Part shown: positions 1-64,000 of the stretch, piece by piece
Layout: each line of letters begins with the position of its first letter
Position numbering within the stretch: position 1 is the first letter of the stretch
Program-made: the position numbers and the translations under genes
The notes under the pieces: generated by a model
What the model saw: the letters and a program-made list of their open reading frames with translations, nothing else
Databases searched by the model: none
What the model was told of the DNA's origin: nothing
Source: Patescibacteria group bacterium
Lineage (GTDB): Bacteria; Patescibacteriota; Patescibacteriia; JAHJFT01
Length of the DNA: 64,000 nucleotides
Reading direction: 5' to 3'
Assembly: GCA_028710985.1 (NCBI GenBank)
Contig: JAQTTB010000001.1
Coordinates: 19,280-83,279 of the forward strand

Positions 1-752
1 TTTGATGAAACCGCGCTTTTTTGCGTCCGCTCAACAAGAGACGCGCCGATTTTAAATCCGCGTGCCGCGAGCGCACTGTTCGCCAGTCCGCCCCCGAGTA
101 TGAGCCAATCCGCTTTTTTAACAAATTTTTTTATCAAATTAATTTTTGTGGAAATTTTCGCGCCGCCAAGAACCACAACAAGCGGACGCTTCGAACCCTG
201 TACCGCGCGCTCAAGATTCTCCACTTCATCCGCCAAATCAAACCCGGCATAACTCGGTAAAAACTTTGTCACCGCGGCCACACTCGCGTGCGCCCGGTGC
301 GAGGAGGCAAAGGCGTCATTCACGAAATAATCAAACGGTCGGGCGAGTTCCCGCGCCCAGTTCGCGCTATTTGCTTCTTCTCCGGCGTAAAAACGAATAT
401 TTTCAAGGAGCGTCACCTGGCCGTCCCAGGTTTCCCAGGCGTTGCCAAAAAATTCTGACCCCGGAATCGGAGCGTCGCAGAAATAAACTGATTTTTTTAA
501 AAGCTTCGAAAGCCGTGCTCCGATCGGCCGGAGCGAATATTTTGGGTTCCGCTTTCCTTCGGGCCTCCCAAAATGAGACACGAGCACCACGCCGCCGCCA
601 CGCGCTGTAAGATAACGAATCGTCTTAAGCGAACGCCGAATCTTAGTGTCATCCAAAATACGGCTGTGCGCAATCGGCACGTTGTAATCAACGCGAACTA
701 AAAAAAGCTCGCCCCTAATTTCTTTAATGTCCGTAATTTTTCTGAGTTTCAT
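1..752 (-). CDS. pgk: phosphoglycerate kinase, N-terminal 250 aa (partial, runs off 5' edge of window)
   Basis: Reverse-strand translation from the ATG at 752..750 gives MKLRKITDIKEIRGELFLVRVDYNVPI...LVSHFGRPEG...FASSHRAHAS with no stop before position 1. RVDxNVP and SHxGRP are classic PGK N-domain motifs. It lies directly downstream of gap on the same strand. It is absent from the ORF track only because it has no stop inside the window. Confidence 0.8.
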   Translation of the reverse strand, partial: MKLRKITDIKEIRGELFLVRVDYNVPIAHSRILDDTKIRRSLKTIRYLTARGGGVVLVSHFGRPEGKRNPKYSLRPIGARLSKLLKKSVYFCDAPIPGSEFFGNAWETWDGQVTLLENIRFYAGEEANSANWARELARPFDYFVNDAFASSHRAHASVAAVTKFLPSYAGFDLADEVENLERAVQGSKRPLVVVLGGAKISTKINLIKKFVKKADWLILGGGLANSALAARGFKIGASLVERTQKSAVSS

Positions 753-767
753 GCTGTTATTATATCA

Positions 768-1688
768 CTAGAAAGAGATATTCAAAACCGAAATTTCCGG
801 CGGATCAAAAAGCCTGGCTCTCGGCCCAATCTCTCCAAGTCCTGGTGTGACAAACATATTTTTGCCCTTCCACTCCAGGAGCCCCCGGGCATAAGTCCGC
901 GGCAAATCGGACGGCAATTCAACCACCGAACCGATATAAGGCAGCCTGATTTGACCGCCATGCGTATGCCCGGAAATCAGCAAATCAACTCGGAGCGGCG
1001 CCGGCAGATACCGCACCACGTCCGGATTATGGGCAAGTAAAATCACGCTTTGGCCCGGCCGCTGACCGACCAGTGCGCGGGTTAAATCCATGTTGCCAAA
1101 CCAGTAATCATCCACTCCGGCGATGTAAAATTCCCGACCGCTGATCTTTATCGTTGAACCCTGATTGCGTAAAAATATAATATTTAATTTTTGCAATTTT
1201 TCAACAACCCCGTCAATGCCCCCGCCCTGATAATCATGGTTTCCGGTAACCGCGAACACGCCGAGCGGCGCCTGGAGCTCTCCAAGTTTGGCAAATTTAT
1301 CAATCTGCCCATTGTCAAAAGAAATAAAATCGCCGACCAAAAAAATAATGTCCGGCCGCACGCGATTTACGCGACGCACGACATTGTCAATCAAATATTC
1401 ATCATTATATGGACCGAGATGAAAGTCTCCCAGCACCACGGCCTTAATCATATTCTCCCCGCTTCCGCTGCTGATCGGATAATCATAGTTGCGCGTCACG
1501 ATAAAACGCGGTTCAACGAAACTGCCATAAAAAACCGTGAGCCACGCAATTGCTAATGACAAAACAAAAAAATGAAATAACGCTCTTTTGTTTTTCTTTG
1601 CCCGATCGCGGAGCTCGAGAATACCGGCGCCCGAGGCGATCAAAAAAAAGAAAATTATTCCGTCAAATAGCAGATTTTCCCAACGCAT
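768..1688 (-). CDS. membrane-anchored metallophosphoesterase (calcineurin-like phosphoesterase)
   Basis: N-terminal TM segment. Metallophosphoesterase motifs GDFHLG, GNHDY and GHTHGG seen in the translation. Confidence 0.75.
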   Translation of the reverse strand: MRWENLLFDGIIFFFLIASGAGILELRDRAKKNKRALFHFFVLSLAIAWLTVFYGSFVEPRFIVTRNYDYPISSGSGENMIKAVVLGDFHLGPYNDEYLIDNVVRRVNRVRPDIIFLVGDFISFDNGQIDKFAKLGELQAPLGVFAVTGNHDYQGGGIDGVVEKLQKLNIIFLRNQGSTIKISGREFYIAGVDDYWFGNMDLTRALVGQRPGQSVILLAHNPDVVRYLPAPLRVDLLISGHTHGGQIRLPYIGSVVELPSDLPRTYARGLLEWKGKNMFVTPGLGEIGPRARLFDPPEISVLNISF

Positions 1689-1691
1689 AAT

Positions 1692-2699
1692 TTATTTCCT
1701 GATCGCCTTACCGACAACTAGCGCCATTTCCGCGAGCCGGTGAGAATATCCCCATTCATTGTCATACCAGGCAATGATCTTTAAAAGATCTCCGTCAACA
1801 ACTTCGGTCAGGCTTAAATCAACGATCGAAGAATGATCGTTACCAATAAAATCCGACGACACCAGCGGCTCGTCGGTCACGTCAATGATGCCGCGGTAGT
1901 GCGGAGCCCCGGCCATTTTTTTCAAATGACTATTCACCGCCTCGGCGGTTGCTTTTTTCTTCAAGACGAAAGTAAAATCCGCGAGTGAAACCACCGGAAC
2001 CGGCACGCGAATGGACATGCCATCAAACTTGCCCGCGAGCGATTTTATAACCTTGCCGGTCGCGATCGCCGCGCCGGTTGTGGTCGGAATAATATTCTGC
2101 GGAGCGGTACGGGCGCGGCGCAAATCATTATGCGGACCGTCCACCAGCACCTGGTCCGAAGTCATTGCGTGGATGGTGGTCATATACGCCTTCTTGATGC
2201 CCCACTTCGCCTCAACAATCGCCGCAATTGGAGCGATGCAGTTTGTGGTGCATGAAGCATTATCAATTATATCTTCACCCTTATATTGATGCGCGTTCAC
2301 TCCCTGCATGTATGTATTCACTCCCTCGCCCTTGGCCGGCGCCGAAATAATTACCTTCTTCGCACCCGCGCTAAGATGCATCGCCGCCTGCTCTTTTGAG
2401 CGAAAAAAACCGGTGCATTCAAGCACCACATCAACTCCAAGCTTCCCCCACGGTAATTTACTCGGGTCCTTTTCCATGAATGCCCATACCTTCTTGCCGT
2501 CAACCGCGAGCGAATCCTTAGTGCTTGAAATCCTATGCCCCCATTTTCGATAAACCGTGTCGTATTTAAGCAAATGCGCCAGAGTCGCGGTATCAGTAAG
2601 ATCATTAATCGCCACGAACTCTATCCCCTTTTTGTCCCAGCCGGCCTTGAATGTTGTCCGGCCGATCCGACCGAAACCGTTTATTGCTACTTTTATCAT
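1692..2699 (-). CDS. gap: type I glyceraldehyde-3-phosphate dehydrogenase
   Basis: Rossmann motif NGFGRIGR at the N-terminus. Active-site SCTTNCIAP motif. Length 335 aa. Confidence 0.9.
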   Translation of the reverse strand: MIKVAINGFGRIGRTTFKAGWDKKGIEFVAINDLTDTATLAHLLKYDTVYRKWGHRISSTKDSLAVDGKKVWAFMEKDPSKLPWGKLGVDVVLECTGFFRSKEQAAMHLSAGAKKVIISAPAKGEGVNTYMQGVNAHQYKGEDIIDNASCTTNCIAPIAAIVEAKWGIKKAYMTTIHAMTSDQVLVDGPHNDLRRARTAPQNIIPTTTGAAIATGKVIKSLAGKFDGMSIRVPVPVVSLADFTFVLKKKATAEAVNSHLKKMAGAPHYRGIIDVTDEPLVSSDFIGNDHSSIVDLSLTEVVDGDLLKIIAWYDNEWGYSHRLAEMALVVGKAIRK

Positions 2700-2705
2700 A
2701 ATATT

Positions 2706-3326
2706 TTAGTTATTATTAATAAATGAAAAATTATATAAAACGTTATCGAAAATATCTTGAGAATCTTCGTTCAAAACCCGACTAATTAAATCAACCGACC
2801 ACAATTCGCCGTTCCTCAGGACAAATGCGCTCTGGATTACCGACCCGCCTTCCAAATCGGTTGAGGCTTGGATAATCACCGACGGCAAACCGCCGAGCGC
2901 CGCCGGATGGCGCGCGATGAGTGCATAGCTCGGATCGGATGATATATTCTGATTTAAATATTCGCTCACGTATTCATCGAGCCCTAAATCGGTCGTCACT
3001 TTACCCACCACGAGCCGCAAACCTCTCTCCCCCCGTTCCGGGGTCGTATTTGGATCCCAACTCGTGAATACCAAAAAATCCTCTTCTTGACCCTCAAACC
3101 ATTTGGACGGATGCTTAAATGAAATACTCTGATTTTTATAGCTCACAAATTCAATCGGTTCGAGCTCTTCAGATGGTTCCGAAACCGGCGCCTCGACGGA
3201 CAGGGGGGCCGGCAGCGTCTCCATGGCCGGCTCAAGGCGTGATTTTTGGAAAAAATAAAGACCCAGCGCCATGGCCAAAGCCAGGACGACGATGAATATC
3301 ACTCCGGCTCGTTCCGATCCTTTCAT
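2706..3326 (-). CDS. hypothetical membrane-anchored protein (single N-terminal TM, acidic extracytoplasmic domain)
   Basis: ORF of 206 aa with N-terminal hydrophobic helix VIFIVVLALAMALGLYFF. No recognisable catalytic motifs. Confidence 0.5.
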   Translation of the reverse strand: MKGSERAGVIFIVVLALAMALGLYFFQKSRLEPAMETLPAPLSVEAPVSEPSEELEPIEFVSYKNQSISFKHPSKWFEGQEEDFLVFTSWDPNTTPERGERGLRLVVGKVTTDLGLDEYVSEYLNQNISSDPSYALIARHPAALGGLPSVIIQASTDLEGGSVIQSAFVLRNGELWSVDLISRVLNEDSQDIFDNVLYNFSFINNN

Positions 3327-3406
3327 AATGCATATATTTTATCATAAAACACCGCTATCGCATATACGCAATGGCGGTGTTTATTTATTTCGTATTTATC
3401 TATTAT

Positions 3407-3991
3407 CTATATCGAAATCCGACAAAATCGACGAATTTCCACTTTCTCCCCAAGCGTCACGATCCGGTCATTGATCAAGTCCGCAATCGTCTTATCTTCG
3501 TCCTTTATAAATACCTGGTTCATAAGGCAAACCTCGCTGTAATACTTGGCAAGCTTGCCCTCCATAATTTTATCCATGATTGCTTCGGGTTTTCCTTCGG
3601 CCACGAGTTCTTCGCGGTACATCTCCTTCTGTTTTTCCAGAATCTCCGCGGGAATATTTTCGGGCTTGAGATACAGCGGCTCGGTTGCCGCAACCTGCAT
3701 GGCAATGTCATGCGCCAGTTCTTTGAATATTTCGTTACGGGCAACGAAATCGGTTTCGCAAAGAATCTCAATCATGGCTCCGACCTTGCCGTTTGCATGT
3801 GTATAAGCGTGCACTATTCCTTCCTTCGTCACCCTTTCGGCGCTCTTTTTCGCCGCCTTGATCTGGCCTTTTTTCTTTAAAATTTTCACCGCTTCGTCGA
3901 TATCGCCAGCGGCTTCATCCAGCGCCTTCTTGCAATCAAGCATGCCCGCGCCAGTAATTGTACGCAATTTTACCACTTCTTGTGTTTCCAT
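3407..3991 (-). CDS. tsf: translation elongation factor Ts (short form)
   Basis: N-terminal UBA-like segment LRTITGAGMLDCKKALDEAAGDIDEAV plus EF-Ts core. Located immediately downstream of rpsB, the conserved rpsB-tsf operon arrangement. Confidence 0.8.
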   Translation of the reverse strand: METQEVVKLRTITGAGMLDCKKALDEAAGDIDEAVKILKKKGQIKAAKKSAERVTKEGIVHAYTHANGKVGAMIEILCETDFVARNEIFKELAHDIAMQVAATEPLYLKPENIPAEILEKQKEMYREELVAEGKPEAIMDKIMEGKLAKYYSEVCLMNQVFIKDEDKTIADLINDRIVTLGEKVEIRRFCRISI

Positions 3992-4012
3992 ATTTTTTAT
4001 TTTTATTAGTGC

Positions 4013-4732
4013 TTATTTTTTACTCTCCGGAGCCGCACCCCGCTTTGCCTCTTCCCGCCCCTCTTTCACCGCCTCGGCAACATACCGGGTCATGAGCTCA
4101 ATTGATTTAACCGCGTCATCATTTGCCGGTATGCAATAAGCAACGCCGGTTGGATCAATATTCGTGTCACAGAGCGCAACCAGTTTGACGCCGCGGTTAT
4201 CGGATTCGGCGCGCGCGGTTTTTTCGTATTTCAGATCAACCACGAAAATCGCATCCGGAATTTTATTGAGTTCCTGGATACCGCCGATTCTCTGGCGCAA
4301 TGTTTCAATCTCGCGCGCGAAAACCAATTGCTCCTTTTTTGTATATTTCTTAAGTTCGCCTTTTTCCTGGCGCTTCTGCAGATCACGGAACTTCCGGAGC
4401 AATATGAGAATCTCACTAAAATTCGTAAGCATTCCGCCGAGCCACCGCTCGGTAAGATACGGCGCCCCGCATTCAATGGCGTAGCGCTTCACGATATCCT
4501 TGGCCTGGCGCTTCGTGCCGAGAAATAGCACGACTCCGCCGCGCGCCACGGTTTGGCGCACGAAATCCAGAGCCTTCTCCAGGTATTTCTGCGTTTCCTC
4601 CAGATTGATGATGTGTACATTATTTCTCGCGCCGAAAATGTACGGTTCGGCTTTGGGATGCCATCGGCCGGTCTGGTGCCCAAAATGCACGCCGGCTTCA
4701 AGCATCTCCAATATTGTTGGTAGTTTTGGCAT
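4013..4732 (-). CDS. rpsB: 30S ribosomal protein S2
   Basis: MPKLPTILEMLEAGVHFGHQTGRWHPKAEPYIF... is a typical uS2 N-terminus. Followed by tsf. Confidence 0.9.
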   Translation of the reverse strand: MPKLPTILEMLEAGVHFGHQTGRWHPKAEPYIFGARNNVHIINLEETQKYLEKALDFVRQTVARGGVVLFLGTKRQAKDIVKRYAIECGAPYLTERWLGGMLTNFSEILILLRKFRDLQKRQEKGELKKYTKKEQLVFAREIETLRQRIGGIQELNKIPDAIFVVDLKYEKTARAESDNRGVKLVALCDTNIDPTGVAYCIPANDDAVKSIELMTRYVAEAVKEGREEAKRGAAPESKK

Positions 4733-4847
4733 ATTAAAAAAATATTCCTTTTTACCGCTGTCTCGGACTCGCTAAGGGGCCCCGTGGGGCAGGATCTTAA
4801 CTTACTCGCCCAAAACATGAGAGATTAATTAATTTAATTGTGGCTGT

Positions 4848-4876
4848 ATTATATATATAAGCCCCGACCCTGTCAA
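4848..4876 (-). promoter_or_regulatory. sigma70-type promoter for rpsB-tsf (TTGACA-N17-TATAAT, perfect consensus on minus strand)
   Basis: Minus-strand reading is TTGACA gggtcggggcttatata TATAAT. The -35 is at 4876..4871 and the -10 at 4853..4848. It sits about 110 nt upstream of the rpsB ATG and leaves a leader compatible with S2 autoregulatory leaders. Confidence 0.55.
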
Positions 4877-4899
4877 GAGAGGGGTTGATATGTTAAAAT

Positions 4900-4972
4900 A
4901 GCTTGTAGGAAGTAGCTTGTAGCTTGTAGGACGCGACCTATTAAGATCCTACAAGCTACAAGCTACAAGCTA
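4900..4972. repeat. large inverted repeat built from heptamer triplets (AGCTTGTAG x3 / CTACAAGCT x3) ending 3 nt before the ATG of the 4975 gene
   Basis: Left arm agcttgtaggaagtagcttgtagcttgtagga and right arm tcctacaagctacaagctacaagct flank a 15-nt loop cgcgacctattaaga. A possible TTGTAG-N16-TATTAA promoter is embedded in it. Confidence 0.6.
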
Positions 4973-4974
4973 AT

Positions 4975-7071
4975 ATGCTCGTCACCCGCACAACCTATCT
5001 CATTACAATTGCCATCCTGATAGTACTGGAGGCCGTCTTCCAGCTATTGTGGCCCAGCCCGCTCTTCGGACTCCTGATATTTGCCGCCGGGCTCGGTCTG
5101 ATCGGGCTGGTTATCGGCGCGCGCCTCCTTCCGAACTGGCGCCGCGCCGAACAGGTGCTTTGGGGCGCAATGTTTGTTTTTTCAATGATTGCGATCGCGG
5201 TCGCGATTTTTTATTATTTCTGGTCCATGAATCCCTTGGCCCTCTCCCTCGCCTGGCTTCCGCCCGCGGTTGCCGGATTCTTTTCTCTGCCAACGCCGAT
5301 CATGATCAATGACGAAGAAAAGAAAAATTCTATTCTTGTAAAAATTCTTTTGGCCGCGCTTTTTATTATCATCACCGCCATCGTCCTCAAGACCGCCGAC
5401 CTGCTCTGGGATTCCGGCACGCTGGAAGCAATCCGCTCGCCATGGACCGTTGTTCCGAAAAACTTTTTTATTCTTTTTTATCTCGCCACTGCCGCCGCTC
5501 TTATCTTTCTCGCGAAATCCAAATCAACAAAATTCGCCTGGCTTACTGCCGGCGCTCTGACGTTCCTGTTTCTGGGCATCAATCTTTTTATTTACAAAAT
5601 CGGCTACGGCTTTGACCCGTTCATCCATCAGGCCACGGAAAAATACCTAGCCGAACACGGCACTATCACTCCAAAGCCGTTCTATTACATCGGCCAATAT
5701 TCATGGGTTGTGTTTTTAAATTACTTTACCCATCTCGGCATCAATCTGCTCGATAAGCTTCTCCTGCCCATCCTCGCAGCCGCCGCGCTGCCGGCCGCGG
5801 TCTATACCGGCCTGCGTCGGGGATTCGGTCTCGCGGAAAGCAAAAGCCGGCTCGCCGCGCTCCTCATCCTTCTCATTCCCCTCTCCTCAATGATCGCGAC
5901 CACGCCGCAGGGGCTCGCCAATCTTTTTACCCTGATAATCATTTTTCTTTCGCTCGCCCATCTCCGTTCCAAAACCCCGCCGCTCATACTTCTCGTTGTT
6001 CTTGCGGCCGCGACCGTGTTCATCCATCCGCTTTCCGGCATTCCGACCGCCATCTATCTCACCCTGATTGTAATAATTAAAATTAAAAAATCAAAAATCC
6101 GGATTCCGCTCGTTGCCGCGGCCGCGGGTTTAGGCGCCATTGCCCTACCCCTGCTTTTTATTTTGAATTCCCTGCTCTCCGGCACGGCGGTTGAAGCCAC
6201 TACCGCGATCCTCCAAAGTCCGGCCGTACTCTTTAGTAATCTCCAATTGCCGGCGTTTTATACCGCGAGCCACTTTTCAAGTATTTTGGATTTTATCTAC
6301 ATCTACGGATACAATCTCGCCTGGATTATTCCGCTCCTTGCCATACTTGCCATTATTTTTATCGCCCGCAAAAAAATTCCGTACTGGTGGCTCGCGCTCG
6401 TGATGTTTGCCATACTGCTGGTCAACTATTTTTTCTTACAAAATGCGGTTGAATTTTCTTTTCTTATTTCCTACGAGCGCGGCGCCTATGCCGAGCGCGT
6501 GCTTGCGCTCGCGCAATTTTTTCTATATCCGTTTTTCATTCTCGGCGTAATCGCCTGGGTTGGCCGGGCCTGGCGCGGACCGTGGGCCGTACGCGCGGTT
6601 ATTATTCTCTTTCTCGCCGCCTGCCTTAGCGCCTCCCTCTATCTCTCCTACCCGCGGCAAGACGCCCTGGAAATCTCAAAGGGCATTAATGTTTCAAAAA
6701 GCGATTTGGCCGCCGTGCAATGGGTTGAACGCGACGCACCGAATGATGAGTTCATCGCGCTCGCGAATCAAACTGTGGCCGCCGCCGCTTTGCATGAATT
6801 TGGATTTAAAAAATATTTTGGCGACAAATTCTACTATCCCATCCCGACCGGCGGCGAACTCTACCAGTATTATCTCAAAATGTCATATGAATCACCCTCG
6901 GCCGTAACCATGCGCCAGGCAATGGACTTGGTCGGAGTAAATTACGGATATTTTATCATCAACGATTATTGGTGGAATTCGGAAAAAATAATTGAAGATG
7001 CTAAACTCCAGGCCGGCTCGTGGCAGGAGATTGACGAAGGGAAAATTTATATTTTCAAATATAAAAAATAA
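4975..7071 (+). CDS. polytopic membrane protein, GT-C-like (YfhO/GtrC/PMT-like architecture: about 500 aa of TM helices plus a C-terminal soluble domain)
   Basis: 698-aa ORF with more than 12 predicted hydrophobic helices, then a roughly 190-aa hydrophilic C-terminal domain containing NDYWWN. No homology search was possible. The call rests on architecture and on context beside GT2/GtrA genes. Confidence 0.5.
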   Translation: MLVTRTTYLITIAILIVLEAVFQLLWPSPLFGLLIFAAGLGLIGLVIGARLLPNWRRAEQVLWGAMFVFSMIAIAVAIFYYFWSMNPLALSLAWLPPAVAGFFSLPTPIMINDEEKKNSILVKILLAALFIIITAIVLKTADLLWDSGTLEAIRSPWTVVPKNFFILFYLATAAALIFLAKSKSTKFAWLTAGALTFLFLGINLFIYKIGYGFDPFIHQATEKYLAEHGTITPKPFYYIGQYSWVVFLNYFTHLGINLLDKLLLPILAAAALPAAVYTGLRRGFGLAESKSRLAALLILLIPLSSMIATTPQGLANLFTLIIIFLSLAHLRSKTPPLILLVVLAAATVFIHPLSGIPTAIYLTLIVIIKIKKSKIRIPLVAAAAGLGAIALPLLFILNSLLSGTAVEATTAILQSPAVLFSNLQLPAFYTASHFSSILDFIYIYGYNLAWIIPLLAILAIIFIARKKIPYWWLALVMFAILLVNYFFLQNAVEFSFLISYERGAYAERVLALAQFFLYPFFILGVIAWVGRAWRGPWAVRAVIILFLAACLSASLYLSYPRQDALEISKGINVSKSDLAAVQWVERDAPNDEFIALANQTVAAAALHEFGFKKYFGDKFYYPIPTGGELYQYYLKMSYESPSAVTMRQAMDLVGVNYGYFIINDYWWNSEKIIEDAKLQAGSWQEIDEGKIYIFKYKK

Positions 7072-7112
7072 AAAAGTACGAGTCGTCTATATGCAACCCG
7101 TACTTTTTTTAT
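7069..7112. terminator. bidirectional rho-independent terminator between convergent genes
   Basis: aaaaAGTACGagtcgtctatatgcaacCCGTACTtttttt. The stem is flanked by an A-run and a T-run. Confidence 0.55.
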
Positions 7113-8275
7113 TTTACCAACTCCAGCAATTTGCTGATATAATTTTCCAGTCCATATTCCGCCACCGTCTTCCGACAGGCCTCGCTCATGCCCGCAAGCC
7201 GCGCCGGATCCGCTATGAACGGCTTAATTTTCGCAAGCAGCTCGTCTTTCGCCCCCGGCGTAAAAGTCCACCCGTTCTCCCCTTGGCGCACGAGCTCCCC
7301 GGCTCCGCCAATGCGCGATACAAGCACCGGCACTCCGGCAGCCAGGCTCTCGGAGATTACGGCCGGCGAATTCTCGTAGCAAAATGACGGCACGATGGCG
7401 AGATCCGCCCCGGAAAAAAGTCGTCCAATCTCTTCACGCGGCCGCGGACCTAAAATATTTATTCGCGCATCGCCCGCGGCGATTTTTTTTATTTCTCCAA
7501 GATCCGAACCACCACCCGCAACCGCAAGATGCCAATCGCCGGGCAGATCCTTAAGGGTTTCAACCAGCCACCGCGCGCCCTTGTGTTTCTCAATCTGGCC
7601 GAGATACAGCAGATTAAGCCCGGGGTGCAATATTTTTTCCGCCATCCCTGCCAGGGGCGCGGGATTCGGCAAAACCTCAACGCGCGAGTCTTTAAAAAAT
7701 CCCTTATTTTTATAAAATTCCGCGAGCCAGCGCGACGGCGAAACAATGAGCCGCGGCGAACCAAAAAGCCGGCGCGAGTACGCTTCCCAGATCTTCCGCA
7801 CGAACGAACGCTCCGCCTTTGCTTCTTCCCCCCAGAGCATGAGTCCGTTCGGCGCAGAAAGCTGAATGTCGTGTGCCACGTGCACCCAGCGCTCGCTCTC
7901 TGCCTTGAGCGCCAAAACTCCGAGCATGCCCAGGCCCCTAAGATTATGGCTTACGATAAGATCCGGCACTTCTTCCCTAATCGCGCGCCGCATCATGCCC
8001 AAACCCGCAAGGCTCATGGCGTCCAGCGCGTGCCAGATCGCGCGCGCCGCAAAACCGTGCTCTCCGATATTTTTATACCAAAAAATATTAAGCGGAAAAA
8101 AGCGGCAAATTTTAATGCCATCCGCCTTGTCGCAGGCAAAACCGCGCGGACCGCTCGAGAGCACCGCCACCTCGTGCCCGGCATCGCGAAACCCGCGCGC
8201 CTGGAGTTCAGCCACCCGCTCGGCTCCGCCCCGCGCCTCGGGCGGATACAAATTTGAGACAATCAGAATCTTCAT
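7109..8275 (-). CDS. glycosyltransferase family 4 (GT-B)
   Basis: MKILIVSNLYPPEARGGAERVAE N-terminus. C-terminal EX7E-type region (FCYENSPAVISESLAAGVPVL). Confidence 0.8.
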   Translation of the reverse strand: MKILIVSNLYPPEARGGAERVAELQARGFRDAGHEVAVLSSGPRGFACDKADGIKICRFFPLNIFWYKNIGEHGFAARAIWHALDAMSLAGLGMMRRAIREEVPDLIVSHNLRGLGMLGVLALKAESERWVHVAHDIQLSAPNGLMLWGEEAKAERSFVRKIWEAYSRRLFGSPRLIVSPSRWLAEFYKNKGFFKDSRVEVLPNPAPLAGMAEKILHPGLNLLYLGQIEKHKGARWLVETLKDLPGDWHLAVAGGGSDLGEIKKIAAGDARINILGPRPREEIGRLFSGADLAIVPSFCYENSPAVISESLAAGVPVLVSRIGGAGELVRQGENGWTFTPGAKDELLAKIKPFIADPARLAGMSEACRKTVAEYGLENYISKLLELVK

Positions 8276-9420
8276 AATTTAAAATATTGCCCACGCATCT
8301 TCCCGACGATTACCGGCCAGGTAAATTCCGCCTCAATCCTCTCGCGCGCCCGCTCCCCCATTTCTTTTACACTCTCCGGATCCGCGGCCATATCGTTAAT
8401 CGCCTTGGCAAGGCCGTTAACATCCTTCGGCGCCACCAGCGCGCCGGTTCTGCCGTCCTGCACCACATAGCGCACGCCCGGAAGACTGCTCGCGATCACC
8501 GGTTTTCCGCAGGCGCCGGCTTCGAGCGCCACGAGCCCGTAGGCTTCGGATTTATCAACCGAAGGAAATGTGAGCGCGTCGGCCAAATTATAATATTGCG
8601 GCAATTCGCGGTCATCCACTCCCCCGGCAAAAAATACGCGCTCCCCCAGGCCGGCGGAGGCGACGATCTGCTCAAACTCCGGCCGGCGGTCGCCGTCTCC
8701 CACGACAAGCAATTTAATCTTTTTATCTTTGACTGTCTTTACTGCCTCAATCAATTTATCCAGTCCCTTGAAATAATGCGCGCGGTCCAATCCGCCGACA
8801 AAGAGCAGGACAAAATCGCTGGCTAGAATATTATATTTTACGGCGAGCGTCTCCAGCCGGTGGCCGGGCGAAAAAAATTTCTCGTCCACCCCGAGATTTG
8901 AAACCACGAATTTTTCCGGATCCTGAGCCACGAATTTCGCCAGATCCCCGGCCTGGGCGTAATCAAGCGTGGATACAAAAACCTTATCCGCGGCCGCGAG
9001 AATCCGCCGCAAAAATAACCGCCGGTATAATCTGAAAAACAACCCTATTGCTCCCCTTCCTACCGTATCCATATGATACGTAACAACCAGTTTGTTCTTT
9101 TGTTCTTTTGTTCTTTTGTTCTTTTTCCAAAAAAGAGCCGCTTCCGCTCCGCCAAAAAACGGATAGTGCAAATGAACGACATCAAATCCGTCCAGCATGT
9201 CCGCAAGATGCGGCACCCAGGCGGCATTGCCGTAGCGGATGACCGGCTTAAGATAAATTACGTTAAAATCAAACTTCAGCCGCTCGGCTCCCCGGGGCGT
9301 CGGGCAAAACACCGTCACCTCGTCGCCGAGACGCGCGAGCTCGCGCGCGTGCGCGTATGCCACGTTGCCCATACCGCCGCGATAAGGAGGAAATGTCGAT
9401 GTGATTATCGCTATCCTCAT
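8272..9420 (-). CDS. glycosyltransferase family 4 (GT-B), with lysine-rich insertion encoded by an 8-bp x4 tandem repeat
   Basis: MRIAIITSTFPPYRGGMGNVAY N-terminus. GLVALEAGACGKPVIAS motif. 4-bp overlap with the downstream GT4. Confidence 0.8.
   Translation of the reverse strand: MRIAIITSTFPPYRGGMGNVAYAHARELARLGDEVTVFCPTPRGAERLKFDFNVIYLKPVIRYGNAAWVPHLADMLDGFDVVHLHYPFFGGAEAALFWKKNKRTKEQKNKLVVTYHMDTVGRGAIGLFFRLYRRLFLRRILAAADKVFVSTLDYAQAGDLAKFVAQDPEKFVVSNLGVDEKFFSPGHRLETLAVKYNILASDFVLLFVGGLDRAHYFKGLDKLIEAVKTVKDKKIKLLVVGDGDRRPEFEQIVASAGLGERVFFAGGVDDRELPQYYNLADALTFPSVDKSEAYGLVALEAGACGKPVIASSLPGVRYVVQDGRTGALVAPKDVNGLAKAINDMAADPESVKEMGERARERIEAEFTWPVIVGKMRGQYFKL
9092..9123. repeat. perfect tandem repeat TTGTTCTT x4 (8-bp unit) inside GT4 CDS 8272..9420
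   Basis: ttgttctt ttgttctt ttgttctt ttgttctt read directly from the sequence. It encodes KNKRTKEQKNK on the minus strand. The unit length is not a multiple of 3. Confidence 0.9.
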
Positions 9421-9439
9421 AAATTAATCAGCTTCGATG

Positions 9440-9590
9440 CCTTGTTTGGTTTAGTCAAAAGTTAAAAGTCAAAAGTCCAAAGTCAAGTCTAAAATTTTTT
9501 AGTCCAATCTCTCCAGCTGAATGTATCTATAACTTTTTGACTTTTAACTCAACTTTTAACTTTAGACTTTAGACTTTTAACTACAAAACA
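9440..9590. repeat. long imperfect inverted repeat made of AAAGTC/TAAAAGT-type short repeats, located between two co-directional GT genes
   Basis: Left arm agtcaaaagttaaaagtcaaaagtccaaagtcaagtctaaa. Right arm ctttttgacttttaactcaacttttaactttagactttagacttttaac. Confidence 0.6.
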
Positions 9591-9593
9591 AAC

Positions 9594-10712
9594 CTACCAA
9601 AATATAATTAGTCGTGCAATTAAAAAATAAAGATTAAACAACGGATTAGCGATTTTAAGCGCCCAATTATTAATTTCCTGATACTCAATCTTCCCTGTGA
9701 AATGACGAAGCACTTCTTTATCCCCGATACTTCTCGCGCGCGCGATTCTCGCGTGCTTGACGAAGAGATACGGCCAGTGCCACGGCGCGATCATCCAAAG
9801 ATATGCCTTAAGCTTCTCGCGCCACCAGCCGGACTTGATGGAAAAAATAAACTGCCCGAGCTCCATCGCGAGAAAGGCCGGCAGAAACACGAGCTGGGTC
9901 AGAAATTTATAATCGCAAAAATATAAAATAAAACGATTTCGCTCCATCCAGTAATATTTTGAAATACTCCGGCTGAATTCATATTCGTGATACACAACCG
10001 ACCGCGGCGCGAGCACGTTCACGAACCCGCCAAGCCGGAGCCGCCAGCCCAGATCCAGGTCTTCGTGATACGCAAAAAGTTTTTCATCAAAAAGCCCGGC
10101 ATCGCGCAAGGCGCCGATCTTGTATAAAACCCCGGCTCCGGAGCCGTAAGCAATTTCCGGAAGCCCGATAAAATCGCGTTCGCTCCGCGCCGCGCGCGAA
10201 CCGCCGCAAAATCCGAATCCCAGATAATGAATCATGTTGCCCGACGAATTAATGAGTCCGCGCTCGGGCCAGAGCGCGAGCAGAGACTGCACCGAACCGA
10301 TTTTCTGATTTGATTCCGCCGCATCGACGGCATGGCGCAAAAAATCCGGCTCAACCCGCGTATCGTAATTTATTAAATAAACATAATCAAAACCCTGCAC
10401 CTGCCTGCCGGTAGGCAGGGCCATTGCATACTCAATCGCGCGGTTGTTTCCGCCGGCAAAGCCGAGATTCGTGTTCATGGGCATAAAGTGAATCTTCGGC
10501 AGCCCCTGGGGCGGCGACTGCATTATCTCCAGAATGCGCTCGCGCGACCCGTCGGTTGACGCATTGTCAACAATAACAAGCTCAACCGCCTCCCGCGGAT
10601 AATCCAAGAGCGCGAGCGATTCAATCCAGGCATCTAAAAAACGCCGCGCCTTCCAGAGCACGGCGATAATTGCCACTCGTTTTACATCCTGATTATTCAT
10701 GCTTTTTTGCAT
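9594..10712 (-). CDS. glycosyltransferase family 2 with C-terminal membrane extension
   Basis: VAIIAVLWKARRFLDAWIESLALLDYPREAVELVIVDNASTDGS is a GT2 signature with a DxD region. The start is chosen at MQKSMNN (10712), giving a 20-nt overlap with the upstream DUF2304-like gene. The ORF track's 10838 start would give a 146-nt overlap. Confidence 0.7.
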   Translation of the reverse strand: MQKSMNNQDVKRVAIIAVLWKARRFLDAWIESLALLDYPREAVELVIVDNASTDGSRERILEIMQSPPQGLPKIHFMPMNTNLGFAGGNNRAIEYAMALPTGRQVQGFDYVYLINYDTRVEPDFLRHAVDAAESNQKIGSVQSLLALWPERGLINSSGNMIHYLGFGFCGGSRAARSERDFIGLPEIAYGSGAGVLYKIGALRDAGLFDEKLFAYHEDLDLGWRLRLGGFVNVLAPRSVVYHEYEFSRSISKYYWMERNRFILYFCDYKFLTQLVFLPAFLAMELGQFIFSIKSGWWREKLKAYLWMIAPWHWPYLFVKHARIARARSIGDKEVLRHFTGKIEYQEINNWALKIANPLFNLYFLIARLIIFW

Positions 10713-11037
10713 CTTCACTCTTCTCTCCCACCGCGATTTCGCGGGTAATTTTTGTGATATTTTTTTCGATTGACTGAATTTTAATGAATATTCTGAACGC
10801 GAGATAAAATAACAGCACGATTGAAAGATATGTCGCAAGATCCGCGCCGCGCTCGACTCCGAACCAGGCCGCCGCCACGTCGGTTTTCTTTGGGATTACC
10901 GCCGCCGCGCTGACCGCAATCCAAAACAAAAGCCAAACCGCGAGCCATCCGGCGGTAATGTCTTTTGATCGGTACTTGCGGAACGCTCTCCAGGCCGCAA
11001 TCGCCGCAAATAATATAATAACCGCTTGAATTATCAC
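10693..11037 (-). CDS. small membrane protein, DUF2304-like (commonly paired with GT2 in CPR-type glycosylation modules)
   Basis: 114 aa with three hydrophobic helices and a charged C-terminal tail. Located between two GT2 genes. Confidence 0.55.
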   Translation of the reverse strand: MIIQAVIILFAAIAAWRAFRKYRSKDITAGWLAVWLLFWIAVSAAAVIPKKTDVAAAWFGVERGADLATYLSIVLLFYLAFRIFIKIQSIEKNITKITREIAVGEKSEDAKKHE

Positions 11038-11705
11038 AAAAATTTATTTAATAAATAATCCCAGACTATTTTTAACGAGCCGAGCGATCTCTGTCCTTTC
11101 GCCAGGCTTTCCGGCGTGTATTTAACCGTTACCGGCACTTCGACATATCTTAATTTGTTCCTTCCGATTTCGTCAAGAATTTCCGAAGCGTGAGCCATTC
11201 TGTCCTGGGTAATTTTAATCTTCTCGGCCGCCTCACGGCTCAATGCGCGGAATCCGTTATGCGTGTCTGTGACCCTAAGCCCGGAAGTCAAACGGGTAAA
11301 AATTATACCACCCATAAGCACGAGCTGGCGCAAAGCCGGCACATTGGATTTTTTTCCCAAAAACCGCGAGCCCAGCGCCACATCCGCCCCGCCAAGAATA
11401 ATCGGCTTCACCATCTCGTCAATCTCTTCGGCCAGATGCTGGCCGTCAGCATCATAATGCACGATAATATCCGCGCCCAGGCTCCGGAGAGTGAATTCGG
11501 TACCCGTGGCAAGAGCCGCCCCCTGTCCACGGTTAATCACGTGACGCAGTACCACCGCTCCGGCCGTTCTTGCGACTTCAGCCGTCGCGTCGGTTGAACC
11601 GTCATCAACAACTACGGCGGCATCAATATGCGGCTTTATATCTTCTATGACTTTCGTGATAGAAGCCTCCTCGTTGTAAGCTGGTATTACTGCTACTATT
11701 TTCAT
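11034..11705 (-). CDS. glycosyltransferase family 2, dolichyl/polyprenyl-phosphate sugar synthase-like (DPM1-like)
   Basis: MKIVAVIPAYNEEASITKVIEDI...VVDDGSTDAT...DADGQH are GT2-A motifs. Soluble, 223 aa. Confidence 0.8.
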   Translation of the reverse strand: MKIVAVIPAYNEEASITKVIEDIKPHIDAAVVVDDGSTDATAEVARTAGAVVLRHVINRGQGAALATGTEFTLRSLGADIIVHYDADGQHLAEEIDEMVKPIILGGADVALGSRFLGKKSNVPALRQLVLMGGIIFTRLTSGLRVTDTHNGFRALSREAAEKIKITQDRMAHASEILDEIGRNKLRYVEVPVTVKYTPESLAKGQRSLGSLKIVWDYLLNKFL

Positions 11706-11729
11706 AAAACTACTTTCGCATCAATATTA

Positions 11730-11962
11730 TCGTCATTCCCGCGAAGGCGGGAATCCAGAAACAGTATACCTTGCGGATTCGATTTATAAACTGTCACACA
11801 AATCACTCCAAAGCGGATTGCAGTCTTCAATGAATTTAATCTTTTAGACCCTTTCCACTTATTGGAGGATGCAAATATAGAACTGCCGATAATCGGACAT
11901 AGCATAAATAAGTAGCCCCGAGATTAATTGGTTGTGGATTCCCGCCTTCGCGGGAATGACAG
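11730..11962. mobile_element. MITE-like 233-bp element with 26-bp terminal inverted repeats of the REP-like palindrome CGTCATTCCCGCGAAGGCGGGAATCC
   Basis: cgtcattcccgcgaaggcgggaatcc at 11730..11755 and its reverse complement ggattcccgccttcgcgggaatgac at 11936..11960. The interior is non-coding and AT-rich. The only ORF across it, 11702..11905, is the typical LDSRLRGND translation artefact of this palindrome. Confidence 0.6.
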
Positions 11963-11964
11963 TT

Positions 11965-12978
11965 CTAAATCCCAACCAACCCCTTCTGCACCCTTGAAAA
12001 ATCAATCGTCTTTTGAAGGCCCTCCTCAAGCCGCACGAGCGGAATCCAGTCTAGCCTCTCTTTGGCTTTGGTGATATCCGGAAGCCCAAGTTCGGTCATG
12101 AAAAGAAGCGGGGGTTCATGTTTGATTTCCGAGGATGAATTCACCATGGCGATTATTTTCTTTGCCACGTCGGCGAGCAGGAAATCCTGGTCCGATCCGA
12201 GATTCACGGGCCCGATATCCGCCGGCGCCTGCATCAGGCGCTTCAGCCCGTCAACAATATCCGAGACAAAACACAGGCTTGTTTTAAAACTTTCATCGCC
12301 GTAAATAACCAGTTCTTTGCCGTCAAGCGCGTCGGTGATAAAATCCGGTATCATCTGGCCGTCAAAAAGTTTCATGCGCGGCCCGTAGGTGCGGAAGATA
12401 CGCGCAATTTTCGCGTCGATCCCAAAAACTTGACTATAAGTCGCGACCATTGCTTCAGCGAAGCGCTTTCCCTCATCATAACAGGCGCGAGGCGAAATGG
12501 TTGAAACCCCGCCGATTTCATCTTCCCGAAAAGAAAGATGCTCTTCTTTGCGCCCTCCATAAATTACCGAACTGGATGTAAAGAGAAATTTTGCTTTGTA
12601 CTTCACCGCGATATCCAGGGCGTGCCTTGTTCCGACCGAGTTGGAAAGCGCGGTCTGCAGCTTAAATTCATCAAATCGTTTCGCCGATGTCGGACAGGCC
12701 AGATGATAAACTTCCTGAATTCCCTGAAAACGCAATTTGAACCTCTCAAGCTCGGGAAATGATTCCAGATCAAACGGTTCGTTGGTATCCAGCCGCAGAA
12801 ATTCAAAATCCGGATTCTGCATCAACCGGTCAATGTTTGATTCCGAGCTCGTCACAAAATTATCAATACAAATAACCTTGGCTTCATCCAAAAGCGACTC
12901 GCAGAGGTGTGAACCGATAAATCCGGCCCCGCCGGTGACAAGCACATTTTTCTTCTCAAATATGGGCGAAATTGGCAT
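11965..12978 (-). CDS. NAD-dependent epimerase/dehydratase, UDP-glucuronate decarboxylase (UXS)-like
   Basis: VLVTGGAGFIGSHL Rossmann motif. Short-chain dehydrogenase YxxxK region. 337 aa. Confidence 0.75.
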   Translation of the reverse strand: MPISPIFEKKNVLVTGGAGFIGSHLCESLLDEAKVICIDNFVTSSESNIDRLMQNPDFEFLRLDTNEPFDLESFPELERFKLRFQGIQEVYHLACPTSAKRFDEFKLQTALSNSVGTRHALDIAVKYKAKFLFTSSSVIYGGRKEEHLSFREDEIGGVSTISPRACYDEGKRFAEAMVATYSQVFGIDAKIARIFRTYGPRMKLFDGQMIPDFITDALDGKELVIYGDESFKTSLCFVSDIVDGLKRLMQAPADIGPVNLGSDQDFLLADVAKKIIAMVNSSSEIKHEPPLLFMTELGLPDITKAKERLDWIPLVRLEEGLQKTIDFSRVQKGLVGI

Positions 12979-13096
12979 AATTTTTGTATTTATTTTATCA
13001 AGTTTATATGTATATTTTAGACGAAATCACGCTTTTTGGCAAGGAGCGAGAATAATAATAAAACGAGCCGATTAAAGCCCGCTTTGTTCCATTGTT

Positions 13097-13552
13097 CTAT
13101 TGTTTTATTGTTCTCTTAAAAATGAATATTTTCTGAAAAAAGAAATTAATAAAATAGAGAATGGCATACACCACAAATTTTGCCGCCACGTCCCAGATTC
13201 CGAGGTAATGCACCGTGACAAACAGCAGGCCTTCGCCGATCAAAAAAACCACAAGCGCGTTAATCCAATAAACCGCATACTGCCTGACCACGCGCTTATC
13301 CGTATCGCCGAAAGTATAAGTCTTGTTAAACCAATAACCCACGATCGCGCCGAGCGTCATGCTCACAAAATTCGCCAAAAGATAATGTATGCCGAAAATT
13401 TTTGTGAGCAATAGATACGTCCCAAAATCAACGCCGGTCGCCCCGGTCCCCACGATCGTGAACCGCCACAGCTGTTTGATGGTTTGAAAAAGATTTGATT
13501 TTTGAGATATATTTTTGAGATTTGAGATTTGAGATTTGAGATTATCTTCCAT
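13097..13552 (-). CDS. GtrA family membrane protein (putative polyprenyl-phosphate-sugar flippase component)
   Basis: FTIVGTGATGVDFGTYLLLTKIFGIHYLLANFVSMTLGAIVGYWFNKTYTF is a GtrA-like four-helix core. The N-terminal 20 aa are encoded by a 7-bp x4 repeat. The true start may be an internal TTG. Confidence 0.65.
   Translation of the reverse strand: MEDNLKSQISNLKNISQKSNLFQTIKQLWRFTIVGTGATGVDFGTYLLLTKIFGIHYLLANFVSMTLGAIVGYWFNKTYTFGDTDKRVVRQYAVYWINALVVFLIGEGLLFVTVHYLGIWDVAAKFVVYAILYFINFFFQKIFIFKRTIKQ
13515..13542. repeat. perfect tandem repeat TTGAGAT x4 (7-bp unit) at the 5' end of the GtrA CDS, inside the GtrA/WbaP divergent promoter region
   Basis: ttgagat ttgagat ttgagat ttgagat, preceded by a degenerate tttgaga copy at 13501. 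Read directly from the sequence. Confidence 0.9.
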
Positions 13553-13613
13553 ACTCTTGAAATTTTATCTAATATTAGTTAATATATGCCCACAAGCACA
13601 TATATTATCTCCT

Positions 13614-14993
13614 ATGACCGACACCATTGTCAAAGTAAAGAAAGCCCTGCTCGTGCTCGGCGACCTCGCGGCCGCCTATTCTTCGCTTTATCTTACCCTG
13701 CTTTTACGCTACCGCGACGGCCTGAATCTTGAAGCCTGGCAGAGCCATCTCGTCCCGTTCACCGCAATTTACCTTGCCTGGATTGTGGTATTTTTTATAA
13801 GCGACCTTTATAACCTGAACACCGCGCGAAACACCGTGGATTTCCGCCGACGCTTCTTCCAGGCTCTGGCAATCAACGCCCTGATCGCGGTCGCCTTCTT
13901 CTACCTCAATCCCGCCGTCGCTATTGCGCCAAAAACCAACCTTATTATCAACATCGCAGTTTTTGCGATTCTCGCCTACTTTTGGCGCGCGATTTTCAAC
14001 CTCGCGGCTTCACATTCAATTTTCGCGAACCGCGTGCTCTTTATTGGTTCACAGAAAAAATTTCAAGACATCATGCCCGACCTCGCACGAGGCGCCTATC
14101 ACGACTGGAAGGTCGTTGCCGTTGTCGACCCGCAGGAGATTAAAGAATACCGCCGCGACAACGTCAGTTTTTATAAAAACACCACCCCGCTTTCCGAAAT
14201 CATTAACCAGGAAAAAATCAGCACCATCGTGCTCGGCCTCTCCCCGGAAGAGCACCCGCGTCTCGGAAGAGAACTCTACGACTGTATCTTTGCCCATTCA
14301 ATCGCAGTCGTGAATTTGCCGAAATTTTATGAAATCGTCACCCAGCGCCTGCCGGCCGATTTGCTTTCAGAATACTGGTTTTTGGAAAATATCAAAGAAA
14401 TGGACAAAAAATTCCACGACTCGGCAAAGGCCATCGCCGATATCGCCCTCTCAATCGCCTTTGGCGCATTTTTCCTCGCCACCCTACCGATTATCGCGGC
14501 CGCGACACTGATCGACAGCGGCTGGCCAATTTTTTACACCCAGAACCGCGTCGGCCGCCGAGGCAAAATTTTCAAAATCATCAAATACCGCACCATGTAC
14601 CGCGATGCCGAGCTCCAGGGCGCGCTCTGGGCTAAGCGCAACGATGCACGCATTACCCGCGTCGGCCGCTTGCTCCGCAAAACCCGGCTGGACGAACTGC
14701 CGCAGATTATCAATGTCCTCAAGACCGACATGAGCTTCATTGGCCCGCGGCCGGAACGCCCGGAATTTGTAGCTGATTTGGAACGCATGATGCCGTTCTA
14801 CGCTCTCCGCCACTTAACCCGGCCCGGACTCACCGGTTGGGCGCAAATCAATTATGAATACGCCGCGAGCTACGAGGAAAATTTGAAAAAACTACAATAC
14901 GATTTATACTATATCAAGAACCGGTCACTCCTCTTGGACTTTAAAATACTTTTAAAGACCGCCGGGATTGTAATAAGCAGGAAGGGGCAATAA
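13614..14993 (+). CDS. polyprenyl-phosphate hexose-1-phosphate transferase (WbaP/sugar transferase family, initiating phosphoglycosyl transferase)
   Basis: Five N-terminal TM helices and a central domain. The C-terminal bacterial sugar transferase domain carries KFRTMYRDAE...DELPQIINVLKTDMSFIGPRPERPEF. The start is moved to the ATG at 13614 (MTDTIVKVKK) to avoid overlap with the divergent GtrA gene. Confidence 0.8.
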   Translation: MTDTIVKVKKALLVLGDLAAAYSSLYLTLLLRYRDGLNLEAWQSHLVPFTAIYLAWIVVFFISDLYNLNTARNTVDFRRRFFQALAINALIAVAFFYLNPAVAIAPKTNLIINIAVFAILAYFWRAIFNLAASHSIFANRVLFIGSQKKFQDIMPDLARGAYHDWKVVAVVDPQEIKEYRRDNVSFYKNTTPLSEIINQEKISTIVLGLSPEEHPRLGRELYDCIFAHSIAVVNLPKFYEIVTQRLPADLLSEYWFLENIKEMDKKFHDSAKAIADIALSIAFGAFFLATLPIIAAATLIDSGWPIFYTQNRVGRRGKIFKIIKYRTMYRDAELQGALWAKRNDARITRVGRLLRKTRLDELPQIINVLKTDMSFIGPRPERPEFVADLERMMPFYALRHLTRPGLTGWAQINYEYAASYEENLKKLQYDLYYIKNRSLLLDFKILLKTAGIVISRKGQ

Positions 14994-15005
14994 AAAAATA
15001 ACAAA

Positions 15006-15036
15006 AAATAGGTGTTTGCAGACACCTATTTTTTTA
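15006..15036. terminator. bidirectional rho-independent terminator
   Basis: aaaaaaTAGGTGTttgcagACACCTAttttttt between the convergent genes 13614..14993 and 15039..15956. Confidence 0.65.
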
Positions 15037-15038
15037 CA

Positions 15039-15956
15039 CTATTTATTTTCCAATCCCCACCGTTCAAACAAATCTTTCATCCCGTCGATGAACTTTACCT
15101 GCGGCTCCCAGCCAAGAAGTTCTTTGGCGCGCCGGATGTCCGCCCGCGTATGCTTGGCCTCAATGCGCGGCGGCAAAAATACTTTTTCCCCGCCGAACAT
15201 GGCCGCGATTTCATTGACCGAATGGTTATCTTCGGCACCGATATTTATCACTTCGCCTTTCCCCACCTTCATGGATTCAAGCGCTAGAATATTGGCGTTA
15301 ACCACATCGTTTATATGCGTAAAATCGCGCGTCTGCTCACCGTCGCCGATTATGGTCAAGGGTTTACCGGCGTCATAGAGCTGCTTAAAAATACTCATTA
15401 CCGTCACATAGGCCCCCTTATCCGCCATGCCCTGGCCATAGACATTAAAATAACGTAAAGAAACCGTAGGTAGTTTGTAGATATTGGCAAAAATTTTCGC
15501 GTACAGCTCACCAATGTATTTCTGAAGGCCATATGGATGCATCGGTTGAGCCGGCAGTCCTTCGTGGAGCGGCAATGTCTCCTGCTCGCCATAAGCCGAT
15601 GACGAGGCGGAATAAACTAACTTCTTGACACCCGCATCACGGGCCGCGATTAACACGTTCAATGTTCCACCAACATTTGCTTCGTGCGTCTCCTGCGGCT
15701 TCTCGATTGAAAGCGGCACCCTCGGAAGAGCCGCGACGTGAAAAACCCCCTCAACGCCAGTAAAGTGCGGCTTTATCTCATCAAGTTTAGTTATATCGGC
15801 AAACACAAATTCCGCATCCGGATGCAAATTTTCTTTTTTACCGGTAGACAAATTATCAATAATCTTCACGGCGTAGCCGCGGCTGATTAATTCTTTTACC
15901 AAATTATGGCCGATAAATCCCGCGCCGCCAGTGACTAAAACTTTTTTATAATTCAT
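15039..15956 (-). CDS. NAD-dependent epimerase/dehydratase (UDP-glucose 4-epimerase GalE-like)
   Basis: MNYKKVLVTGGAGFIGHNLVKELISRGYAVKIIDNLSTGKKENL. YxxxK catalytic region. Confidence 0.8.
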   Translation of the reverse strand: MNYKKVLVTGGAGFIGHNLVKELISRGYAVKIIDNLSTGKKENLHPDAEFVFADITKLDEIKPHFTGVEGVFHVAALPRVPLSIEKPQETHEANVGGTLNVLIAARDAGVKKLVYSASSSAYGEQETLPLHEGLPAQPMHPYGLQKYIGELYAKIFANIYKLPTVSLRYFNVYGQGMADKGAYVTVMSIFKQLYDAGKPLTIIGDGEQTRDFTHINDVVNANILALESMKVGKGEVINIGAEDNHSVNEIAAMFGGEKVFLPPRIEAKHTRADIRRAKELLGWEPQVKFIDGMKDLFERWGLENK

Positions 15957-16004
15957 ATTACCGATCTTTATTTATTTAAATTATTGTAGCATAGACTGAA
16001 TCTT

Positions 16005-16033
16005 TTGACAAGGGCGGCTAATTCGGATAAAAT
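16005..16033 (+). promoter_or_regulatory. candidate sigma70 promoter TTGACA-N17-TAAAAT for the flippase gene and the start of the AT-rich island
   Basis: TTGACA agggcggctaattcgga TAAAAT. The -10 ends 21 nt upstream of the ATG at 16055. Confidence 0.45.
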
Positions 16034-16054
16034 ATTGAATATTCATAAAGACCC

Positions 16055-17308
16055 ATGGAAATCAAATTAATAAAAATCGCTGAAAAATTTTTCAAAACCG
16101 ACATTAATTATTTAATTAAGGGCGGCTTTTGGCTTACTTCCGGGCAAATCCTTACTTCGCTGTCATCTCTAATTTTAGCAATCGCTTTTGCCAATTTGCT
16201 GGAAAGAGAATCTTATGGCACCTATAGATATATTCTTTCCGCAATCGGCATCATTTCGCTCTTTACTCTTCCGGGAATAAATACCTCTTTGATAAGATCG
16301 ATAGCGAATAATTTTTCCGGATCCTACCTGAAGGCAATTAAGACAAAGTTTAAATTTTCACTGATTGCCACTATAGCTTGCTTAATAGTCGGAATATATT
16401 ATTTTTATTGCCAAAATAATGAAATTGCCTTTTGTTTCTTTATTATTGCATCCATTATCCCTTTCAATAAATCATCCGAACTCTATTTGTCTGTACTGAA
16501 CGGCCAGAAAAGATTTAAACTCTATACTATTCTATATGCGAGTTCAAATATTATTGCAACGTTGTCAATAATCTTAACTTTATTTTTCACGGATAGTTTA
16601 GCGCTAATTTTAACGTCGTATTTCTTATCTTATACGATCCTGCAATTAATATTTTCTTTGTACGTAAAAAAATACCTAAACAACAATGAGGCTGATAATA
16701 CCGTTGAATATGGCATTCATTTGAGCATAATGGATGTAATCAAAACGATCGCCGGACATCTCGACAGGATACTCATATTCAACGCAATGGGACCGTTAGA
16801 GGTGGCTATTTACTCTTTTGCCGTTGTCCCGCATAGCCAGGCAAAAAGTTTCCTCGAAAATATTAAAGTCCTCGCTTTCCCCAAACTTAGCGCGTCCAAC
16901 GAGGAGGATATAAGAAAATTTTTACCAAAAAAAATTCTAAAAATGGAGCTCATAATCGCAATCTTGGTAATCATCTACATCTTCGCCGCTCCGACCCTAT
17001 TCCAAATATTTCTCCCGAAATACATGGATTCGGTCCTCTATTCCCAAGTGTACTTTATCTCGTTGATATTTTTCCCAAGAACAATTTTATCTACCGCAAT
17101 GACCGCAAAAATAAAAAAGAAAGAACTTTATTCCATAAGAATCCTCAGTCCAATACTAAGAATTATACTGATGGTCGTCGGATTAAAATTCTTTCAACTT
17201 TGGGGCGTACTCGTCGCGGGTATGGCGGCAAATGCGCTCATGATGTTAATCTACGGCTATTACTTTAAAAAAGCATTCAAGCAAATCACTTATCAATCAT
17301 CTCTCTAG
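16055..17308 (+). CDS. polysaccharide biosynthesis protein, Wzx-like oligosaccharide flippase (MOP/MATE-like superfamily)
   Basis: 417 aa with about 12-14 predicted TM helices. Typical size and topology for Wzx. It is the only plus-strand gene in the island. Confidence 0.6.
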   Translation: MEIKLIKIAEKFFKTDINYLIKGGFWLTSGQILTSLSSLILAIAFANLLERESYGTYRYILSAIGIISLFTLPGINTSLIRSIANNFSGSYLKAIKTKFKFSLIATIACLIVGIYYFYCQNNEIAFCFFIIASIIPFNKSSELYLSVLNGQKRFKLYTILYASSNIIATLSIILTLFFTDSLALILTSYFLSYTILQLIFSLYVKKYLNNNEADNTVEYGIHLSIMDVIKTIAGHLDRILIFNAMGPLEVAIYSFAVVPHSQAKSFLENIKVLAFPKLSASNEEDIRKFLPKKILKMELIIAILVIIYIFAAPTLFQIFLPKYMDSVLYSQVYFISLIFFPRTILSTAMTAKIKKKELYSIRILSPILRIILMVVGLKFFQLWGVLVAGMAANALMMLIYGYYFKKAFKQITYQSSL

Positions 17309-18071
17309 AAAAAAGACTGTTGCGGGGATATATCAGCAAGATCTGAAATAGCAAATATACTATCGAAAAAATGATATATAGACCATACATCCATACTCCA
17401 TATCTAATATCGTACAAGCAAACCAATAATATCAATAAATACCATATCCATACGAAGTCGTAGATCATACTTACCGAATAGTTAAGAAATTTCATAAAAA
17501 CCTTTTTACCCGTAAAGAGGTTTTTATTATAATCCCTGAGGACATCCTGATGATTTTCAAGAGTAACTTTATATTTGATATGATGCCTCAACTTACCTAG
17601 CATTTTATAGTTAGTGAGCAATATGGAAAAAACAATGCTCGAAATTAATATCAGCATGTTCTGCGTAAGAACATAAAGAAAAACGCCCGTAGAAAAAGTC
17701 AAGGCAAACGGATAATAGAAATGAAATAATATCTCGTAATATATTCCCCTCTGAGTATAATGCTCACGATATCGGGCAATACCACCGTCTACCTTATCCA
17801 ACATTGATGATATTCTCATCAAAATAAGCTGGATAAAATATATCCAGAAAGGATCTACGGCAAATAACAGTAAATTAATAAAAAGGGAGATAATCAATAA
17901 CGCCACATTCAAAACGGACACGAAGTTGGGCGAAATTTTTGGAAAAATATTTAACAAAATAAATGTTATATACAAGGCCAGATAGCGTTCTGCGCGGTAT
18001 ATAATACCGCTCTTTTTTATTTTTTCCTGCTTGCCCAAGAAACATTTATCCCTCAGCTCAGAAAATGTCAT
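17286..18071 (-). CDS. CDP-alcohol phosphatidyltransferase-like polytopic membrane protein
   Basis: Contains DKVDGGIARYREHYTQRG, a partial match to the DG-x2-AR-x8-G CDP-OH_P_transf motif. Multiple TM helices. Confidence 0.4.
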   Translation of the reverse strand: MTFSELRDKCFLGKQEKIKKSGIIYRAERYLALYITFILLNIFPKISPNFVSVLNVALLIISLFINLLLFAVDPFWIYFIQLILMRISSMLDKVDGGIARYREHYTQRGIYYEILFHFYYPFALTFSTGVFLYVLTQNMLILISSIVFSILLTNYKMLGKLRHHIKYKVTLENHQDVLRDYNKNLFTGKKVFMKFLNYSVSMIYDFVWIWYLLILLVCLYDIRYGVWMYGLYIIFSIVYLLFQILLIYPRNSLFSREMIDK

Positions 18072-19177
18072 ATAAATTTAAATAATTTAATTAGTTTATC
18101 CGTCTGCTGTGATAAGGAAAAATTATCACGGACATGGGAAAATGCCGCCATCCCCATTTTATTTCTAGTTTCACTATCCAGCATTTTCTTTATAGCATTA
18201 CTGATTTGATCTTCATTGCCACGCTCAATAATAAACCCATTCACATTATCAAGCACTATCTTATTTATTCCCCCTACGGCAGTTGAAATAACCGGCAATC
18301 CACATGACATGGCCTCCAGTACGGCATTTGGACAACCCTCATTTTTAGAGTATAAAATAAAAATATCGGCCAATAGATACTGTTCTTTTAATTCCTCTCT
18401 ATCCAATAAACCGGTAAAAATAACTTTTTCTGCCAGCCCTAAATCAAGCGCAATTTTTTCGAAATGCTGCCGCAATTGACCCTCGCCGACGAGAACAAGT
18501 CTGGCGATAGGCAGACCCCGATCCACCATTTTTTTAAAAAAATAAATTAATTGTTCCTGGCCCTTGTTCTCATTTTTCATCGAGCCCACATTCAATAACG
18601 TTACCCGGTCAATTTTTTTACCTTTTCTTAATTCCCCCAATGCTCCTTCGGATATTTCAATTTCGACTCCATTATTAATAACAATCATCCGGTTTCGATA
18701 GAATGGCTGATACTTGACTAGGCTGTTCATTACTTCTTCTGAAACGGCGATTATCCTATAGCAACAAAAATTTAAAAAAACATCGATTATCCTTAAAAAC
18801 AAACTCTTTCGATCCGCCATCCCCGATTCTCGAATTAAAACCCTCAGCCTCGGATTAAAAATTTTCAAAAGTCTAGCAACGACGTTCGCCACATCTAGGG
18901 TAGAATAAACAAATTTTATATTGTTAGTTTTCACAAAAAGCAGGGTTCGATAAAATGATCTAACGTCAAATAAATACTTAAAATTAAAACTCACTACTTC
19001 ATTTTTTATTCGTAATTTGGAAACGAAGGTCTGTTCGGCGCGAAAAATCGTAGCAAAAAAAATATTAAATCCCTGCGCCGATAAATAGTTAGCCTGTTTT
19101 ATAAAATAAGTTTCGGCGCCGCCGACACCCAATCCGTTTATCAAAAGTAATATATTTTTAGTTGCAGATTCTTTCAT
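18068..19177 (-). CDS. glycosyltransferase family 4
   Basis: N-terminal LLINGLGVGGAETY. C-terminal NEGCPNAVLEAMSCGLPVIST. Confidence 0.75.
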   Translation of the reverse strand: MKESATKNILLLINGLGVGGAETYFIKQANYLSAQGFNIFFATIFRAEQTFVSKLRIKNEVVSFNFKYLFDVRSFYRTLLFVKTNNIKFVYSTLDVANVVARLLKIFNPRLRVLIRESGMADRKSLFLRIIDVFLNFCCYRIIAVSEEVMNSLVKYQPFYRNRMIVINNGVEIEISEGALGELRKGKKIDRVTLLNVGSMKNENKGQEQLIYFFKKMVDRGLPIARLVLVGEGQLRQHFEKIALDLGLAEKVIFTGLLDREELKEQYLLADIFILYSKNEGCPNAVLEAMSCGLPVISTAVGGINKIVLDNVNGFIIERGNEDQISNAIKKMLDSETRNKMGMAAFSHVRDNFSLSQQTDKLIKLFKFI

Positions 19178-19178
19178 A

Positions 19179-19847
19179 TCAGTTACACCGCACCACGGCC
19201 CATATTTCCCCCCAATTTATTTTGTAATCCGATATAGACATTCCGGCTGAATTCAGCTCTTCGGAAAAGTCATTAAAAGTATATTCAATAAAATGATTCC
19301 GATCCAATCGATATTCAAGTCCAAGCTCTTTTTTATACGGCACTAACCAATCCCGATTAATCATCGGCACGCGTATTAAAGCGATATCGCAAATATTTTT
19401 TATTTGCTTTAAAAGAGAAGTCCTATCATCTATATGCTCCAGTACATTAGATACTACGACGCGATCAAATTTTTCATTAAAACTATACTGTGTCGCATCG
19501 GCGACAATATATTCAACGTTTGGCAACGCGCAGTGCGATTTTGCATACTCAATACTGGTTTTATTCATATCAATCCCCACGACTCTTTTGGCCTTTTTGG
19601 CAATCTCGCGGGTCAAAATACCATTACCGCAGCCAATATCAAGGACGGTGTGCGATGGCTCGATATTATTTAGAAAAAAATCGTGATATTCAGTGAGGCG
19701 ATGCTTTGGATGTATCCCCCCCTCTCGCAATGAAGCGACCGTGACAATTTTATGCAATGCCCAATCGTGCAAATAAAATAATCGCCTCAGGATCCAGAGG
19801 GATAAATTTTTATTTTTAAACGCTCTTTTTAATAAATCCTTTAGCAT
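19179..19847 (-). CDS. class I SAM-dependent methyltransferase
   Basis: VLDIGCGNGILTREIA is SAM-binding motif I. 222 aa. Confidence 0.7.
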   Translation of the reverse strand: MLKDLLKRAFKNKNLSLWILRRLFYLHDWALHKIVTVASLREGGIHPKHRLTEYHDFFLNNIEPSHTVLDIGCGNGILTREIAKKAKRVVGIDMNKTSIEYAKSHCALPNVEYIVADATQYSFNEKFDRVVVSNVLEHIDDRTSLLKQIKNICDIALIRVPMINRDWLVPYKKELGLEYRLDRNHFIEYTFNDFSEELNSAGMSISDYKINWGEIWAVVRCN

Positions 19848-20775
19848 ATTCTTTTAATGTGGAACTAATAATACTTTTTTTCTTTGAAAAAATCAGCATC
19901 TTTTCAAACAAATCATAAAAATGTTCCAATTCCTGTTCATTTTTCACATAAGGGCTTCCGCCGATCATCAGCTCGCTTGAATGCACCATAAAAACAGCTA
20001 CGGGAAAATTTTGTCTGAGTAAAGCTTCGAGCACAGACCTTATTTCATCAAAACTTGAGTTTGAGAATATCCTCAACCACCGCTGTTTAAAAAATAATTT
20101 ATTTAATACTTTTTTCAATAACGAATCCGGCAATAAAGCAAATGACCTAGAAATATATGAGGCCTCTCCAACGAAAGGTGAGGTAAACGCAACTGTCATC
20201 GGCACCTCCAATACCCCGTCCACTACCGAGGGCATCAGCGACGAACCGCGAAAATCCGGTCCCCGTCTATCGTGGCCGCCGGAAGAATTATTCTTCCATG
20301 ATATCTTTGGGGTTACCGAGCTGTCGGCGATATAGCCCAATTTATTCAAAAATCGCATTATCCGAATATCATAACCCCAGCGTCCGGCTCGATGAGTCTT
20401 TGGACTTATGCCAAAATTTTCCGCAATCGCCTTTGTTAAAGATGATAATTTTTTGTACAGCTCTTCGTCTTCAAGCTCATTAGGAAAACGATGCTTCAGC
20501 ATTTCCCATTCCCTGTCCTTCACACAAGGCGGTGTTGTCCAAGGATGCAAATGAGCCCCAACTTCCGCTGACCCGGAATCCTGAAAAGGCTTAAGAATAT
20601 TTACCGATTCTCTATCTACCGCAACCTCATAAGTTATAAAATATGTCGGTTTAAAGCGATATTTTTGGCAAAGCTCCTGGAAGCGAGGCAGAAATTTAAT
20701 ATTTTCAAGTGTAATTTCCTCAGATCTTTTCCACTGGTTGTCCGCCTCAACATCAACGGTTATTATTAATTTCAT
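19816..20775 (-). CDS. polysaccharide deacetylase-like protein (divergent)
   Basis: An ITVDVEAD N-terminal beta-strand and His-rich segments resemble divergent carbohydrate esterase 4 (CE4) deacetylase proteins. Weak call. Confidence 0.4.
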   Translation of the reverse strand: MKLIITVDVEADNQWKRSEEITLENIKFLPRFQELCQKYRFKPTYFITYEVAVDRESVNILKPFQDSGSAEVGAHLHPWTTPPCVKDREWEMLKHRFPNELEDEELYKKLSSLTKAIAENFGISPKTHRAGRWGYDIRIMRFLNKLGYIADSSVTPKISWKNNSSGGHDRRGPDFRGSSLMPSVVDGVLEVPMTVAFTSPFVGEASYISRSFALLPDSLLKKVLNKLFFKQRWLRIFSNSSFDEIRSVLEALLRQNFPVAVFMVHSSELMIGGSPYVKNEQELEHFYDLFEKMLIFSKKKSIISSTLKEYAKGFIKKSV

Positions 20776-22406
20776 ACATTTTTAAAACCCCTGATTCGCA
20801 TCCAATATTTGATAACGCTTGAATACACCTTGTAATAATAGTAACATTGTTTTCTTTCACCGCCAAATGCTTCCTTGAATTCAGCGATTGACCTGAGCCC
20901 CCTCTGATTTGAATCCGGACTTATGCCGCCTAAGTCAAAAATTTCATGATCCGTTAATTTCGCGTATCGAATTGCCTCCCAAACGATCATCCGATTTGCC
21001 TGCCCCACAATCTCGCACTGCTGGCTATCGGAAAAACGCAGTGAGGAAAGAGCCCAAGCACGAATATTCCTAGTATCGCTGATAAAAATACCGCCGGCGA
21101 TCATTTCGTTTTTATAATAAGCGGAAAAAAGTAAGCCGTTTTCTAGATAATGGTTGACTCTTTCGATGGGCAAACCTTTTTCTGAGCGAAAAATACTATA
21201 AATTCTTCTAAATTCCTTATGATTTAGGTCATTTTTTACGATAATCCCATTTCTTTCCCCTCTTTGAATCTGTTTACAGATATAATTTTTCCTCATCTTG
21301 CTCCAAATCGTTTCAATGCTCTGTCTTAAATCAATTACCGTGGTTAAACCCGCTCGTTTATGAAAATCTGGCTTATCAATATTGTGATAGGAAAAAAAAT
21401 TGATCATTCCAACGCCTGGAATGTCTTGCGGATCCTCAAACCATCGCCAGCACTTTTTTAAAAAATTAGTGTCAAATAAACCATAGCAAATCCGGCTAGA
21501 AATTACCGGCTTATGCGCCTTTATTAATATAAGATGTGAAAAACCTCTGATTATCGGCAAGTGTTCAGCGAGGCGAAAAAGCGTTGGATAAATTTTTTTT
21601 AAAAAACCCATCCTCTGTTCAAACGGAAGCGCTATGTCAATGAAACTAACATTGTCGATAAAAAAATTTTTGTTAAATAAATTTATTATATCTTTCGCGG
21701 AAAAATAATAATAATAAATACCCGAAGGATGAACTCCCTCTTTTGGTAATTTCTTTAATCTCCTCCTTAAATCAAGATGATACGCCGATAAAATCAACGG
21801 CTTGCCCGGCGCAAGGGTGAAATTAATGTTTTGGAGAAACTGATTACGATACGCATCGGATGGCAAATGCTCTAAGACTTGGGCAGAGAAAGCAATATCA
21901 AAAAAACCTTTTGCTGTTTTAAACGACGTTACGTCAGCCCAGACCAAACCAACATTATTGGATTTTAATTTGCACGAAAGTATCTCCAGCGAATTAAACG
22001 AGATATCCACCCCCAATAAACAACTATAATCAACAAATTCCTCTGTAAAACGACCTGTTCCGCAGCCATACTCAATTATTTTTTTTCCCGATACGTCGCC
22101 GACTTGCGCAAGCGTTGAGGGAATTTCCCTATCATGCCTCGCAGACAATCTAGCGTCATAACCGCCAGCTTGCGCATCTCTAACGGCTATCTCAGAACCT
22201 ATTTTTTCATCATTGACCGTCTGCTCCGGCAATATAAACAAAATCCCATTTTTAATTTGATATGCTTTCCCACAACGAACGCATTTTAGAAAACCATTAA
22301 ATATTGCCTCGTCATTGCCGCTTTCCATGCCACCAATTTCAAGACGAGCGTTATCAGATTGACAGACCAGGCAAGCAATAAGTTTTTTCGAAAATCCTAT
22401 CCTCAT
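20772..22406 (-). CDS. tri-domain fusion: Trm112-like zinc-ribbon + class I SAM methyltransferase + C-terminal FemAB/GNAT-like acyltransferase domain
   Basis: CLVCQ...CVRCGK zinc ribbon. IIEYGCGTGRFTEEF SAM motif. C-terminal region of about 190 aa with a GNAT/FemAB-like pattern (IRAWALSS...FDLGG). Confidence 0.55.
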   Translation of the reverse strand: MRIGFSKKLIACLVCQSDNARLEIGGMESGNDEAIFNGFLKCVRCGKAYQIKNGILFILPEQTVNDEKIGSEIAVRDAQAGGYDARLSARHDREIPSTLAQVGDVSGKKIIEYGCGTGRFTEEFVDYSCLLGVDISFNSLEILSCKLKSNNVGLVWADVTSFKTAKGFFDIAFSAQVLEHLPSDAYRNQFLQNINFTLAPGKPLILSAYHLDLRRRLKKLPKEGVHPSGIYYYYFSAKDIINLFNKNFFIDNVSFIDIALPFEQRMGFLKKIYPTLFRLAEHLPIIRGFSHLILIKAHKPVISSRICYGLFDTNFLKKCWRWFEDPQDIPGVGMINFFSYHNIDKPDFHKRAGLTTVIDLRQSIETIWSKMRKNYICKQIQRGERNGIIVKNDLNHKEFRRIYSIFRSEKGLPIERVNHYLENGLLFSAYYKNEMIAGGIFISDTRNIRAWALSSLRFSDSQQCEIVGQANRMIVWEAIRYAKLTDHEIFDLGGISPDSNQRGLRSIAEFKEAFGGERKQCYYYYKVYSSVIKYWMRIRGFKNV

Positions 22407-22408
22407 AT

Positions 22409-23521
22409 TTATCCTAAAATCTTCATTAAATCATTATAAAACCGATCGGGGTTATACTGATTCTTTATCAATTCAAAGCCGGCATTTCCCATTTTTATTA
22501 AGTTGTGCTGATCCGAAATAGTCAGGCGAATCTTATCTATTAAATCGACCAAATTTTTACTTTCAAAGATGTAACCATTCACGCCATTCTCAATATATTC
22601 CTTCGTTCCATTTTCGCTCGAACTAATAACCGCCAGTTTGCAACTCATTGCTTCAACTATCGAAAAAGCCGCGGCTTCACCATAGCTCGGTAAAATGAAT
22701 ACATCATTTACTTTATATTCTTCATAAACATCCTTCCAATTAATATCAAATTTCACCTTCACAATTTCCGATAAATTATTAACTTTAATGTACTCTAATA
22801 ATTCATTTGTATATTCATTCTCATCCCTTTCGCCGACTAATGTAAGATTAATATTAAAATTATCTTTTAATTTTTCAACGGCCTTAACTAATAAAATCTG
22901 ATTCTTGCGCTCTTGGAATTTACCTACGCAGATAATATTAACCCATCCGCCAATAAAATACTCCTTGTTGAAGTCAAGCGCTTCATGAACAAATGGAATA
23001 TAAAAAAGATTCTTATTCTTACTTGCATAAGCGTCGTTACCCCTCAATGGAGTAATTACCGACGCCTTCCACAAAAAACCAACCAGCCAAATCGAGAAAC
23101 TCTTGATTTTTTTTCTAAATTTTTCAATTTGAATTAAAAAAATAATTTTTTTAACACCCAGGAACCGACTTAGAAGCGCGCCAAGGATTGAATAAAGACT
23201 ATCAATATTTTTTATCAGCACAACGTTCGGCCGATATTCCTTTATCAAATGATATAGTGAAAATATGGGTGGATAGCTATATCGTATCTCGAACCGATTC
23301 TTAATTGTGCGTCCACCCCGCTTATTGAATATTCTATTAAATAGCTTAAAAATATTCGAATATCCAACAACTCGCGGTTCTAGAATATCATAGCATTCTG
23401 ATTTTCCGCGATACATAACAAACATGGCCACTTCGTGTCCAAATGACTGAAGGGCCTCAATCATGTAGAAAAAATTTGTATGATATCGCGGGGTAAGAAA
23501 TAAAAATTTCATTGATTTCAA
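22409..23521 (-). CDS. glycosyltransferase family 4
   Basis: C-terminal GEAAAFSIVEAMSCKLAVISS GT4 motif. Confidence 0.7.
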   Translation of the reverse strand: MKSMKFLFLTPRYHTNFFYMIEALQSFGHEVAMFVMYRGKSECYDILEPRVVGYSNIFKLFNRIFNKRGGRTIKNRFEIRYSYPPIFSLYHLIKEYRPNVVLIKNIDSLYSILGALLSRFLGVKKIIFLIQIEKFRKKIKSFSIWLVGFLWKASVITPLRGNDAYASKNKNLFYIPFVHEALDFNKEYFIGGWVNIICVGKFQERKNQILLVKAVEKLKDNFNINLTLVGERDENEYTNELLEYIKVNNLSEIVKVKFDINWKDVYEEYKVNDVFILPSYGEAAAFSIVEAMSCKLAVISSSENGTKEYIENGVNGYIFESKNLVDLIDKIRLTISDQHNLIKMGNAGFELIKNQYNPDRFYNDLMKILG

Positions 23522-25224
23522 ATTTTTAAAATTTTATAATCCTTATTACTGAAAACTTCCTCCAGTCCGTCTGCTGAATTCGAACTATAGTATAAATCCA
23601 TATATTTACCGCGCGGCAAAAGAATATATGAACAATCAAGCCTAACGGCAAAATTTACAATCTCTTTGAAGTCAGCCGCTTTTTCAACGATCTGATTATA
23701 TGCCTGTCTCTCCTCATACCATCTTTTAGCATTTTCGAAATTTGAAGTAACCCAAATAGAACCTTCTTTTTCAGTCAGATTAGTATTCTGCCTACTTAAT
23801 ACTTTGAATTTAAATTCATTTTGAAAGTCATCAAAAACAAAAATCCGGTTCTCACTAACGGAAAGCGCGCTTTTTGCCCAAATTGCCGCCTCATAAAGAT
23901 TGTTAAAGTTATTTGTATTCGATTCATCCACCACGGGGGCTAAATTATATTTTATTCTTATGCCTTCGGGCACCAATGCCCTTACTACCGGCCTAATAAC
24001 GGGCGCAAAAAAATAAATTGGCGTAACCACAACGATCAAAGATAATGCTACGGACAGCCATTTTTTATTCATCCTAGAATAAAGCAAATAAACAACTAGA
24101 GCGAACTGCATGATTAGAATGAAGCCCAACACCCTCATTAGCCGAATGTGCTCCACGAAAAATGGCAGCTCTCCATTTTTCATTAAAAAATAATTAGTAA
24201 CATCAACACCGATAACGAATAAAATGGTTATAATCATCAGTATGGTGCTGATTTTATGAACTGCCCGTTTCTCCGAATCTAATGAGGACCCGTAGATACG
24301 CATGATAAAAAACGATAAAAAAAACATTAAGATCATTGTAAAACTATCCCACATCGAACGTTTAATTCTGGCCAAGTCGACTGTCGCGAGAAAACCGTTC
24401 GCTTCAAACCTATATTGAACAATTTCAGAATGCAAAGCAACGTCCTCGGCGCTCAAATACTCCTCGGCCGGAATCATGCCGGTACTCGAATTAGTAAAAT
24501 GGTTTATCAAAAATGGCAAAGCTACTATAAAATAAATGACAGCAAAAATAATTATCGGCTTGAAATATGCCCTATGTTGCTTCGCATAAAAAATCAAAGC
24601 GCCCAAGATAAATAAACCGATAACTACGCTTCCGACGGGCGGATATAAGTAAAGCAAAATGCCGGCAGATATTGCCAATAAAATATTATATTTATTATTT
24701 TTTAAACCATAAATTATCCAATAGTAGCTAAGCAAAAAATAAAAAGGAAAGGCGAATGTATTGCCGCGCAAATTCCCAAGATCGAGCAAGCCAATTCTTG
24801 TAAAGAATACATTACGCGGTACTACGCACAAAAGTCCCACCAATGCCGCTAGGGACCAGCTTTTAAATATTTTTTTAGCAATTAATCCGCTCGCAAGATA
24901 GGTTATGGCAATTATAAGAATAGTAAATAGATGATAGCTCACTAAATCATACTTCAAGCCTGGATTGAAATAATAAAAAACCGGGAACGCTGCATATAGC
25001 TCCTCCTGATTATAAGCCGACGGCACGTCTGTCCATACTCCATCATTTTTTTGTATCATCAATAATTGATAACACCAAAGATCGCTGCTCAAATCGCCAA
25101 GATTACTACCATAATTAGTAAAAATATAATAAAAAATTATGACTACAAGTATGATAGTAAAAAAAAGTTTAGAATTGAAAAATTTTAACATTTTATTTAC
25201 GTTGTTTAAATAGAAGATCAGCAA
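23518..25224 (-). CDS. polytopic membrane protein, GT-C-like (GtrC/YfhO-like), directly downstream of a GtrB-like GT2
   Basis: About 420 aa of TM helices followed by a roughly 150-aa soluble C-terminal domain. Translationally coupled to the GT2 at 25193..26050. Confidence 0.5.
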   Translation of the reverse strand: MLIFYLNNVNKMLKFFNSKLFFTIILVVIIFYYIFTNYGSNLGDLSSDLWCYQLLMIQKNDGVWTDVPSAYNQEELYAAFPVFYYFNPGLKYDLVSYHLFTILIIAITYLASGLIAKKIFKSWSLAALVGLLCVVPRNVFFTRIGLLDLGNLRGNTFAFPFYFLLSYYWIIYGLKNNKYNILLAISAGILLYLYPPVGSVVIGLFILGALIFYAKQHRAYFKPIIIFAVIYFIVALPFLINHFTNSSTGMIPAEEYLSAEDVALHSEIVQYRFEANGFLATVDLARIKRSMWDSFTMILMFFLSFFIMRIYGSSLDSEKRAVHKISTILMIITILFVIGVDVTNYFLMKNGELPFFVEHIRLMRVLGFILIMQFALVVYLLYSRMNKKWLSVALSLIVVVTPIYFFAPVIRPVVRALVPEGIRIKYNLAPVVDESNTNNFNNLYEAAIWAKSALSVSENRIFVFDDFQNEFKFKVLSRQNTNLTEKEGSIWVTSNFENAKRWYEERQAYNQIVEKAADFKEIVNFAVRLDCSYILLPRGKYMDLYYSSNSADGLEEVFSNKDYKILKI

Positions 25225-26050
25225 TTAGAGAAATGAAAAATATGAGCACGGCGCTTAACATGAGGAATATGCTGAAATTACCAACAAAATTATCGCCTAC
25301 AAGATCATATATACCCTTGGCGAAACCGACTGTAAAGAATGCAATTCCAAACGGTATTAAAAATTTTAATGGTTGAAAATAGAAGGCAATTTTAAAAATT
25401 AAATTTATGTAAGTAAAAAAATTCCACGGCCTAATACCAGACTCGCCCACCCTTTTGTGATAGTCGATTGGCAGGAATTTGACTAAGTAATCATTCTTTA
25501 AAAACGCCATAGTAATGGTTGACGTAAATGAATATCGGCTGGGATACAATCCCCAAAACTCAAAACAGATATCTTTTTTGAAAAGCCTCATCCCCGAATT
25601 CAAGTCAGGTATTTTTCTATTGACAAGCCATCCCGCAAACCAATTTACAAATTTTTTCGGAACCCGTCTAATAAATTCGGTATGGTTAACCTTCGTCACT
25701 CTTGCACCGACAATCATGTCATAAGAATCCATGAACGGAAAAAAATCCGATAGCTTCTCTACGGGATAAGTGCCATCGGCATCGATAATAAAAATCCACT
25801 TGCCGGCTGCGGTTTTAATCCCCCTTTTCAAGGAGGCTCCGTAACCTAAATTATATGGATTGCGAATAATCTTTATATCTGATCGTGATTCTAATGTTTT
25901 CAGAGTGCCATCCTCGCTCTTATCATCAATGGCAATTATTTCAAAAGTATGTGATGTACACTTTTCGGCAACTCGTGCCAGTCCATCCAAAACATTCGCA
26001 ACCGTCGCTTCTTCGTTATAACATGGGATAACAATTGAAATTTCACTCAT
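25193..26050 (-). CDS. glycosyltransferase family 2, GtrB/ArnC-like polyprenyl-phosphate sugar synthase (two C-terminal TM helices)
   Basis: SIVIPCYNEEATVANVL...IAIDDKSEDGT...IDADGTY plus C-terminal hydrophobic helices. Confidence 0.8.
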   Translation of the reverse strand: MSEISIVIPCYNEEATVANVLDGLARVAEKCTSHTFEIIAIDDKSEDGTLKTLESRSDIKIIRNPYNLGYGASLKRGIKTAAGKWIFIIDADGTYPVEKLSDFFPFMDSYDMIVGARVTKVNHTEFIRRVPKKFVNWFAGWLVNRKIPDLNSGMRLFKKDICFEFWGLYPSRYSFTSTITMAFLKNDYLVKFLPIDYHKRVGESGIRPWNFFTYINLIFKIAFYFQPLKFLIPFGIAFFTVGFAKGIYDLVGDNFVGNFSIFLMLSAVLIFFISLIADLLFKQRK

Positions 26051-26054
26051 ATAA

Positions 26055-26981
26055 TTATTTATTTATTGCAATTATTCGAATATTGGAGGTGGCATATAGA
26101 GCCCCGAGAACAAAATCAATTAACGAAAAAAATAGTGTTAAAAATAAATTATTTATATTAAACCAACCGGCAATTTTTTTATGTTTGTCATCGAAATAAT
26201 GATGCAATGACTGAATCCAGAAAGTCGGGCTCAGCAAAAATTGAATTCCAATAACAGCGAAATTGCACTCATTCAACAAACCCACGAGGATATTTTTATT
26301 AAAAATATGCCAATGTCGTGGTATATGATAGCCTCCCCAATATCTCTTTCTAAAAATTCTCGCATCTAGAGAATCGTAATTTGGGGTTTCGATAATAAGC
26401 AAGCCGTTCCGTTTAAGCATCCTCCTGGCCTTTAAAATAATTTCGCGTGGATTATGAAGGTGCTCAATCGTTTGATTCAAAATGATTGCGTCAAAATAAT
26501 CATAATAACCCCCCATTTCTTCGAATCTTCCTGCAATGAATTCGATACCATGCCGATTTAATATATCACCAGTTGCAGAATTAATATCATTGCCATACAA
26601 TTTCCATCCGCTACCCCTGTGTTTCTTAATAATTCTGAGCAATTCTCCGTTGCCGCACCCACCGTCGAGAATTCTAGCATCATCCGAAAGATTAGCAAGC
26701 AAAGGACGAACCTTCAATCTTTGCACAAAATTCCGCGCAATCTTTGTAATAAAATTTAACCCCTCTTCAAATTTATAAGGAAAATAATTTGCTGGATAAA
26801 TCTTTTCAATTTCTCCGACGGTCGGATTGGGATTTAGGTATATCACACCGCACTTTAAACACTTTACGTAACAATATTCCTGATCGGATGTGTGATATTC
26901 AAAATCTTTTCCATGCGCCCAAACTTTGTACAGATCCGATCCGCATACACCACGACAAGCTTTTTGGGTCCTTATTTCCAT
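26055..26981 (-). CDS. class I SAM-dependent methyltransferase with N-terminal Cys4 zinc-ribbon
   Basis: CRGVCGS...CLKCGVIY zinc ribbon. ILDGGCGNGELLRII SAM motif. Confidence 0.7.
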   Translation of the reverse strand: MEIRTQKACRGVCGSDLYKVWAHGKDFEYHTSDQEYCYVKCLKCGVIYLNPNPTVGEIEKIYPANYFPYKFEEGLNFITKIARNFVQRLKVRPLLANLSDDARILDGGCGNGELLRIIKKHRGSGWKLYGNDINSATGDILNRHGIEFIAGRFEEMGGYYDYFDAIILNQTIEHLHNPREIILKARRMLKRNGLLIIETPNYDSLDARIFRKRYWGGYHIPRHWHIFNKNILVGLLNECNFAVIGIQFLLSPTFWIQSLHHYFDDKHKKIAGWFNINNLFLTLFFSLIDFVLGALYATSNIRIIAINK

Positions 26982-27080
26982 ATTTTTTTATAATCCACCG
27001 GAAACTGCTTCTCATAAATTGGCAATAAATAATCAAATTTTCCCCACTGATATCCGAATCTCTCTTCAGAACCCATACAT

Positions 27081-28913
27081 TTATAATTCAAGCTTATTTT
27101 TACGGTAAAATTTTACAAAACTTATCAAACCCCACAACTCTCTACTATAATCTTTCTTATTCCCCATATGATCCGCAACCATTTTTTCAATCGCTTTACC
27201 ATTTAAAAATGCTATATCCGCAATATTCTTTTTATCTAAAATATCCATCATGAAATCCTTTAATTCATTCTTCAGCCAATCCGCGATCGGAAAGCTGAAT
27301 CCCTGCTTCTTTGTATAAATTAACTTTTTCGGTAAATACCTCTCTAGAAGCTTTTTTAAAATATACTTAGTGGTGATACCGCGAATTTTTAATCCCGGCG
27401 CCAAGGAATTGCTAAACTTTATTACTTCGTTGTTCAAGAAAGGAACACGTACCTCTAAAGAATTAGCCATGCTCATTCGATCGACCTTGACTAAATACTC
27501 CCCTTCCAGCACGGTTTTCTGATCAACATACAATAGCTGATTCAGCACATCTTCCCCCTCCACGACTTTAAAATACTCTGCAAAATCGTCGCAAACATTG
27601 TTAAAAAAATCTTCAACTAGGATATCCGCATTATGCATTATTCTATAATAAAAATGAGATTTTGTAAATGGATACTTGGCCGCATAAACAAACCTTTTTA
27701 ACTTATAATCAAAGCTCATTTTTCTGTAAGAAGACGGCAAATAATGAACCATTTTTTCCACCAATGTTTTTATGGGCAGGTGGCGATAAATTTGACTAAT
27801 TCTAGGCAAATAATAGATAGGGTAACCCCCAAATAACTCATCCCCGCCGTCGCCGGATAAGCAGACTGTCGCTCGCTCTTTTGCAAAATGGCACAAGAAA
27901 TATGTGGGAATCGCGCTGCTGTCACCAAAAGGCTCCTGAAAATAATCAAAAATATCCGGAATGGCATTTATGACCTCCCTCTTCTCTAGATAAATCGAAT
28001 TATGATTAGTGCCAATAATCTTTGCGATTTTACTGGCGTTCTTTGATTCGTCATAAGAATTCTCACCGAAATTAAATCCAACCGTAAATGTATTCAGGTT
28101 TCCTACATGCTCCTTGGCGATGGCGGTGATTAAACTAGAATCAACGCCGGAGGATAAGAATACCCCCAATGGCACATCGCTGACCAAGGATTGTTCGATT
28201 GATTCATCGAGCACGCACCGTAGGGCATCGATTGAATTATTAAGATCTTGATAATTATTTGTAAATGTCGGTTTCCAATATTCCTGAATATTAATTTGCT
28301 CTTTCTGCAAATCAAAAATCGCAAAACTAGCCGGTGGCAATTTAAAAACGTTTTCAATTATGGACTCATTGCCATAAATGTAATTTTGATAAAAAAATCT
28401 TCTGACTGCCCTTAAATTAATTTTTTTGTTGATCTGGAGCGATGCCAGCTCAGAGGCGAATTGAAATATCCCGTCATGAAAACTATAGTAAAGTGGTTTT
28501 ATTCCCATTCGATCTCTGGCCAAAATTAATTGATTTTTAACTTCATCGTAAATTGCCAGGGCGAACATGCCATCGAATAATTTGAAGGCTTCTGGTCCAT
28601 ATTTAATATAGGCCCTTAATACAACCTCCGTATCGGAATCGGAGAAATAGTCACCGGGCAAATCTTTTTTTAATTTTTTAAAATTATATACTTCACCATT
28701 GTAGACAATCGCATAGGCGCCAATTCTCATGGGTTGGCTCGCCCTTTGAGAAAGATCAATGATAGAAAGACGCCGGTGTCCTAATTTGACCCTCTGATCT
28801 TCGGATATAAAAAAACCTGCCGCATCCGGACCGCGGTGGAGCATTGAATCTCTTCTCTTCAAAAAAATTTCCTTATCAAATTTCGATGAATATTCTCCGA
28901 TAATTCCGCACAT
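27081..28913 (-). CDS. asnB: asparagine synthase (glutamine-hydrolysing) family amidotransferase (WbpS/PseA/AglX-like candidate sugar amidotransferase)
   Basis: N-terminal MCGIIG class II glutaminase nucleophile. SGGVDSS PP-loop. 610 aa. Confidence 0.85.
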   Translation of the reverse strand: MCGIIGEYSSKFDKEIFLKRRDSMLHRGPDAAGFFISEDQRVKLGHRRLSIIDLSQRASQPMRIGAYAIVYNGEVYNFKKLKKDLPGDYFSDSDTEVVLRAYIKYGPEAFKLFDGMFALAIYDEVKNQLILARDRMGIKPLYYSFHDGIFQFASELASLQINKKINLRAVRRFFYQNYIYGNESIIENVFKLPPASFAIFDLQKEQINIQEYWKPTFTNNYQDLNNSIDALRCVLDESIEQSLVSDVPLGVFLSSGVDSSLITAIAKEHVGNLNTFTVGFNFGENSYDESKNASKIAKIIGTNHNSIYLEKREVINAIPDIFDYFQEPFGDSSAIPTYFLCHFAKERATVCLSGDGGDELFGGYPIYYLPRISQIYRHLPIKTLVEKMVHYLPSSYRKMSFDYKLKRFVYAAKYPFTKSHFYYRIMHNADILVEDFFNNVCDDFAEYFKVVEGEDVLNQLLYVDQKTVLEGEYLVKVDRMSMANSLEVRVPFLNNEVIKFSNSLAPGLKIRGITTKYILKKLLERYLPKKLIYTKKQGFSFPIADWLKNELKDFMMDILDKKNIADIAFLNGKAIEKMVADHMGNKKDYSRELWGLISFVKFYRKNKLEL

Positions 28914-28919
28914 AGATAC

Positions 28920-29327
28920 TTAATTCTCTTTAAAGCAAAAAACGAATCTTTTATTAATTAAAAATGTAAAAAAGGACATTAATAATCCGACCAGGGCAAC
29001 GGATAAAAGGTAATAAAAACCTAAAATAGTTGTTAGCAAATAGACCAAAGTGAAGGTAATTAATCCTATTGCGCCATATATCGCGAGATAACCAAGGTAC
29101 CTTGCAACATAACCTGATTTTCCATGACCAGAAAATGTAAATAATGAATTCATTATAAAACTAAAAGTCCAGGTAATAAAAGTTGCGATTACAAAAGATA
29201 ACATGTACCAAAAATGCAGTGATTCAGTAAAAATGAAAGTTAATAATAAATTCAACAAAAAAGAACTGACTCCAATGATGAAAAATATCGGATATCTCCT
29301 AAAGATATTTATTATATTCAAAGCCAT
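28920..29327 (-). CDS. GtrA family membrane protein
   Basis: Four hydrophobic helices. The start is chosen at MALNIINIF (29327) to avoid a 53-nt overlap with the upstream gene. The ORF track start is 29399. Confidence 0.55.
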   Translation of the reverse strand: MALNIINIFRRYPIFFIIGVSSFLLNLLLTFIFTESLHFWYMLSFVIATFITWTFSFIMNSLFTFSGHGKSGYVARYLGYLAIYGAIGLITFTLVYLLTTILGFYYLLSVALVGLLMSFFTFLINKRFVFCFKEN

Positions 29328-29346
29328 CTTGAAAAAATTAATAAAG

Positions 29347-30783
29347 TCACGCTTCAACAATTTTCTTTTTACGACCTCCGAATTTCCATGAATTGCCATT
29401 TCTCATCTGAATATAAATTGAATTCAAATCAATTTCTGAATTACTTCTCAACCATCGTTCGATAAGATCCCTTGATAAATATGTAGTTGTTGGCGTTACC
29501 AATTGGTCAAAAACAATGTGGTGAAAAAAAATAAAGTTCTCCTCGGAAATCCAAACGGTATATTGATATAATGGTAATTTTTTTACAAAAGAAATACTTT
29601 TAAGTATATTGATTATTTTAGAGTAAAGAAAAAATAAAATAGCCAATGGGCCAGCGATAAAATATTTATTTAACCACCATGGTGTATGACAAACAATGCG
29701 ACGAAGTCGATCGATGACGTTTATTATTATCCAATTGCCTTCTTCCGCATAAACCCAGCAATGAAAACGACCGCCGGGTATAGTATTTTTAATTACAAAA
29801 TTAAAACCCAACTCCGGCTCCTTTAAATGATGGAGAACGCCAATACAATAAACAACATCGAACCCACCTTCGCTGAATTGTAAAATATCATCCTGAATAA
29901 TCCTATATTTTGTATTTTTGATATCTTCTAAATTTTTTCTCGCCGAATCGACGGAAGCACCTAAGTCAACCCCAACCATTTCACGCGGCTGCCAATTTGC
30001 TAAATGCACCATCAGGCTGCCATTGCCGCAGCCGAGCTCTAATATTTTATTTCCAGAAAAATCATTCTTGGTCAGTGGATGCATCCAATCCTCGAACTGT
30101 TTAAATGTATATATTGAACCAGCGACCAGATGATTCCACGATTTGGCAAATGCATCTGCCGTACCCTGATCCGGACTAGCAATAGCTTCATTCAGCTCCT
30201 TGGAGTGTGATTTTACACAAACGAATTCAAACGAAATCTCATCAAATCCCCCAACCCAAAAGCACCATATTCTGCTGCAAAAAACCTGGTTAAAATTAGC
30301 TAAACCGCTAATAAATTTATCTACTATTTTCAGTAGTTGCGTGGAAATTTCGCCATAACCCAAATATTGCAATAAATGCGGAAAAGCCATCCACCGCAGT
30401 TCCATTCTTTTCAGCCTAAATTCGACGCCGATATATCCAGATGAAGTATACTTTTCATTAAAGTAAAGGGGGAAAGCAACATCAAAACCGTGTGCATGTT
30501 GAGCGTGCGTAAAGCCGCGAGAAAAATGCGGCACTTTCAATTTTAAAATGCCGCCGTCTCTTAAAATTCTGTGCATCTCTTTCATCACCTCGAACGGTTT
30601 ATCGAGATGCTCCAAAACATGATAAGCCTCAATCAAATCAAAGCTATTCGATTCAAATGGATAAGGCAAACTGTTCAGGTCATGGATAACATCCGGTGAA
30701 ACTAACGGATTGATGTCAACATTGATATAATCGCTCTTTTTTGACGCACCGCATCCTAAATTTAATTTGTTCGTACTTTTCAT
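29347..30783 (-). CDS. tandem dual-domain SAM-dependent methyltransferase
   Basis: Two SAM motifs: LNLGCGASKK and ILELGCGNGSLMVHL. 478 aa. Confidence 0.65.
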   Translation of the reverse strand: MKSTNKLNLGCGASKKSDYINVDINPLVSPDVIHDLNSLPYPFESNSFDLIEAYHVLEHLDKPFEVMKEMHRILRDGGILKLKVPHFSRGFTHAQHAHGFDVAFPLYFNEKYTSSGYIGVEFRLKRMELRWMAFPHLLQYLGYGEISTQLLKIVDKFISGLANFNQVFCSRIWCFWVGGFDEISFEFVCVKSHSKELNEAIASPDQGTADAFAKSWNHLVAGSIYTFKQFEDWMHPLTKNDFSGNKILELGCGNGSLMVHLANWQPREMVGVDLGASVDSARKNLEDIKNTKYRIIQDDILQFSEGGFDVVYCIGVLHHLKEPELGFNFVIKNTIPGGRFHCWVYAEEGNWIIINVIDRLRRIVCHTPWWLNKYFIAGPLAILFFLYSKIINILKSISFVKKLPLYQYTVWISEENFIFFHHIVFDQLVTPTTTYLSRDLIERWLRSNSEIDLNSIYIQMRNGNSWKFGGRKKKIVEA

Positions 30784-30800
30784 AACTGGATTTAAAATGT

Positions 30801-31754
30801 CTAAAAATTAATTTTAGATTTTAAAACGTACGGTTTCTCCCCTCGCGATTCATAATAAGTGCGCATGATCAATTCCGCTAAAACACCCATGGCGATAAGC
30901 TGTATGCCGACAATGATAAATAAAGCAGTCAATATCGGCAATGGAGTCTCCACGAAACTTCTTAATCCAAAAATTTTAAGCACAATCGCAGATAGGCCGG
31001 CCATAATCCCGACAAAAAGCGCGATAAACCCCATCCCTCCAAAAAAATGCATCGGCTTATTCAAATACTTTTCAAAAAATTTTATAACTACCAAATCCAG
31101 TAAAACTCTAAAAATTCTAGATAAACCATAATTGCTCCGACCGGCTTTTCTTGGACGATAGTTTACCTCCACTTCTGTCAGATTAGCGCCTTGGCGTACG
31201 GCATAAGCCGGTATAAACCGATGCATTTCTCCATAGAGGGAAAACCCGTGTAATATTTTTTTTCTATATGCCTTCAATGTGCATCCATAGTCATGCAACT
31301 TAACATTAGTAATTCTTGAAATCAACCAGTTCGCCATGAGGGAGGGCAGTCTACGACTTAATTTATTCTTTTGCCAACGCCCGCGACGCCACCCGGAAAC
31401 AACGTCATACCCGTTATTAATACGCTCCAAGAGCCTTGGAATATCGGCCGGGTCATTTTCTAAATCACTATCCATGGTCACGATTATATCACTGCTCGCA
31501 TATTCAATCCCGGCTTGAAGCGCGGCGGTTTGTCCGCGATTTACCGCAAAACTTAAAACCTTAATTTTATTATTATCGCCCGCTAGTGATTTTAACACGG
31601 CCAAAGAATTGTCGCTCGACCCATCGTCAACCAGAATTATTTCATAATCATAACTATTCCTCTCCATTACGGACACGATCTCTCGGACCAATTCCAATAA
31701 ATTTTTTTCCTCATTATAGACTGGTATAACAATCGATAAATGCATATTTCCCAT
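30801..31754 (-). CDS. glycosyltransferase family 2, GtrB/ArnC-like polyprenyl-phosphate sugar synthase
   Basis: LSIVIPVYNEEKNLLELV...LVDDGSSDNS...MDSDLEND plus two C-terminal TM helices. Confidence 0.8.
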   Translation of the reverse strand: MGNMHLSIVIPVYNEEKNLLELVREIVSVMERNSYDYEIILVDDGSSDNSLAVLKSLAGDNNKIKVLSFAVNRGQTAALQAGIEYASSDIIVTMDSDLENDPADIPRLLERINNGYDVVSGWRRGRWQKNKLSRRLPSLMANWLISRITNVKLHDYGCTLKAYRKKILHGFSLYGEMHRFIPAYAVRQGANLTEVEVNYRPRKAGRSNYGLSRIFRVLLDLVVIKFFEKYLNKPMHFFGGMGFIALFVGIMAGLSAIVLKIFGLRSFVETPLPILTALFIIVGIQLIAMGVLAELIMRTYYESRGEKPYVLKSKINF

Positions 31755-33418
31755 TAAAATTTAATTAAAACAAAATATTCATTTTGCGATATGGGAAGAT
31801 CCCCTTGATCCCCTTCTTTCACCACTCCGGCTAACGCTGAGTTCGAACGCAATAGCGCATAATTTGCCCCATATTTACGACCAAAATCTATCAACTTAAC
31901 GATATCGTCACCGTGTAGGGCATTGTTTTGTTCTTCAAATACTCTGCGCCATTCTACCAATTGATTCTTGCCCGACATTAAATATGCGGATCCCTCTTCA
32001 AAGGAAGTAACTATATTAACCCTGCAGAAATAACGCAAATTAAAATCATTACTAATCACGGTATCCCCGTCGCCGACACCGCCGTTTTTAAGTTGCTGGC
32101 AAACTATATTATATATCTTTTCCTGGTCTTCAAACACCTTATTTTGAAATACCCTGGGTATATATTCCTCCTGATAATTCTCATAACCTAATAAAAATTG
32201 AAACCATTCGAAGCCAAAGGAGGAGCTCAAAAAGCCCAAAATGAGCAGGGCGGATAAGAAAATTACTCGAACTTTTTTTTGTAAAAAATATCTATTGCGT
32301 CTAAATAATTCTTCCAGTGAAACAGCCACTAATAAAAATATACCAAAGTAAACAAATTTAAAAAATCGACTAGTTTGCTGAAAAATAAACGGACCATCCA
32401 AATGGATCATCGCTATTTGTAGTATTGGAAAAAATACACTAAAAAATATTGAGAGCAGTATAAATAAAATTGACCACTTTGCGATAAGATAATCCAAGGA
32501 TTCTTTTATGATTAACCTCTTTTTCAAGAGGTACAAAACATATGCAACGAATGGCGCAAAGAAAACAAGAATAATTATCATATGCCGTATCCACATAAGG
32601 CTCTCCGGCGGATAATCCCATGGCGTCCTAAAAATTATCGCTTCCAAGAAGTCTAAGCTTGAGTATTCAACATTAGATAAAAATTTGGAATTTATTGCAT
32701 CTAAACGAAAAATTATTTCATACAACAGCAAGGATGAACCAAGAATAAATGCAGCTGACGCTGATGCGGTCTGTTTCAAAACACCAAAAAAATTATTGCG
32801 CCAAAATAAAAGAAATAAAGATATTACGAGAGCTAGAAAAGTAAAAAATAATATGCTTACCGGATGAATATAAGAGACTATACCGAGCAATAAGAACAAC
32901 GGCCAAATTTTCTTATTGTCGTAAATAAATTTAATAATTAATGCACCGATTATCCATAAGAATGGCATCGCCGTCGAACGTCCCAAAACTTCATAATTCG
33001 TGAGAACTCCGAATATTTCGTTCCCGACCGAAAAGCGCGGGGCAAGGGCTACTATAGCTACAACGATCGCGATTGAACGCCGTATGCCCAATATTCTAAG
33101 CGCAATATACGCCGAATAACCAGTAAAAAAAACCATAGAAAATAATAGTATATTGCGGCTGGTAAATGGATCAAAGAAATAACTCAACGCATTAATAATA
33201 TATGGATAAACGTAGTATCGATACGTCATCGTGGACAATAATTCATTTCCTGGATAAGAACTATCCATTAAAGCCCGGTTAGACGCCATAATGGCAATCT
33301 CATCGCCATTGAGTCTAAACGGCAGGGAAAAATTATAAACAACCGACAGAGCGGCAATAAACAAAAAAATCAATATTACACATAAATTGACGATTCCAAC
33401 ATTTTTACGCTCTGACAT
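31754..33418 (-). CDS. polytopic membrane protein, GT-C-like (GtrC/YfhO-like), directly downstream of a GtrB-like GT2
   Basis: About 400 aa of TM helices plus a roughly 150-aa soluble C-terminal domain. Start/stop overlap with the GT2 at 30801..31754. Confidence 0.5.
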   Translation of the reverse strand: MSERKNVGIVNLCVILIFLFIAALSVVYNFSLPFRLNGDEIAIMASNRALMDSSYPGNELLSTMTYRYYVYPYIINALSYFFDPFTSRNILLFSMVFFTGYSAYIALRILGIRRSIAIVVAIVALAPRFSVGNEIFGVLTNYEVLGRSTAMPFLWIIGALIIKFIYDNKKIWPLFLLLGIVSYIHPVSILFFTFLALVISLFLLFWRNNFFGVLKQTASASAAFILGSSLLLYEIIFRLDAINSKFLSNVEYSSLDFLEAIIFRTPWDYPPESLMWIRHMIIILVFFAPFVAYVLYLLKKRLIIKESLDYLIAKWSILFILLSIFFSVFFPILQIAMIHLDGPFIFQQTSRFFKFVYFGIFLLVAVSLEELFRRNRYFLQKKVRVIFLSALLILGFLSSSFGFEWFQFLLGYENYQEEYIPRVFQNKVFEDQEKIYNIVCQQLKNGGVGDGDTVISNDFNLRYFCRVNIVTSFEEGSAYLMSGKNQLVEWRRVFEEQNNALHGDDIVKLIDFGRKYGANYALLRSNSALAGVVKEGDQGDLPISQNEYFVLIKF

Positions 33419-33430
33419 ATTTTATGAAAA

Positions 33431-34159
33431 TTATTTTCTACATATCGCCATCAACGAAACGCCGAATGGAAAATTAAAACGCTTCAATACAAACGCTTCC
33501 AGGGAAAACACCCAAAATAATATACGAGATAAGGGGCCGCCGCTGCCGACAAATTCGATTTTCTTAACAGAAAAAAAAGCTTTTTCGAAAAAACGGAAAA
33601 ATAATATTGGCAAAAATAAAATGGTATTAAAATACGAAGAACGTACAACGTGCAAACCCAAACTCCGTAATTTTACAAAAATTTGATTGTAGGTATAACG
33701 GCGAAAATGATGTCCCGCCTCATCGGCCCAGCCCCACAAAAAATTAAAAGCAGGAACAAAAATAATAATTATTCCTTCTTTTTTTACTACACGTTTCAAT
33801 TCACTAATAGCTTTATTATCATCAGACACGTGTTCTAATACATCGAGGCAAATCACAACATCAAAAAAATTATCTGGAAATTGAATATTCGTAATATCTC
33901 CCAAATCGACATTCTCTAAAAAATTTTGTTTACAAAAATTAACGGCCAACGGGCTATTATCAACGCCATAACAAACACCGAATTTTTTGAGCTCCTTCAT
34001 CAGCATACCCGTGCCACAACCGACATCGAGCATCTTCAATGCACCACTATGGTCAGAAAAAAAATTACTGATTATATCAGCTACAATTCTTCGCCTCACC
34101 CTATACCACCAATTATCTTTTTCAGCTGTATAAATTAATTTATAGACGTCAGATCGCAT
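33431..34159 (-). CDS. class I SAM-dependent methyltransferase
   Basis: MLDVGCGTGMLMKEL SAM motif. Confidence 0.7.
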   Translation of the reverse strand: MRSDVYKLIYTAEKDNWWYRVRRRIVADIISNFFSDHSGALKMLDVGCGTGMLMKELKKFGVCYGVDNSPLAVNFCKQNFLENVDLGDITNIQFPDNFFDVVICLDVLEHVSDDNKAISELKRVVKKEGIIIIFVPAFNFLWGWADEAGHHFRRYTYNQIFVKLRSLGLHVVRSSYFNTILFLPILFFRFFEKAFFSVKKIEFVGSGGPLSRILFWVFSLEAFVLKRFNFPFGVSLMAICRK

Positions 34160-34166
34160 AACTTTA

Positions 34167-35237
34167 TTAAATATTCTTATCTGGATAAAAATTATCCATC
34201 AAACGCTCAATTAAAAAATCCAAACTATGCTCGCGGATTATAATTTCTCTCAATCCCTTGCCTAACGCCACCCGCCTGTCTACATCCATAGTCAATAAAT
34301 TTATCAATTTATTCTTAAAATCATTCACGTCATCCTCCTCAAAAACCATCGGCTCAGGCAAAACATCCTTTAGCGCCCTATTTGATACCAGCACCGGCAT
34401 TTCACAGGCCATGGCTTCAAAAATTGTCTTATCCATGCTCCCGCTCTGTGTAAAATTAACATAAAGCGCGTGTTGGTTATAAATGTTCGATGTCTCACGA
34501 TATGGCACGCCAGGATAAAAAGAAAGCATTCCTGCGCCCTCCAGCTCCTTGCCCGCTCCCCTGACTCTTTGATAATATTCCGCATCGGAATCGGTCGGAT
34601 CGCCATAGATACTCGCCGTAAAGCCAATTCCTTGGCCATGCAGATCAGACAAAGCGTTAACAAACATTTCGACTTTCTTAACTGGCGATATTCTCCCCAG
34701 AAACAATACGGATTTTTCATATTTCGCCGATGGATCGAAACCTTTAAATATATCTGTGTCGATCCCAACGGGCATAATCCTTGCTTTTTTATACCGCGAG
34801 CAAAACGAATTTGGTGAAGTGTAGAATACGTTATTGGAAAATAAGACGCCAAACCTAGTTATGATATTACCAATCTTGTGATTGTGCCATAGAAAAATTT
34901 TTTTATTAAAAATTCTCCACAATATACCGGCCATAACAATATATTCCGGATTCATATGGACAAAAATAACGTCGTAATCCCTAATTAGAAAAATAATATT
35001 TTTATAAAATTCGATAATATAGCCAACCCGACTCTTCCTTTTTTCCTTTTCCAGGGATATAACTCGCACATTGTTTGGCAAATTATATTTTCCTGACTCT
35101 AGACAAACTACGTTAACAGTATCAAACGATGGGCTAATCTTCATAATCCAGTTATGAAAAAATCCAAGCACTTTATCGTCCCTGTCAACCTTCTGAGTAA
35201 TAATTAGCAGATTTATTTTTTTATCGCCTTGTCCCAT
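34167..35237 (-). CDS. glycosyltransferase (GT-B fold, GT4-like)
   Basis: C-terminal GSMDKTIFEAMACEMPVLVS motif. Confidence 0.65.
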   Translation of the reverse strand: MGQGDKKINLLIITQKVDRDDKVLGFFHNWIMKISPSFDTVNVVCLESGKYNLPNNVRVISLEKEKRKSRVGYIIEFYKNIIFLIRDYDVIFVHMNPEYIVMAGILWRIFNKKIFLWHNHKIGNIITRFGVLFSNNVFYTSPNSFCSRYKKARIMPVGIDTDIFKGFDPSAKYEKSVLFLGRISPVKKVEMFVNALSDLHGQGIGFTASIYGDPTDSDAEYYQRVRGAGKELEGAGMLSFYPGVPYRETSNIYNQHALYVNFTQSGSMDKTIFEAMACEMPVLVSNRALKDVLPEPMVFEEDDVNDFKNKLINLLTMDVDRRVALGKGLREIIIREHSLDFLIERLMDNFYPDKNI

Positions 35238-36337
35238 GTTTCGTTATAAAGTTTTAATGTCGCCTCCTTGCCCGGAAGTCGCTCTAACGCGTTCTTGGCA
35301 TTTTGACTAAACTTCATTTTTAATTCAGGGTTATTCTTTACTTTGACCAATGCGTCAGAAATCGCACTTATATTATTTACCGGGACCACGATACCATTCT
35401 CATAGTTTTTTACCACCTCTCCGGCGCAACCGACGTCGGTCATGATAACTGCGCAGCTGCAAGCCAGGGATTCAATAGCCACCCTGCTCCATCCTTCGTA
35501 TTCAGAGGTCAATAAAACACAATCCGCTCCCTTAAAAAAACTCACAACGTCCTGGGTCCAGGGAATGAAAATCACCGATTCACCCAAGCCCAATTCGCCT
35601 ACCAATCTTTTTAATTCTTTTTCCTGACTCCCCTCGCCAACAATGAGCAAGCCGCTCTTAGGACTTTTTTTTAAGAACATTAAAAATGCTTTTAAGGCAA
35701 CGTCTATTCTTTTTACCCTCTCCAATCGCCCCATAACCAGAGCGATAAAATCAAATTGTGAATATTTTTCCTTTAGATTAAAATCCGGCTCCTTTAATTC
35801 CAGACTTTTCCAAGGTGTGCAAATCGGCAGAACCGTTATCTTTTCTTGATTAATCCCTCTCTTGATTAAGTCCCGCTTGATTCTCTGACTAACCGCTCTG
35901 ATAGAATCGGCCTTTTTTATAATTCCCAAGCCAAGATACCATCGTAGATTGTTCAAAAAATTTTCTCCGCGCCAATGAGGATTACTAAAAAAATCGCCAT
36001 GGAGTTGAATATTCAAACCTAAACCGAATTTTCTTTTAGCGAAATATCCGATTAACCCGATGGCAAACGGGTCTTGAACCGAAACGACATTAATATTGCT
36101 GCGCTTAATAATGCTGGCTGCTTCCCTCCACAATTTTAACCAGCCAAAAAATTTATTATTAACTCCCACGGATCGTACGAATACGTTGTCGGTTAATTGT
36201 ATATTCGTGCTACAACCAGCCGGCAGCAAAATATAAAATTTATTACCAATAAAATTGGCGTAACTCTTAAATCTCTCCTGTGTCTCGCTACCCGACTTTA
36301 AAATTCTTGCATCGGTGCCAATTATCAAAATGTTCAT
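35213..36337 (-). CDS. glycosyltransferase family 4
   Basis: C-terminal EYEGWSRVAIESLACSCAVIMTDVG motif. Confidence 0.75.
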   Translation of the reverse strand: MNILIIGTDARILKSGSETQERFKSYANFIGNKFYILLPAGCSTNIQLTDNVFVRSVGVNNKFFGWLKLWREAASIIKRSNINVVSVQDPFAIGLIGYFAKRKFGLGLNIQLHGDFFSNPHWRGENFLNNLRWYLGLGIIKKADSIRAVSQRIKRDLIKRGINQEKITVLPICTPWKSLELKEPDFNLKEKYSQFDFIALVMGRLERVKRIDVALKAFLMFLKKSPKSGLLIVGEGSQEKELKRLVGELGLGESVIFIPWTQDVVSFFKGADCVLLTSEYEGWSRVAIESLACSCAVIMTDVGCAGEVVKNYENGIVVPVNNISAISDALVKVKNNPELKMKFSQNAKNALERLPGKEATLKLYNETWDKAIKK

Positions 36338-37338
36338 TTCAGCTTCAAATTAATTGCTTTAATTATCGGCTTATTGGCAATGCTGCAGTTTTTGCATACC
36401 GGCAATTCCTGCTCAATGACTGCTCTTCTGATTTTTGCGTATTTATCGCTCTGCCAAATTTTATTAAAACTTCTTTCTTCAAAAACATTACCAACCACGA
36501 TGCTCCCCTCAAGATCGGTGCAGCATACACCCACATCACCGTTCCAAAGTATCACACTGCGCCAAATCCAGGGGCATGTCTTTGGCTTATCTATATTCAC
36601 GAGTCTACCCTCCTTCAGGCGATAGCGACTATTTTTTAAATCCGTTGGCAGAAACTCCAAGGCATTTGCTAGAAGCTTTTCCTGAAGTTCGGCCGTTGAC
36701 CCGATATTGAAAGAAGCGCTTTTAAACCACAGGGCGTCAACTCCGAGCTTGCGGCCCAAATCCTCAATCGCTCCCATCTCACGCTCATTGAACTTCATTA
36801 CCAAGAATTGAATAATAATCCTTGTCTTGCGGTTTTTGATGCCCGCTATCTGCCGCAGGGTTCCAACTATTTTATTAAAATCGCTATTGACACGATATTT
36901 CTGCTGCGTCTCGGCCGATGCTCCGTCCATGGCAAAAATCAAATTATCAATTCCATAGCCGACCGCCTCGCGATACCTTTCAACCGGCATGGTCCCATTA
37001 GTACTAACTGTCAATATATAACCGTGGTCTTTGAGATACTTCACCATCGCCGGAAACTCAGGATTGGCGAATGATTCGCCGGAAAAGTGCAAAGTAATTT
37101 TTTTGATGCTCCTGGGCAAATAACTTTCTATTTCCTCGAGCTGTTTCAAGGTTAAAAATCCTCTCGGCTTGGTTGACGTTCTCTGAATGCAAAACGGACA
37201 ACGCAAATTACAAAAACTCGAGGCCTCAATAATTATTTCTTTAAGCGGCCTAACCCTCCGAATCCAGGCATCTGGAAGCAATAACAGCGCTCTGTTGAAC
37301 AGAGTCGATTTACTTATTTTATCTTTCAGCCAATACAT
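36334..37338 (-). CDS. radical SAM protein with C-terminal SPASM/twitch Cys cluster
   Basis: CNLRCPFC (CxxxCxxC) near the N-terminus. C-terminal CPWIW...CCTDLEG...CKNC cysteine cluster. Confidence 0.75.
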   Translation of the reverse strand: MYWLKDKISKSTLFNRALLLLPDAWIRRVRPLKEIIIEASSFCNLRCPFCIQRTSTKPRGFLTLKQLEEIESYLPRSIKKITLHFSGESFANPEFPAMVKYLKDHGYILTVSTNGTMPVERYREAVGYGIDNLIFAMDGASAETQQKYRVNSDFNKIVGTLRQIAGIKNRKTRIIIQFLVMKFNEREMGAIEDLGRKLGVDALWFKSASFNIGSTAELQEKLLANALEFLPTDLKNSRYRLKEGRLVNIDKPKTCPWIWRSVILWNGDVGVCCTDLEGSIVVGNVFEERSFNKIWQSDKYAKIRRAVIEQELPVCKNCSIANKPIIKAINLKLK

Positions 37339-38449
37339 ATCGTTTTATTATATTCAGGGTATCGGTCGCCGTATCTTTCCACGTGCGGTTTAATTCACCT
37401 TCTTTTATATCTGGACAAATTCTTTCATAATCAGATTCCTCGGCCAAACGAGCAATGTCTTTTTTTATTTCTTCGCGATCCATTGGATTAGTCAAAGTGG
37501 ATCTACCTTCAAAAATTTCTTCCATACCATTATCCCTGGTAATAATCAGGGGTTTCCCGAGTTTCATGCATTCCATGCCAAAATTCGGGCTGATTTCCGA
37601 AAACGAAGGCAGGATGCAGGCATAGGCCAATTTTATCCTTTCAATAACCCCTTGATGCGGAATGCCGTCAAATATTTTTATATATTCATCTGACCGGCTC
37701 TCTCGAACAATTCGTTTTAAATTATCTTTTTCGGGACCATCGCCATAAACACTCAAAAAAATCTTTTTTCCCTCGGTACGAAGCTCGACAAAAATTTTAA
37801 TTAAATCAGCCAGATTTTTTAATTTTATCAATCTGCCAGCAAATAAAAATATTTTATCCGGTTCAGCGTAACTCAATGACTGCCCTTTTAAAATCTGAGG
37901 GAATGGATTTAAAATAACGCTGCTCTTGGCCTCAATGAAAGGAAATACTTTCAAATAAATATTTCTCTGAAAATCGGTAGAAAAAATAATATGGGAACTG
38001 CGTGTTAAAACCAATTTAATAAGACGAAAGGCCATGCCACGCGTATATAAGTTTCTGCCGTAATATTCCGATAGCGTAACCCTTTGGCCGGATTCAGCCG
38101 CTTTCTCCCAAAGATAATCTCCACCGAGACGCAAAAATATTTTTTTTCTTAAATATACATTGGCAATTGCGGTTGGCAAACCAGCGCTCAATATATCAAA
38201 TGTATAAATGAGATCCGCCTTTCGTCCGTGTCGCAAGACATTAATAAAAAAGGTGAAATATCTAATATAAACACACGGCTTTCTTGAAACACCGTGGATT
38301 CTCATCCCCTCCACCGCATTTGGCTGGCCATATGTAATTATTTCGATCTCATGGCCTAATTTTTTTAGCTCCGCAGATAAATTTTCTACATACGTTGCTG
38401 GCCCGCCAATATCCGGTGGAAATATGCCCGTTGTGATCAATATCTTCAT
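37319..38449 (-). CDS. glycosyltransferase family 4
   Basis: N-terminal MKILITTGIFPPDIGGPATYVENL. C-terminal ISPNFGMECMKLGKPLI. Confidence 0.75.
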   Translation of the reverse strand: MKILITTGIFPPDIGGPATYVENLSAELKKLGHEIEIITYGQPNAVEGMRIHGVSRKPCVYIRYFTFFINVLRHGRKADLIYTFDILSAGLPTAIANVYLRKKIFLRLGGDYLWEKAAESGQRVTLSEYYGRNLYTRGMAFRLIKLVLTRSSHIIFSTDFQRNIYLKVFPFIEAKSSVILNPFPQILKGQSLSYAEPDKIFLFAGRLIKLKNLADLIKIFVELRTEGKKIFLSVYGDGPEKDNLKRIVRESRSDEYIKIFDGIPHQGVIERIKLAYACILPSFSEISPNFGMECMKLGKPLIITRDNGMEEIFEGRSTLTNPMDREEIKKDIARLAEESDYERICPDIKEGELNRTWKDTATDTLNIIKRYVLAER

Positions 38450-39558
38450 TTTAAATATTTATCATATTCCCCGCTCACTTGCCGAACAACCTTATCCCAG
38501 TTGAATCTTCCCAACCCCTGAAAAGCATTATTTCTTAATCGTTCGCGCAGTTCCTGGTCGCTAAGAAGACGCTTTATGGCCGCAGCGATGGCTTCCGAAT
38601 CTCGCGGCGCAATTAAAAGCCCGGTTTGATTATCGGAAATAACATCCGGAATTCCGCCGACTCGCGTTCCTATAACTGGCGCCCCGCACGCCTGGGCTTC
38701 AATAAAGACAATACCTAAACCCTCAGCGAGCGATGGACAAATAAATATTTGAGCCTTGCCCATCTCCCTAAGTGTCTCTTCGTGCGGCAGTTTACCCAAG
38801 AGCGTAACCCTGCTCCCCAAATTCAATTCCTTTATCATCCGCTCAATTTCCTGTCTTTTATTTCCCTCCCCAACCATAACCAAATGAGCATTGGGAAATT
38901 CTTGAAAAACCGAGGGCAACGATTTTATTAAATAATCCAATCCTTTTTCCCAGGAGAGTCGCGCCACGCAGACGATTCTTCCCGGGATCGGTTCGGCCTG
39001 ACTTTGTTTTGCCAGCTCAAGGTCAACCCCATTCGGAATAATTACAACCTTGCCCTGATCGGTCCTCAATTTCTTCGCGCGTTCAGCAAGCGACGAGCTA
39101 ATCGCAGTTACAAGATCGGGCGTAGAGTGAATTCTTTTCCAAAGAAATGCGGGAATTTTCTTGCTCGGATCGTCCAGATCGCCGCTTTGTAAAGTCAGGA
39201 TTGTTGTAATTTTTTTATTAAAAATTGAAAAAAGCCACAACGCGATGCCGGCATAGCTCTCCATAACTGCATGAACCAAGTCCGGCTTTAATTTTTTGGC
39301 TAAAATTACAGCAAAAATCGGATACAGCCATTTATCAAAAGAACTGCCGATTCCAACGCGGTAGTACTTAAACTTGTCCCGCTGTTCAAATTTTGGCAGT
39401 TTCTTATCTAATCGAGCGCTGATGATTGTAAAATCATATTCTCCAGCCAGCCGTTCAACCACTTCTTTCACAAACATCTCCGCACCGCTGATAAATGGGT
39501 CGTAAAAGCAAGAAAAAATTACAATTTTTTTTTGTCCATTCATTCTATAAAAAATCAC
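38446..39558 (-). CDS. glycosyltransferase family 4
   Basis: C-terminal LAEGLGIVFIEAQACGAPVIGTRVGGIPDVI GT4 motif. Confidence 0.75.
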   Translation of the reverse strand: MIFYRMNGQKKIVIFSCFYDPFISGAEMFVKEVVERLAGEYDFTIISARLDKKLPKFEQRDKFKYYRVGIGSSFDKWLYPIFAVILAKKLKPDLVHAVMESYAGIALWLFSIFNKKITTILTLQSGDLDDPSKKIPAFLWKRIHSTPDLVTAISSSLAERAKKLRTDQGKVVIIPNGVDLELAKQSQAEPIPGRIVCVARLSWEKGLDYLIKSLPSVFQEFPNAHLVMVGEGNKRQEIERMIKELNLGSRVTLLGKLPHEETLREMGKAQIFICPSLAEGLGIVFIEAQACGAPVIGTRVGGIPDVISDNQTGLLIAPRDSEAIAAAIKRLLSDQELRERLRNNAFQGLGRFNWDKVVRQVSGEYDKYLK

Positions 39559-40265
39559 TTAATTACTTTTTCCTGAATTGAACTATATTGACTACTCTTC
39601 AAAGCCTCCAGCCCCTTCATTTCGTTCTCCAGTCTTTTTATCATTTCCGGATGGGCATAGGCCTTATCAATTAACTCTTTCCATCGAGGCTCCTGCTCGA
39701 TTAATACATCTTCCGCGGAAATGAAATCCACGTCGACATCGCTATATATTGGATTGTCTTTCTGAAACTTTTTACAAAAAGCTTCCGATCTCGGAACATG
39801 ATAAGCATTCGTAACGATTAAAATATGGTTCCAAAAATTTTCCTTTGCTATCCTGAATAGTTCTTCAAAATTCTGCTTGGTATTTTTGGAAACTTTTTCA
39901 ACAAAAATCGATTCTTCCGGTATTCCTCTTCCCACTAACTCTTTTTTCATCAACTCACTTTCCTCCGGCGTCTCCGGTGGCTCGCTTTCAAGATAGTTAG
40001 GCTTTCCAGTGACAGTCAAAACGTTCTTTGCCGTGTCGCCCTTTTTAAAGAGATACTCCGTGGCAATAACTCTAATCCGGCCACCTAAGGCGCCGAATGC
40101 ATCGCCTTCGGAATAGGCCGTCGTGCGCCATCCGAATTTTTCATGCTTTCTCATTGCGCCACTCAACGTGATAATGGCGTCATAGCGATATTTATTTTCC
40201 TTTTCAACGTTAGTCTCATCAAATATTTCGCCGGTCACCGATGAGACTCCTTCGGATAATGGCAT
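39555..40265 (-). CDS. hypothetical protein, possibly DUF218/YdcF-like
   Basis: IITLSGAM...GRIRV pattern. Weak call. First gene after the epimerase in the long minus-strand operon. Confidence 0.4.
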   Translation of the reverse strand: MPLSEGVSSVTGEIFDETNVEKENKYRYDAIITLSGAMRKHEKFGWRTTAYSEGDAFGALGGRIRVIATEYLFKKGDTAKNVLTVTGKPNYLESEPPETPEESELMKKELVGRGIPEESIFVEKVSKNTKQNFEELFRIAKENFWNHILIVTNAYHVPRSEAFCKKFQKDNPIYSDVDVDFISAEDVLIEQEPRWKELIDKAYAHPEMIKRLENEMKGLEALKSSQYSSIQEKVIK

Positions 40266-40267
40266 AT

Positions 40268-41254
40268 CTATGTTGCCGAATTATTATAGATACTTTTATA
40301 CCACTCATAAGTACGCCGCAATCCTTCGTCCAGTCCGACTTGCGGCAAGAAATCCAAAAGTTCCTTCATGCGCGTTACATCCGGACAGCGATAACGGATA
40401 TCAGCCCTTTTTCCTTCAACGAACACGGGTTGAAGATCTTCACGGCCCGAAATTTTGATAATCTTTTCCGCCAAATCCAATATCGTGGTCTGCCGACCCA
40501 TTCCAATATTTATAACCTGACCATTTGTCTTTTCCGTAAGAAGCGCCCGAACTTGTGATTCAATATTATCATCAATATAAATAAAATCACGCGTCATCAT
40601 ACCATCACCATAAACTGTGGGCGATTTACCATCCAAAACCTGACGGATAAACACTCCGGTTACAAATCCATAGGCCGAGGACTCTTGGCGCGGTCCGTAA
40701 ACATTAAAGAAGCGCAGGGCTGTGGCCGGCAGATTAAACTTATCGTTATATCCTAAAAACATATTCTCACCAATTAGCTTGGTCAATGCGTAAGTATCGC
40801 GCGAACGCGGATTATGCACTCCGTCCTCTTTCTCCGGCAAAGTCACCGGCTCACCATAAGCTTCGGATGACGATGAAAAAACAATCTTCTTAACACCCTT
40901 AATGAGCGACAACTCCAAAATATTTTTATATCCATCGATATCACGAAGCGGCAAAAGCGGATTTTCTTGAACTCGCTTCACTCCGACCACGGCTGCTAAA
41001 TGAAAAACATAATCAATCGGATTCATCAAAAAAACATCCCTGAGTTCTTCGTAGACGCAAACATCGCCTTCAATGAATTTAAAATTCGGATTTTCGCGAA
41101 AACTAGAAAAATTTTCCAGTTTGCCCGTGCTCAAATCGTCAATAACTATTACCTTAGCTCCTTCACGGAGCAAGCGATCCGTCAAGTGTGAACCCACGAA
41201 CCCGGCCCCGCCGGTCACAAGAACACTCTTGTCTTTTAGTTGAGAATAGTCCAT
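40268..41254 (-). CDS. NAD-dependent epimerase/dehydratase, UDP-glucuronate decarboxylase (UXS)-like
   Basis: SVLVTGGAGFVGSHLTDRLL Rossmann motif. 328 aa. Confidence 0.8.
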   Translation of the reverse strand: MDYSQLKDKSVLVTGGAGFVGSHLTDRLLREGAKVIVIDDLSTGKLENFSSFRENPNFKFIEGDVCVYEELRDVFLMNPIDYVFHLAAVVGVKRVQENPLLPLRDIDGYKNILELSLIKGVKKIVFSSSSEAYGEPVTLPEKEDGVHNPRSRDTYALTKLIGENMFLGYNDKFNLPATALRFFNVYGPRQESSAYGFVTGVFIRQVLDGKSPTVYGDGMMTRDFIYIDDNIESQVRALLTEKTNGQVINIGMGRQTTILDLAEKIIKISGREDLQPVFVEGKRADIRYRCPDVTRMKELLDFLPQVGLDEGLRRTYEWYKSIYNNSAT

Positions 41255-41308
41255 ATTTTGAGTAGAATTAGCTGTTTTATTGACTTGAAATTAATATAAC
41301 ATTAGACT

Positions 41309-41337
41309 ATTATATATATATTGAGTATAATCGTCAA
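41309..41337 (-). promoter_or_regulatory. sigma70-type promoter TTGACG-N17-TATAAT (minus strand) for the ~25-kb minus-strand glycosylation operon
   Basis: Minus strand reads TTGACG attatactcaatatata TATAAT. The -35 is at 41337..41332 and the -10 at 41314..41309. About 55 nt upstream of the epimerase ATG at 41254. Confidence 0.5.
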
Positions 41338-41396
41338 GAACGAATTTTTGGCTATATCAAGAGAAAAAACAAAAAAAAGAAATAGAGAAAAAGACT

Positions 41397-41789
41397 ATGG
41401 GCGAAACTATCAAATCATTTGAGGACTTGCTCGTTTGGCAAGAGTCGCACAAGCTCATGATTGACGCTTATGGGTTCGCGGACCGCTATTTGCCGCCGGA
41501 AGAAAAATACAATCGCATTTCTCAAATAAAACGCTGTTCAAGCTCAATCCCTGCCAATATCGCCGAAGGTTATGGTCGATTTCATTTCTTGGAAAATATC
41601 CAATATTGCCGGCAAGCCCGAGGTTCACTTGATGAACTTAAAAACCACATCATCGCCGCCCGAGACCTAAAGCAGGCTCCTCCGGAAGAATGTGCCAAAT
41701 TTATCCAAAAATGCAATTATGTACGGGCTATCCTAAATAACTACATTAACAAAACTCATGATCTCTATATTGAAAATAAGCAAAAATAG
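41397..41789 (+). CDS. four-helix-bundle protein (23S rRNA intervening-sequence protein family)
   Basis: LLVWQESHKLMIDAYGF...IPANIAEGYGRF is a conserved signature of this family. 130 aa. Confidence 0.7.
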   Translation: MGETIKSFEDLLVWQESHKLMIDAYGFADRYLPPEEKYNRISQIKRCSSSIPANIAEGYGRFHFLENIQYCRQARGSLDELKNHIIAARDLKQAPPEECAKFIQKCNYVRAILNNYINKTHDLYIENKQK

Positions 41790-41854
41790 TATATCACCCG
41801 TTTGACCACATTTTTCTTCTTTTCTCTTTTTCCTTATTTCTCAATACAACCCTC

Positions 41855-43021
41855 ATGCCACCAAATTCCCCAAAAAAGAAATTATTGCATCTCATTACTC
41901 AACCAACGTGGGGCGGCGCCCAGCGCTATATTTTTGATTTGGCCTCAAGCCTCAAGGACGAATTCGACATCACGGTCGCGTCCGGCCCGCTTCGCCAAAG
42001 CGAAAGCGAGGCGAGCGAAATTAAGGATGGCCGCGAGCTCCTTGACCGTCTTGAGGCCCAGGGCATAAAGACACGTGTTTTCCCTCACCTTATCCGTGCC
42101 ATCAATCCAATAAGAGATTTGCAGGCTTTTATACAAATCTTCGTATATCTATACGCCAATAAATTCGATACCATCCACTTAAATAGCAGCAAAGCCGGCG
42201 TCCTCGGCTCCATCGCCGCTAATATTCAGTCGGTTCCGAAAATAATTTATACCGCACATGGCTGGGTTTTTAATGAACCCATGCCAACCTGGAAAAAGAG
42301 ATTCTATAAATGGGCCGAACGCCTGAGCGCCAAACATAAAACAAAGATTGTCACCCTTTCCCGTTTAGAAACCGAGATCGGGGTACTTGAGCGCATTGCG
42401 CCGGCTGAAAAATTTGTACAAATCTATCACGGCGTAAAACCGATTGAATTTCTTTCATCCGATCAGGCCCGCGACGAACTAAAAATACCGCGCCAGATTC
42501 CGGTAATCGGTTGCATTGCCAATTTTTATGAAACCAAGGGCCTGGAATATATCGTCAAAGCCTGGCCGCAAATCATCGCCGCAATTCCTGACGCCCAGCT
42601 CGTGATTATCGGCGATGGCGCGCTTCGAAAAAAACTTGAATCGCTGATTAAAAAATTAAATCTTGATGAAAACATTGCGCTTGCCGGCTCCCGGCCCGAT
42701 GCTTCAAAATATTTAAAAGCTTTTGATGTTTTCGCGCTCCCGTCGGTTAAAGAAGGCCTTCCCTACGTGATTCTTGAGGCCATGCAAGCCGGTGTTCCGA
42801 TCGTGGCGACGCGCGTCGGCGGCATTCCAGAGATGATTGAGGACGGCGCAAGCGGCCGGCTCGTCCCGCCGGCTGATTCGGCCGCCCTTGCAACCGCGAT
42901 TATAAAAATTCTGCAAAACAAAAATCTCGGCGAGTCATACGCCGAGAACGCGCGCCAAACGCTGACGCAAAAATTCAGCTTTGAAAGAATGATCGAACAA
43001 ACCCGATCGTTATACAACTGA
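41855..43021 (+). CDS. glycosyltransferase family 4
   Basis: HLITQPTWGGAQRYIFD N-terminus. VKEGLPYVILEAMQAGVPIVATRVGGIPEMI GT4 motif. Confidence 0.8.
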   Translation: MPPNSPKKKLLHLITQPTWGGAQRYIFDLASSLKDEFDITVASGPLRQSESEASEIKDGRELLDRLEAQGIKTRVFPHLIRAINPIRDLQAFIQIFVYLYANKFDTIHLNSSKAGVLGSIAANIQSVPKIIYTAHGWVFNEPMPTWKKRFYKWAERLSAKHKTKIVTLSRLETEIGVLERIAPAEKFVQIYHGVKPIEFLSSDQARDELKIPRQIPVIGCIANFYETKGLEYIVKAWPQIIAAIPDAQLVIIGDGALRKKLESLIKKLNLDENIALAGSRPDASKYLKAFDVFALPSVKEGLPYVILEAMQAGVPIVATRVGGIPEMIEDGASGRLVPPADSAALATAIIKILQNKNLGESYAENARQTLTQKFSFERMIEQTRSLYN

Positions 43022-43023
43022 GC

Positions 43024-43265
43024 ATCAATAAAATCCCTCTCTGCCTCTCCCTTCCTGCCTGCCGGCAGGCAGGTTGCATACTTTTGGTTACAAAAGTATG
43101 TCCTGCTGAAAGCAAACAAGAGTGGTGCTAGAAAAGATAATTATTGCCCAGACAGGTGGCAGGCAAGAACTTAAAAATCCCAATATTAAAACAACTTGTA
43201 CGATAATATATAATAGGATTCCCCCGGTACATTGAACCTGGATTCCCGCCTTCGCGGGAATGACA
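43024..43265. repeat. copy A of a ~215-240-bp intergenic repeat, containing the perfect palindrome CCTGCCTGCCGGCAGGCAGG, the hairpin CATACTTTTGgttaCAAAAGTATG, and a terminal REP-like palindrome (43240..43265)
   Basis: Near-identical to 56987..57199. The palindrome is at 43054..43073 and the hairpin at 43077..43100. Confidence 0.8.
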
Positions 43266-43369
43266 AAAGTAAGGCAGGAATGACAAATGGCGCTAAGATT
43301 TTTATAGCAAGATTCCCGCCGGAGCCTGCCCTCATGCAAATGGGGGGGGTGGCTAAAAATATCGTCAAC

Positions 43370-43412
43370 CAAAAAACCACTCCGACGTTACGTCGAAGTG
43401 GTTTTGAATTTT
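43370..43412 (-). terminator. rho-independent terminator for the Wzy_C/TPR gene (minus strand)
   Basis: Minus-strand transcript reads AAACCACTTCGACGtaaCGTCGGAGTGGTTTTTTGG. Confidence 0.6.
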
Positions 43413-43416
43413 AATC

Positions 43417-45660
43417 TTATTGCCCCGCCTTCGCTTCTTTCTCGTCAATCATTTTCAGAAACTCATCCGTATCCGCGGATATTGAGGGATCCAACTGTTT
43501 GGCAATATTCGCGTACAACCGCGCGAGCTCATACTCCCCGACTTCAAAATATGCCGCCGCAATACCGGCATATAACCGCGGATCGTTTTCATCAATATTG
43601 TCAATCGCAAAATTATAAAGTTCAATCACCCTCGGCATATTGCCGGCTTTAGCATTAAGTTCAACCATCGCCGCCACTTCCGGAAGATTTACCGGATGTC
43701 CGCCGATTGATGCCGATTTTTCAAATGCCTCAAGTGCTTTATCTTCCCACTCGGCCTCATAGTATGCAATACCTAAATTCCACCATGACTCCGTGACATT
43801 GGGATCGAGGTTCACTGTCTCCAGATAATACTGGACAGCCTCATCGGTGCGGCCAAGATTCAAGAGCGCCTTACCGCGCACAAAACGCAACTGCTGACGA
43901 TCGGGAGAATACCTTAGCGCCTCATCAATGTCCGCGAGCGCCTGTTCATGGTGCGTCGGATCAATCTTACCAAGCTCGAGCTGAATCAAGCTCATGAGAT
44001 AATAATTATATATATTCATGGGATGAAGCGGCACAGTTGCCTTTAGCGCATCGTATGATCGCTCAAGATACTCAGCGAGCTCATCGCTTGGCATTTGCAT
44101 TGAGCGGCTAATTTGCGCCATCTCTCGGCTATAGTAAAGAGGAACCAAATCCGGATATTGGTTTGAGATAGCCATGCCTTTTTCAAATGCTGCGGCCGAA
44201 CCTTTATAATCCCCTGCCTGTGACGCAATCACTCCGCTCCGCACCCAGGTGGAAGCAAACGCGGTCCGAAAAGTAAATAAATACAAAACCGCAAACGAAA
44301 AAATTATCAAGACCGCGAGCCACGCTCCGGCAACGGCTGGAGTATTGATAAACAATCTTCCCTCTTTTTTCGGTTCGGTTGTCTCGCTCTGCCACCAGGC
44401 CAGGCAGAAATAAAACATAATCAATGCATTCGGCTGGTCAAAGATAAAAAGATTTTGCACGAAATATCCGATCAGAATTCCAATTGAGCCGCAATAAATA
44501 TGGGTATCGATTTTACCGCCCTTGAAGGCTTTGGTGAGCTGAATGATTATGAGAGCGAATAAGGCGAGATATGCCGCCGTACCGACCACGCCCGTATTAT
44601 TCAGCATATCCATCATCTGGTTATGCGCATGGTCAAACCATGTTTCGTAGAACGAAAACTCCAGTGACTTTGGATTGTAGTATTTATTGAAAGTATAAAA
44701 ATAATTTTCCGGACCCCAACCAAAAACCGGACGCTCCAAGAATCCCTTCCACGCGATTTCCCAAGCAATAAAGCGCGTCGCCGCCGTGCCACCGGTTAAC
44801 GAAATATCTCGGAAGCGATTGAGGCCGGGAACCTGCGCGGTCCAGGCCTGATCTTTAATCAGCCAAAATCCAGCCGACGCAAGGATTATTGCCAAAAATA
44901 TACCCGCGGAAATTATGCGGATCTTTTTATTATTTTTAAGTATTGCGTAAAGCGCGAGATACACGAGCCCGGCGAGAAAAACTCCAACCATTGCGCCGCG
45001 TGTTTCGGCGAAAAGAAAAGCCAAGAACTGTATTGCGAGCATGGCTCCCCACATTGCCTTGGTTGACCACCGCACGGCTTTTTGCAGAAGAACGAGCGTA
45101 ATGAACATAGTGAAAATCAAATACGCAGCCAAGAAAATCGGATTATTCATAAACGCGCCGGTACGAGCGCCGGTTTGCAGCACCAATTCCGGCGCCACGC
45201 GCTGGATAAAAGCGACAAACGACAGCGCCACGCTCACACCCACATTGAAAATTAAAACTTTTTTCCATTCGCGCCAGCCGCGGAAAACCGAAATTGCCAT
45301 AAAATAAAACAGGAGATAATGGAGAAGCGGCCAAAAACCGGTCATACGTTCGTGATAACTCCAGAAGCTGCGATTCGAATCAACGCCAAAAATCACGGCT
45401 AAAAAAAGTCCGATGAAATACGCCGCAAGCCCGTACATAATAAGCGACCGCCGCGGCCGGTATTCCGGCTTGCGCGCGAGAAGATATATATACCACGGCA
45501 ACGCGCTCATGAGCACGATCATAAGATAGACCGTCTTGCCAAAAATATACGGGTAAACCGTCCATGGCAAAAAAATAAACGGCATCACGAGAGCCGCATA
45601 TACGCTAATTTTTACCCACCAATATGCGATGCGGTCCATTGTTTCAAGATTGTTATTCAT
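43417..45660 (-). CDS. O-antigen ligase (Wzy_C) family membrane protein with C-terminal TPR repeats, a candidate O-oligosaccharyltransferase (PglL/WsaB-like)
   Basis: About 12 TM helices with a large extracytoplasmic loop, typical of Wzy_C. The C-terminal roughly 250 aa contain TPR-like repeats (AYYEAEWEDKALEAFEKS, GRTDEAVQYYLETVNLDP). Confidence 0.65.
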   Translation of the reverse strand: MNNNLETMDRIAYWWVKISVYAALVMPFIFLPWTVYPYIFGKTVYLMIVLMSALPWYIYLLARKPEYRPRRSLIMYGLAAYFIGLFLAVIFGVDSNRSFWSYHERMTGFWPLLHYLLFYFMAISVFRGWREWKKVLIFNVGVSVALSFVAFIQRVAPELVLQTGARTGAFMNNPIFLAAYLIFTMFITLVLLQKAVRWSTKAMWGAMLAIQFLAFLFAETRGAMVGVFLAGLVYLALYAILKNNKKIRIISAGIFLAIILASAGFWLIKDQAWTAQVPGLNRFRDISLTGGTAATRFIAWEIAWKGFLERPVFGWGPENYFYTFNKYYNPKSLEFSFYETWFDHAHNQMMDMLNNTGVVGTAAYLALFALIIIQLTKAFKGGKIDTHIYCGSIGILIGYFVQNLFIFDQPNALIMFYFCLAWWQSETTEPKKEGRLFINTPAVAGAWLAVLIIFSFAVLYLFTFRTAFASTWVRSGVIASQAGDYKGSAAAFEKGMAISNQYPDLVPLYYSREMAQISRSMQMPSDELAEYLERSYDALKATVPLHPMNIYNYYLMSLIQLELGKIDPTHHEQALADIDEALRYSPDRQQLRFVRGKALLNLGRTDEAVQYYLETVNLDPNVTESWWNLGIAYYEAEWEDKALEAFEKSASIGGHPVNLPEVAAMVELNAKAGNMPRVIELYNFAIDNIDENDPRLYAGIAAAYFEVGEYELARLYANIAKQLDPSISADTDEFLKMIDEKEAKAGQ

Positions 45661-45661
45661 A

Positions 45662-47620
45662 TTATTTTATTTCAACGGCATTAATATTGTCAAAAACGCC
45701 ACTGATAAAGCGCAGATTAATTTTATTATTATAAATTTCCGCGATGGCGATTCTCACCTCTCCGACAATATAGTCATAAAATGCTTTCAAGTCAAACTGA
45801 TTCGCCTGCGTCGCCCAGTTTGCGCTGCGGAGGAACGCGCCATTCCGATCGAATGATTTTATATATATATTTCCGTCTGTTTTATAAGTAACCAGTATCT
45901 CTTCTTCTTCGCCCGTATCCAAATTTTGCGTCGCAACGAATATTGGCCCCGTGATTTTCTCTGCCGCTTGAAAATTTGAAACCAAGACGCCACTCTTCCT
46001 AAATATCTTAATATGCAAAACACCGGCATCAATAAATCCCACGATTATTTCATCCGTGTCATCGGCATCAATATCTCCAGCCGTGACCGTAACGCCGCCG
46101 CGAAAACCAGAAGTATACGCCATAAAATTACCCTGAATTTCCCCTCTTTCATTAAACACTAGTATATGCGGACCGCCGCCCGGACCCGGCGCGGTGATAA
46201 TTTCATCGTTCACCGTCCGGCTGTCCACATTTCCGACGGCGATATTCACGCCACCGCGGAAAAGCGAATTATACGCAAAAAATTGTCCGTACAATTTCCC
46301 TGTCTCGCTAAAAATACGCACCTGCGGACCGCCGCCCGGACCCGCGCCGACCACAATTTCTTTTTGACCGTCATTATTTACGTCGCCGCTCTGAGCCGTG
46401 AACCCCTTTTTGAAACTATCCGGAAACACCGCGAAGCTATCTTTGACTTCCCCGCCGCTCCCAAGCTCACGGACAACCGGCGTAAAACCAAGCGGCGCAC
46501 CGATTACAAGCGATGAACCGCTCTTTGCCGCTTCAAGCGCCAACTCAAGCGCAGCGCGCGCATCCACGCGCGTTCCCAAGCCTCCGGCAAAATCCGGATT
46601 GATCCCGTCAATTATCACGCCGCTTTTTACCAAAATTTCATTGATTTCACGAGCCGAGAGCCCGGGCGCGATTGATTTCACGAGTGCGGACACGCCGGAA
46701 ACAATCGGCGCCGCAAACGAAGTGCCCGACCAATCGTCATCATAGAATGTATCAAAATCCGCAATTGCCGAGTTATAAACACGCGCGCTCCATATATCCA
46801 TGCCCGGTGCCGAAACATCAACGCAGGCTTTGCCAAAATTTGAAAATTTCGCTTTTTGATCCAACGTGTCGGTTGCCGCGACTCCAAGTACGTATATTTC
46901 ATTCTCATATTGATCAATGCACACCGGAAATTCATCGTACATATCCAAGTTCGAGCCGCCCGATTCGTCCGGCGTATTGCCGGCCGCCGCCACTACTACT
47001 ACTCCCGCTTCCCAGGCGCGGCGCACCGCAGTTGACATATCCTCGCTAAAATTAAAACCTACAAAACTCAAATTAATCACATCCGCACCATTTCGAATGG
47101 CGTAATAAATCGCTTTTGCCACATTGTCCGAGAATCCGTTACCCGTGGCATCGAGCACCTGAAGCGGCATTATCTTGCTCTCCCAGGTGATTCCGGCCAT
47201 GCCGTTCCGATTATTCCCTTCGGCTGCGATGATGCTCGCCACCGCCGTGCCATGGCTAATTCCCTCTTCCGCATATCCGTTGGAAAAATTCGGCAATATA
47301 TTTCCGTTATTATCCGAGAAATTCCATCCATTCACATCATCAATATAATCATTCTTATCATCATCGATTCCGTTTGCCGGAATTTCATCTTCATTGATCC
47401 AAGCATTGCCATCCAATTCCGGATGCGAAATATCCACGGCCGTATCAATCACTGCGACAATCACCTTCGGACTGCCGGTCGAAATATCCCAGGCGCGTTC
47501 GGCATCAATCTGACGCAAATACCACTGACGCGAAAAATCCGTATCGTTTGGGGTGAAAGCCTGCGCGCCTTGAACCGCAACGAATACAAAAATTATTGTG
47601 CAGAATATAAACTTTTTCAC
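45662..47620 (-). CDS. S8 family serine peptidase (subtilase) with signal peptide and C-terminal FG-GAP/VCBS-like repeats
   Basis: Catalytic triad contexts VIDTAVD, HGTAVASIIAA and GTSFAAPIVSG. Repeated DxDxDG...GGGPxxxxF modules. Confidence 0.85.
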   Translation of the reverse strand: MKKFIFCTIIFVFVAVQGAQAFTPNDTDFSRQWYLRQIDAERAWDISTGSPKVIVAVIDTAVDISHPELDGNAWINEDEIPANGIDDDKNDYIDDVNGWNFSDNNGNILPNFSNGYAEEGISHGTAVASIIAAEGNNRNGMAGITWESKIMPLQVLDATGNGFSDNVAKAIYYAIRNGADVINLSFVGFNFSEDMSTAVRRAWEAGVVVVAAAGNTPDESGGSNLDMYDEFPVCIDQYENEIYVLGVAATDTLDQKAKFSNFGKACVDVSAPGMDIWSARVYNSAIADFDTFYDDDWSGTSFAAPIVSGVSALVKSIAPGLSAREINEILVKSGVIIDGINPDFAGGLGTRVDARAALELALEAAKSGSSLVIGAPLGFTPVVRELGSGGEVKDSFAVFPDSFKKGFTAQSGDVNNDGQKEIVVGAGPGGGPQVRIFSETGKLYGQFFAYNSLFRGGVNIAVGNVDSRTVNDEIITAPGPGGGPHILVFNERGEIQGNFMAYTSGFRGGVTVTAGDIDADDTDEIIVGFIDAGVLHIKIFRKSGVLVSNFQAAEKITGPIFVATQNLDTGEEEEILVTYKTDGNIYIKSFDRNGAFLRSANWATQANQFDLKAFYDYIVGEVRIAIAEIYNNKINLRFISGVFDNINAVEIK

Positions 47621-47701
47621 AGGCTAAAAATTCATAAGTTATACGGATATGATACCATTTTTGCGCAAAAAATACACACTCATGCCATCCATCCCCAACC
47701 T

Positions 47702-47739
47702 AAATCCCGCCCCCGGGCGTCCCCAGGGGCGGGATTTTT
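47702..47739. other. GC-rich stem-loop AAATCCCGCCCC-N12-GGGGCGGGATTTTT between the surface-protein gene and the S8 peptidase gene
   Basis: 12-bp perfect stem. The T-run lies on the plus side only. It could be an attenuator or an mRNA-stabilising hairpin. Confidence 0.4.
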
Positions 47740-47777
47740 GAGTTACTGAATATTGCCGATTACTCGGCCAGTCAAGA

Positions 47778-50700
47778 CTAGAAGGTCAATACCACGTTTT
47801 CGGTGAGATCCTTGACGAGATACTCGTCAGTCCAATCACCGGTTGACAACGTATCTAATTGAGCGTTGTGCGGTATTGCCGCCTTGTCTGACCAGACAAG
47901 GTAAGCAGCAACTTCGCCACCCACTACACCGGTTGCATCCAAGTTCGGACCACGTACGGTGCCGACCGCGGCTGCATTCAGGTGATAGGTGTAGATGGTT
48001 GAGCTGCCAGTCTTAATAGTTACGTTAAGCGACTCGCTGGAGCCTGCACCGCCAACCGTACCCTTGAGGGTAAAGATGTGGCCGGAGCCAGAAATGCTCT
48101 GCTCTGTGCCGCTCGTGTAACTAATAAAGATTGTGCCCGAGGCATCGGTTGCGCCTTCAACAGTATTGCCGAGGTTATCAGTGATGGTAACCAAATCGGA
48201 AATATCTGTACCGTCCTGGAACCACTTCAAGGTATCAACCGTGAACGCACCGCTCTTAGTGAATTCGAATGTGAGTTTCGCGACACCCGCATCGCCTGCA
48301 CTGTCTGCGGTAACCTTGGTCTTGTAGAGTTCAATCGTACCGTTGGCCAGGCTCGAGCTAGCTAACGCTTGCTTGGCAAAAGTAAGCTTGGTCTTGCGGA
48401 TAACCATTGGGTTGCCCGCGAGGACCGCCGAGGCCGCCGCGTACACGCGCTCGCCGGACATGGCGCCCGTGCCCTTCACATTGTAACTATTGGTATAGTT
48501 CGCATCCCACTCGCCGGTCGTAACATTGTATTCAACCGCGAGTTTCGGGTTGTTGCCCGAGGTTGCGCCTGCGTCAATCGCGTTCAGCTTGCCAACCACC
48601 TGGAAGGTCACACTGCCGTCAGCCGGCACGGTGATCGGGGTGGAAAGCGTGATGTCGGTCGCCGTCGCCGAACCCGGGAACACATCCGTGCCCGAGGAGA
48701 CGATTACGCCGTCCTTCTGAATCGCGAGGTACTTGAAGTCACTATTTGCGCCGCCGCTATAGCGTTGCAGGCGGATCTTGTCAACGGAGATATTTTCGTA
48801 CTGTGAAGTAATCTTGGCTTGGGCAAAGGTTGTCCAAGCATCCTTACCGGCAATGACAATGTCGGTTGACGGATTTGATTCCGCCGCGATTGTCAATGTA
48901 CCGGAATTCTTCACAGTCTGGAAGATTGTCGGACCGTTGTTGATCGGATTGCTCCAAGTCACGTCGCCGTCAGTCGCAGTAACTGAATTGGCATCTGCGT
49001 CTTCGGCCGAAATATCGGTTTCGAGAGCAATACCGACCCAGAATGTGTCATCCGTACCGCCGGAAGTCGCCACTGAATCAAGTATTGCCTTGACAACCAA
49101 TGTCTTGGTTTCACCCGCCGGAATGCTATAGCTGAGACCGTCAAATGTGGCGGTACCCGCCGTTGCATCCGGGCTCTCGGCCGTGCCGAGCTGAGTCGTG
49201 CCATCCCACAGCGTAAGCTGGGTAATGACATCGTCCAGTTGAGCCGCGGTATAACCCGCACCGTTCACATTGCCCTGACCAGTGACTTTAACGCTCGTCA
49301 CTTTGATTGCGCTCTGTGAACCAGCTGTGAACACAAAACCAGATGAAGCAACATCTGATGTCTTCTTGACATAGGTGTCACTCACCGGAGTCGCGGCCAG
49401 CTGAACTGTCAGACTCGATGTCTTGACCGTCATGGTGTTGCCGGTAATAACCGCATTCGGCACGATTTGGGTTACAGCGAGATATTCGCCTGTGGCATTG
49501 TTCTTCACATAATCGGCAGCAAAGGCATTCAACTTGGCCACATATTGGCGATCGCTGTTGAACCAGGCGTTGTTTGCCACATCGGCCTTGAGGGCCAAAT
49601 TCTTGGTTGTGCCCGCGTTCACATAAAATGAATCGCTAACCACCCAAGTGCAAGTAGTTGCATCCTCACCACAGGCGGGACTTCCGCTTGAAAGTTGAGT
49701 CGGACCGGCGACAACTTCGCCGGAATCGGTATCAACTAATTTGATGTCAGTGAACAGATCTGTGGTGGATGCGTCAATGTAGTCATCACCATTGATACCT
49801 GCCAGTGTGAAGCTGATCTTGCGGACCTCGAGAGTGTTCTCGGCCGCAGTCATGCCAAACTGGAAGAAGATCTGATCCTGGCCGGCCTTTGGCATAGTGC
49901 CAGTCGCCGGACCATTGTAAGCGATCGTCAATTGACCGCCCTCGGTATTCGTGGTTACTGAATCGCCGCTATCAAAATCATCAATGTTCACTGCCGCGCC
50001 CCAGCCATAGGTATTATCTGTGGCATCGACATCGGTAGTGTACTCAAGATAGGTAATGATAGAGCGGCCGCCCTTGCCCACGACATCGGCCTTGACATAA
50101 AGAGTCTTGGTTGTGCCGTTGGAAATGAGATAAGGCGTGGCGAGGATAAAGTTTATCTTATCGCCGACAATTGTCGCTGTTTCGGCCACTAATTCTGTAC
50201 CAACATACAGCTTCAGGTTGGTAACGTCGCTGTTCACGACCGTACCGGCCTGAGCGATGCTGATTTGATTAAGCTTAATATCCGCGCTTGCGGCAGTAAG
50301 CTTAAATGAAGAAATCGTGGCTGCAAGTGATCCAACTGTTACGTTGGCCGGATCTGAACCTTCATTCACCGTCAGAGTGGCGGCATCCTGTGCACCAACC
50401 GTGAAGGTGTTGCCGCGTATCGGGAAACTGCCCGAAACCGTGGCGGTTGTGCCAACCTTACTCGTCGCAACGAGCTCTAGGGCATGTTCATCCGCAGCTA
50501 TTGCGGTTGAACTCAAATCGCCGCGGACCGTGAGATACTTGGTCGTGCCGGCGGTAATCGTCAAGTTCAGGTTGTTGAATTGAGCCTCGTTTGAGCTGGT
50601 ATTGATACTGCGACCGCTCGTCAGTCTTGTTGAACCCTCATAGAGGTAGACGTTCGTGAAGTCGCTCGCTGTACCAACGCCAAGGCGATGGAATGTCAGG

Positions 50701-51557
50701 GTATTAAGAATGACATTGCCGTCCGAGCTCGCGGTCACAGCGACCTTAATAAGCTGCACGCTTGACGAACCCTGGGCGACAGTTGCGCCCGCCGGGGTGT
50801 CAGAGGCCAAGGCCACGGCAAGACCGGTGCCTGTGCCGGAAACGCCGGCTACAAGATCCGTAATGCCCGCTTCACCGCCGGTAACCGCGGTTCCGTCCGC
50901 ATAAGTTACATCGGCCGCGACTGGGCTAATTACGAAACGCCATTGGAACATGTTGGCATCAAATGCCGCCTCGTTCGCAATTGCGCGCTTCTGACCATCC
51001 TGAATGTAGTAGACGGATGCACCAGAAGCATACTTAATCAAGCATCCATTCGGATGCACATAAGTGCTGATTGAGGTGCCGATTGAATAGTTGGTGAAGA
51101 ATGAATCCGGAACGTCAACTACCCAGCTGGCCCAATTTGTTCCCCAGAGTTTCTGGGCAACGGCCTCGGTCTCAACCCAATGCAAAACACCGCCGGTCGT
51201 CACGGCATAAACCTTGGGATCGGTGGTAATTTTGATTAGGAATGTACCTGGGCGGATTGTGATATTTCCGCCGATAGAGACTGCCGCGAGTTCCGCGTCA
51301 GTGATCTCTTTCAGGGTTGAGAAATCGGGGTACCATGAATAATAGGTGTTCTCGTTCGGGAAAACGTATCTCTTACCATCTGCTGCGTAATAATACACCG
51401 CCGGTTGGCTGGCCTTAATAAGGTCGCCTGCGGACAAGGTCGCTGCTTCCGCTGCCAAAGGCATTATGAAAGCCGCAAAACCGATTGACCACGCCATGGT
51501 GGTGATAACTACGCCAACGGTAAGGATCCTCTTTGAAATGCGTAGAACTTCAGTCAT
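47778..51557 (-). CDS. giant secreted cell-surface protein (1259 aa), Thr/Ser/Ala/Gly/Val-rich, a candidate S-layer or surface-layer glycoprotein
   Basis: Signal peptide ending AEAA. Low-complexity beta-rich repeats. GC content is about 55%, far above the neighbouring island. A long structured leader lies upstream. Confidence 0.7.
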   Translation of the reverse strand: MTEVLRISKRILTVGVVITTMAWSIGFAAFIMPLAAEAATLSAGDLIKASQPAVYYYAADGKRYVFPNENTYYSWYPDFSTLKEITDAELAAVSIGGNITIRPGTFLIKITTDPKVYAVTTGGVLHWVETEAVAQKLWGTNWASWVVDVPDSFFTNYSIGTSISTYVHPNGCLIKYASGASVYYIQDGQKRAIANEAAFDANMFQWRFVISPVAADVTYADGTAVTGGEAGITDLVAGVSGTGTGLAVALASDTPAGATVAQGSSSVQLIKVAVTASSDGNVILNTLTFHRLGVGTASDFTNVYLYEGSTRLTSGRSINTSSNEAQFNNLNLTITAGTTKYLTVRGDLSSTAIAADEHALELVATSKVGTTATVSGSFPIRGNTFTVGAQDAATLTVNEGSDPANVTVGSLAATISSFKLTAASADIKLNQISIAQAGTVVNSDVTNLKLYVGTELVAETATIVGDKINFILATPYLISNGTTKTLYVKADVVGKGGRSIITYLEYTTDVDATDNTYGWGAAVNIDDFDSGDSVTTNTEGGQLTIAYNGPATGTMPKAGQDQIFFQFGMTAAENTLEVRKISFTLAGINGDDYIDASTTDLFTDIKLVDTDSGEVVAGPTQLSSGSPACGEDATTCTWVVSDSFYVNAGTTKNLALKADVANNAWFNSDRQYVAKLNAFAADYVKNNATGEYLAVTQIVPNAVITGNTMTVKTSSLTVQLAATPVSDTYVKKTSDVASSGFVFTAGSQSAIKVTSVKVTGQGNVNGAGYTAAQLDDVITQLTLWDGTTQLGTAESPDATAGTATFDGLSYSIPAGETKTLVVKAILDSVATSGGTDDTFWVGIALETDISAEDADANSVTATDGDVTWSNPINNGPTIFQTVKNSGTLTIAAESNPSTDIVIAGKDAWTTFAQAKITSQYENISVDKIRLQRYSGGANSDFKYLAIQKDGVIVSSGTDVFPGSATATDITLSTPITVPADGSVTFQVVGKLNAIDAGATSGNNPKLAVEYNVTTGEWDANYTNSYNVKGTGAMSGERVYAAASAVLAGNPMVIRKTKLTFAKQALASSSLANGTIELYKTKVTADSAGDAGVAKLTFEFTKSGAFTVDTLKWFQDGTDISDLVTITDNLGNTVEGATDASGTIFISYTSGTEQSISGSGHIFTLKGTVGGAGSSESLNVTIKTGSSTIYTYHLNAAAVGTVRGPNLDATGVVGGEVAAYLVWSDKAAIPHNAQLDTLSTGDWTDEYLVKDLTENVVLTF

Positions 51558-51782
51558 AAATAATTTATATCCTTTTGAATTTAATTCTTATCACGCAAGC
51601 GGCCATTGGCCCCGACCTTTTAGCCTGCGCGTTAATTAACTCTGGTACAAGTTCCGACGCCCCAACATAAAGTTGGCGGTCGGAATCCCGACTTCCGCCT
51701 GCGGCGGAATGTCGGGACATCAGCCCATACCCCGGAAACGGCTTCCATAAAAACCGCCTTCGGGGTATTTCCGATGATTAAT
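51558..51782 (-). promoter_or_regulatory. 225-nt structured 5' leader/intergenic region upstream of the surface-protein gene
   Basis: Contains CCCGAC(A)TTCCGCC-gcag-GGCGGAAGTCGGG and a CCCCGAAGGCGG/CCGTTTCCGGGG stem. Confidence 0.45.
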
Positions 51783-52991
51783 TTAATTCGTTACCGCTTT
51801 TGTCGTGGTTGCGGCTCCAGCCACTGCTGGCGTAGATGAAGTCTGAATTACGGGAATGATTGGGTCAGTCGATGAAACCCCAACCGGTTCGGTTATAATC
51901 GGCGTCTCGCTTGCTTCACTCTGATTTTCGGCTCCAACCGCCGAAGCCAGGGTATTCACTTCTTTTACCGCCGCAATCGCCCCGACTAAATCATTATTTT
52001 CCAAAAGTTCCCGTGCCTCCACAACTTTTTCCGCCAGTTGATCGGCAGTCGCGGTTGATGCTCCCGTTACCCCGATAACTTCACCCGTGCCGCTCGCCGC
52101 ACCAGTAATCACCTCTCCGGTCGAAGACGCGGCCTCCGAACCCACCGGGGTAGAAATTACCTCCGCGGTACCCGAAGCGCTCGTTACTCCAACCAACGCT
52201 GCCGCGGCTTCGGCTCTTTCCAGCTTGCTCGTAATTTTTTCAATTACTTCTTCCTCGGTGATTCCTTCGGCCTGACCCTGGGCGTGTTTCTCTACGATGA
52301 CTTCAACGGCCTTAACTGCCGTTACCTCAACAACCGCTTTCGCTTCTTGGACATCATTCTTATTGACATCGGAAAGCTTGTCCATGGTTTCCTGCAATTT
52401 ATTTTCAAACTCTTCAGATTTTTCATCAACGATTTTCGCCACCTCAACCGCCTTCTTTGAAGAACTTTTTTGTTTAATTTCTTCCAGATCATCCTGAACT
52501 GTTTTCATGCCTTTTTTAAAATCCGCCATGGACTTGGTTAGCTTTTCTTCCTTCCTTATATCGGGTTTCTCAATCAACTTAGTCGCTTCTTCCAGCCGCC
52601 GTCCGGCAAAATCAATGCGCAGTTTTGTTTTAACTTCCCGGGCCGGCGAAAGGGTTATTTGCGCGCCTTCGGAAAATAATTTTACGCCGTAAAGCGCATC
52701 ACCCGGCAAGCTGCCAAAAGACGCACTCACTGTCGCGGTCCAGCTGCCAAATACCAGAAATACGATAACCATGGCTGCGACAACCGGACGAAACGCCTTA
52801 GACCAGCCGGTGCTTACATCCACTGCCAATGAAAAATTTTCAAGCAGACTGCCGGTTTTCTCCGCCGCCGGCGCGTCCTGTCTTGCGTGAGCAAGCATGC
52901 TTTCGCGCGTTGACAATACCCAAGCCTCACGCGCTTTGCCGCCCGCTTTCGTCTTACCGAGATTATTCAATTGTTCTACCAATTTATCCAT
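51783..52991 (-). CDS. membrane-spanning anti-sigma factor candidate (DUF5667-like extracytoplasmic domain, T/S-rich tail)
   Basis: Sits 9 nt downstream of the ECF sigma gene. One TM helix at about residues 68-90. Coiled-coil, Lys/Glu-rich middle region. Confidence 0.5.
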   Translation of the reverse strand: MDKLVEQLNNLGKTKAGGKAREAWVLSTRESMLAHARQDAPAAEKTGSLLENFSLAVDVSTGWSKAFRPVVAAMVIVFLVFGSWTATVSASFGSLPGDALYGVKLFSEGAQITLSPAREVKTKLRIDFAGRRLEEATKLIEKPDIRKEEKLTKSMADFKKGMKTVQDDLEEIKQKSSSKKAVEVAKIVDEKSEEFENKLQETMDKLSDVNKNDVQEAKAVVEVTAVKAVEVIVEKHAQGQAEGITEEEVIEKITSKLERAEAAAALVGVTSASGTAEVISTPVGSEAASSTGEVITGAASGTGEVIGVTGASTATADQLAEKVVEARELLENNDLVGAIAAVKEVNTLASAVGAENQSEASETPIITEPVGVSSTDPIIPVIQTSSTPAVAGAATTTKAVTN

Positions 52992-53000
52992 TTATCGGGT

Positions 53001-53546
53001 TTATTTATTGTCTTGCTGCTCCATAATTTCACGTAATGCCGCGAGCGAGCGGTGAAGCAGAACCCGCACATTGTTTCCGCTTTTCTGCAAAATACTCGCG
53101 ATTTCGCCAGCTGTCATATTATCCAGATACTTCATCACCACAATCTCGCGATACTCATCCTTTAGTTTATTCAGCGCACGGTAAATCCTCGCCAAGTCAG
53201 ACTGCTTCTCCAGTTCCGCCAGTCCAACGATGTCCACTTCTCCGGCCGTCTCTTCCATGAGCTGAATATCGCTCTTTCTCTGCCGATAATGGTCAATGAC
53301 CAAATTCCGCGCAATTGTGTAGAGTAGGGCTCCCACACTTTTCACCGGCTGGCTGCCTGCAAGATAATCCCAGGCTTTTAAAAAAACCTCTGAACTCAAG
53401 TCTTCAGCTTCTTGTTCCGAGGATACTTTAAAAAAAATAAATCTATATATCTTGGCGCCGTAATCATCATATAACTCTGCAAATGCCCCTGCGTCCTGCT
53501 TCGCCTTGATCTTATAGACCAGTATTTTTTCTTTGAATTTATTCAT
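53001..53546 (-). CDS. RNA polymerase sigma-70 factor, ECF subfamily
   Basis: Region 2 (YDDYGAKIYRFIFFKV...VFLKAW) and region 4 HTH (MTAGEIASILQKSGNNVRVLLHRSLAAL). Confidence 0.8.
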   Translation of the reverse strand: MNKFKEKILVYKIKAKQDAGAFAELYDDYGAKIYRFIFFKVSSEQEAEDLSSEVFLKAWDYLAGSQPVKSVGALLYTIARNLVIDHYRQRKSDIQLMEETAGEVDIVGLAELEKQSDLARIYRALNKLKDEYREIVVMKYLDNMTAGEIASILQKSGNNVRVLLHRSLAALREIMEQQDNK

Positions 53547-53638
53547 CTATATTGACGATAAGATGATACGAATGTTACACAATCCGCCTTCATTTGTAAA
53601 GTCTTTTAGTCTCAAATTCGGTTAAATCACCCGTTTTC

Positions 53639-53667
53639 TTGACAAACTTTCAAGCTGCACATATAAT
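53639..53667 (+). promoter_or_regulatory. perfect-consensus sigma70 promoter TTGACA-N17-TATAAT for the HTH gene, followed by the palindrome AAGTCTAaactagccTAGACTT around the predicted transcription start
   Basis: TTGACA at 53639..53644, a 17-nt spacer, and TATAAT at 53662..53667. The inverted repeat at 53669..53691 is operator-like. Confidence 0.6.
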
Positions 53668-53702
53668 AAGTCTAAACTAGCCTAGACTTTTAATATAAGC
53701 CC

Positions 53703-53999
53703 ATGTCTTCATCCATTCGCTTATCCGTATCCGAAGCCGCCCGGCTTTTTGGCATTAGTGAAAAAACCCTGCGCCGCGCCATCATTAATAAGGAAATCAA
53801 CTATATCGTGGTTGCCGGCCGGTACAAGCTAAATTTTGAAAGCCTGGTCAAGTGGTCCCAGCAAAAAACCACGGTGCGCCGCAAATCCGAAAAATACGGC
53901 ATCGACCAATTTGTGGATAAATGGCGCCTCTCCGCCACCCTCTACTCCCCCAACCCACCCGCCACGGAACAAGAGAACAATTCAACAATACAACAATAG
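53703..53999 (+). CDS. small helix-turn-helix DNA-binding protein (excisionase-family HTH)
   Basis: SVSEAARLFGISEKTLRRAIINKEINYIVVAGRYKLNFESLVKW matches the XIS/MerR-like HTH pattern. 98 aa. Confidence 0.6.
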   Translation: MSSSIRLSVSEAARLFGISEKTLRRAIINKEINYIVVAGRYKLNFESLVKWSQQKTTVRRKSEKYGIDQFVDKWRLSATLYSPNPPATEQENNSTIQQ

Positions 54000-54061
54000 A
54001 ACGACCTATAAAAAAACAAGCGTTTTACCTATGCTTGTTTTTTTGTTGTATTGTTGAATTG
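53978..54061. terminator. nested bidirectional terminator: a 19-bp perfect outer inverted repeat (CAATTCAACAATACAACAA / TTGTTGTATTGTTGAATTG) enclosing an inner AACAAGC-loop-GCTTGTT hairpin flanked by an A-run and a T-run
   Basis: Outer arms at 53978..53996 and 54043..54061. Inner hairpin at 54015..54039. The left arm encodes the last residues of the HTH protein. Confidence 0.65.
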
Positions 54062-54074
54062 TTGCGTTGTCCGC

Positions 54075-55229
54075 TTACGCCGTTTCCAGCGCGAACTTGC
54101 ATTCCGGCTTCAGATCGAAATAAAGTCCGGAAATGTCGCGGCAGATGTCTTTCCAGTTATATTTTTCATTCACGAAAATCTTCGCGCGCGCGCCCAGCTC
54201 TTTCAGATTTTCGGTTTGCGGCAAATACGTCTCAAGCTTACGGATTAAATCTTCAACATTCTTATTTTCAAAACTGATTCCCGCTTCACTCACGACTTCC
54301 ATATTTTCCGGGATATCGCTCGCGATCACCGGCAAACCCCAGCCCATCGCTTCAAGCAAAGCGATCGGCAAACCTTCGGATTCGGACGGATGAACCAGCG
54401 CGTAAGCGTTGCCAAAAAGCGCATTCAACGGCTCGCCGTTCTGAAAACCGGTAAATACAATAGATTCGTCGCCGGCCGCCATCTCATGAAGTTCTTTCAC
54501 GTAATCATCTGTAAAAGCCGAGTCGCCGACGATCACGAGTTTTTTATTGCCAATTATCTCCGGATTACGGAATTTTAGAGTTTTATAAGCATCAATCAAA
54601 TAATGGGCGCCCTTATGACGCACCAGCCGCGAAACCATAATAATATACTCTTTAGGCTCAAGACCAAACTTTTTAAGATACTCGGTGTCGGCCGGATTCT
54701 GCATCCTAACGCCGTTCGGAATATATTGAGTCATGGAATCATAAGCTTCGGAGCAATACTGATTCAAAGTACGCGAAACCGTAATGGTGCGGTCCGCGAA
54801 ACGGCACGCTGACCATTCGCCAAGGCGAAGCATAGCGCGGGCAATAAATCCCCATTTTTGATGCTTGCGATCAATGCAGTGAAAAGTCACCACCACTTTG
54901 GTGCTGGGTCGCAAAATTTTCGGAAGCCACGAGAGTAGCGCCGGCCCGACGCCGTGAATGTGGATAATCTCAAAACCGCTCCGGCAGGCATGAATAATGC
55001 TCAAGAAAGTATGGCTAATGGCATCAAGATGCTTGGTCTTAAGGCTCGGGGTATAAATAAGATGCACCCCGTTAATCTGTTCCTCGTGGCCCTTTGAGTA
55101 CCACGGGCGACAGTATACAAAAACCTCCAGGCCGAGTTCAGCCAGGCCGCGCGAAAGCTCATCCACGTGGCGTTCAATACCACCGAAGATAGCCGGGATG
55201 CCTTTTTGTCCGATCATTGCTATTCTCAT
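54075..55229 (-). CDS. glycosyltransferase family 4
   Basis: MRIAMIGQKGIPAIFGGIERHV N-terminus. C-terminal SESEGLPIALLEAMGWGLPVIASDIPEN motif. Confidence 0.8.
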   Translation of the reverse strand: MRIAMIGQKGIPAIFGGIERHVDELSRGLAELGLEVFVYCRPWYSKGHEEQINGVHLIYTPSLKTKHLDAISHTFLSIIHACRSGFEIIHIHGVGPALLSWLPKILRPSTKVVVTFHCIDRKHQKWGFIARAMLRLGEWSACRFADRTITVSRTLNQYCSEAYDSMTQYIPNGVRMQNPADTEYLKKFGLEPKEYIIMVSRLVRHKGAHYLIDAYKTLKFRNPEIIGNKKLVIVGDSAFTDDYVKELHEMAAGDESIVFTGFQNGEPLNALFGNAYALVHPSESEGLPIALLEAMGWGLPVIASDIPENMEVVSEAGISFENKNVEDLIRKLETYLPQTENLKELGARAKIFVNEKYNWKDICRDISGLYFDLKPECKFALETA

Positions 55230-55353
55230 ACCATGATTATTTGTAATGCGATTAATTTGTTATGTAATCTCATTAAATCCTCGTCTTGCCCGCCGAAATC
55301 CCGACCGAACGAAGTGAGCGTCGGGACGAAGGAGGGTCATTGCTATTCTCATA
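55214..55353. repeat. 17-bp direct repeat TCATTGCTATTCTCATA (55214..55230 and 55337..55353) flanking a 106-bp segment with a GC-rich hairpin TCCCGAC-N14-GTCGGGA
   Basis: The first copy contains the start codon of GT4 54075..55229. The second copy recreates the first five codons (MRIAM) in front of a 29-codon upstream ORF. Confidence 0.7.
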
Positions 55354-55664
55354 TTAAACAACCCACTATACCACATTTTTGCGTTTTTGTCAACTCTCGA
55401 GTCCGGCCAGCTCTTGACAAAACCCGCAATTTATGATATACTTTACCGTTAAAGTCAAAATGGAACAGTCGTATCTTATGACAAATTTTGGCTAAAGCAA
55501 GCCCTTTACAACCTTCTCCCAAGCGTCGAATCTACATTTTCTGGCTATTTTCAGCAATGGTTGGCACACAGTTCAACCCCACCTGCTCGGCTTATATTAT
55601 GCAGATTCATCGCTTAGGAGAAGCAAAACAACCTAAACGCAAAAAACACCGAGGAGGGTGTAAA

Positions 55665-56699
55665 ATGAAGAACTCCAGGATAGTGCTGATTCTCTGCGCC
55701 CTGGTACTGATGGCCTGCGAGACGAGGTACGTGGACGTGGGCGGCGAGCCCGACACCTCCATCGACACCGCGTCCGACAGCGTGGAGCTCTGCTCCGACG
55801 GCCTGGACAACGACATGGACGGCCTGGTCGACTGCAACGACAACGACGGCGACGAGAACTGCCCGCCGTGCGCGGACGCGTCAACCGACGCCGTGGCCGA
55901 CGAGATCGAGGACAGCGCAGAAACCGACGTCCCGCCCGTGGAGCTCTGCTCCGACGGCCTGGACAACGACTTCGACGGACTCGTGGACTGCAACGACGGG
56001 GACGACTGCTGCGATGAAGCAGTGTGCGTTACGAGCGAGCACTGCGCTTCGGAAGACGCTTCAAGCGACTCCGAAGAGGAAGCCGACGCAGTCTCCGACT
56101 CGGGTGCGGATTCGGATCCCGCCGAGGACCCCGTGCCTGACACTGATCCCGACACCGCCTCCGACCCGGATAGCGCAAGCGATCCGGACGCGGTCTCTGA
56201 CCCGGACGTGGTGGACGCCGAAGCCGACGCAGCTGACATCCTCCACTCCGGCCTGGCCACGTTCAAGTGGTGCCGGCCCATGACCATGGCGCGCCCCGAC
56301 CACATTCTCGCGGAATGCTTTGTCTGGGGAAGCCTCTATGAAAGCTGGGATGACTCCTGGGAGCTGGCAACCGGCTCTCCGGACTTCGTCGCACCGGCCG
56401 ACAGCGACTGCATCGAGTTCACCCTGCCAGATCTGGATTACACGCTCCTCGGAATAAGCGTAGAGTGCAACATCACTGCCTATTCCGACTCGGCGTACGG
56501 GCCGTGGGGACGCATCTACGCTCTCGGCGAGTGCACGTGCGGCGGCAGCTGTGTCGTAAAAGGCACGCTTACCGTCCGTTCCGGTCCCGACGCTGATGAC
56601 GCAACCGCCTTGGATCTCACGAGCCTAGTCGTGCAGAATCCGCGATGCGCGTCCCTGAGCGACCAGGCCGGCAACTACGTCCTCTCACCTATTCCATAG
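55665..56699 (+). CDS. secreted acidic lipoprotein with thrombospondin type-3-like calcium-binding repeats (high-GC compositional outlier)
   Basis: Strong RBS GAGGAGG 7 nt upstream of the ATG at 55665. Lipobox LVLMAC. Two repeats: [27 protein letters not shown] and [22 protein letters not shown]. Poly-(DPD[ST]AS) tract. GC above 60%. The ORF track's longer start at 55488 was rejected. Confidence 0.6.
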
Positions 56700-56718
56700 G
56701 GGGTTCGTCTCTCCCCAT

Positions 56719-56768
56719 GGGCAGGATAAGCAAGGTCCCCCCCTACCTTGCCCCTGCCCGCCTTTTTT
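56719..56768 (+). terminator. first stem-loop plus T-run after the lipoprotein gene
   Basis: GGGCAGG ...(26 nt)... CCTGCCC gccTTTTTT. Confidence 0.4.
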
Positions 56769-56805
56769 CAGCGAATCATGCAAATGATTCATTGAAAAAA
56801 GGCAA

Positions 56806-56845
56806 AAATAAAAAACGCCCCGTGTTTACCGAGGGCGTTTTTTTG
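56806..56845. terminator. rho-independent terminator (bidirectional character)
   Basis: aaaaaaCGCCCcgtgtttaccgaGGGCGttttttt. Confidence 0.65.
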
Positions 56846-56986
56846 TGCATCTTAGTCAGAACATGGGGTTCGGGGGCGCAACTGAGCATGGCGCTAGGAA
56901 GCAGTGAATTGCCTATTTGCCGAGAGCGAACCCGCCTGCCAACGCCTGGCGTAGGCCTGGCGGGCAGGTTTGCGACCCCGAAACTT

Positions 56987-57199
56987 CCTGCCTGCCGGCA
57001 GGCAGGTTGCATACTTTTGGTTACAAAAGTATGTCCCGCTGAAAGCGAACAAGAGTGATGCTAGAAAACAATAATCAATACCCAGACAAGCGGCAGGCTG
57101 TGGCTAGAAAATCCCAATATTAAAACAACTTGCACGAAAATATTTAATAGGATTCCCCCGGTACATTGAACCTGGATCCCCGCCTTCGCGGGGATGACG
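56987..57199. repeat. copy B of the ~215-bp intergenic repeat (palindrome at 56987..57006, hairpin at 57010..57033, REP-like palindrome at 57174..57199)
   Basis: Same orientation as copy A at 43024..43265, with an almost base-for-base match: cctgcctgccggcaggcaggttgcatacttttggttacaaaagtatgtcc(c/t)gctgaaagc... then ...taataggattcccccggtacattgaacctgga. Confidence 0.8.
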
Positions 57200-57247
57200 A
57201 AGAGAGCACTTTGCCACTTACCGTCATTCCCGCGAAAGCGGGAATCC
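57174..57247. repeat. inverted pair of REP-like palindromes (GGATCCCCGCCTTCGCGGGGATGACG, 24-nt spacer, CGTCATTCCCGCGAAAGCGGGAATCC) forming a ~28-bp-stem hairpin
   Basis: Units at 57174..57199 and 57222..57247. The second is followed by agaaaca, as at 11756. Confidence 0.8.
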
Positions 57248-57261
57248 AGAAACAAAGCCCC

Positions 57262-57385
57262 TCCAAAATCCCTCTCTGACACGTCGCTCGCGAGCGACGT
57301 GTCTCTGTCTCCCCCTTCCTGCCTGCCGGCAGGCAGGTCAGCCACCCCGAAACTTTTTGGTTACTTTTTGGTTACAAAAAGTAAC
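57262..57385. repeat. partial third copy of the intergenic repeat (palindrome CCTGCCTGCCGGCAGGCAGG at 57318..57337 and hairpin GTTACTTTTTGgttaCAAAAAGTAAC at 57360..57385)
   Basis: aaaatccctctctg...ctcccccttcctgcctgccggcaggcagg matches 43030..43073. Confidence 0.7.
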
Positions 57386-57458
57386 GCGCCGGAGGCAAGA
57401 GACCAGAGGTAAAAAGATGCAAGAAAAAAATGGGAGGCCCAAACGATTGTAGGAGGAA

Positions 57459-57490
57459 CAAAAAGACGTGCCTTTAAGCACGCCTTTTTA
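57459..57490. terminator. bidirectional rho-independent terminator downstream of gene 57499..59394
   Basis: aaaaagaCGTGCctttaaGCACGccttttta. Confidence 0.55.
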
Positions 57491-57498
57491 TAATATTT

Positions 57499-59394
57499 TT
57501 ATGGACGGACTTTTCCAAGACCCGCCGCCCGCGTGTCATGCGCAAGCTCGGTCGTAATCAACGGAGTGGCAAACGACAAATCTTTACCGATAAATTCATC
57601 ATGCGCCGTCACCTTTATCCAGTCAACGAGCGACGCCGCCGTGCCCGCCTGATCCGCGGTCGGCACAATTTCCACCTCAAAGCTCAGGCCGATCACGGCC
57701 CCGGATTCAGCTGTGGCCGAAAGCTCTTTAAGCGACCAGGTTATCATTCCGGTGTCCGGATTATAATTAATGCTGTCCCCGGCCGTCACGCTTGAAAGCC
57801 CGGCATATGTAACATTCGGGGCAAGTTTTGCCTGCAGAAACATGTTGGTCAGATCGCTTGTGGTTTTTGGCAAATTCCAGAAAACCCAATACTTGGTCGG
57901 TCTCTCGACCTTGGGCGGCATGGAACCACGGCCAAGCTGATCACCGGTTTCGGCCCAATAACGCGCGAATGCCTGACTCGCGAACGGCGTTATCATTTTT
58001 ATATCAATACGTCCAGTTTTATAAACCGCAGCCCCTTCTTCCCCTTCAACGCGGTAACTCGCCAAAACCGCGACAGGCATTGTTATATTCTTCTGCGACT
58101 CGAGCTGTGAAAAATCCGGATTACTTTTTAGATATAAGGCGCCGGATACTTTTTTTGTCTCGCCCGGCGCAAGGCCTGCCGCACTTTCTTTAAAATAAAA
58201 TCTTCCATCGCGAAATTCCATTCCCTCGATGCGCGCCGTATTTATTAAATAAGCATCGGCTTCAACCGCGAGAGCGACGTCGGAAAGCGCAAAGTCGCCA
58301 ATATTTTTATACGATACCACGACATCCATTTTCTCGCCCCAGCCGGCAACCGGTTCGGATGTATCATTTATACGTATAACCGCTTCAATCTGCGGCGGAA
58401 CAATCTGCGCCGAAGCGGCTAAAATCTCCTGGCGCGCTTTCTCTTCACCCGCGGTTACGTATGTTTCGAAATAAAAATTCGCGCGGCTGTCCGGACAGGC
58501 AAGATAGCCGCGAATTGTAATCTCACCCTCTTTCCCGGCCTCAAGGTCGCCAATTCTAAAAACATTTTCTAACATAGGGAGCGATGAACTCAAGTATTCA
58601 AACCCGGCGGGCCAATACGCGTGAACCTCAGCATTCACGAGAGCGGCGCTTCCTGTATTTTTATATTTAATCTTAACATCAATATCCTGATTATTTATCA
58701 GCTTTTCCGGAGCCTCAAGCTCGGCCCAGAACACGGAATCATCTATAGTATAGCTTGCGGTGAACGGCTTCTGCTCATTCTTGCCGTTCTCGGCCTGTGT
58801 GAATCCGAGCGTTGACCAGACGGTTTGTGAATCTCCAACCGTGCCCCAAACGCGTCCATGCAAACGCAGTCTCCCCTCTCCCCCTGGGGGCAGGGTTCCG
58901 ATATCCACAATATTTTTTGTTGCGTCGGTCTGCGCCGGAATCGTATCTAAAAGTTGAAAATTATTCGGCAGCCTGAAACTCCAATAAGCCTCGTCAAGTA
59001 TTGATTCCGAATCGTTCCGGTAAACCCAGACCACGCTCACTTCTCCGCCGCTCACGATCTCCTGCGGCATAACTGCGGTATCAATATGAATCTTGTCGGC
59101 AATCGAAGGCTTGTAAAAATAAATAAGTGTGACAAAAACCGAGAGCGCAATAATGAGTCCTAAAAGCGCCATATCCACCCAGAAAAGAATTTTGGCGCGC
59201 TTGTATTTGCCTTCATAGCGCGTTTCATAATGATCGCGAAGCCGCGAGGTAATGGCTTTCGCCGGCTGTAAGGCCACATTCAGTGTCCCAATAAAAATAT
59301 TACCTCGTCCTTTGTCGGCCGCGGATTTAAATTCCTGCGGAGTCATAACATCTTCCGACACATTGGTTAAATCAGTTGTTTTTTCTTCTGGCAT
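57499..59394 (-). CDS. membrane-anchored extracytoplasmic protein with three CARDB/DUF11-like beta-sandwich repeats
   Basis: Cytoplasmic N-terminus of about 65 aa and one TM helix. Repeated xVxYKNxG...A segments: DVKIKYKNTGSAAL, DVVVSYKNIGDFAL and VVWVYRNDSESIL. Confidence 0.5.
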   Translation of the reverse strand: MPEEKTTDLTNVSEDVMTPQEFKSAADKGRGNIFIGTLNVALQPAKAITSRLRDHYETRYEGKYKRAKILFWVDMALLGLIIALSVFVTLIYFYKPSIADKIHIDTAVMPQEIVSGGEVSVVWVYRNDSESILDEAYWSFRLPNNFQLLDTIPAQTDATKNIVDIGTLPPGGEGRLRLHGRVWGTVGDSQTVWSTLGFTQAENGKNEQKPFTASYTIDDSVFWAELEAPEKLINNQDIDVKIKYKNTGSAALVNAEVHAYWPAGFEYLSSSLPMLENVFRIGDLEAGKEGEITIRGYLACPDSRANFYFETYVTAGEEKARQEILAASAQIVPPQIEAVIRINDTSEPVAGWGEKMDVVVSYKNIGDFALSDVALAVEADAYLINTARIEGMEFRDGRFYFKESAAGLAPGETKKVSGALYLKSNPDFSQLESQKNITMPVAVLASYRVEGEEGAAVYKTGRIDIKMITPFASQAFARYWAETGDQLGRGSMPPKVERPTKYWVFWNLPKTTSDLTNMFLQAKLAPNVTYAGLSSVTAGDSINYNPDTGMITWSLKELSATAESGAVIGLSFEVEIVPTADQAGTAASLVDWIKVTAHDEFIGKDLSFATPLITTELAHDTRAAGLGKVRP

Positions 59395-59411
59395 ACAAGT
59401 ATGATACCAAT

Positions 59412-61469
59412 TTATTTAATCATGGACAATGTAAAAACCCCGGTTGTCTCGGCGATAATCTCATCGCGTCCATCATTGTCAATATCCGTCGCCGCAACGC
59501 CGACTCCGGAATTATCGTGCACATCATAAGCAAAAAATCCGCCGCCGTCGAGCGCCTGCCCTTTTTCGTTGAACACGCGCACATGCGGACCGCCGCCCAG
59601 GCCCGGACCAGTGATTATTTCATCCGCGCCATCGCCATCCGTATCCCCGGCCGCGACATTCACTCCGCCACGAAAATTTTTATCATAAGCGAAAAATCCC
59701 GGATTGATCAGGCGTCCGTCCAGCCCAAAAACGCGCACATGCGGACCCCCGCCGACTCCGGCTCCGGCAATTATCTCTTTCCAGCCGTCGCCGTTCAAAT
59801 CTCCGATCGTCACATTCACCCCGCCACGAAAATTTTTATCATAAGCGAAAAATCCCGGATTGATTAAAACGCCATCGCGGTTAAAAATTCTAATTTGCGG
59901 ACCGCCGCCATTTTCCGTTCCGGTGACGATTTCCATAAAACCATCCTTGTCCAAATCTCCGGCTGTGATATTTATGCCACCGCGATATTTATCCGTATAG
60001 GGATAGAACTGGGCATGCACCTTGCCGGAGGCATCATAAATCGTCACGCGATTTATATCACCGACCACGGTTTCGTCCTGACCGTCACTATTCAAGTCAG
60101 CAATCGCCACATTACTTCCGCCCCGGTAATCCGCTTCGTAGGCAAAAAAACCGGTGCGATAAACTTCGCCGTAACGGTTGAATATTCTTACAAAACTTCC
60201 GTTTGTGAATGTCGTGTTGGCAATTTTTTCGATCGGCCGAATCAGCACAATGCCGTCGCGCGGCGCGACAACTGTGCCGCTCACGATGGACCCGTCGTTT
60301 TTTTTCGGATCCTGGACACCGTGAATTTTTTCATATTCTCCAAAAAATTCGGTTGACTGGTTGCTGTAAGTAGAATTCACCAGCACCAAGCCGTTTTGAA
60401 ATTCGCGCTTCCACAAACCCTCCATTAAATCCGAACCGGAAGAAGTGAGGTTTTCCGCCGGACCCTTGGGAGCGCCGAGATATGCACCGTATTCATCATA
60501 CCACCAGGTTTGGCCGTGATCCTGGTCACCGAAATCAAAACTGTAATATCCGTCAAAAAGCATAGCGCTCGTATAACCGAAACGCATTGTCTTGTAATCA
60601 TTCTGGCTGCCGGTATTGTTCGTATTGGAATTTAGAATATTGGACGATGGCTGCTGCGATTCCGTGACGGCATCGCGGTAGTTTTTAAGCGCGTACGTCC
60701 AATCTTTGCTCGAAAAATTCTCAACCGTCACACCGTCGGTATGGTTTGCGTAATACGGGCCATCATTCAGCATCACGAGATATTTGGAGCCAATCGCACT
60801 CGCGGTTGCATCTAATGCTTTCGCGATTCCTTCTTTCCACAGGCGATTTGCGTCGCTTGATCCCGCCGGCTGACCGTCGCGGTTAAAATCAAGATTTCCG
60901 CCGGCAAAATATGTTACATCCTCCCAGCCATTATCAAAAAAAACACCATCCCATTTTCCCGAAGCGATAATTTCATTCTTAACAAAACTCGGCAAATAAT
61001 CATTCCAGCGTTGACCGGCAACCGAAAGGCATTCGTTCGTGATATTCATTATCCAATTGCCCTGCCAGAATGATCTTTTGTTTCCGGATGTATCAACGAG
61101 GTACCATTCATTTTTAATTCCCTGGGCCAATTTACGCCGCAGCGAACTTGAGGCCAGGCCGTCAATACTTTGTCGCACTTCAACGAGCGGAATATAAGCG
61201 AATATTTTTATATCCGGATTGATTCGCCTCATCGTGTCAATGGCGGAGGGATTGGATGTCTGGATATCCATGTCCAAAATCACCACATCCCATTCTGCAA
61301 GATCTCGCGCCTTGTCGTCTGCCACGCTCCAATGCAAAAAAATATTGGCCAACCGCGGCGCGTCCGTATTCAAAGGCGCACTTGCCGCCAAACCAGGCCA
61401 ACTAATAAATATAATTAACAAAATAAAAAAGCCTTGAACCCAAAACTTTAATTTACGGAGAATTTTCAT
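59412..61469 (-). CDS. secreted protein with an N-terminal TIM-barrel glycoside-hydrolase-like (GHL) domain and C-terminal FG-GAP/VCBS repeats
   Basis: Signal peptide beginning at MKILRKLKFWVQGFFILLIIF. The start is chosen at 61469; the ORF track start of 61574 adds 35 non-signal residues. Seven or more DxDxDG...GGGP(H/Q)VRVF modules. A 156-bp tandem duplication lies inside. Confidence 0.55.
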   Translation of the reverse strand: MKILRKLKFWVQGFFILLIIFISWPGLAASAPLNTDAPRLANIFLHWSVADDKARDLAEWDVVILDMDIQTSNPSAIDTMRRINPDIKIFAYIPLVEVRQSIDGLASSSLRRKLAQGIKNEWYLVDTSGNKRSFWQGNWIMNITNECLSVAGQRWNDYLPSFVKNEIIASGKWDGVFFDNGWEDVTYFAGGNLDFNRDGQPAGSSDANRLWKEGIAKALDATASAIGSKYLVMLNDGPYYANHTDGVTVENFSSKDWTYALKNYRDAVTESQQPSSNILNSNTNNTGSQNDYKTMRFGYTSAMLFDGYYSFDFGDQDHGQTWWYDEYGAYLGAPKGPAENLTSSGSDLMEGLWKREFQNGLVLVNSTYSNQSTEFFGEYEKIHGVQDPKKNDGSIVSGTVVAPRDGIVLIRPIEKIANTTFTNGSFVRIFNRYGEVYRTGFFAYEADYRGGSNVAIADLNSDGQDETVVGDINRVTIYDASGKVHAQFYPYTDKYRGGINITAGDLDKDGFMEIVTGTENGGGPQIRIFNRDGVLINPGFFAYDKNFRGGVNVTIGDLNGDGWKEIIAGAGVGGGPHVRVFGLDGRLINPGFFAYDKNFRGGVNVAAGDTDGDGADEIITGPGLGGGPHVRVFNEKGQALDGGGFFAYDVHDNSGVGVAATDIDNDGRDEIIAETTGVFTLSMIK
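59657..59863. repeat. intragenic tandem duplication (156-bp period; 51-bp near-identical cores at 59657..59707 and 59813..59863) within the FG-GAP region
   Basis: attcac(t/c)ccgccacgaaaatttttatcataagcgaaaaatcccggattgat occurs twice. It is also visible as the repeated HSATKIFIISEKSRID / HPATKIFIISEKSRID stretches in the antisense ORF 59376..59867. Confidence 0.8.
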
Positions 61470-62694
61470 TTTTGAGTTTAAGCGATGACTCATATATCTC
61501 AAATATTTTTTTATAGTGATCCGCCGCGCCGTTTTCTTTCTCCACCCTCGCCCTCCCCTGTTTTCCGAACTCAATAAGTTTTTTCGGATTTTTTTCCGCG
61601 TCCAGGATTCTTGCCGCTAAATCGTCCGGATTTCTTGGTTCATAGAGATAACCGCTCATACCGTGCTCAACCATTTCCGGAATTCCACCAAGCCGCGACG
61701 CGATTATCGCCTTGCCGAGCGCTTGGGCCTCGAGCACGCCATATGGATAATTATCGTGCATGAGCGTCGGCACGATTACCGCGCGGCATCCGCCAATTTC
61801 AGCCTTGAGCGCGTCCGGCGCAAGATGTCCGAAAAATTCAATATTTTTCGCGCCGCTGGTTTTTACAAAATCCTTAAGTCCGTTCTCGAGCGGTCCGGAT
61901 CCGGCGATCTTCAATTTAATATTCTTGTGTTTGCAAAAAACGCTTACCAGATCGGAGACTCCCTTTTCGTGCGCCAGCCGCCCGGCATAGAGATAGTAGT
62001 CTCCGACTGCTTCGTGCGGCTCATATTCATCAAGGAAAACAAAGTTCGGCACTACCTCAATGCGCTTCACCCGTACCCCCCAATCCTTAATTTTTTTGGT
62101 AAAGAAACGGCTTGGGCTAACGTAGCAATCTACCACATTTTCGTATATTTGTCTAGTCTTGGCAATGGCCATTTCCGCGGCCGCGAGAGCGCTCGAGGCC
62201 AGCGAATTCTGCGCGCATCTGTAAATAATGGCATTGTAATATTTGTGTTTGAAACACCTCTCGCAGATTCTGCCGCGGGTGAATAATTTATAATTCGGAC
62301 AAATGAGTTTATAGTCATGGAGGGTCAGGATTTTTGGCGCCGGCGAATCGCGGAGCGCATCCAGCACCGATGTACTCAGCTGATGATAGATATTATGGAG
62401 ATGCACAATATCGGGTTTAAAATCCGCGAGCAGTTTTTTCAAATTACTGCGCGCTTCGAAATTATATAAATACCCTGCCGCCTTGCCGGCTTCTCTTAAG
62501 ATTCCTTCGCGGCGGGTGTAATCAACTTCGGAAACAAAATACTTGCTCCATACGGATTTATCATTTTCACGGCCCTTCATGGAGAAGAATGCGACTTCGT
62601 GGCCCTGCCGCTTCAGGAGCTCCGCTAGGTCAAAAAAATAAGTTTCCGCTCCGCCGCGCCGGTAAAAAAATTTATTAATTAATAATATTTTCAT
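61453..62694 (-). CDS. glycosyltransferase family 4
   Basis: MKILLINKFFYRRGGAETYFFDLAELLKRQGHEV N-terminus. Typical GT4 C-terminal half. Confidence 0.8.
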   Translation of the reverse strand: MKILLINKFFYRRGGAETYFFDLAELLKRQGHEVAFFSMKGRENDKSVWSKYFVSEVDYTRREGILREAGKAAGYLYNFEARSNLKKLLADFKPDIVHLHNIYHQLSTSVLDALRDSPAPKILTLHDYKLICPNYKLFTRGRICERCFKHKYYNAIIYRCAQNSLASSALAAAEMAIAKTRQIYENVVDCYVSPSRFFTKKIKDWGVRVKRIEVVPNFVFLDEYEPHEAVGDYYLYAGRLAHEKGVSDLVSVFCKHKNIKLKIAGSGPLENGLKDFVKTSGAKNIEFFGHLAPDALKAEIGGCRAVIVPTLMHDNYPYGVLEAQALGKAIIASRLGGIPEMVEHGMSGYLYEPRNPDDLAARILDAEKNPKKLIEFGKQGRARVEKENGAADHYKKIFEIYESSLKLKNENSP

Positions 62695-63773
62695 AATTTT
62701 GTATACAGAGACTGGTATTCATACGCCATTTTCTGGATTGAAAATTCCTTCTCCGTGTAATCCTTGGCCTCTCTTGCCATAAAGAGCGCCTCGCTCGGAT
62801 GCTCGATCATCCATTCAATCGCCTTGGCAAGCGCCGCCTCGTCGCGCGGCGGAACAAGCAGGGCGTTCTTTTTATCTTGAAAAATATCTGCGAGTCCGCC
62901 GACCGCGGATGCGATTATCGGCAGGCCGCTCGCCGCCGCCTCGATCGCCGCGAGTCCCATGCCCTCCCAGAGCGACGGAAAAATAAAAATATCCGCTTGA
63001 GCAAGCAAACTCGGTACATCCTGACGGGCGCCCAGTAATTCGATACGATCCTCGAGACCTAATCCCCTCACGTCGGCAATAATCTTTTCCCGCAGTGCGC
63101 CCTCTCCGACAAGCCACAGCATCCACGGCGTGTCTTTTATTTTATAAAGCGCGCGCACCAAATATTCATGCCCCTTTTGCGGCTCAAGCCGCGCCACATT
63201 GATAAGAACCGGCGGTGATGAAAAGTTTTGTTTTTCCTTTTTTGAAAAACGCGAAAAATCAATACCGTTATATATAATTTTAATTTTATTACGCGGTGCG
63301 CCCTCATGCACCACGGCGTAATCCGCCACGGCCGGCGAGACGGCAATAATTTTTTTGAATATGCCGACCGTCATTTTTTTTATAATTTTCTTTAACATGC
63401 CTTCATTCAAATTCAAATTGTGTTCGGTCTTCACGATCGCCGGAACGCCGGCAAACCGCGCCGCGAGCCCGGCCCAGATATCCGCGCCAAAAAGATGCGT
63501 ATGCACGATTGCCGGTTTTTCTTTTTTGAATAACAGATACAGCGATAAAAAGACTCCAAGCCCCAGCCTGGTGCGCTTAACTAAAACGAGCGGCCTGATA
63601 CCCGCTGCGATAAAATCTTTTTCCAGATTGCCGCCGCGCACCATTGAAACGACTCTGACTTCAAAGATATTTTTATCCAATTTGGAAACCAAATCCAAAA
63701 CCAGCCGCTCCGCGCCTCCGTAGCCAAGAGTCGTAATCACCTGAATAATTTTAATTTTATCCCTCTTTTCCAT
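62691..63773 (-). CDS. glycosyltransferase family 4
   Basis: IKIIQVITTLGYGGAERLVLDL N-terminus. SLWEGMGLAAIEAAASGLPIIASAVGGL motif. Confidence 0.8.
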   Translation of the reverse strand: MEKRDKIKIIQVITTLGYGGAERLVLDLVSKLDKNIFEVRVVSMVRGGNLEKDFIAAGIRPLVLVKRTRLGLGVFLSLYLLFKKEKPAIVHTHLFGADIWAGLAARFAGVPAIVKTEHNLNLNEGMLKKIIKKMTVGIFKKIIAVSPAVADYAVVHEGAPRNKIKIIYNGIDFSRFSKKEKQNFSSPPVLINVARLEPQKGHEYLVRALYKIKDTPWMLWLVGEGALREKIIADVRGLGLEDRIELLGARQDVPSLLAQADIFIFPSLWEGMGLAAIEAAASGLPIIASAVGGLADIFQDKKNALLVPPRDEAALAKAIEWMIEHPSEALFMAREAKDYTEKEFSIQKMAYEYQSLYTKL

Positions 63774-63786
63774 TTTCTAGTATGGG

Positions 63787-63806
63787 TCGCATATATGCGA
63801 CCCCTT
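63787..63806. promoter_or_regulatory. perfect 20-bp palindrome GGGTCGCATATATGCGACCC, 13 nt upstream of the GT4 start codon at 63773
   Basis: Read directly from the sequence. An A-rich run lies on one side and a T-rich run on the other. It could be a terminator of the upstream partial gene, an operator, or both. Confidence 0.5.
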
Positions 63807-63825
63807 CCTTATTTCGTTTTTTTCG

Positions 63826-64000
63826 TTATTTCGTTTTTTCCTCTTTTCTTTTTTTCTTCTCCAGATGCGGCCGCTCTTCGTGACGAAAAACTTTGGTCGC
63901 CGCGAGCGCCAAAGCGAGCGGAATCCATAACTTTGGGCTGTAATAATTTGTATTAAATAATTGATAAGTCATACTTCCCGCGGCCATCACGAGGCACGAA
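63826..64000 (-). CDS. C-terminal fragment of an upstream minus-strand gene (partial; Lys/Glu-rich tail ...HLEKKKRKEEKTK*)
   Basis: The reverse-strand frame is open from the window edge to the TAA at 63828..63826. Product unknown. Confidence 0.35.
   Translation of the reverse strand, partial: SCLVMAAGSMTYQLFNTNYYSPKLWIPLALALAATKVFRHEERPHLEKKKRKEEKTK

Follow-up and report, generated by a model that had tools for sequence, protein, structure and literature searches.

The window, the whole 64,000-nucleotide stretch of DNA analysed here, contains an AT-rich block of glycosylation genes at about 16-39 kb, between flanks that carry housekeeping genes. NCBI names proteins 100 % identical to those of the window 'Patescibacteria group bacterium', in agreement with an earlier, preliminary description of the sequence as CPR-like. 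The features of the locus are:

13536..14993, plus strand: WbaP-type initiating polyprenyl-phosphate glycosylphosphotransferase (PF02397, 208 bits; TIGR03025, 367 bits, cutoff 295.6)
15003..15036, unstranded: bidirectional terminator-like hairpin AGGTGT-TTGCAG-ACACCT (sequence reading; inverted repeat I3)
15039..15956, minus strand: NAD-dependent sugar epimerase/dehydratase, best match TviC/GalE-like (PF01370, 201 bits; NCBIfam matches)
15983..16033, unstranded: divergent promoter-like hexamers inside the 98-nt intergenic region that holds the left compositional edge
16055..17308, plus strand: Wzx-type flippase (PF01943, 58.6 bits, cutoff 28.2; about 9 TM-like segments)
17286..23521, minus strand: distal operon end, six genes (Pfam and NCBIfam)
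23518..26050, minus strand: Gtr-like module 1, a GT2 (25,193-26,050) followed by a 568-aa polytopic membrane protein (23,518-25,224)
26055..26981, minus strand: SAM-dependent methyltransferase, 308 aa (PF13489, 73 bits)
26972..27076, minus strand: 34-codon relic of a different methyltransferase (peptide MGSEERFGYQWGKFDYLLPIYEKQF...)
27081..28913, minus strand: AsnB-type glutamine-dependent amidotransferase of the EPS-locus kind (PF00733, 317 bits)
28920..33418, minus strand: Gtr-like module 2 with an inserted gene (PF04138, PF00535)
33431..38449, minus strand: methyltransferase, GT4, GT4, radical SAM/SPASM protein and GT4 (Pfam)
38446..41254, minus strand: conserved operon head of intermediate GC, 0.432 (Pfam)
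41309..41337, minus strand: sigma-70-like promoter TTGACG-N17-TATAAT, upstream of a 22-gene minus-strand array
41397..45660, unstranded: conserved right anchor, three genes (Pfam)

The WbaP gene is syntenic and 62-70 % identical in the relatives L022, L024 and L026 and serves as the conserved anchor to the left of the variable region. An A-run and a T-run border the terminator-like hairpin on opposite sides, and the WbaP and epimerase genes converge on it. The epimerase gene has a host-like GC content (0.479) and no counterpart at the same position in the relatives, the best identity being 27 % across L022, L024 and L026. In the adjoining 98-nt intergenic region a promoter-like match for the flippase, TTGACA-N17-TAAAAT at 16,005-16,033 (plus strand, 11/12), is accompanied by TTGTCA-17-TACAAT on the opposite strand. 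The flippase shares only about 37 % identity with its counterparts in relatives, and its gene is convergent with the operon end, which it overlaps by 23 nt.

The six genes of the distal operon end encode, in plus-strand order, a CDP-alcohol phosphatidyltransferase-like membrane protein, a GT4, a methyltransferase, a polysaccharide-deacetylase-like protein, a methyltransferase with a FemAB-like C-terminus (544 aa) and a GT4, and are collinear with genes of L033 at 41-57 % identity. The GT2 of module 1 is polyprenyl-phosphate-sugar synthase-like, with full-length matches, below cutoffs, to the AglJ and dolichyl-P-hexose transferase models; the 568-aa protein, with about 10 TM-like segments, matches nothing in Pfam or PDB, and the module is 51-60 % identical to L033. 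The 308-aa methyltransferase has no match of sufficient length in the L033 cassette. The relic, which occupies the sole sizeable 'intergenic gap' of the operon, is 59 % identical to the N-terminus of an L033 methyltransferase, the one following AsnB there. It looks like a recombination or replacement scar, and the presence of a truncated methyltransferase exactly at the syntenic position suggests mosaic replacement within the cassette.

AsnB scored above the cutoff of TIGR01536 (434 bits) and below that of TIGR03108 (472 bits). Its best non-self matches have 51-64 % identity, some being named Parcubacteria or Vogelbacteria, and the nearest matches that bear organism names are all Patescibacteria. 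Module 2 consists of GtrA (28,920-29,399), a double methyltransferase (29,347-30,783), an ArnC/GtrB-like GT2 (30,801-31,754) with a full-length match to PRK10714 (ArnC; 203 bits, below cutoff) and a 554-aa polytopic membrane protein (31,754-33,418) with about 9 TM-like segments, a distant paralogue of the 568-aa protein; the module is 41-56 % identical to L033. The genes at 33431..38449 form the final low-GC, weakly conserved part of the operon, with 33-48 % identity to position-matched genes of L028 and L032.

The operon head comprises a GT4 (38,446-39,558), a DUF218 gene (39,555-40,265) and an epimerase (40,268-41,254). The epimerase and GT4 are 80-81 % and 65-75 % identical, respectively, in L030 and L032, between whose corresponding genes no DUF218 gene was found. 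The promoter-proximal 2.8 kb (38,446-41,254) is conserved and does not belong to the variable region. The right anchor contains a gene of the 23S-rRNA-IVP family (plus strand), a GT4 (plus strand, 41,855-43,021) and a Wzy_C protein with TPR (minus strand, 43,417-45,660), a ligase/polymerase-like membrane protein. It is syntenic and 54-63 % identical in L028, L030 and L032 (no IVP match in L032), and the GT4-Wzy_C layout is also present in the distant L078 and L033.

The preliminary description had counted 22 co-directional genes, many with overlaps of 4-50 nt, and had suggested a single transcript from a promoter at 41.3 kb. The promoter was the top promoter-like match in 29-43.5 kb (11/12), and one transcript of about 24 kb from it would fit the gene layout. 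The interval 16,000-39,560, though, holds 20 minus-strand genes and the plus-strand flippase, 22 being reached only if the operon is extended to 41,254. Overlaps are frequent (12 of 21 junctions) and range from 1 to 53 nt, the largest gap being 99 nt.

The GC content is 0.496 in the left flank (1-14,993), 0.371 in the low-GC block (15,951-38,400), 0.432 in the operon head (38,446-41,254) and 0.494 in the right flank (41,397-64,000); in 1-kb windows it is 0.32-0.42 across 16-38 kb and 0.44-0.56 (one 0.61) elsewhere. The AT-rich island noted earlier at about 16-39 kb was recovered, at 37.1 % versus 49.4-49.6 % GC, whereas the flanks average 49.5 % and not the 50-58 % given for them. The sharp drop described near the flippase promoter appears in 200-nt windows as an abrupt step from 0.45-0.54 to 0.30-0.39 over 15.7-15.9 kb, at the epimerase/flippase intergenic region. 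The right edge is a stepwise rise, with 0.47-0.48 at 38.4-39.0 kb, then 0.36-0.40 at 39.2-39.6 kb, host-level GC being regained only from about 41.8 kb. Of the flanking genes named earlier, gap, the WbaP-like gene, a large surface protein and pgk (cut by the window start, 1-755, minus strand) were found. The flanks are GC-richer, as had been stated: the housekeeping genes pgk, gap, tsf and rpsB lie at 47-52 % GC, contrary to an organism of about 35 % GC with atypical flanks.

Per gene (20 island versus 26 flank genes, Mann-Whitney), the difference extended to GC (0.369 versus 0.496, p = 1e-8), GC1 (0.407 versus 0.550, p = 4e-8), GC2 (0.320 versus 0.383, p = 3e-5) and GC3 (0.382 versus 0.557, p = 1e-8). 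Codon usage, whose identity in island and core would have spoken against lateral acquisition, differs strongly between island and flanks: the RSCU correlation is 0.92 between the flanks and 0.23 and 0.35 between the island and the flanks. The FYMINK share of amino acids is 37 % in the island proteins and 27-29 % in the flank proteins. Gene function does not explain the drop, since genes of the same families in the flanks have host-like GC (flank versus island: GT4, 0.507 versus 0.372; GT2, 0.496 versus 0.387; GtrA, 0.410 versus 0.290). The tetranucleotide correlation is 0.81-0.85 between island and flanks and 0.95 between flanks, and the dinucleotide distance delta* is 79-87 and 51, respectively. 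CpG is over-represented in both, with an observed/expected ratio of 1.37 in the island and 1.38-1.48 in the flanks; this host-like value gives no sign of recent import, and together with the ratio of 0.48 in the L033 homologue it argues against L033-like genomes as the donor. Low GC by itself is no proof of recent foreign origin.

Lateral exchange, as proposed earlier, predicted conserved flanks around a middle with other gene sets, and such an arrangement was found in the relatives. On the left, gene order from tsf/rpsB to WbaP is kept at 50-80 % identity in L022 and partly in L024 and L026 (RpsB 80 % in the sole relative reaching rpsB). On the right, the IVP gene, GT4, Wzy_C-TPR protein, S8 peptidase, 1,259-aa protein and sigma factor are kept in three relatives (the IVP gene is missing from L032), the identities being 47-73 % for L028 and L032 and 38-64 % for L030, which is more divergent. 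Downstream of WbaP, L022 and L024/L025 have sulfate-activation genes and 3-5 sulfotransferases; L026 and L072 have NeuB/NeuC/CMP-synthase genes and a Glyphos_transf gene (nonulosonic-acid, teichoic-type). The right synteny boundary, 38,446, is the point of GC recovery. This variation was documented between species- or genus-level relatives, WbaP identity in those found being at most about 70 %.

Thirteen genes of the island have collinear homologues (40-64 % identity) in L033, a more distant, 35 %-GC Patescibacterium whose flanking GT4 is only 33 % identical to that of the window. The phylogenetic incongruence is based on presence/absence and collinearity rather than on trees, since the GT4s inside the cassette are 33-49 % identical to L033 and the flanking one 33 %.

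The block is probably the central cassette of a large surface-glycan locus, the part that specifies structure, and is replaced over evolutionary time, likely via recombination in the flanks. The compositional break, the gene content, the non-homologous cassettes between conserved flanks, the distant collinear homologue and the absence of mobile-element marks are all direct observations. The locus looks like one of the undecaprenyl-phosphate-linked, Wzx-flippase type. The conserved flanks would supply the initiating WbaP-like phosphoglycosyl transferase, GtrA, epimerases, several GT4 and GT2 transferases and the Wzy_C-TPR ligase/polymerase-like protein. The cassette would supply the flippase, GT4 transferases, two Gtr-like modules (each a polyprenyl-P-sugar synthase and a polytopic transferase) and a putative decoration set of five methyltransferase genes (one two-domain, one with a FemAB-like C-terminus), the AsnB amidotransferase and deacetylase-like, CDP-alcohol phosphotransferase-like and radical SAM/SPASM genes. 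The biochemical order of the pathway is inferred. Cassettes circulating among Patescibacteria may be the source, swapped whole or piecewise, so that related genomes would display different glycans; phage or host-recognition pressure would be the selective driver.

Local AT enrichment in place, in which low GC would be silent on the origin of the genes, could have arisen in a hypervariable region that, lacking homologous partners, escapes GC-biased gene conversion and drifts to AT under AT-biased mutation, or through relaxed codon-usage selection or selection of low GC for regulation. Every cassette examined, whatever its gene content, lies 4-11 GC points below its own flank (0.33-0.38 versus 0.40-0.45 in relatives), which could reflect a locus-specific compositional force and not foreign ancestry. 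The CpG ratio of each cassette tracks the resident genome (L026, 1.07 versus 1.04; L033, 0.48 versus 0.53), and the consistently low GC of wzx, wzy and GT genes 'needs explanation' in the O-antigen literature (PMC3715488). However, such enrichment leaves both the non-homologous gene sets between syntenic flanks and the collinear homologue in a distant lineage unexplained, and the shifts in GC1, GC2 and amino-acid usage would require long residence under AT pressure. It is unlikely to be the whole account and is best seen as a contributing force to the composition of an exchanged cassette, not as a full alternative.

Site-specific insertion, from outside the phylum, of a mobile genomic island or prophage-borne glycan-modification element would suit the strong compositional contrast and the sharp left edge, and Gtr-type modules are phage-borne in enterobacteria. 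It is nevertheless very improbable: no integrase or transposase domain was present among the 50 ORFs scanned, no tRNA, Rfam match or flanking direct repeats were found, the closest organism-named AsnB homologues are all from Patescibacteria, the dinucleotide signature is host-like and relatives fill the same insertion frame with other glycan cassettes. Since integrase, tRNA and flanking repeats are all missing, cassettes were most likely exchanged by homologous recombination within the conserved genes on either side. MAG contigs can be chimeric, and the ends of four Logan contigs coincide at two positions (13,514/5 and 43,080). An assembly or binning artefact, or an organism really of about 35 % GC, is however effectively refuted by independent Logan contigs (three sequencing runs), which match the window at 100 % identity and span both junctions (13,515-25,956; 31,855-43,080), by the mutual similarity of the flanks in RSCU and tetranucleotides and their housekeeping genes, and by the recurrence of the flank-cassette-flank architecture in relatives assembled independently, in one case on a single 196-kb JGI contig.

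The locus resembles the O-antigen (rfb) clusters of Enterobacteriaceae, e.g. the galactose-initiated set of Salmonella between galF and gnd, with which it shares a WbaP-type initiating transferase, a Wzx flippase, a Wzy_C-domain protein, GTs and nucleotide-sugar genes. In Salmonella the central GT and wzx genes have 28-37 % GC versus 51-52 % in the genome (PMC3715488). The window has an rfb-like GC gradient from conserved flank-proximal genes to the structure-specific centre (0.49 to 0.43 to 0.37). As with rfb, one chromosomal position accommodates different structures, which is ascribed to whole clusters being transferred laterally. Unlike rfb, its host is a Patescibacterium and the ORFs scanned gave no LPS-core or lipid A family match, so a lipid A-core acceptor is not to be assumed. 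It further differs in that no Wzz chain-length regulator was found within the window, in that the initiating transferase, the ligase-like protein, at least six GT4 and two GT2 genes lie outside the variable block, and in that variation is documented only among species- or genus-level relatives.

As in GtrA/GtrB/GtrC systems, the island has a GtrA homologue and two GT2s with full-length ArnC/PgfS/AglJ-type matches, each preceding a 9-10-TM protein whose C-terminal domain is soluble, GtrC-like in position and topology and presumably in activity; the polytopic proteins, however, match no Pfam, NCBIfam or PDB family, and the modules lie in the main operon and are not phage-borne. With XrtA/PEP-CTERM EPS loci the window shares an EpsB-type sugar transferase, a TIGR03108-like AsnB amidotransferase, a FemAB-family domain, a polysaccharide deacetylase-like protein, an O-antigen-ligase-like protein with TPR and stp-type GT4s, but most scores are under the equivalog cutoffs and no exosortase or PEP-CTERM proteins were found in the window; the resemblance is one of enzyme toolkit, not of system membership.

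The cps loci of Gram-positive cocci and the marine 'flexible genomic islands' or glycotype islands have a low-GC, serotype-specific centre between conserved flanks, which is replaced through homologous recombination and varies among otherwise syntenic genomes. The window locus differs from cps loci in that no CpsABCD-type regulators or tyrosine kinase were found and the comparison is at species or genus level, but shares with them and with flexible islands the conserved flanks and variable low-GC centre. By analogy, its design is that of O-antigen and capsule loci in well-studied bacteria, a familiar kind.

The GC content in 1-kb windows was 0.32-0.42 throughout the AT-rich island at 16-38 kb and 0.44-0.56 elsewhere, with a single window at 0.61. 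The left edge was as sharp as the preliminary description had it: GC dropped over about 200 nt, where 98 nt of intergenic DNA separate the epimerase and flippase genes. On the right the recovery was indeed gradual, proceeding in steps, but extended further than described, host level not being reached before about 41.8 kb. The flanks, put at 50-58 % GC in that description, had a measured mean of 49.5 %.

GC content of the segments of the window
1-14,993, left flank, 0.496
15,951-38,400, low-GC block, 0.371
38,446-41,254, operon head (promoter-proximal end of the minus-strand gene array), 0.432
41,397-64,000, right flank, 0.494

The 20 island genes differed from 26 flank genes in GC, GC1, GC2 and GC3 (Mann-Whitney p from 1e-8 to 3e-5; p=1e-8 for GC3), and the GC3 ranges were nearly disjoint, the highest island gene having 0.490 and the lowest flank gene 0.486. 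Codon usage, rather than being identical in island and flanks, was strongly different, with RSCU correlations of 0.23 and 0.35 between the island and the two flanks and 0.92 between the flanks. Among the arginine codons CGC fell from 2.4 in the flanks to 0.77 in the island and AGA rose from 0.46-0.70 to 1.79, while the share of FYMINK amino acids, which have AT-rich codons, rose from 27-29 % to 37 %. Gene function could be excluded as the cause of the low GC, since members of the same family had lower GC in the island than in the flanks for GT4 (0.372 and 0.507), GT2 (0.387 and 0.496) and GtrA (0.290 and 0.410). The housekeeping genes pgk, gap, tsf and rpsB in the flanks have 47-52 % GC, so that it is the flanks that are typical of the genome and the island that deviates; a genome of about 35 % GC with atypical flanks is thereby removed from consideration, as far as the 64-kb window goes. 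An outlier in the opposite direction, with GC 0.61 and GC3 0.74 in surroundings of 49 % GC, is the gene at 55,488-56,699 (+), whose acidic, Asp/Ser/Cys-rich product has repeated motifs and a single hydrophobic segment, at the N-terminus, and matched no Pfam family.

The glycan locus is far larger than the island, which forms its centre.

Gene content of the window
1-14,993, left flank: pgk (cut by the window start), metallophosphoesterase, gap, PsbP-like protein, tsf, rpsB, 698-aa polytopic membrane protein, two GT4, two GT2, epimerase, GtrA, WbaP-type initiating phosphoglycosyl transferase
13,536-14,993: the last of these, a WbaP/WcaJ-type initiating polyprenyl-phosphate glycosylphosphotransferase (PF02397, 208 bits; TIGR03025, 367 bits, cutoff 295.6)
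15,039-15,956, minus: epimerase of host GC, after the WbaP gene
16,055-17,308, plus: Wzx-family flippase (PF01943, 58.6 bits, cutoff 28.2; about nine TM-like segments)
Island, minus, in transcription order from 38.4 kb: GT4, radical SAM/SPASM protein, GT4, GT4, methyltransferase
Island, minus, next: 554-aa polytopic protein, ArnC/GtrB-like GT2, double methyltransferase, GtrA
Island, minus, next: AsnB-type amidotransferase, methyltransferase
Island, minus, next: AglJ/Dol-P-hexose-transferase-like GT2, 568-aa polytopic protein
Island, minus, next: GT4, methyltransferase with FemAB-like C-terminus, deacetylase-like protein, methyltransferase, GT4
Island, minus, last: CDP-alcohol-phosphatidyltransferase-like membrane protein
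38,446-39,558, minus: GT4, operon head, which precedes the island in the array
39,555-40,265, minus: DUF218 protein, operon head
40,268-41,254, minus: epimerase, operon head
41,397-64,000, right flank: 23S-rRNA-IVP-family gene, GT4, membrane protein with Wzy_C and TPR (Wzy_C-TPR), S8 peptidase, 1,259-aa secreted Thr/Ser/Ala-rich protein (the giant protein), DUF5667 protein, ECF sigma factor, further GT4s

Twenty-two co-directional genes had been counted at 16,000-39,560; that interval holds 20 minus-strand genes and the plus-strand flippase, and the number 22 is obtained when the array is followed to 41,254. The frequent gene overlaps were found again, at 12 of the 21 junctions, with a range of 1-53 nt rather than 4-50, and the other junctions have gaps of at most 17 nt, one excepted. 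The TTGACG-N17-TATAAT promoter noted at 41.3 kb was located at 41,337-41,309 (-), the best promoter-like match of the region, and terminator-like sites were not more numerous than in shuffled sequence. One long transcript of the array from this promoter-like site is plausible. The flippase and the left epimerase have divergent promoter-like sites of their own. Between the convergent WbaP and epimerase genes there is a bidirectional terminator-like hairpin at 15,003-15,036 (AGGTGT/ACACCT), bordered by runs of A and of T, which probably terminates both transcripts.

The low-GC array is present in independently assembled Logan contigs from three runs (SRR22315506, SRR22315508 and SRR22315509), which match the window at 100 % identity and cross both island junctions (13,515-25,956 and 31,855-43,080), ruling out an assembly artefact; the cassette, that is the gene set of the island, is identical in all three. 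Four contigs from the three runs stop exactly at 13,514/13,515 and 43,080, positions of host GC that lie 1.5-2 kb beyond the variable region, and these shared end points could reflect branching of the assembly graph in the flanks, caused by strain variants or repeated k-mers. The organism is CPR-like, as had been supposed: NCBI proteins 100 % identical to those of the window are named Patescibacteria group bacterium (e.g. MDD4994879.1), and more distant homologues carry the labels Parcubacteria, Uhrbacteria, Portnoybacteria and Vogelbacteria. When WbaP was compared with GTDB species genomes, the best full-length matches were just 46 % identical (MAGs labelled Saccharibacteria and Portnoybacteria) and one C-terminal fragment (L013) was 76 % identical; these matches were used for phylum placement only, the informative relatives coming from the protein database and their contigs. 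A metagenome contig scan gave only short or duplicate loci and L072, a second copy of the cassette type of L026.

Homologues of WbaP with 62-70 % identity were found and their contigs retrieved (L022, L024, L026), and relatives of the right flank (L028, L030, L032) were found with the Wzy_C-TPR protein as anchor. In these relatives the flanks are kept in order and the block between them is replaced by other gene sets. The left flank of L022 is collinear at 50-80 % identity, and L024 and L026 cover part of it in the same order; right-flank identity was 47-73 % in L028 and L032 and 38-64 % in L030, with synteny kept.

Amino acid identity of flank proteins to those of the window
L022, left flank: tsf 69 %, rpsB 80 %, 698-aa protein 64 %, GT4s 50-59 %, GT2s 62-74 %, epimerase 79 %, GtrA 59 %, WbaP 70 %
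L028, L030 and L032, right flank: IVP gene 61-63 % (no match in L032), GT4 54-60 %, Wzy_C-TPR 60-63 %, S8 peptidase 52-59 %, giant protein 52-69 %, DUF5667 protein 38-48 %, sigma factor 63-68 %

L028 and L022 share one 196-kb contig and, merged, give the complete 41-kb locus of one relative, which has the same plan and a low-GC core of its own (0.33, flanks 0.44-0.45). The left synteny boundary is the WbaP stop (14,993), the epimerase at 15,039-15,956 not being kept in position. On the other side, the operon-head epimerase (80-81 %) and first GT4 (65-75 %) are conserved in L030 and L032 and the next gene falls to 33 % identity, so that the right synteny boundary (about 38,446) coincides with the GC recovery. 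The DUF218 gene (39,555-40,265, -) is absent between the operon-head epimerase and GT4 in both L030 and L032, indicating an indel in an otherwise conserved operon head. At the promoter-side boundary of the cassette lies the IVP-family (four-helix bundle) gene (41,397-41,789, +), found also in L028 (13,659-14,039) and twice in L030 (7,559-7,936 and 13,920-14,306), the second copy there being near the S8 peptidase gene.

Among the relatives the same site holds at least four further types of cassette.

Cassette types of the relatives
L022 (11,429-21,377) and L023: APS kinase, ATP sulfurylase, CysQ-like phosphatase, five sulfotransferases, flippase, methyltransferases
L024 and L025: UDP-glucose dehydrogenase, sulfate-activation set with CysQ-like phosphatase, three to four sulfotransferases, deacetylase
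L026 (4,108-14,061) and L072: sulfate activation, NeuB/NeuC/CMP-sugar synthase, methyltransferases, Glyphos_transf (teichoic-type)
L032: GT4s with Glyphos_transf

Apart from the operon head, island proteins had at most 37 % identity with proteins of these cassettes, from whose gene sets sulfated surface glycans and ones with nonulosonic acids are predicted for CPR. All the relatives' cassettes have GC 4-11 points below their own flanks, those other than the merged locus having 0.34-0.38 against 0.40-0.42. The conserved flanks with non-homologous centres thus support the proposal of a low-GC, laterally exchanged glycan locus, at the level at which it was seen: the compared genomes are species- or genus-level relatives, the nearest with 69 % WbaP identity, and the cassette variation is between species.

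Closer homologues of the cassette were found elsewhere. The best non-self matches of AsnB were 51-64 % identical, and those with organism names were Parcubacteria or Vogelbacteria MAGs. The 68-kb contig of the top match (L033), with 35 % GC across the portion examined, carries a cassette collinear with the window from 31,754 to 17,286 (thirteen genes, 40-64 % identity), which ends in a convergent flippase and adjoins its own GT4/Wzy_C-TPR pair, the GT4 being 33 % identical to that of the window. Another locus, L034, has the distal module in common (46-61 % identity). The nearest relatives of the island thus sit in lineages more distant than the genomes sharing its flanks, as expected from lateral exchange or a long-lived cassette polymorphism and not from simple vertical descent. 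The cassette itself appears to be mosaic. Its sole sizeable gap (26,982-27,080, 99 nt) is filled by a 34-codon ORF at 26,972-27,076 (-) (MGSEERFGYQWGKFDYLLPIYEKQF...) with 59 % identity to the N-terminal part of the L033 methyltransferase encoded after AsnB, and a different methyltransferase is now at this position in the window. The ORF is a truncated methyltransferase relic, the scar of a replacement within the cassette, and supports mosaic evolution. The gap was also considered as an internal promoter or terminator, which was rejected, its fold being no better than shuffles (z=0.43).

A low-GC lineage like that of L033 was considered as direct donor. This was rejected on the CpG observed/expected ratio, which is 0.48 in L033, 1.37 in the island and 1.38-1.48 in the flanks; the L033 cassette is a homologue, not the donor. 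Tetranucleotide observed/expected values correlated at 0.81-0.85 between island and flanks (0.95 between flanks), and Karlin's delta* was 79-87 (51 between flanks). With a host-like dinucleotide signature, low GC alone is no evidence of recent foreign origin, and acquisition of the cassette is not recent. The CpG ratio of the cassettes generally follows the resident genome while GC stays lower, a pattern compatible with a family-level pool of AT-rich cassettes and also with a force keeping this particular locus AT-rich. Such a force, whether escape from GC-biased gene conversion, relaxed codon selection or regulatory selection, is regarded as contributing, the CpG tracking of each cassette at a GC 4-11 points lower speaking for it, but it leaves the wholesale change of gene content unexplained. 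The same low-GC puzzle has been raised for enterobacterial O-antigen clusters (PMC3715488).

As to how cassettes are exchanged, no integrase or transposase/recombinase Pfam domains were found among the 50 window ORFs, no tRNA was found, nor any Rfam element at gathering thresholds, and a repeat search across 13-44 kb gave nothing at the boundaries beyond chance-level 22-37-mers. An integrative mobile genomic island was rejected, the window having no integrase, tRNA/att target or flanking direct repeats. Recombination within the conserved flanking genes is then the most economical route, by which the cassette would be exchanged as in the analogous galF-gnd and dexB-aliA loci.

Two putative Gtr-like modules within the cassette would decorate the glycan outside the cytoplasm. 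The polytopic proteins of 554 and 568 aa, which are distantly paralogous, are each preceded by a GT2 resembling polyprenyl-phosphate-sugar synthases; the GT2 at 30,801-31,754 matched ArnC over its full length (203 bits, under the model cutoff) and the GtrA of the island matched PF04138 (54.5 bits). No credible family was found for the two polytopic proteins with Pfam (E up to 5), NCBIfam or a 5-sequence profile against PDB sequences, so their GT-C/GtrC-like assignment comes from context and topology. The 698-aa protein of the left flank (4,975-7,071, +) adjoins rpsB and the flank GT genes, has many TM-like segments and no Pfam match, and occurs at the same position in L022 with 64 % identity; it may act in the conserved part of the pathway as a glycosyltransferase of GT-C type.

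The product of the Wzy_C-TPR gene (43,417-45,660; PF04932, 72.6 bits, cutoff 31.7) weakly matched the WaaL-like chain 7tpg_B (E=0.002) and would be a polymerase, a ligase or a protein O-oligosaccharyltransferase, among which its sequence does not discriminate. With an ECF sigma factor, a DUF5667 protein, the giant protein and the S8 peptidase (together at 43,417-53,546), and with a divergent GT4, it belongs to a framework which is kept in L028, L030, L032 and L078, the giant protein having 1,260-1,310 aa and no Pfam match. In L078, from a Patescibacterium of 56 % GC, the framework has no S8 peptidase, and it is kept even though identity is no higher than 31 % for the Wzy_C protein, the giant protein still having 42 %, which suggests a functional link between the giant surface protein and the ligase-like Wzy_C protein. 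The framework could be an O-glycosylation system dedicated to surface proteins (S-layer-like) in Patescibacteria, its glycan diversified by the cassette, a reading which we think improbable. In such a system the Wzy_C-TPR protein, as putative O-oligosaccharyltransferase, would decorate the adjacent giant surface protein, whose glycan the AT-rich cassette would diversify, and the diversified glycan would shift the host-attachment or phage-receptor specificity of these episymbionts.

CPR bacteria are mostly uncultured, for many of them a life attached to host cells is presumed, and to our knowledge almost nothing is known of their surface chemistry. In the literature searched there was no relevant earlier account of glycan islands of low GC or hypervariable content from CPR/Patescibacteria, which does not prove that none exists. 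The present locus indicates that CPR share an evolutionary device with well-studied pathogens, in which the framework for assembly is conserved and an exchangeable AT-rich cassette specifies the glycan. Taken together, the cassettes lead one to expect glycans that are heavily methylated and amidated, that are sulfated and that contain nonulosonic acids, which suggests that phage, host recognition or grazing exerts strong diversifying selection at the cell surface. For glycotype surveys of metagenomes the locus offers a defined chromosomal site, bounded by the WbaP-like gene on one side and the epimerase/IVP/GT4/Wzy_C-TPR block on the other.

Among known systems, the XrtA/PEP-CTERM EPS loci have a similar toolkit, including AsnB-like, FemAB-like, deacetylase-like and TPR-ligase-like proteins, but the scores here were under the equivalog cutoffs and no exosortase was found. 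The locus is unlike O-antigen loci in its CPR host and in the absence from the window of genes resembling those for LPS core or lipid A, and unlike O-antigen and capsule loci in that much conserved machinery lies outside the variable block and that the Pfam scan found no Wzz/PCP chain-length regulator among the 50 window ORFs, where a location beyond the window is possible. With the hypervariable O-antigen and capsule loci it shares an initiating transferase, a flippase, a Wzy_C protein and glycosyltransferases, and likewise conserved flanks, non-homologous centres and low GC with a gradient.

Follow-up and report, generated by a model that had tools for sequence, protein, structure and literature searches.

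A 544-aa protein encoded in a 64,000-nucleotide stretch of Patescibacteria DNA (the whole stretch is hereafter called the window) combines a Trm112-like ribbon, a class I SAM-dependent methyltransferase and a shortened Fem-type GNAT domain, with conserved SAM motifs and a conserved catalytic lysine. Its halves are found both fused and split among relatives, and an obligate deacetylase-like neighbour accompanies them. We see about an even chance that the protein works in the cytoplasm of Patescibacteria (CPR) as a soluble enzyme with two functions, tailoring a lipid-linked surface glycan in a pathway that would combine deacetylation, tRNA-dependent aminoacylation and methylation. Together with the deacetylase-like neighbour, it probably equips an amino sugar of this glycan with a methylated amino acid.

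Three domains in one chain

The open reading frame, taken from the list of such frames in the window, lies on the minus strand (20772..22406), begins with ATG and ends with TGA. The sequence-only reading had proposed a tri-domain chain of 544 aa, which was confirmed, with a ribbon at aa 1-62, a methyltransferase at aa 63-300 and a Fem-type domain at aa 305-544.

The Trm112-like beta ribbon (22221..22406, minus strand) was assigned by means of NCBIfam, Pfam, the PDB and the structural model. NCBIfam Trm112_arch (NF038101) matches aa 8-62 with an E-value of 1e-6 and 28.8 bits, below its cutoff of 77; Pfam Trm112p (PF03966) matches with E 0.23, and the PDB chain 6zxw_H, of 60 aa and deposited as 'Uncharacterized protein', with E 0.015. 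In the AF2 model the ribbon forms four strands with pLDDT 91-95. Its initial description as a Cys4 zinc ribbon holds for the window protein, which has C12-x2-C15 and C42-x2-C45, but not for the family, where only C15 and C42 are invariant, C45 is kept in 12/17 sequences and C12 occurs in the window protein only. In comparison with the Trm112-methyltransferase complexes (Hvo_0019-Trm112, Trm9-Trm112), which belong to translation, the ribbon is here fused in cis, stands in a context of glycan synthesis and has Zn ligands that are not conserved across its family.

The methyltransferase domain (21507..22220, minus strand) is recognized by Pfam Methyltransf_23/25/11 at E-values of about 1e-12, with a class I match at aa 93-246 (E 3e-12). 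Its fold is Rossmann-like; motif I (E/D-x-G-x-G-x-G) is present, and beta2 is followed by an acidic residue. SAM-binding motif I, EYGCGTGR at aa 112-119, is encoded at 22050..22073 (minus strand), and its glycines are invariant in 17/17 homologues; residues E112, G114, G116, G118, D134, Q176, E179 and H180 are invariant throughout these 17 sequences. The match and the motif bear out the class I fold that had been read from the letters. Amine N-methyltransferases are frequent among its nearest named relatives (daptide methyltransferase, PEAMT, PE N-methyltransferase, NRMT1, CypM, NodS), but O-, C- and RNA methyltransferases with similar scores also occur among the structural neighbours, and the match to NodS is weak and reflects generic class I similarity.

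The C-terminal domain (20775..21494, minus strand) had been taken for some 190 aa resembling FemAB or GNAT enzymes. Its size is about 240 aa, and the AF2 model, a profile search of the PDB and the Pfam matches of relatives identify it as a shortened Fem-type (FemABX-like) GNAT domain. Modelled alone it reaches pLDDT 94.2 and pTM 0.90, and consists of a four-strand N-terminal sheet (aa 305-359) followed by one complete GNAT lobe, instead of the two complete lobes that form an acceptor cleft. Structure prediction thus yields the Fem-type fold that had been looked for, with a reduced first lobe. The resemblance is strong by profile and structure but weak for the single sequence: Pfam PF02388 gives the window protein 16.3 bits (E 0.005) against a cutoff of 24, and TIGR03019 matches weakly (E 0.002). 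Stand-alone relatives pass the Pfam thresholds for both FemAB and Acetyltransf_6 (P0088 and P0064 score 44.4 and 38.3 bits with PF02388), so the link of the window protein to Pfam FemAB is transitive. The family profile retrieved Sbb17 (E 2e-7) and FemX (E 0.003) from the PDB, and Sbb17 was also the best match of the whole protein in Foldseek. The GNAT-type fold is nearest to those of the solved Fem enzymes; CoA-dependent GNATs scored 12.8 or less in structure comparison, with ~125 residues aligned. At E-values below 1e-3 the Fem-type family comprises 5,891 cluster representatives.

HMM alignment places F510-K511 on F304-K305 of FemX and on the FK of Sbb17. K511 (codon 20874..20876, minus strand; translated motif E-F-K-E-A-F-G-G) thereby aligns with FemX Lys305, the catalytic residue (PMC12945691). 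Both F510 and K511 are invariant in 17/17 full-length homologues, and a lysine occupies the latter position in 128/129 aligned family representatives. FemX of Weissella viridescens and the other FemABX enzymes (PF02388), which act on peptidoglycan precursors and depend on aminoacyl-tRNA, thus share the FK motif and also a basic surface: the window domain has a net charge of +12, the family a median of +16.5. It differs from FemX in length (240 versus 335 aa), in a first lobe of four strands, in having no coiled coil, at 19% identity, in its fusion to a methyltransferase, in its place in a glycan rather than a peptidoglycan locus and in falling below the Pfam threshold. Since the acceptor-holding first lobe is reduced to four strands, the acceptor site cannot be modelled on FemX.

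The closest solved relatives by sequence are Sbb17 and Sba18 (PDB 9wqw-9wqy), deposited as aminoacyl-tRNA-dependent peptide synthases, a name for which the literature search gave no match. They were crystallised with streptothrisamine, and their sugar-amine acceptor is the chemistry proposed here. They are Streptomyces secondary-metabolite enzymes of ~311 aa (Sbb17 311) with a fuller first lobe and no methyltransferase fusion, and share ~21% identity with the window domain. Orf11 of the BD-12 pathway has been shown to aminoacylate the amino sugar of streptothrisamine with Gly-tRNA (PMC12945691).

An aminoacyl-tRNA donor would also agree with one relative, P0091, in which the Fem-type domain carries a C-terminal GatB/GatE tail (Pfam E 1e-12; PDB GatE E 5e-17). 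Such tails are tRNA-binding domains. P0091 adjoins a GT4 and a deacetylase-like ORF, and is the only such fusion among 150 representatives. Together with the basic charge of the domain, this fusion gives indirect support to aminoacyl-tRNA as the donor. No dedicated tRNA gene was found within the window.

It is unlikely, though a reading of some weight, that the domain is instead an acyl-CoA- or acyl-ACP-dependent N-acyltransferase (a GNAT of the Acetyltransf_6 or HfsK kind) that places a non-amino-acid acyl group on the deacetylated sugar, with the methyltransferase acting elsewhere on the unit. The Acetyltransf_6 matches of relatives are to a GNAT family, and the first lobe is shorter than in any proven tRNA-dependent enzyme, but the top structural and sequence neighbours with a known donor all use aminoacyl-tRNA, the Fem-specific catalytic lysine is nearly universal, and P0091 has its tRNA-binding tail. 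A stretch resembling GNAT motif A (R-x-x-x-G-x-A) persists at beta4-alpha3 as R-E-I-V-G-Q-A, one residue longer than Q/R-x-x-G-x-G/A; this motif fails to discriminate between donors, because Sbb17, of a proven tRNA-dependent family, has a similar R-x-x-G stretch. The remaining argument for an acyl donor comes from HfsK of the Caulobacter crescentus holdfast, a Fem-like enzyme of unknown donor which is discussed as an acyltransferase alongside the polysaccharide deacetylase HfsH (PMC5362036). Like the window protein, HfsK and other Fem-like/Acetyltransf_6 proteins of exopolysaccharide loci, such as the PEP-CTERM FemAB proteins of TIGR03019, are soluble enzymes genetically tied to polysaccharide synthesis. 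HfsK, which is likened here by description, comprises two GNAT lobes with a tail that binds c-di-GMP, and is fused to neither a methyltransferase nor a GT4. Fem-like enzymes in polysaccharide loci are already known; for CPR or O-antigen contexts the literature search gave no direct precedent.

Neighbourhood and rearrangement

In the sequence ATGA the stop codon of the fusion gene shares letters with the start codon of the gene that follows, which encodes a soluble 319-aa CE4-like protein (19816..20775, minus strand). Its assignment by Pfam, PDB profile and conservation is marginal. Polysacc_deac_1 (PF01522) matches with 24.5 bits at a cutoff of 23.1, and just 6/21 orthologues match this model; the family profile retrieves only CE4 deacetylases from the PDB, weakly (E 0.017-1.5). 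The invariant residues D8, E10, D12, H75-x-H77, R129 and H265 resemble CE4 motifs 1, 2, 3 and 5. An orthologue was present in 22/22 close loci from species-representative genomes, which were surveyed for the arrangement of the halves, and was the next gene in 17/22. This invariable CE4-like partner is a new point, beyond the sequence-only reading.

Upstream, 2 nt separate the fusion gene from the stop of a gene for a 370-aa GT4 glycosyltransferase (22409..23521, minus strand; Pfam Glycos_transf_1, E 9e-30), orthologues of which (38-50% identity) take the same position in L003/L017, L012, L013, L014, L016 and L022. The cassette continues upstream with a 568-aa polytopic membrane protein (23518..25224, minus strand), which has about 10-12 hydrophobic segments by hydropathy scan, no family match in Pfam or NCBIfam, and orthologues (41-50% identity) in L003, L012, L013, L016 and L022. 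The downstream cassette (16055..19847), assigned by Pfam, holds a methyltransferase (19179-19847), a GT4 (18068-19177) and a CDP-alcohol phosphatidyltransferase-like membrane protein (17286-18071), all on the minus strand, and a Wzx-type flippase on the plus strand (16055-17308). This order is repeated in L003, L011, L012, L013, L016, L021 and L022. The claim that the island has five other methyltransferase domains was borne out; they are distributed over four genes at 19179-19847, 26055-26981, 29347-30783 (two domains) and 33431-34159.

The CDP-OH_P_transf-like protein, whose nearest match is archaetidylinositol-phosphate synthase (E 2e-6), recurs in the conserved cassette and raises another option for the acceptor, namely the head group of a membrane lipid or of a glycolipid. 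This protein and the GT4s would build a lipid with glucosamine, which would then undergo MprF-like tRNA-dependent aminoacylation. GT4, deacetylase and amine modification succeed one another in GlcN-lipid and mycothiol-type pathways as well, which would suit such an acceptor. We regard it as improbable, since the island encodes a polyprenyl-phosphate glycosylphosphotransferase, the Wzx flippase, a Wzy_C/TPR protein and at least ten glycosyltransferases, which is typical of a polymer pathway, and the Fem-type domain is without a membrane segment.

Gene context also weighs against peptidoglycan branching, in which the protein, as an orthologue of FemX/MurM, would modify UDP-MurNAc-pentapeptide or lipid II. 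Some relatives are so annotated in their source records, but mur and other peptidoglycan genes are absent from all loci examined, the neighbours are always GT4, deacetylase, methyltransferase and flippase, and fusions are to GT4 or methyltransferase. The lobe with which FemX binds UDP-MurNAc-pentapeptide is, moreover, largely missing here, and identity to FemX is as low as stated above. This role is very improbable and was rejected on gene context.

Of the 22 close loci, 4 have the two halves fused, 9 have them as adjacent separate genes and 2 have them separated by one gene, so that 15/22 carry the ribbon-methyltransferase in the same chain or close by. It is absent from 6 loci, which indicates that the Fem-type step does not require methylation, and the remaining locus has a GT4 fused to its Fem-type domain. 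Homologues of the halves as separate genes, which had been put forward as a check, thus exist, and the fused/split pattern is a classic sign of two enzymes in one pathway. More distant stand-alone relatives (~35% identity) adjoin Polysacc_deac_1, methyltransferase and GT4 genes. In a neighbour-joining tree of the Fem-type domains, which is without support values, fused forms are scattered among split forms, a hint that fusion or fission has happened more than once. The 904-aa protein P0012 has GT4, methyltransferase and Fem-type domains. It was considered as a joining of the upstream GT4 with the fusion gene and rejected, because that GT4 is only 27-28% identical (C-terminal half) to the GT4s of P0012/P0021. 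The fused GT4 of P0021 is nearer to the downstream GT4 of the window (31% over 353 aa). Judged by these identities, there is no simple orthology between the GT4s of the window and those of P0012/P0021.

Most relatives have the halves as separate genes, which could suggest that the fusion arose by an assembly chimera or by a frameshift between two genes, but the chance of this is next to nothing. An identical protein (P0001) is recorded at NCBI as 'class I SAM-dependent methyltransferase, Patescibacteria group bacterium', and two other, independent assemblies in Logan (SRR22315506, SRR22315509) encode it amid the same neighbours, which already refutes an artefact. Some 20 homologues of full length (36-51% identity), drawn from different samples and CPR lineages, show conservation over their whole extent, the domain junction has a clean linker and no frameshift signature, and the AF2 model of the whole chain is confident (pLDDT 89.1, pTM 0.74). 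The fusion is a real conserved gene.

A putative route and its meaning

The preferred reading, a tailoring enzyme of a lipid-linked surface glycan, would proceed in five steps. A GT4 glycosyltransferase would add an N-acetyl-hexosamine, from which the CE4-like enzyme of the adjoining downstream gene would remove the acetyl group. The Fem-type domain would then move an amino acid from aminoacyl-tRNA to the freed sugar amine, with Lys511 acting as Lys305 does in FemX. The N-terminal methyltransferase would methylate the same moiety, most likely at the new alpha-amine or else at the sugar amine before acylation. A Wzx-type flippase would finally export the unit. Use of SAM and aminoacyl-tRNA in the cytoplasm, before flipping, fits the fact that hydropathy scans detect hydrophobic segments in neither the fusion protein nor the deacetylase. 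On this reading both activities would act on the same sugar.

Methylation preceding acylation would follow the logic of Nod factor synthesis, in which NodB, NodS and NodA perform de-N-acetylation of GlcNAc, SAM-dependent N-methylation and N-acylation of the freed amine, respectively. The same three chemistries would be clustered here. This is an analogy only: NodA uses acyl-ACP and has a fold unrelated to the Fem-type domain.

Beyond the window, it is possible, at somewhat less than even chances, that Patescibacteria and some other uncultivated lineages have an unrecognised, widespread module in which a CE4-like deacetylase and a shortened Fem-type transferase are joined, in most cases, by a methyltransferase, and which transfers an amino acid from aminoacyl-tRNA to an amino sugar of a surface glycan or glycolipid. 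The missing acceptor lobe would then be supplied by the fused or adjacent methyltransferase or GT4. The Fem-type family is large and has a clear set of partners, and its shortened domain with variable fused partners offers a compact system for the study of acceptor recognition by Fem-type enzymes. Current annotation misses the C-terminal domain, as the NCBI name refers to the methyltransferase only. If the donor is aminoacyl-tRNA, the use of tRNA outside the ribosome would gain envelope glycans as its fourth acceptor class, next to peptidoglycan, membrane lipids and natural products (antibiotics), and this in the CPR, whose hardly known surface chemistry probably serves their attachment to hosts.

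The fusion gene and its product

The fusion gene (20772..22406, minus strand) is an ATG-to-TGA ORF of 544 aa encoding a ribbon (aa 1-62), a class I SAM methyltransferase (aa 63-300) and a Fem-type domain (aa 305-544). An identical protein, encoded on a 744-kb contig, bears the NCBI name 'MAG: class I SAM-dependent methyltransferase [Patescibacteria group bacterium]', an annotation that misses the Fem-type domain; it recurs, with unchanged neighbours, in two additional independent Logan assemblies. About 20 full-length homologues (36-51% identity) were recovered from different samples; 17 of them align with a mean column identity of 54% and share invariant residues in all three parts. No frameshift signature was detected in the junction DNA, and AlphaFold2 modelled the entire chain confidently (pLDDT 89.1, pTM 0.74). 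Independent assemblies, full-length homologues, clean junction and confident model together rule out an assembly chimera in which a frameshift joined two genes. Since an upstream GT4 (glycosyltransferase family) gene stops 2 nt before the fusion gene starts, and the fusion gene's stop shares an ATGA with the start of the gene that follows, these three tightly packed genes are probably co-translated.

The three-part architecture proposed by the sequence-only reading was only weakly visible to single-sequence HMMs. The ribbon matched Trm112p (Pfam, E 0.23) weakly and Trm112_arch (NCBIfam, aa 8-62, E 1e-6) below cutoff; the Fem-type domain matched FemAB (Pfam, aa 470-520, E 0.005) weakly and the PEP-CTERM FemAB model (NCBIfam, aa 353-529, E 0.002) below cutoff. 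The architecture therefore needed stronger tests, and profiles and the structure model bore it out. Of the suggested Cys4 zinc ribbon, this protein has the four cysteines (C12, C15, C42 and C45) and a modelled four-strand ribbon (pLDDT 91-95). In the family, C15 and C42 never vary, but C45 is kept by just 12 of the 17 sequences and C12 is confined to this protein. Judging from these residues, a zinc site is thus not a family feature. The methyltransferase is recognized by Pfam (aa 93-246, E 3e-12), its best NCBIfam match being a daptide amine methyltransferase. Motif I (EYGCGTGR), D134, Q176, E179 and H180 are invariant, and the domain is very probably active.

The Fem-type domain and its probable donor

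Modelled alone (24 sequences), aa 305-544 reached pLDDT 94.2 and pTM 0.90, with four strands at the N-terminus and then a single complete GNAT lobe. The GNAT/FemAB fold suspected for this region is thus present in the model, nearest to Fem enzymes: the structural neighbours are FemX_Wv (17.9), Sbb17 from Streptomyces secondary metabolism (17.2), MprF/LpiA (16.4), FemX_Sa (15.4), L-PGS (14.8) and FemA (14.0). CoA-dependent GNATs rank below these, from 12.8 down, with ~125 residues aligned. The domain profile matched Sbb17 (E 2e-7) and FemX (E 0.003) among PDB sequences, and Foldseek with the whole 544-aa model returned Sbb17 with bound streptothrisamine as best match. In profile alignments the invariant F510-K511 fall on F304-K305 of FemX and the FK of Sbb17. 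A review (PMC12945691) describes Lys305 as the sole residue of the FemX active site that is reactive, and its equivalent in DhpH-C, Lys329, as essential. K511 does not vary among the full-length homologues, and a Lys is found in 128 of 129 aligned wider-family representatives.

We consider aa-tRNA the probable donor, with fair confidence. Orf11, whose relative Sbb17 has been solved, sets a precedent by aminoacylating a sugar amine in a tRNA-dependent reaction (PMC12945691). The domain's strongly basic character (net charge +12 in this protein; family median +16.5, pI 9.2-10.5) fits tRNA binding though it is not tRNA-specific. A rather unlikely donor would be acyl-CoA or acyl-ACP. The sequence-level pointer specifically to tRNA, and the only one, is a hint from a single relative, P0091, in which the Fem-type domain carries a C-terminal GatB/GatE tail (Pfam E 1e-12; PDB GatE E 5e-17), a tRNA-binding domain. 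Its gene adjoins a GT4 and a deacetylase-like ORF.

Gene context and the wider family

Species-representative genomes were scanned and window proteins mapped onto the loci found. Of the 22 close loci that this yielded (39-60% identity), almost all belong to Patescibacteria (Parcubacteria, Saccharibacteria, Magasanikbacteria, Vogelbacteria, Falkowbacteria and others). The ribbon-methyltransferase is fused to the Fem-type domain in four, is the adjacent upstream gene in nine, lies one gene away in two and is absent from six; in one the Fem-type domain is fused to a GT4 instead. Separate homologues therefore do exist, such as a 247-aa gene in locus L006 that corresponds to the Fem-type domain (hhalign: probability 100%, 55% identity). 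The usual cassette order is polytopic membrane protein, GT4, methyltransferase plus Fem-type, deacetylase-like, methyltransferase, GT4, CDP-alcohol-phosphatidyltransferase-like and, on the opposite strand, flippase. Two loci on contigs labelled Gammaproteobacteria MAGs (L018, L023) carry this CPR-type cassette at 52-53% identity, through either mis-binning or lateral transfer. In L014 (2102-2863) a stop codon interrupts the Fem-type gene, which marks a pseudogene or else an error in sequencing.

An orthologue of the downstream partner (19816..20775, minus strand; 319 aa) occurs in all 22 loci, in 17 as the immediately next gene. It scores narrowly above the Pfam CE4 cutoff (24.5 against 23.1 bits), and the model is matched by only 6 of 21 orthologues; the family profile matches CE4 deacetylases only, weakly, in the PDB, and invariant D8/E10/D12, H75-x-H77, R129 and H265 resemble CE4 motifs. 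On these grounds it is a probable divergent CE4 deacetylase. Distant stand-alone relatives of the Fem-type domain (~35% identity; L007, L066) adjoin clear Polysacc_deac_1, methyltransferase and GT4 genes. Phosphodiest or Sulfatase-family genes also lie there beside the trio of deacetylase, Fem-type and methyltransferase genes, and L007 has two Fem-type paralogues.

A profile search over 1.84 billion cluster representatives gave 5,891 proteins with E < 1e-3, including 114 with E < 1e-30. The majority are stand-alone (240-260 aa), and several of those exceed the Pfam FemAB and Acetyltransf_6 thresholds; their names at source are 'hypothetical' or 'lipid II:glycine glycyltransferase'. Fusions include GT4 plus Fem-type of ~620 aa (P0021-23, 29, 31, 33, 36) and GT4 plus methyltransferase plus Fem-type of 904 aa (P0012). 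P0021 (L005, 8001-9926) retains 'GHLILVKAGKK', the last methyltransferase strand, between its domains, which looks like a relic of a methyltransferase fusion altered by domain replacement. Metagenomic P0054 (437 aa) runs from the initial 175 aa of a Fem-type domain directly into the deacetylase-like protein, entered at ~residue 70 of the latter; it looks like a deletion merging two neighbouring genes and, lacking the catalytic Lys, is probably a pseudogene or artefact.

The glycan island and the proposed pathway

The island (16000-42000) has a GC content of 35-42% against ~48-52% in its flanks, which may reflect horizontal acquisition or else a compositional regime of its own. It encodes a polyprenyl-phosphate glycosylphosphotransferase, a flippase, at least ten GT2/GT4 enzymes, an AsnB-type amidotransferase, two GtrA-like proteins, epimerases, a radical SAM/SPASM enzyme and a Wzy_C/TPR protein. 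The earlier count of five other methyltransferase domains was correct, spread over four genes; one (29347-30783, minus) encodes a 478-aa double methyltransferase with two class I stretches. The radical SAM/SPASM enzyme (36334-37338, minus), an unusual companion in a glycan locus, lies between glycosyltransferases; its best NCBIfam match, far below cutoff, is a tungsten-cofactor oxidoreductase maturase (E 8e-33). Two ~560-aa proteins (23518-25224 and 31754-33418, both minus) with ~10-12 hydrophobic segments each, faint mutual similarity and no Pfam/NCBIfam match may be polymerases or GT-C-like enzymes; the former is a conserved cassette member. At the island edge lies the Wzy_C (O-antigen ligase/polymerase) plus TPR protein (43417-45660, minus), an architecture that also flanks the cassette in L003 and L004, immediately ahead of secA.

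Neither the partner nor the fusion protein has hydrophobic segments, so the cytoplasm, which supplies SAM and aa-tRNA, should be where both work, ahead of the Wzx-type flippase step. A GT4 would install an N-acetyl amino sugar, the CE4-like enzyme would free the amine, the Fem-type domain would aminoacylate it from aa-tRNA via K511, and the fused methyltransferase would methylate the product or the amine. Starting from the observed architecture, fold, conserved Lys and SAM motifs, modularity and partner genes, we infer donor, acceptor, amino acid and methylation site, and give the full scheme an even chance. A precedent for a Fem-like enzyme that acts on an exopolysaccharide together with a deacetylase is the HfsK/HfsH pair of the Caulobacter holdfast (PMC5362036).

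Each domain belongs to a known superfamily, and Fem-like enzymes in polysaccharide loci, of unknown donors, have been described. New here are a shortened Fem-type domain whose first lobe is reduced in the model, the way this domain is repeatedly fused to a ribbon-methyltransferase or a GT4, the CE4-like gene that is its obligate partner, and an occurrence concentrated in CPR bacteria.

Follow-up and report, generated by a model that had tools for sequence, protein, structure and literature searches.

Two probable three-component extracytoplasmic glycosylation modules with predicted GT-C-fold transferases of an undescribed family in a Patescibacteria locus

Organization of the locus

The window, a stretch of 64,000 nucleotides from a candidate-phyla-radiation bacterium, probably carries two parallel glycosylation modules of the three-component extracytoplasmic kind, with a polysaccharide as the likely acceptor. 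This pathway type is itself well known, and the novelty lies in the enzymes acting outside the membrane, MP1 and MP2, which represent a rare and previously undescribed GT-C family. The core of an earlier, sequence-only reading, in which a polyprenyl-phosphate sugar synthase, a GtrA protein and a GT-C-like transferase act together, is supported by topology, predicted folds and alignments of the GT2 proteins. All of the ORFs on which it was built are present where it placed them (Table 1), with both GT2/MP pairs and GtrA on the minus strand.

Some details of the gene organization require adjustment. MP1 had been assigned to 23518..25224, and this ORF is real, its longest form beginning with the TTG at 25224; the start is nevertheless more likely to be the ATG at 25191, one base past the GT2a stop codon (TAA-A-ATG), because this position fits the N-termini of 18 homologues. 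A GT2 gene followed by a large membrane protein gene had been described for both pairs, which holds for GT2a and MP1, whereas in the second pair MP2 lies upstream of GT2b, whose ATG falls on the MP2 stop codon with a 1-nt overlap (TAATG). Although the genes of each pair do abut, close abutment is general across the whole operon and is therefore not specific evidence for the translational coupling that had been proposed. The GtrA gene between the pairs is confirmed by its match to PF04138, and the start at 29327 chosen earlier is also possible.

Table 1. Genes of the window relevant to the proposed modules
Feature	Coordinates	Strand	Match or remark
MP3, polytopic membrane protein, 698 aa	4975..7071	+	Candidate GT-C of upstream module
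GT2c, membrane-associated GT2, not GtrB-type	9594..10838	-	PF00535, PF13641, PF13632; one TM segment
DUF2304 small membrane protein (GacJ/Rv3632-like), three TM helices	10693..11037	-	PF10066, E 6e-22
GT2d, PpgS/GacI-like polyprenyl-phosphate HexNAc-type synthase, 223 aa	11034..11705	-	PF00535
Second GtrA-family protein, upstream module	13097..13552	-	PF04138, E 1.2e-21
Initiating phosphoglycosyl transferase (Bac_transf)	13536..14993	+	PF02397, E 7e-62
Wzx-type flippase	16055..17308	+	PF01943, E 8.5e-16
MP1, orphan GT-C-fold membrane glycosyltransferase (predicted), 557 aa	23518..25191	-	ORF extends to TTG 25224
GT2a, polyprenyl-phosphate glycosyltransferase (GtrB/DPMS/AglJ-like), 285 aa	25193..26050	-	PF00535, E 1.7e-28
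SAM-dependent methyltransferase	26055..26981	-	PF13489, E 2.7e-20; hydrophobic C-terminal segments 231-250, 274-299
AsnB-type glutamine amidotransferase, 610 aa	27081..28913	-	PF00733, E 3e-94, and GATase domains
GtrA-family small membrane protein, four TM segments	28920..29399	-	PF04138, E 1.7e-14, 54.5 bits (cutoff 26.1)
Methyltransferase, two methyltransferase-like regions, 478 aa	29347..30783	-	PF08241, E 1.8e-24, two stretches; hydrophobic segment 375-400
GT2b, polyprenyl-phosphate glycosyltransferase (ArnC/GtrB/PgfS-like), 317 aa	30801..31754	-	PF00535, E 9e-38
MP2, MP1 paralogue, orphan GT-C-fold glycosyltransferase (predicted), 554 aa	31754..33418	-	G38-D39-(E) motif; C-terminal domain outside
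SAM-dependent methyltransferase directly upstream of MP2	33431..34159	-	PF08241, E 2.3e-23
Wzy_C (O-antigen polymerase/ligase-like) protein with TPR repeats	43417..45660	-	PF04932, E 3.8e-20, and TPR families

Donor synthases and GtrA

Alignments of GT2a and GT2b to the solved GtrB, ArnC and DPMS enzymes span most or the whole of each protein. Among PDB sequences GT2a matches GtrB (8e-15), DPMS (4e-13) and ArnC (2e-11), and its best NCBIfam match is to AglJ, over the full length, followed by a dolichyl-phosphate hexose transferase. GT2b matches ArnC (7e-52) and GtrB (2e-35) of the PDB, both over the full length, and in NCBIfam ArnC (203 bits, full length) and PgfS (159 bits); it is not an ArnC orthologue, since the equivalog cutoff for ArnC is 529. 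Each GT2 protein had been thought to end in two transmembrane helices, and GT2b does have two strong segments (residues 234-265 and 266-299), whereas in GT2a one strong segment (253-283) is joined by a less pronounced hydrophobic stretch (about 223-247, mean KD about 1.4); the C-terminal helices count in favour of the GT2 identity. GT2a is presumed to be the donor synthase for MP1 and GT2b that for MP2, the one ground for this pairing being that the genes are adjacent. We note that in three loci (L006, L008 and L011) the sole GtrB-type GT2 near MP1 is closer to GT2b than to GT2a, a resemblance counted against the pairing of GT2a with MP1. GtrA is proposed to be the flippase for the polyprenyl-phosphate sugar; the two GT2/MP pairs have only one GtrA between them, which counts against our preferred explanation.

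Conservation and neighbouring genes

Genes for GtrA, a GtrB-type GT2 and an MP protein occur together in nine distinct Patescibacteria loci, the window included, and GtrA is found in all of the syntenic loci having enough upstream DNA. In one locus (L012) GtrA and an MP2-family protein form a natural fusion, P0162, whose gene is followed by an abutting GT2b orthologue (57% identity). Because the association is kept in nine loci and linked by this fusion, it reflects more than chance. A methyltransferase, like the one next to GT2a here, adjoins the GT2a/MP1 pair in all of the loci examined, and AsnB, which presumably amidates a sugar, is kept between the two pairs, being syntenic in L001, L002, L004 and L005 (59-64% identity) and present in L012. 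The conserved block that opens with MP1 is closed by Wzx, syntenic in L002, L004 and L006 (45-47% identity). Other genomes have a different nucleotide-sugar cassette (heptose-type) upstream of MP1 but retain GtrA, GT2, methyltransferase and MP1, an observation that we count in favour of functional linkage. The phosphoglycosyl transferase provides a context for a lipid-PP-linked acceptor polymer, for which the Wzy_C protein is a candidate separate polymerase or ligase.

MP1 and MP2

Both MP1 and MP2 are polytopic, with 11 transmembrane helices followed by a soluble C-terminal domain of ~150 aa, which in MP1 is of the alpha/beta type and spans about residues 407-557. Positive-inside analysis places the N-terminus inside and the C-terminal domain, together with a conserved Asp, outside, in good agreement with the earlier expectation of 11-13 helices and an outside C-terminal domain. 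A relationship to named GT-C families, sought by HMM as the sequence-only reading had suggested, was not recovered; in Pfam and NCBIfam neither protein matches the PMT, PMT_2, YfhO, GtrII, STT3 or AftA models, or that of any other characterized GT-C family. The C-terminal soluble region of 28 of the 72 distant relatives contains the 61-residue DUF6798 (PF20604), which has no assigned function and no mention in the literature searched; MP1 and MP2 themselves fall short of an E-value of 0.01 against it.

Models built with AF2 are confident overall, that of MP2 only moderately so (pLDDT 77.7, 5 sequences). Structure comparison, with which Foldseek agrees, gave high-score matches to GT-C folds and to nothing else; Wzy, WaaL and transporters were not among the matches, so the GT-C-like assignment made earlier is borne out against polymerases, transporters and unrelated folds. 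The fold is thus shown by prediction, and from it we infer the transfer chemistry; MP1 and MP2 appear to function like enzymes of the PMT, YfhO, GtrII, STT3 and AftA types while lying outside those families. The Asp is invariant in both the MP1 family (Asp37) and the MP2 family (in the G38-D39-(E) motif), is the sole invariant column across the 72 distant relatives, and in both models occupies the N-terminal tip of juxtamembrane helix 1, which directly follows TM1. All GT-C_A enzymes have an essential Asp in this position (PMC12041299). We infer that MP1 and MP2 are GT-C_A-like with this Asp as the putative catalytic residue, an equivalence judged from secondary-structure position.

Proposed pathway and alternatives

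By analogy with their families, GT2a and GT2b would act at the cytoplasmic face, each loading polyprenyl (undecaprenyl) phosphate with a sugar taken from a nucleotide sugar; AsnB and the conserved methyltransferases may amidate or methylate this sugar. GtrA would bring the loaded lipid to the outer leaflet. There MP1 and MP2 would take the lipid-linked sugars as donors by means of the putative catalytic Asp, with the outside C-terminal domain perhaps binding the acceptor. Judging from the context, the most likely acceptor would be a Wzx/Wzy-type surface heteropolysaccharide made by the phosphoglycosyl transferase, GT4, Wzx and Wzy_C proteins encoded around the modules.

The same chemistry could be directed at proteins such as S-layer proteins, pilins or membrane proteins, with MP1 and MP2 resembling PMT or PgfM-type O-glycosyltransferases, but we consider this unlikely. 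The genes lie inside a conserved block of GT4, Wzx and CDP-alcohol transferase genes beside an initiating phosphoglycosyl transferase, an arrangement that marks a locus for polysaccharide synthesis; moreover, neither MP1 nor MP2 has MIR domains or matches the PMT or PMT_2 models, and no candidate acceptor protein recurs beside these genes. Nor is it at all probable that they are processive extracytoplasmic polymerases making a homopolymer or long branch in the manner of the Emb and Aft arabinosyltransferases of mycobacteria, instead of adding side-chain residues singly: similarity of fold cannot separate processive from single-addition enzymes, AftA is itself, by the title of PMC12041299, a priming enzyme making a single transfer, and the locus already has Wzx and a Wzy_C protein for polymerization.

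The longest structural alignments of MP1 and MP2 are to STT3B, AglB and PglB (381-442 residues), and their C-terminal domain matches that of AglB, as might be expected of oligosaccharyltransferase- or ligase-like enzymes moving a glycan en bloc from lipid diphosphate to protein or cell wall. Such a role is nevertheless highly improbable, as the OST-defining WWDYG-type motif is absent from 24 of 24 close members (a bare WWD occurs in one of 72 distant ones), STT3 models do not match, and the close, conserved association of their genes with those of GtrB-type synthases and GtrA, fusion included, points to monophosphate-linked single-sugar donors. That no HMM of any characterized family matches could be taken to mean that MP1 and MP2 are Wzy-type polymerases, transporters or structural proteins lying next to GT2 genes by accident, but given the predicted folds this is barely credible.

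A possible third module

A third analogous set had been proposed upstream, and all of its genes are present. GT2d, DUF2304 and GtrA may well form a third donor-making module of the GacI/GacJ (PpgS/Rv3632) type, a proposal that is partly supported, with MP3 as the candidate transferase; GT2c, however, is not GtrB-type and, with PgaC as its best NCBIfam match at only 35 bits, is probably an ordinary chain-building glycosyltransferase. GT2d matches NCBIfam PpgS over its full length (194 bits, cutoff 370) and has no TM segment; the DUF2304 gene overlaps its end, and the DUF2304 protein is presumed, by analogy, to be its activating partner. GacJ stimulates GacI, and Rv3632 stimulates PpgS (bioRxiv 10.1101/180810). 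A GtrA gene occupies the same relative place in L015.

MP3, which has no sequence match in Pfam, NCBIfam or the PDB, belongs to a large, mainly Patescibacteria family of at least 323 homologues. It had been called GT-C-like, for which the evidence is indirect: according to hhalign it is probably related, at a distance, to the MP1/MP2 superfamily, with 94.9% (E 5e-8) for the diverse profile A5 and 58% for the close profile A3, D214 aligning with the invariant Asp and H351-P352 with a shared HP motif. Its synteny with GT4, GT4, GT2, DUF2304 and GT2 genes is kept in three related genomes (L013-L015), and two of these (L013 and L015) have a true PMT_2 GT-C gene nearby.

Comparison with known systems

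The upstream arrangement of a TM-less GT2 directly followed by a DUF2304 gene is like that of GacI/GacJ/GacL in Streptococcus pyogenes and PpgS/Rv3632/Rv3779 in Mycobacterium tuberculosis, although GT2d falls under the PpgS equivalog cutoff and the candidate GT-C, MP3, represents an orphan family and is encoded some 4 kb away on the other strand. Despite the ArnC-like sequence of GT2b, the locus differs from the ArnC/ArnT lipid A aminoarabinose pathway in having no ArnA, ArnB or ArnD genes. Mycobacterial AftA (GT85), a priming arabinofuranosyltransferase, shares 8-9% sequence identity with the MP proteins, which do not match its Pfam model, and its donor, decaprenyl-phosphate arabinose, comes from a PRPP-dependent route rather than from a GtrB-type GT2 (PMC11127046).

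The prototype three-component system is GtrA-GtrB-Gtr* of Shigella and Salmonella, which glucosylates O antigen, and the modules described here share with it a GtrB-type synthase, GtrA and a polytopic GT-C transferase outside the membrane (PMC11127046). The serotype-specific Gtr* proteins are nevertheless of other sequence families, and whereas those genes are carried by prophages, the present locus is chromosomal, with two pairs sharing one GtrA. A two-pair precedent with the same logic is the side-chain system of the Streptococcus mutans SCC, where SccN/SccM and SccP/SccQ form two dedicated Und-P-Glc synthase/GT-C pairs in one polysaccharide locus (PMC11754754), as GT2a/MP1 and GT2b/MP2 would here. 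In contrast to that system, no sequence relationship of MP1 or MP2 to characterized GT-C families could be detected, a GtrA gene is present where the S. mutans flippase is unidentified, and the Patescibacteria module retains AsnB and several methyltransferases as conserved internal genes.

Organization of the locus

The principal genes of the window are listed in the table below, and every ORF proposed in the sequence-only reading was recovered at its position. Within a low-GC island (GC 0.35-0.42, against 0.48-0.52 in the flanks) the minus-strand genes are closely spaced, and their products include GT4 glycosyltransferases, methyltransferases, a radical-SAM enzyme, epimerases and a Wzx flippase. 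Taken together with the initiating phosphoglycosyl transferase and the Wzy_C/TPR protein, this content identifies the setting as a large surface-glycan locus, and the region rich in surface-glycan genes spans at least 45 kb of the MAG, on a contig of 744,538 bp. In extent the island matches the variable part of the locus, a pattern typical of horizontally exchanged surface-polysaccharide clusters, and at its edge is a gene for a 23S rRNA-intervening-sequence protein (PF05635, E 2.8e-28). Patescibacteria (CPR), whose genomes are tiny, live attached to the cells of a host, and to our knowledge almost nothing is known of their surface glycans.

Positions of the principal features in the window
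Feature	Positions	Strand
MP3, large membrane protein of the upstream set (PHW53_00120, 100 % identity)	4975..7071	
GT2c, upstream set	9594..10838	
GT2d, upstream set	11034..11705	
Second GtrA	13097..13552	
Initiating phosphoglycosyl transferase	13536..14993	
Low-GC island (approximate limits)	16000-42000	
Methyltransferase fusion protein, 544 aa	20772-22406	
MP1, large membrane protein	23518..25191	minus
GT2a, presumed donor synthase for MP1	25193..26050	
SAM methyltransferase	26055-26981	
GtrA	28920..29399	
SAM methyltransferase	29347-30783	
GT2b, presumed donor synthase for MP2	30801..31754	
MP2, large membrane protein (PHW53_00230, 100 % identity)	31754..33418	minus
SAM methyltransferase	33431-34159	
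23S rRNA-intervening-sequence protein	41397-41789	plus
Wzy_C/TPR protein, 747 aa	43417..45660	
Contiguous Wzy_C/TPR, subtilase and orphan genes	43417-51557	

The Wzy_C/TPR gene is contiguous with genes for an S8 subtilase (652 aa) and a 1259-aa protein without a Pfam match. This large orphan may belong to the cell surface or the S-layer, and might then be a target of glycosylation. The 544-aa protein consists of a methyltransferase domain and a C-terminal region that elsewhere is a separate 250-aa gene, whose product has a faint FemAB match in those loci; the two have therefore been fused in this genome, and the protein hints at an aminoacyl-type decoration of the glycan.

Two details of the MP pairs depart from the sequence-only reading. 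It had started MP1 at 25224, but the junction reads AAA TAA A ATG, with the ATG one base after the GT2a stop, and together with the N-termini of the homologues this makes 25191 the most likely start. It had also placed the membrane protein after the GT2 gene in both pairs, which is the case for MP1; the MP2 stop codon, however, overlaps the GT2b start (TAATG) and MP2 therefore lies upstream of its partner.

Predicted donor synthases and GtrA

GT2a and GT2b are GT2 proteins, as had been proposed; both match PF00535, and they are 30 % identical in the catalytic domain. The two C-terminal TM helices attributed to each are both strong in GT2b, but GT2a has one strong TM helix and one weaker hydrophobic segment. 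The whole length of GT2b is covered by its alignments with the NCBIfam models for ArnC (203 bits) and PgfS (159 bits), and with the solved structures of ArnC (E 7e-52) and Synechocystis GtrB (E 2e-35), including the two TM helices. Since 203 bits is below the ArnC equivalog cutoff of 529, GT2b is not an orthologue of ArnC (the Und-P Ara4FN transferase) and is, judged by its sequence, an enzyme related to it. GT2a aligns end to end with the AglJ and dolichyl-phosphate hexose transferase models, and its matches in the PDB are to GtrB (8e-15), DPMS (4e-13) and ArnC (2e-11). For both proteins all scores are far below every NCBIfam equivalog cutoff, and no sugar identity is derivable from them. Both have the features of membrane-anchored, GT-A fold polyprenyl-phosphate sugar synthases, and we predict that they are polyprenyl-phosphate glycosyltransferases. 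The gene between the pairs does belong to the GtrA family (PF04138, 54.5 bits, cutoff 26.1), and its product is a candidate for the small flippase of a three-component system. Three SAM methyltransferases with hydrophobic C-terminal segments are encoded beside the GT2/MP pairs; their site of action might be the membrane, and their substrate possibly the lipid-linked sugar.

MP1 and MP2 define a rare protein family

Neither MP1 nor MP2 matches a Pfam family at E ≤ 0.01 or any NCBIfam model, and profiles of the MP1, MP2 and MP3 families returned only noise from the PDB sequences (E ≥ 0.045). When 5.8 billion proteins were searched, 19 full-length homologues of MP1 were found and four of MP2 besides that of the window; all are annotated as hypothetical, and every one with a named source is from Patescibacteria. 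The two families are homologous to each other (hhalign probability 98 %, E 6e-14, 406 columns). An exhaustive profile search of 1.84 billion cluster representatives gave 131 matches at E ≤ 1e-3, and the superfamily is therefore rare; at least one distant member comes from a Phycisphaerae MAG. Pfam DUF6798 (PF20604) is found in the C-terminal region of 28 of 72 distant members (best E 1.3e-15), and MP1 and MP2 themselves do not match it at E ≤ 0.01. In the literature library searched there were no papers on DUF6798 or on GT-C enzymes in Patescibacteria, and only passing mentions, in two papers, for CPR together with GtrA.

The deposited GenBank model of MP1 (PHW53_00200) is 312 aa long, starts at residue 246 of the 557-aa ORF and thus lacks TM1-7 and the invariant Asp; since all homologues are about 555 aa, the public annotation is N-terminally truncated. 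GT2-MP fusions were expected among relatives with N-terminal extensions, and none was found; there was instead one fusion to GtrA (P0162), and the N-terminal regions of the others have no family assignment. One of these relatives is P0165, a distant MP2-like protein of 752 aa: its MP domain is fused to a soluble N-terminal extension of about 215 aa, which starts with a Walker-A-like motif (GVPGGGKTT) and has no Pfam match.

Fold, topology and a candidate catalytic residue

The AlphaFold2 models are confident for MP1 (pLDDT 86.5, pTM 0.87) and acceptable for MP2 (pLDDT 77.7, pTM 0.80). Both proteins are polytopic with a C-terminal soluble domain of about 150 aa, as anticipated, and the model helices and the positive-inside rule give 11 TM helices, with the N-terminus inside and the C-terminus outside; the cytoplasmic loops are short, K/R-rich and almost free of D/E, and the outside loops are long and acidic. 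The defining features of GT-C_A enzymes are a conserved module of TM1-7, in which two juxtamembrane helices separate TM1 from TM2, and an Asp essential for catalysis at the tip of juxtamembrane helix 1 (PMC12041299). MP1 and MP2 have the same module, with both juxtamembrane helices, and MP1 D37 (SSD-x-W) and MP2 D39 (G-D-E) occupy the site of the GT-C_A Asp, where the first helix after TM1 starts. This Asp is invariant within the MP1 family, the MP2 family and the merged alignment, and it is the sole invariant column among the 72 distant members, where mean column identity is 14 %. By its conservation and position D37/D39 is a clear candidate for the catalytic residue. For the phosphate-binding Arg or Lys, K277, R278, R350 and R353 of MP1 are candidates.

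In independent Foldseek searches the GT-C enzymes AftA, PglB and ArnT ranked first with probability 1.00 and transporters scored at noise level, and on the fold scores Wzy, WaaL and transporter readings were rejected. Membership of the oligosaccharyltransferases (STT3/AglB/PglB, GT66) was rejected: neither protein matches an STT3 HMM, and since the WWDYG motif is absent they are not oligosaccharyltransferases. The G-D-E of MP2 occupies the position of the PMT 'DE' motif; neither MP1 nor MP2, however, matches a PMT or PMT_2 profile (PMT/ArnT/PMT_2; GT39, GT83) in Pfam at E ≤ 0.01, and neither has the MIR domains of PMT. The YfhO, GtrII/Gtr* and AftA (GT85) families also have Pfam-A models, and these too gave no match at that threshold.

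Genetic linkage

Homology to MP1 or MP2 retrieved 11 related loci, of which eight are distinct (nine including the window). In these MP1 is always preceded by a methyltransferase gene and always followed by genes for a GT4, a methyltransferase, a Fem-like protein, a deacetylase-like protein, a methyltransferase, a GT4, a CDP-alcohol transferase and Wzx. A GtrB-type GT2 gene is upstream of MP1 in every locus except L010, where none was detected in the 5 kb available, and GtrA is present wherever enough upstream sequence is available. A GT2b orthologue (56-57 % identity) always directly follows MP2, and is followed by AsnB. In the window the putative GT-C and synthase genes abut one another, and the linkage is kept in nine distinct loci and in the locus encoding P0162 (L012). 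In P0162, GtrA (residues 86-214) is naturally fused to an MP2-family domain (380 bits), and its gene adjoins a GT2b orthologue followed by AsnB and two methyltransferase genes. The fusion hints that GT2, MP and GtrA proteins may form a physical complex.

In L006, and apparently also in L008, L010 and L011, heptose-type nucleotide-sugar genes stand in place of the AsnB cassette (NTP transferase, GHMP kinase, HAD phosphatase, SIS isomerase, transaldolase and GFO/DAO oxidoreductase), with GtrA, GT2, methyltransferase and MP1 genes retained. This exchange suggests modular swapping of the donor sugar, and the synteny, the cassette swap and the P0162 fusion together tie the MP family to a GtrA-/GtrB-dependent route. 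We note that upstream of MP1 in L006 and L012 (positions 1-8000 of each) the heptose-type pathway replaces or joins the AsnB cassette.

In three loci GtrA and the MP2 homologue are separated by a gene without a counterpart in the window, which encodes a further membrane protein of about 560 aa (L001 2364-4055, L004 1213-2907, L005 2184-3860). The 563-aa protein of L001 was rejected as a member of the MP family (hhalign 30 % against the MP1 family) and has no Pfam match; its L005 counterpart has a weak PMT_2 match, and these proteins are possibly a third GT-C. Two orphan proteins of L012 (544 and 542 aa) match neither MP1 nor MP2 by BLAST or HMM.

The upstream set

A third, analogous module had been proposed upstream. 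Its GT2d, DUF2304 and GtrA components are present, but GT2c is not GtrB-type and MP3 is only a plausible GT-C. GT2d has no TM helix and matches the PpgS model over its full length (194 bits, below the equivalog cutoff of 370), and the DUF2304 gene (PF10066, E 6e-22) directly follows it, overlapping its end. The same arrangement is found in GacI/GacJ and PpgS/Rv3632, whose synthases are stimulated by their small partner proteins (bioRxiv 10.1101/180810), and it is kept in three distant genomes (L013-L015).

MP3 has no Pfam or NCBIfam family. It is one of a large group of orphan proteins, for which at least 323 matches were obtained, the named ones nearly all from Patescibacteria and one labelled Eisenbacteria. 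It aligns to the MP1/MP2 profile with 58 % probability, its invariant D214 and H351-P352 falling on the shared Asp and HP motifs, and to a diverse superfamily profile with 94.9 % (E 5e-8); from these alignments MP3 is a plausible candidate for the GT-C of the upstream module. The block MP3, GT4, GT4, (GT2), DUF2304, GT2, epimerase, (GtrA) is kept in L013-L015, and Patescibacteria may have in it a core cassette for envelope glycans. In two of these genomes (L013 and L015) MP3 also has a true PMT_2 GT-C gene nearby. The other side of the block frequently carries a divergent CDP-alcohol transferase, a PMT_2 GT-C and a HIT protein, and S8 peptidases also border it in L013-L015.

Proposed function and comparison with known systems

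The observation and interpretation of the sequence-only reading were essentially right. For the two MP pairs, prediction gives the GT2 and GtrA families, a modelled GT-C fold with a conserved, outside-facing Asp, and conserved linkage; the three-component scheme is inferred from these. GT-C_A enzymes draw on a lipid-phosphate-linked sugar donor at the extracytoplasmic face, and for MP1 and MP2 the evidence on this point is indirect, from the outside position of the motif and the linkage to GtrB-type GT2 and GtrA genes. The GT2 enzymes would load a sugar onto polyprenyl phosphate, GtrA would flip the lipid-linked sugar, and MP1 and MP2 would transfer it to an acceptor outside, a scheme that agrees with the definition of such systems (PMC11127046). 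From their families, AsnB would amidate and the methyltransferases methylate the sugar.

The likeliest acceptor is the heteropolysaccharide that the products of the neighbouring genes assemble. It could instead be protein. In one such reading, which we think improbable, MP1 and MP2 would found a new GT-C family with an AglB-like C-terminal domain that recognizes proteins, and Patescibacteria would decorate S-layer, pilus or other surface proteins with single tailored sugars from polyprenyl phosphate. Membrane-anchored enzymes might in that case even carry out the tailoring (amidation by AsnB, methylation) while the sugar is on its lipid carrier, and the route would be distinct from both PglB/AglB-type and PMT-type glycosylation, in bacteria that depend on their surface for attachment to the host.

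Two 'hypothetical' membrane proteins and a rare family gain a testable function and a candidate residue to mutate, and DUF6798 is now connected to GT-C enzymes. If activity is confirmed, CAZy could list the MP family as a GT family of its own, as happened for GT136, and the concept of extracytoplasmic glycosylation would stay unchanged. The type of system is already known. The novelty lies in its transferases, a rare and previously undescribed GT-C family that borders on DUF6798 and has a clear candidate for the catalytic residue, in a lineage whose surface biology has been little studied. Two dedicated pairs within one locus have a direct precedent in SccN/SccM and SccP/SccQ of S. mutans (PMC11754754).
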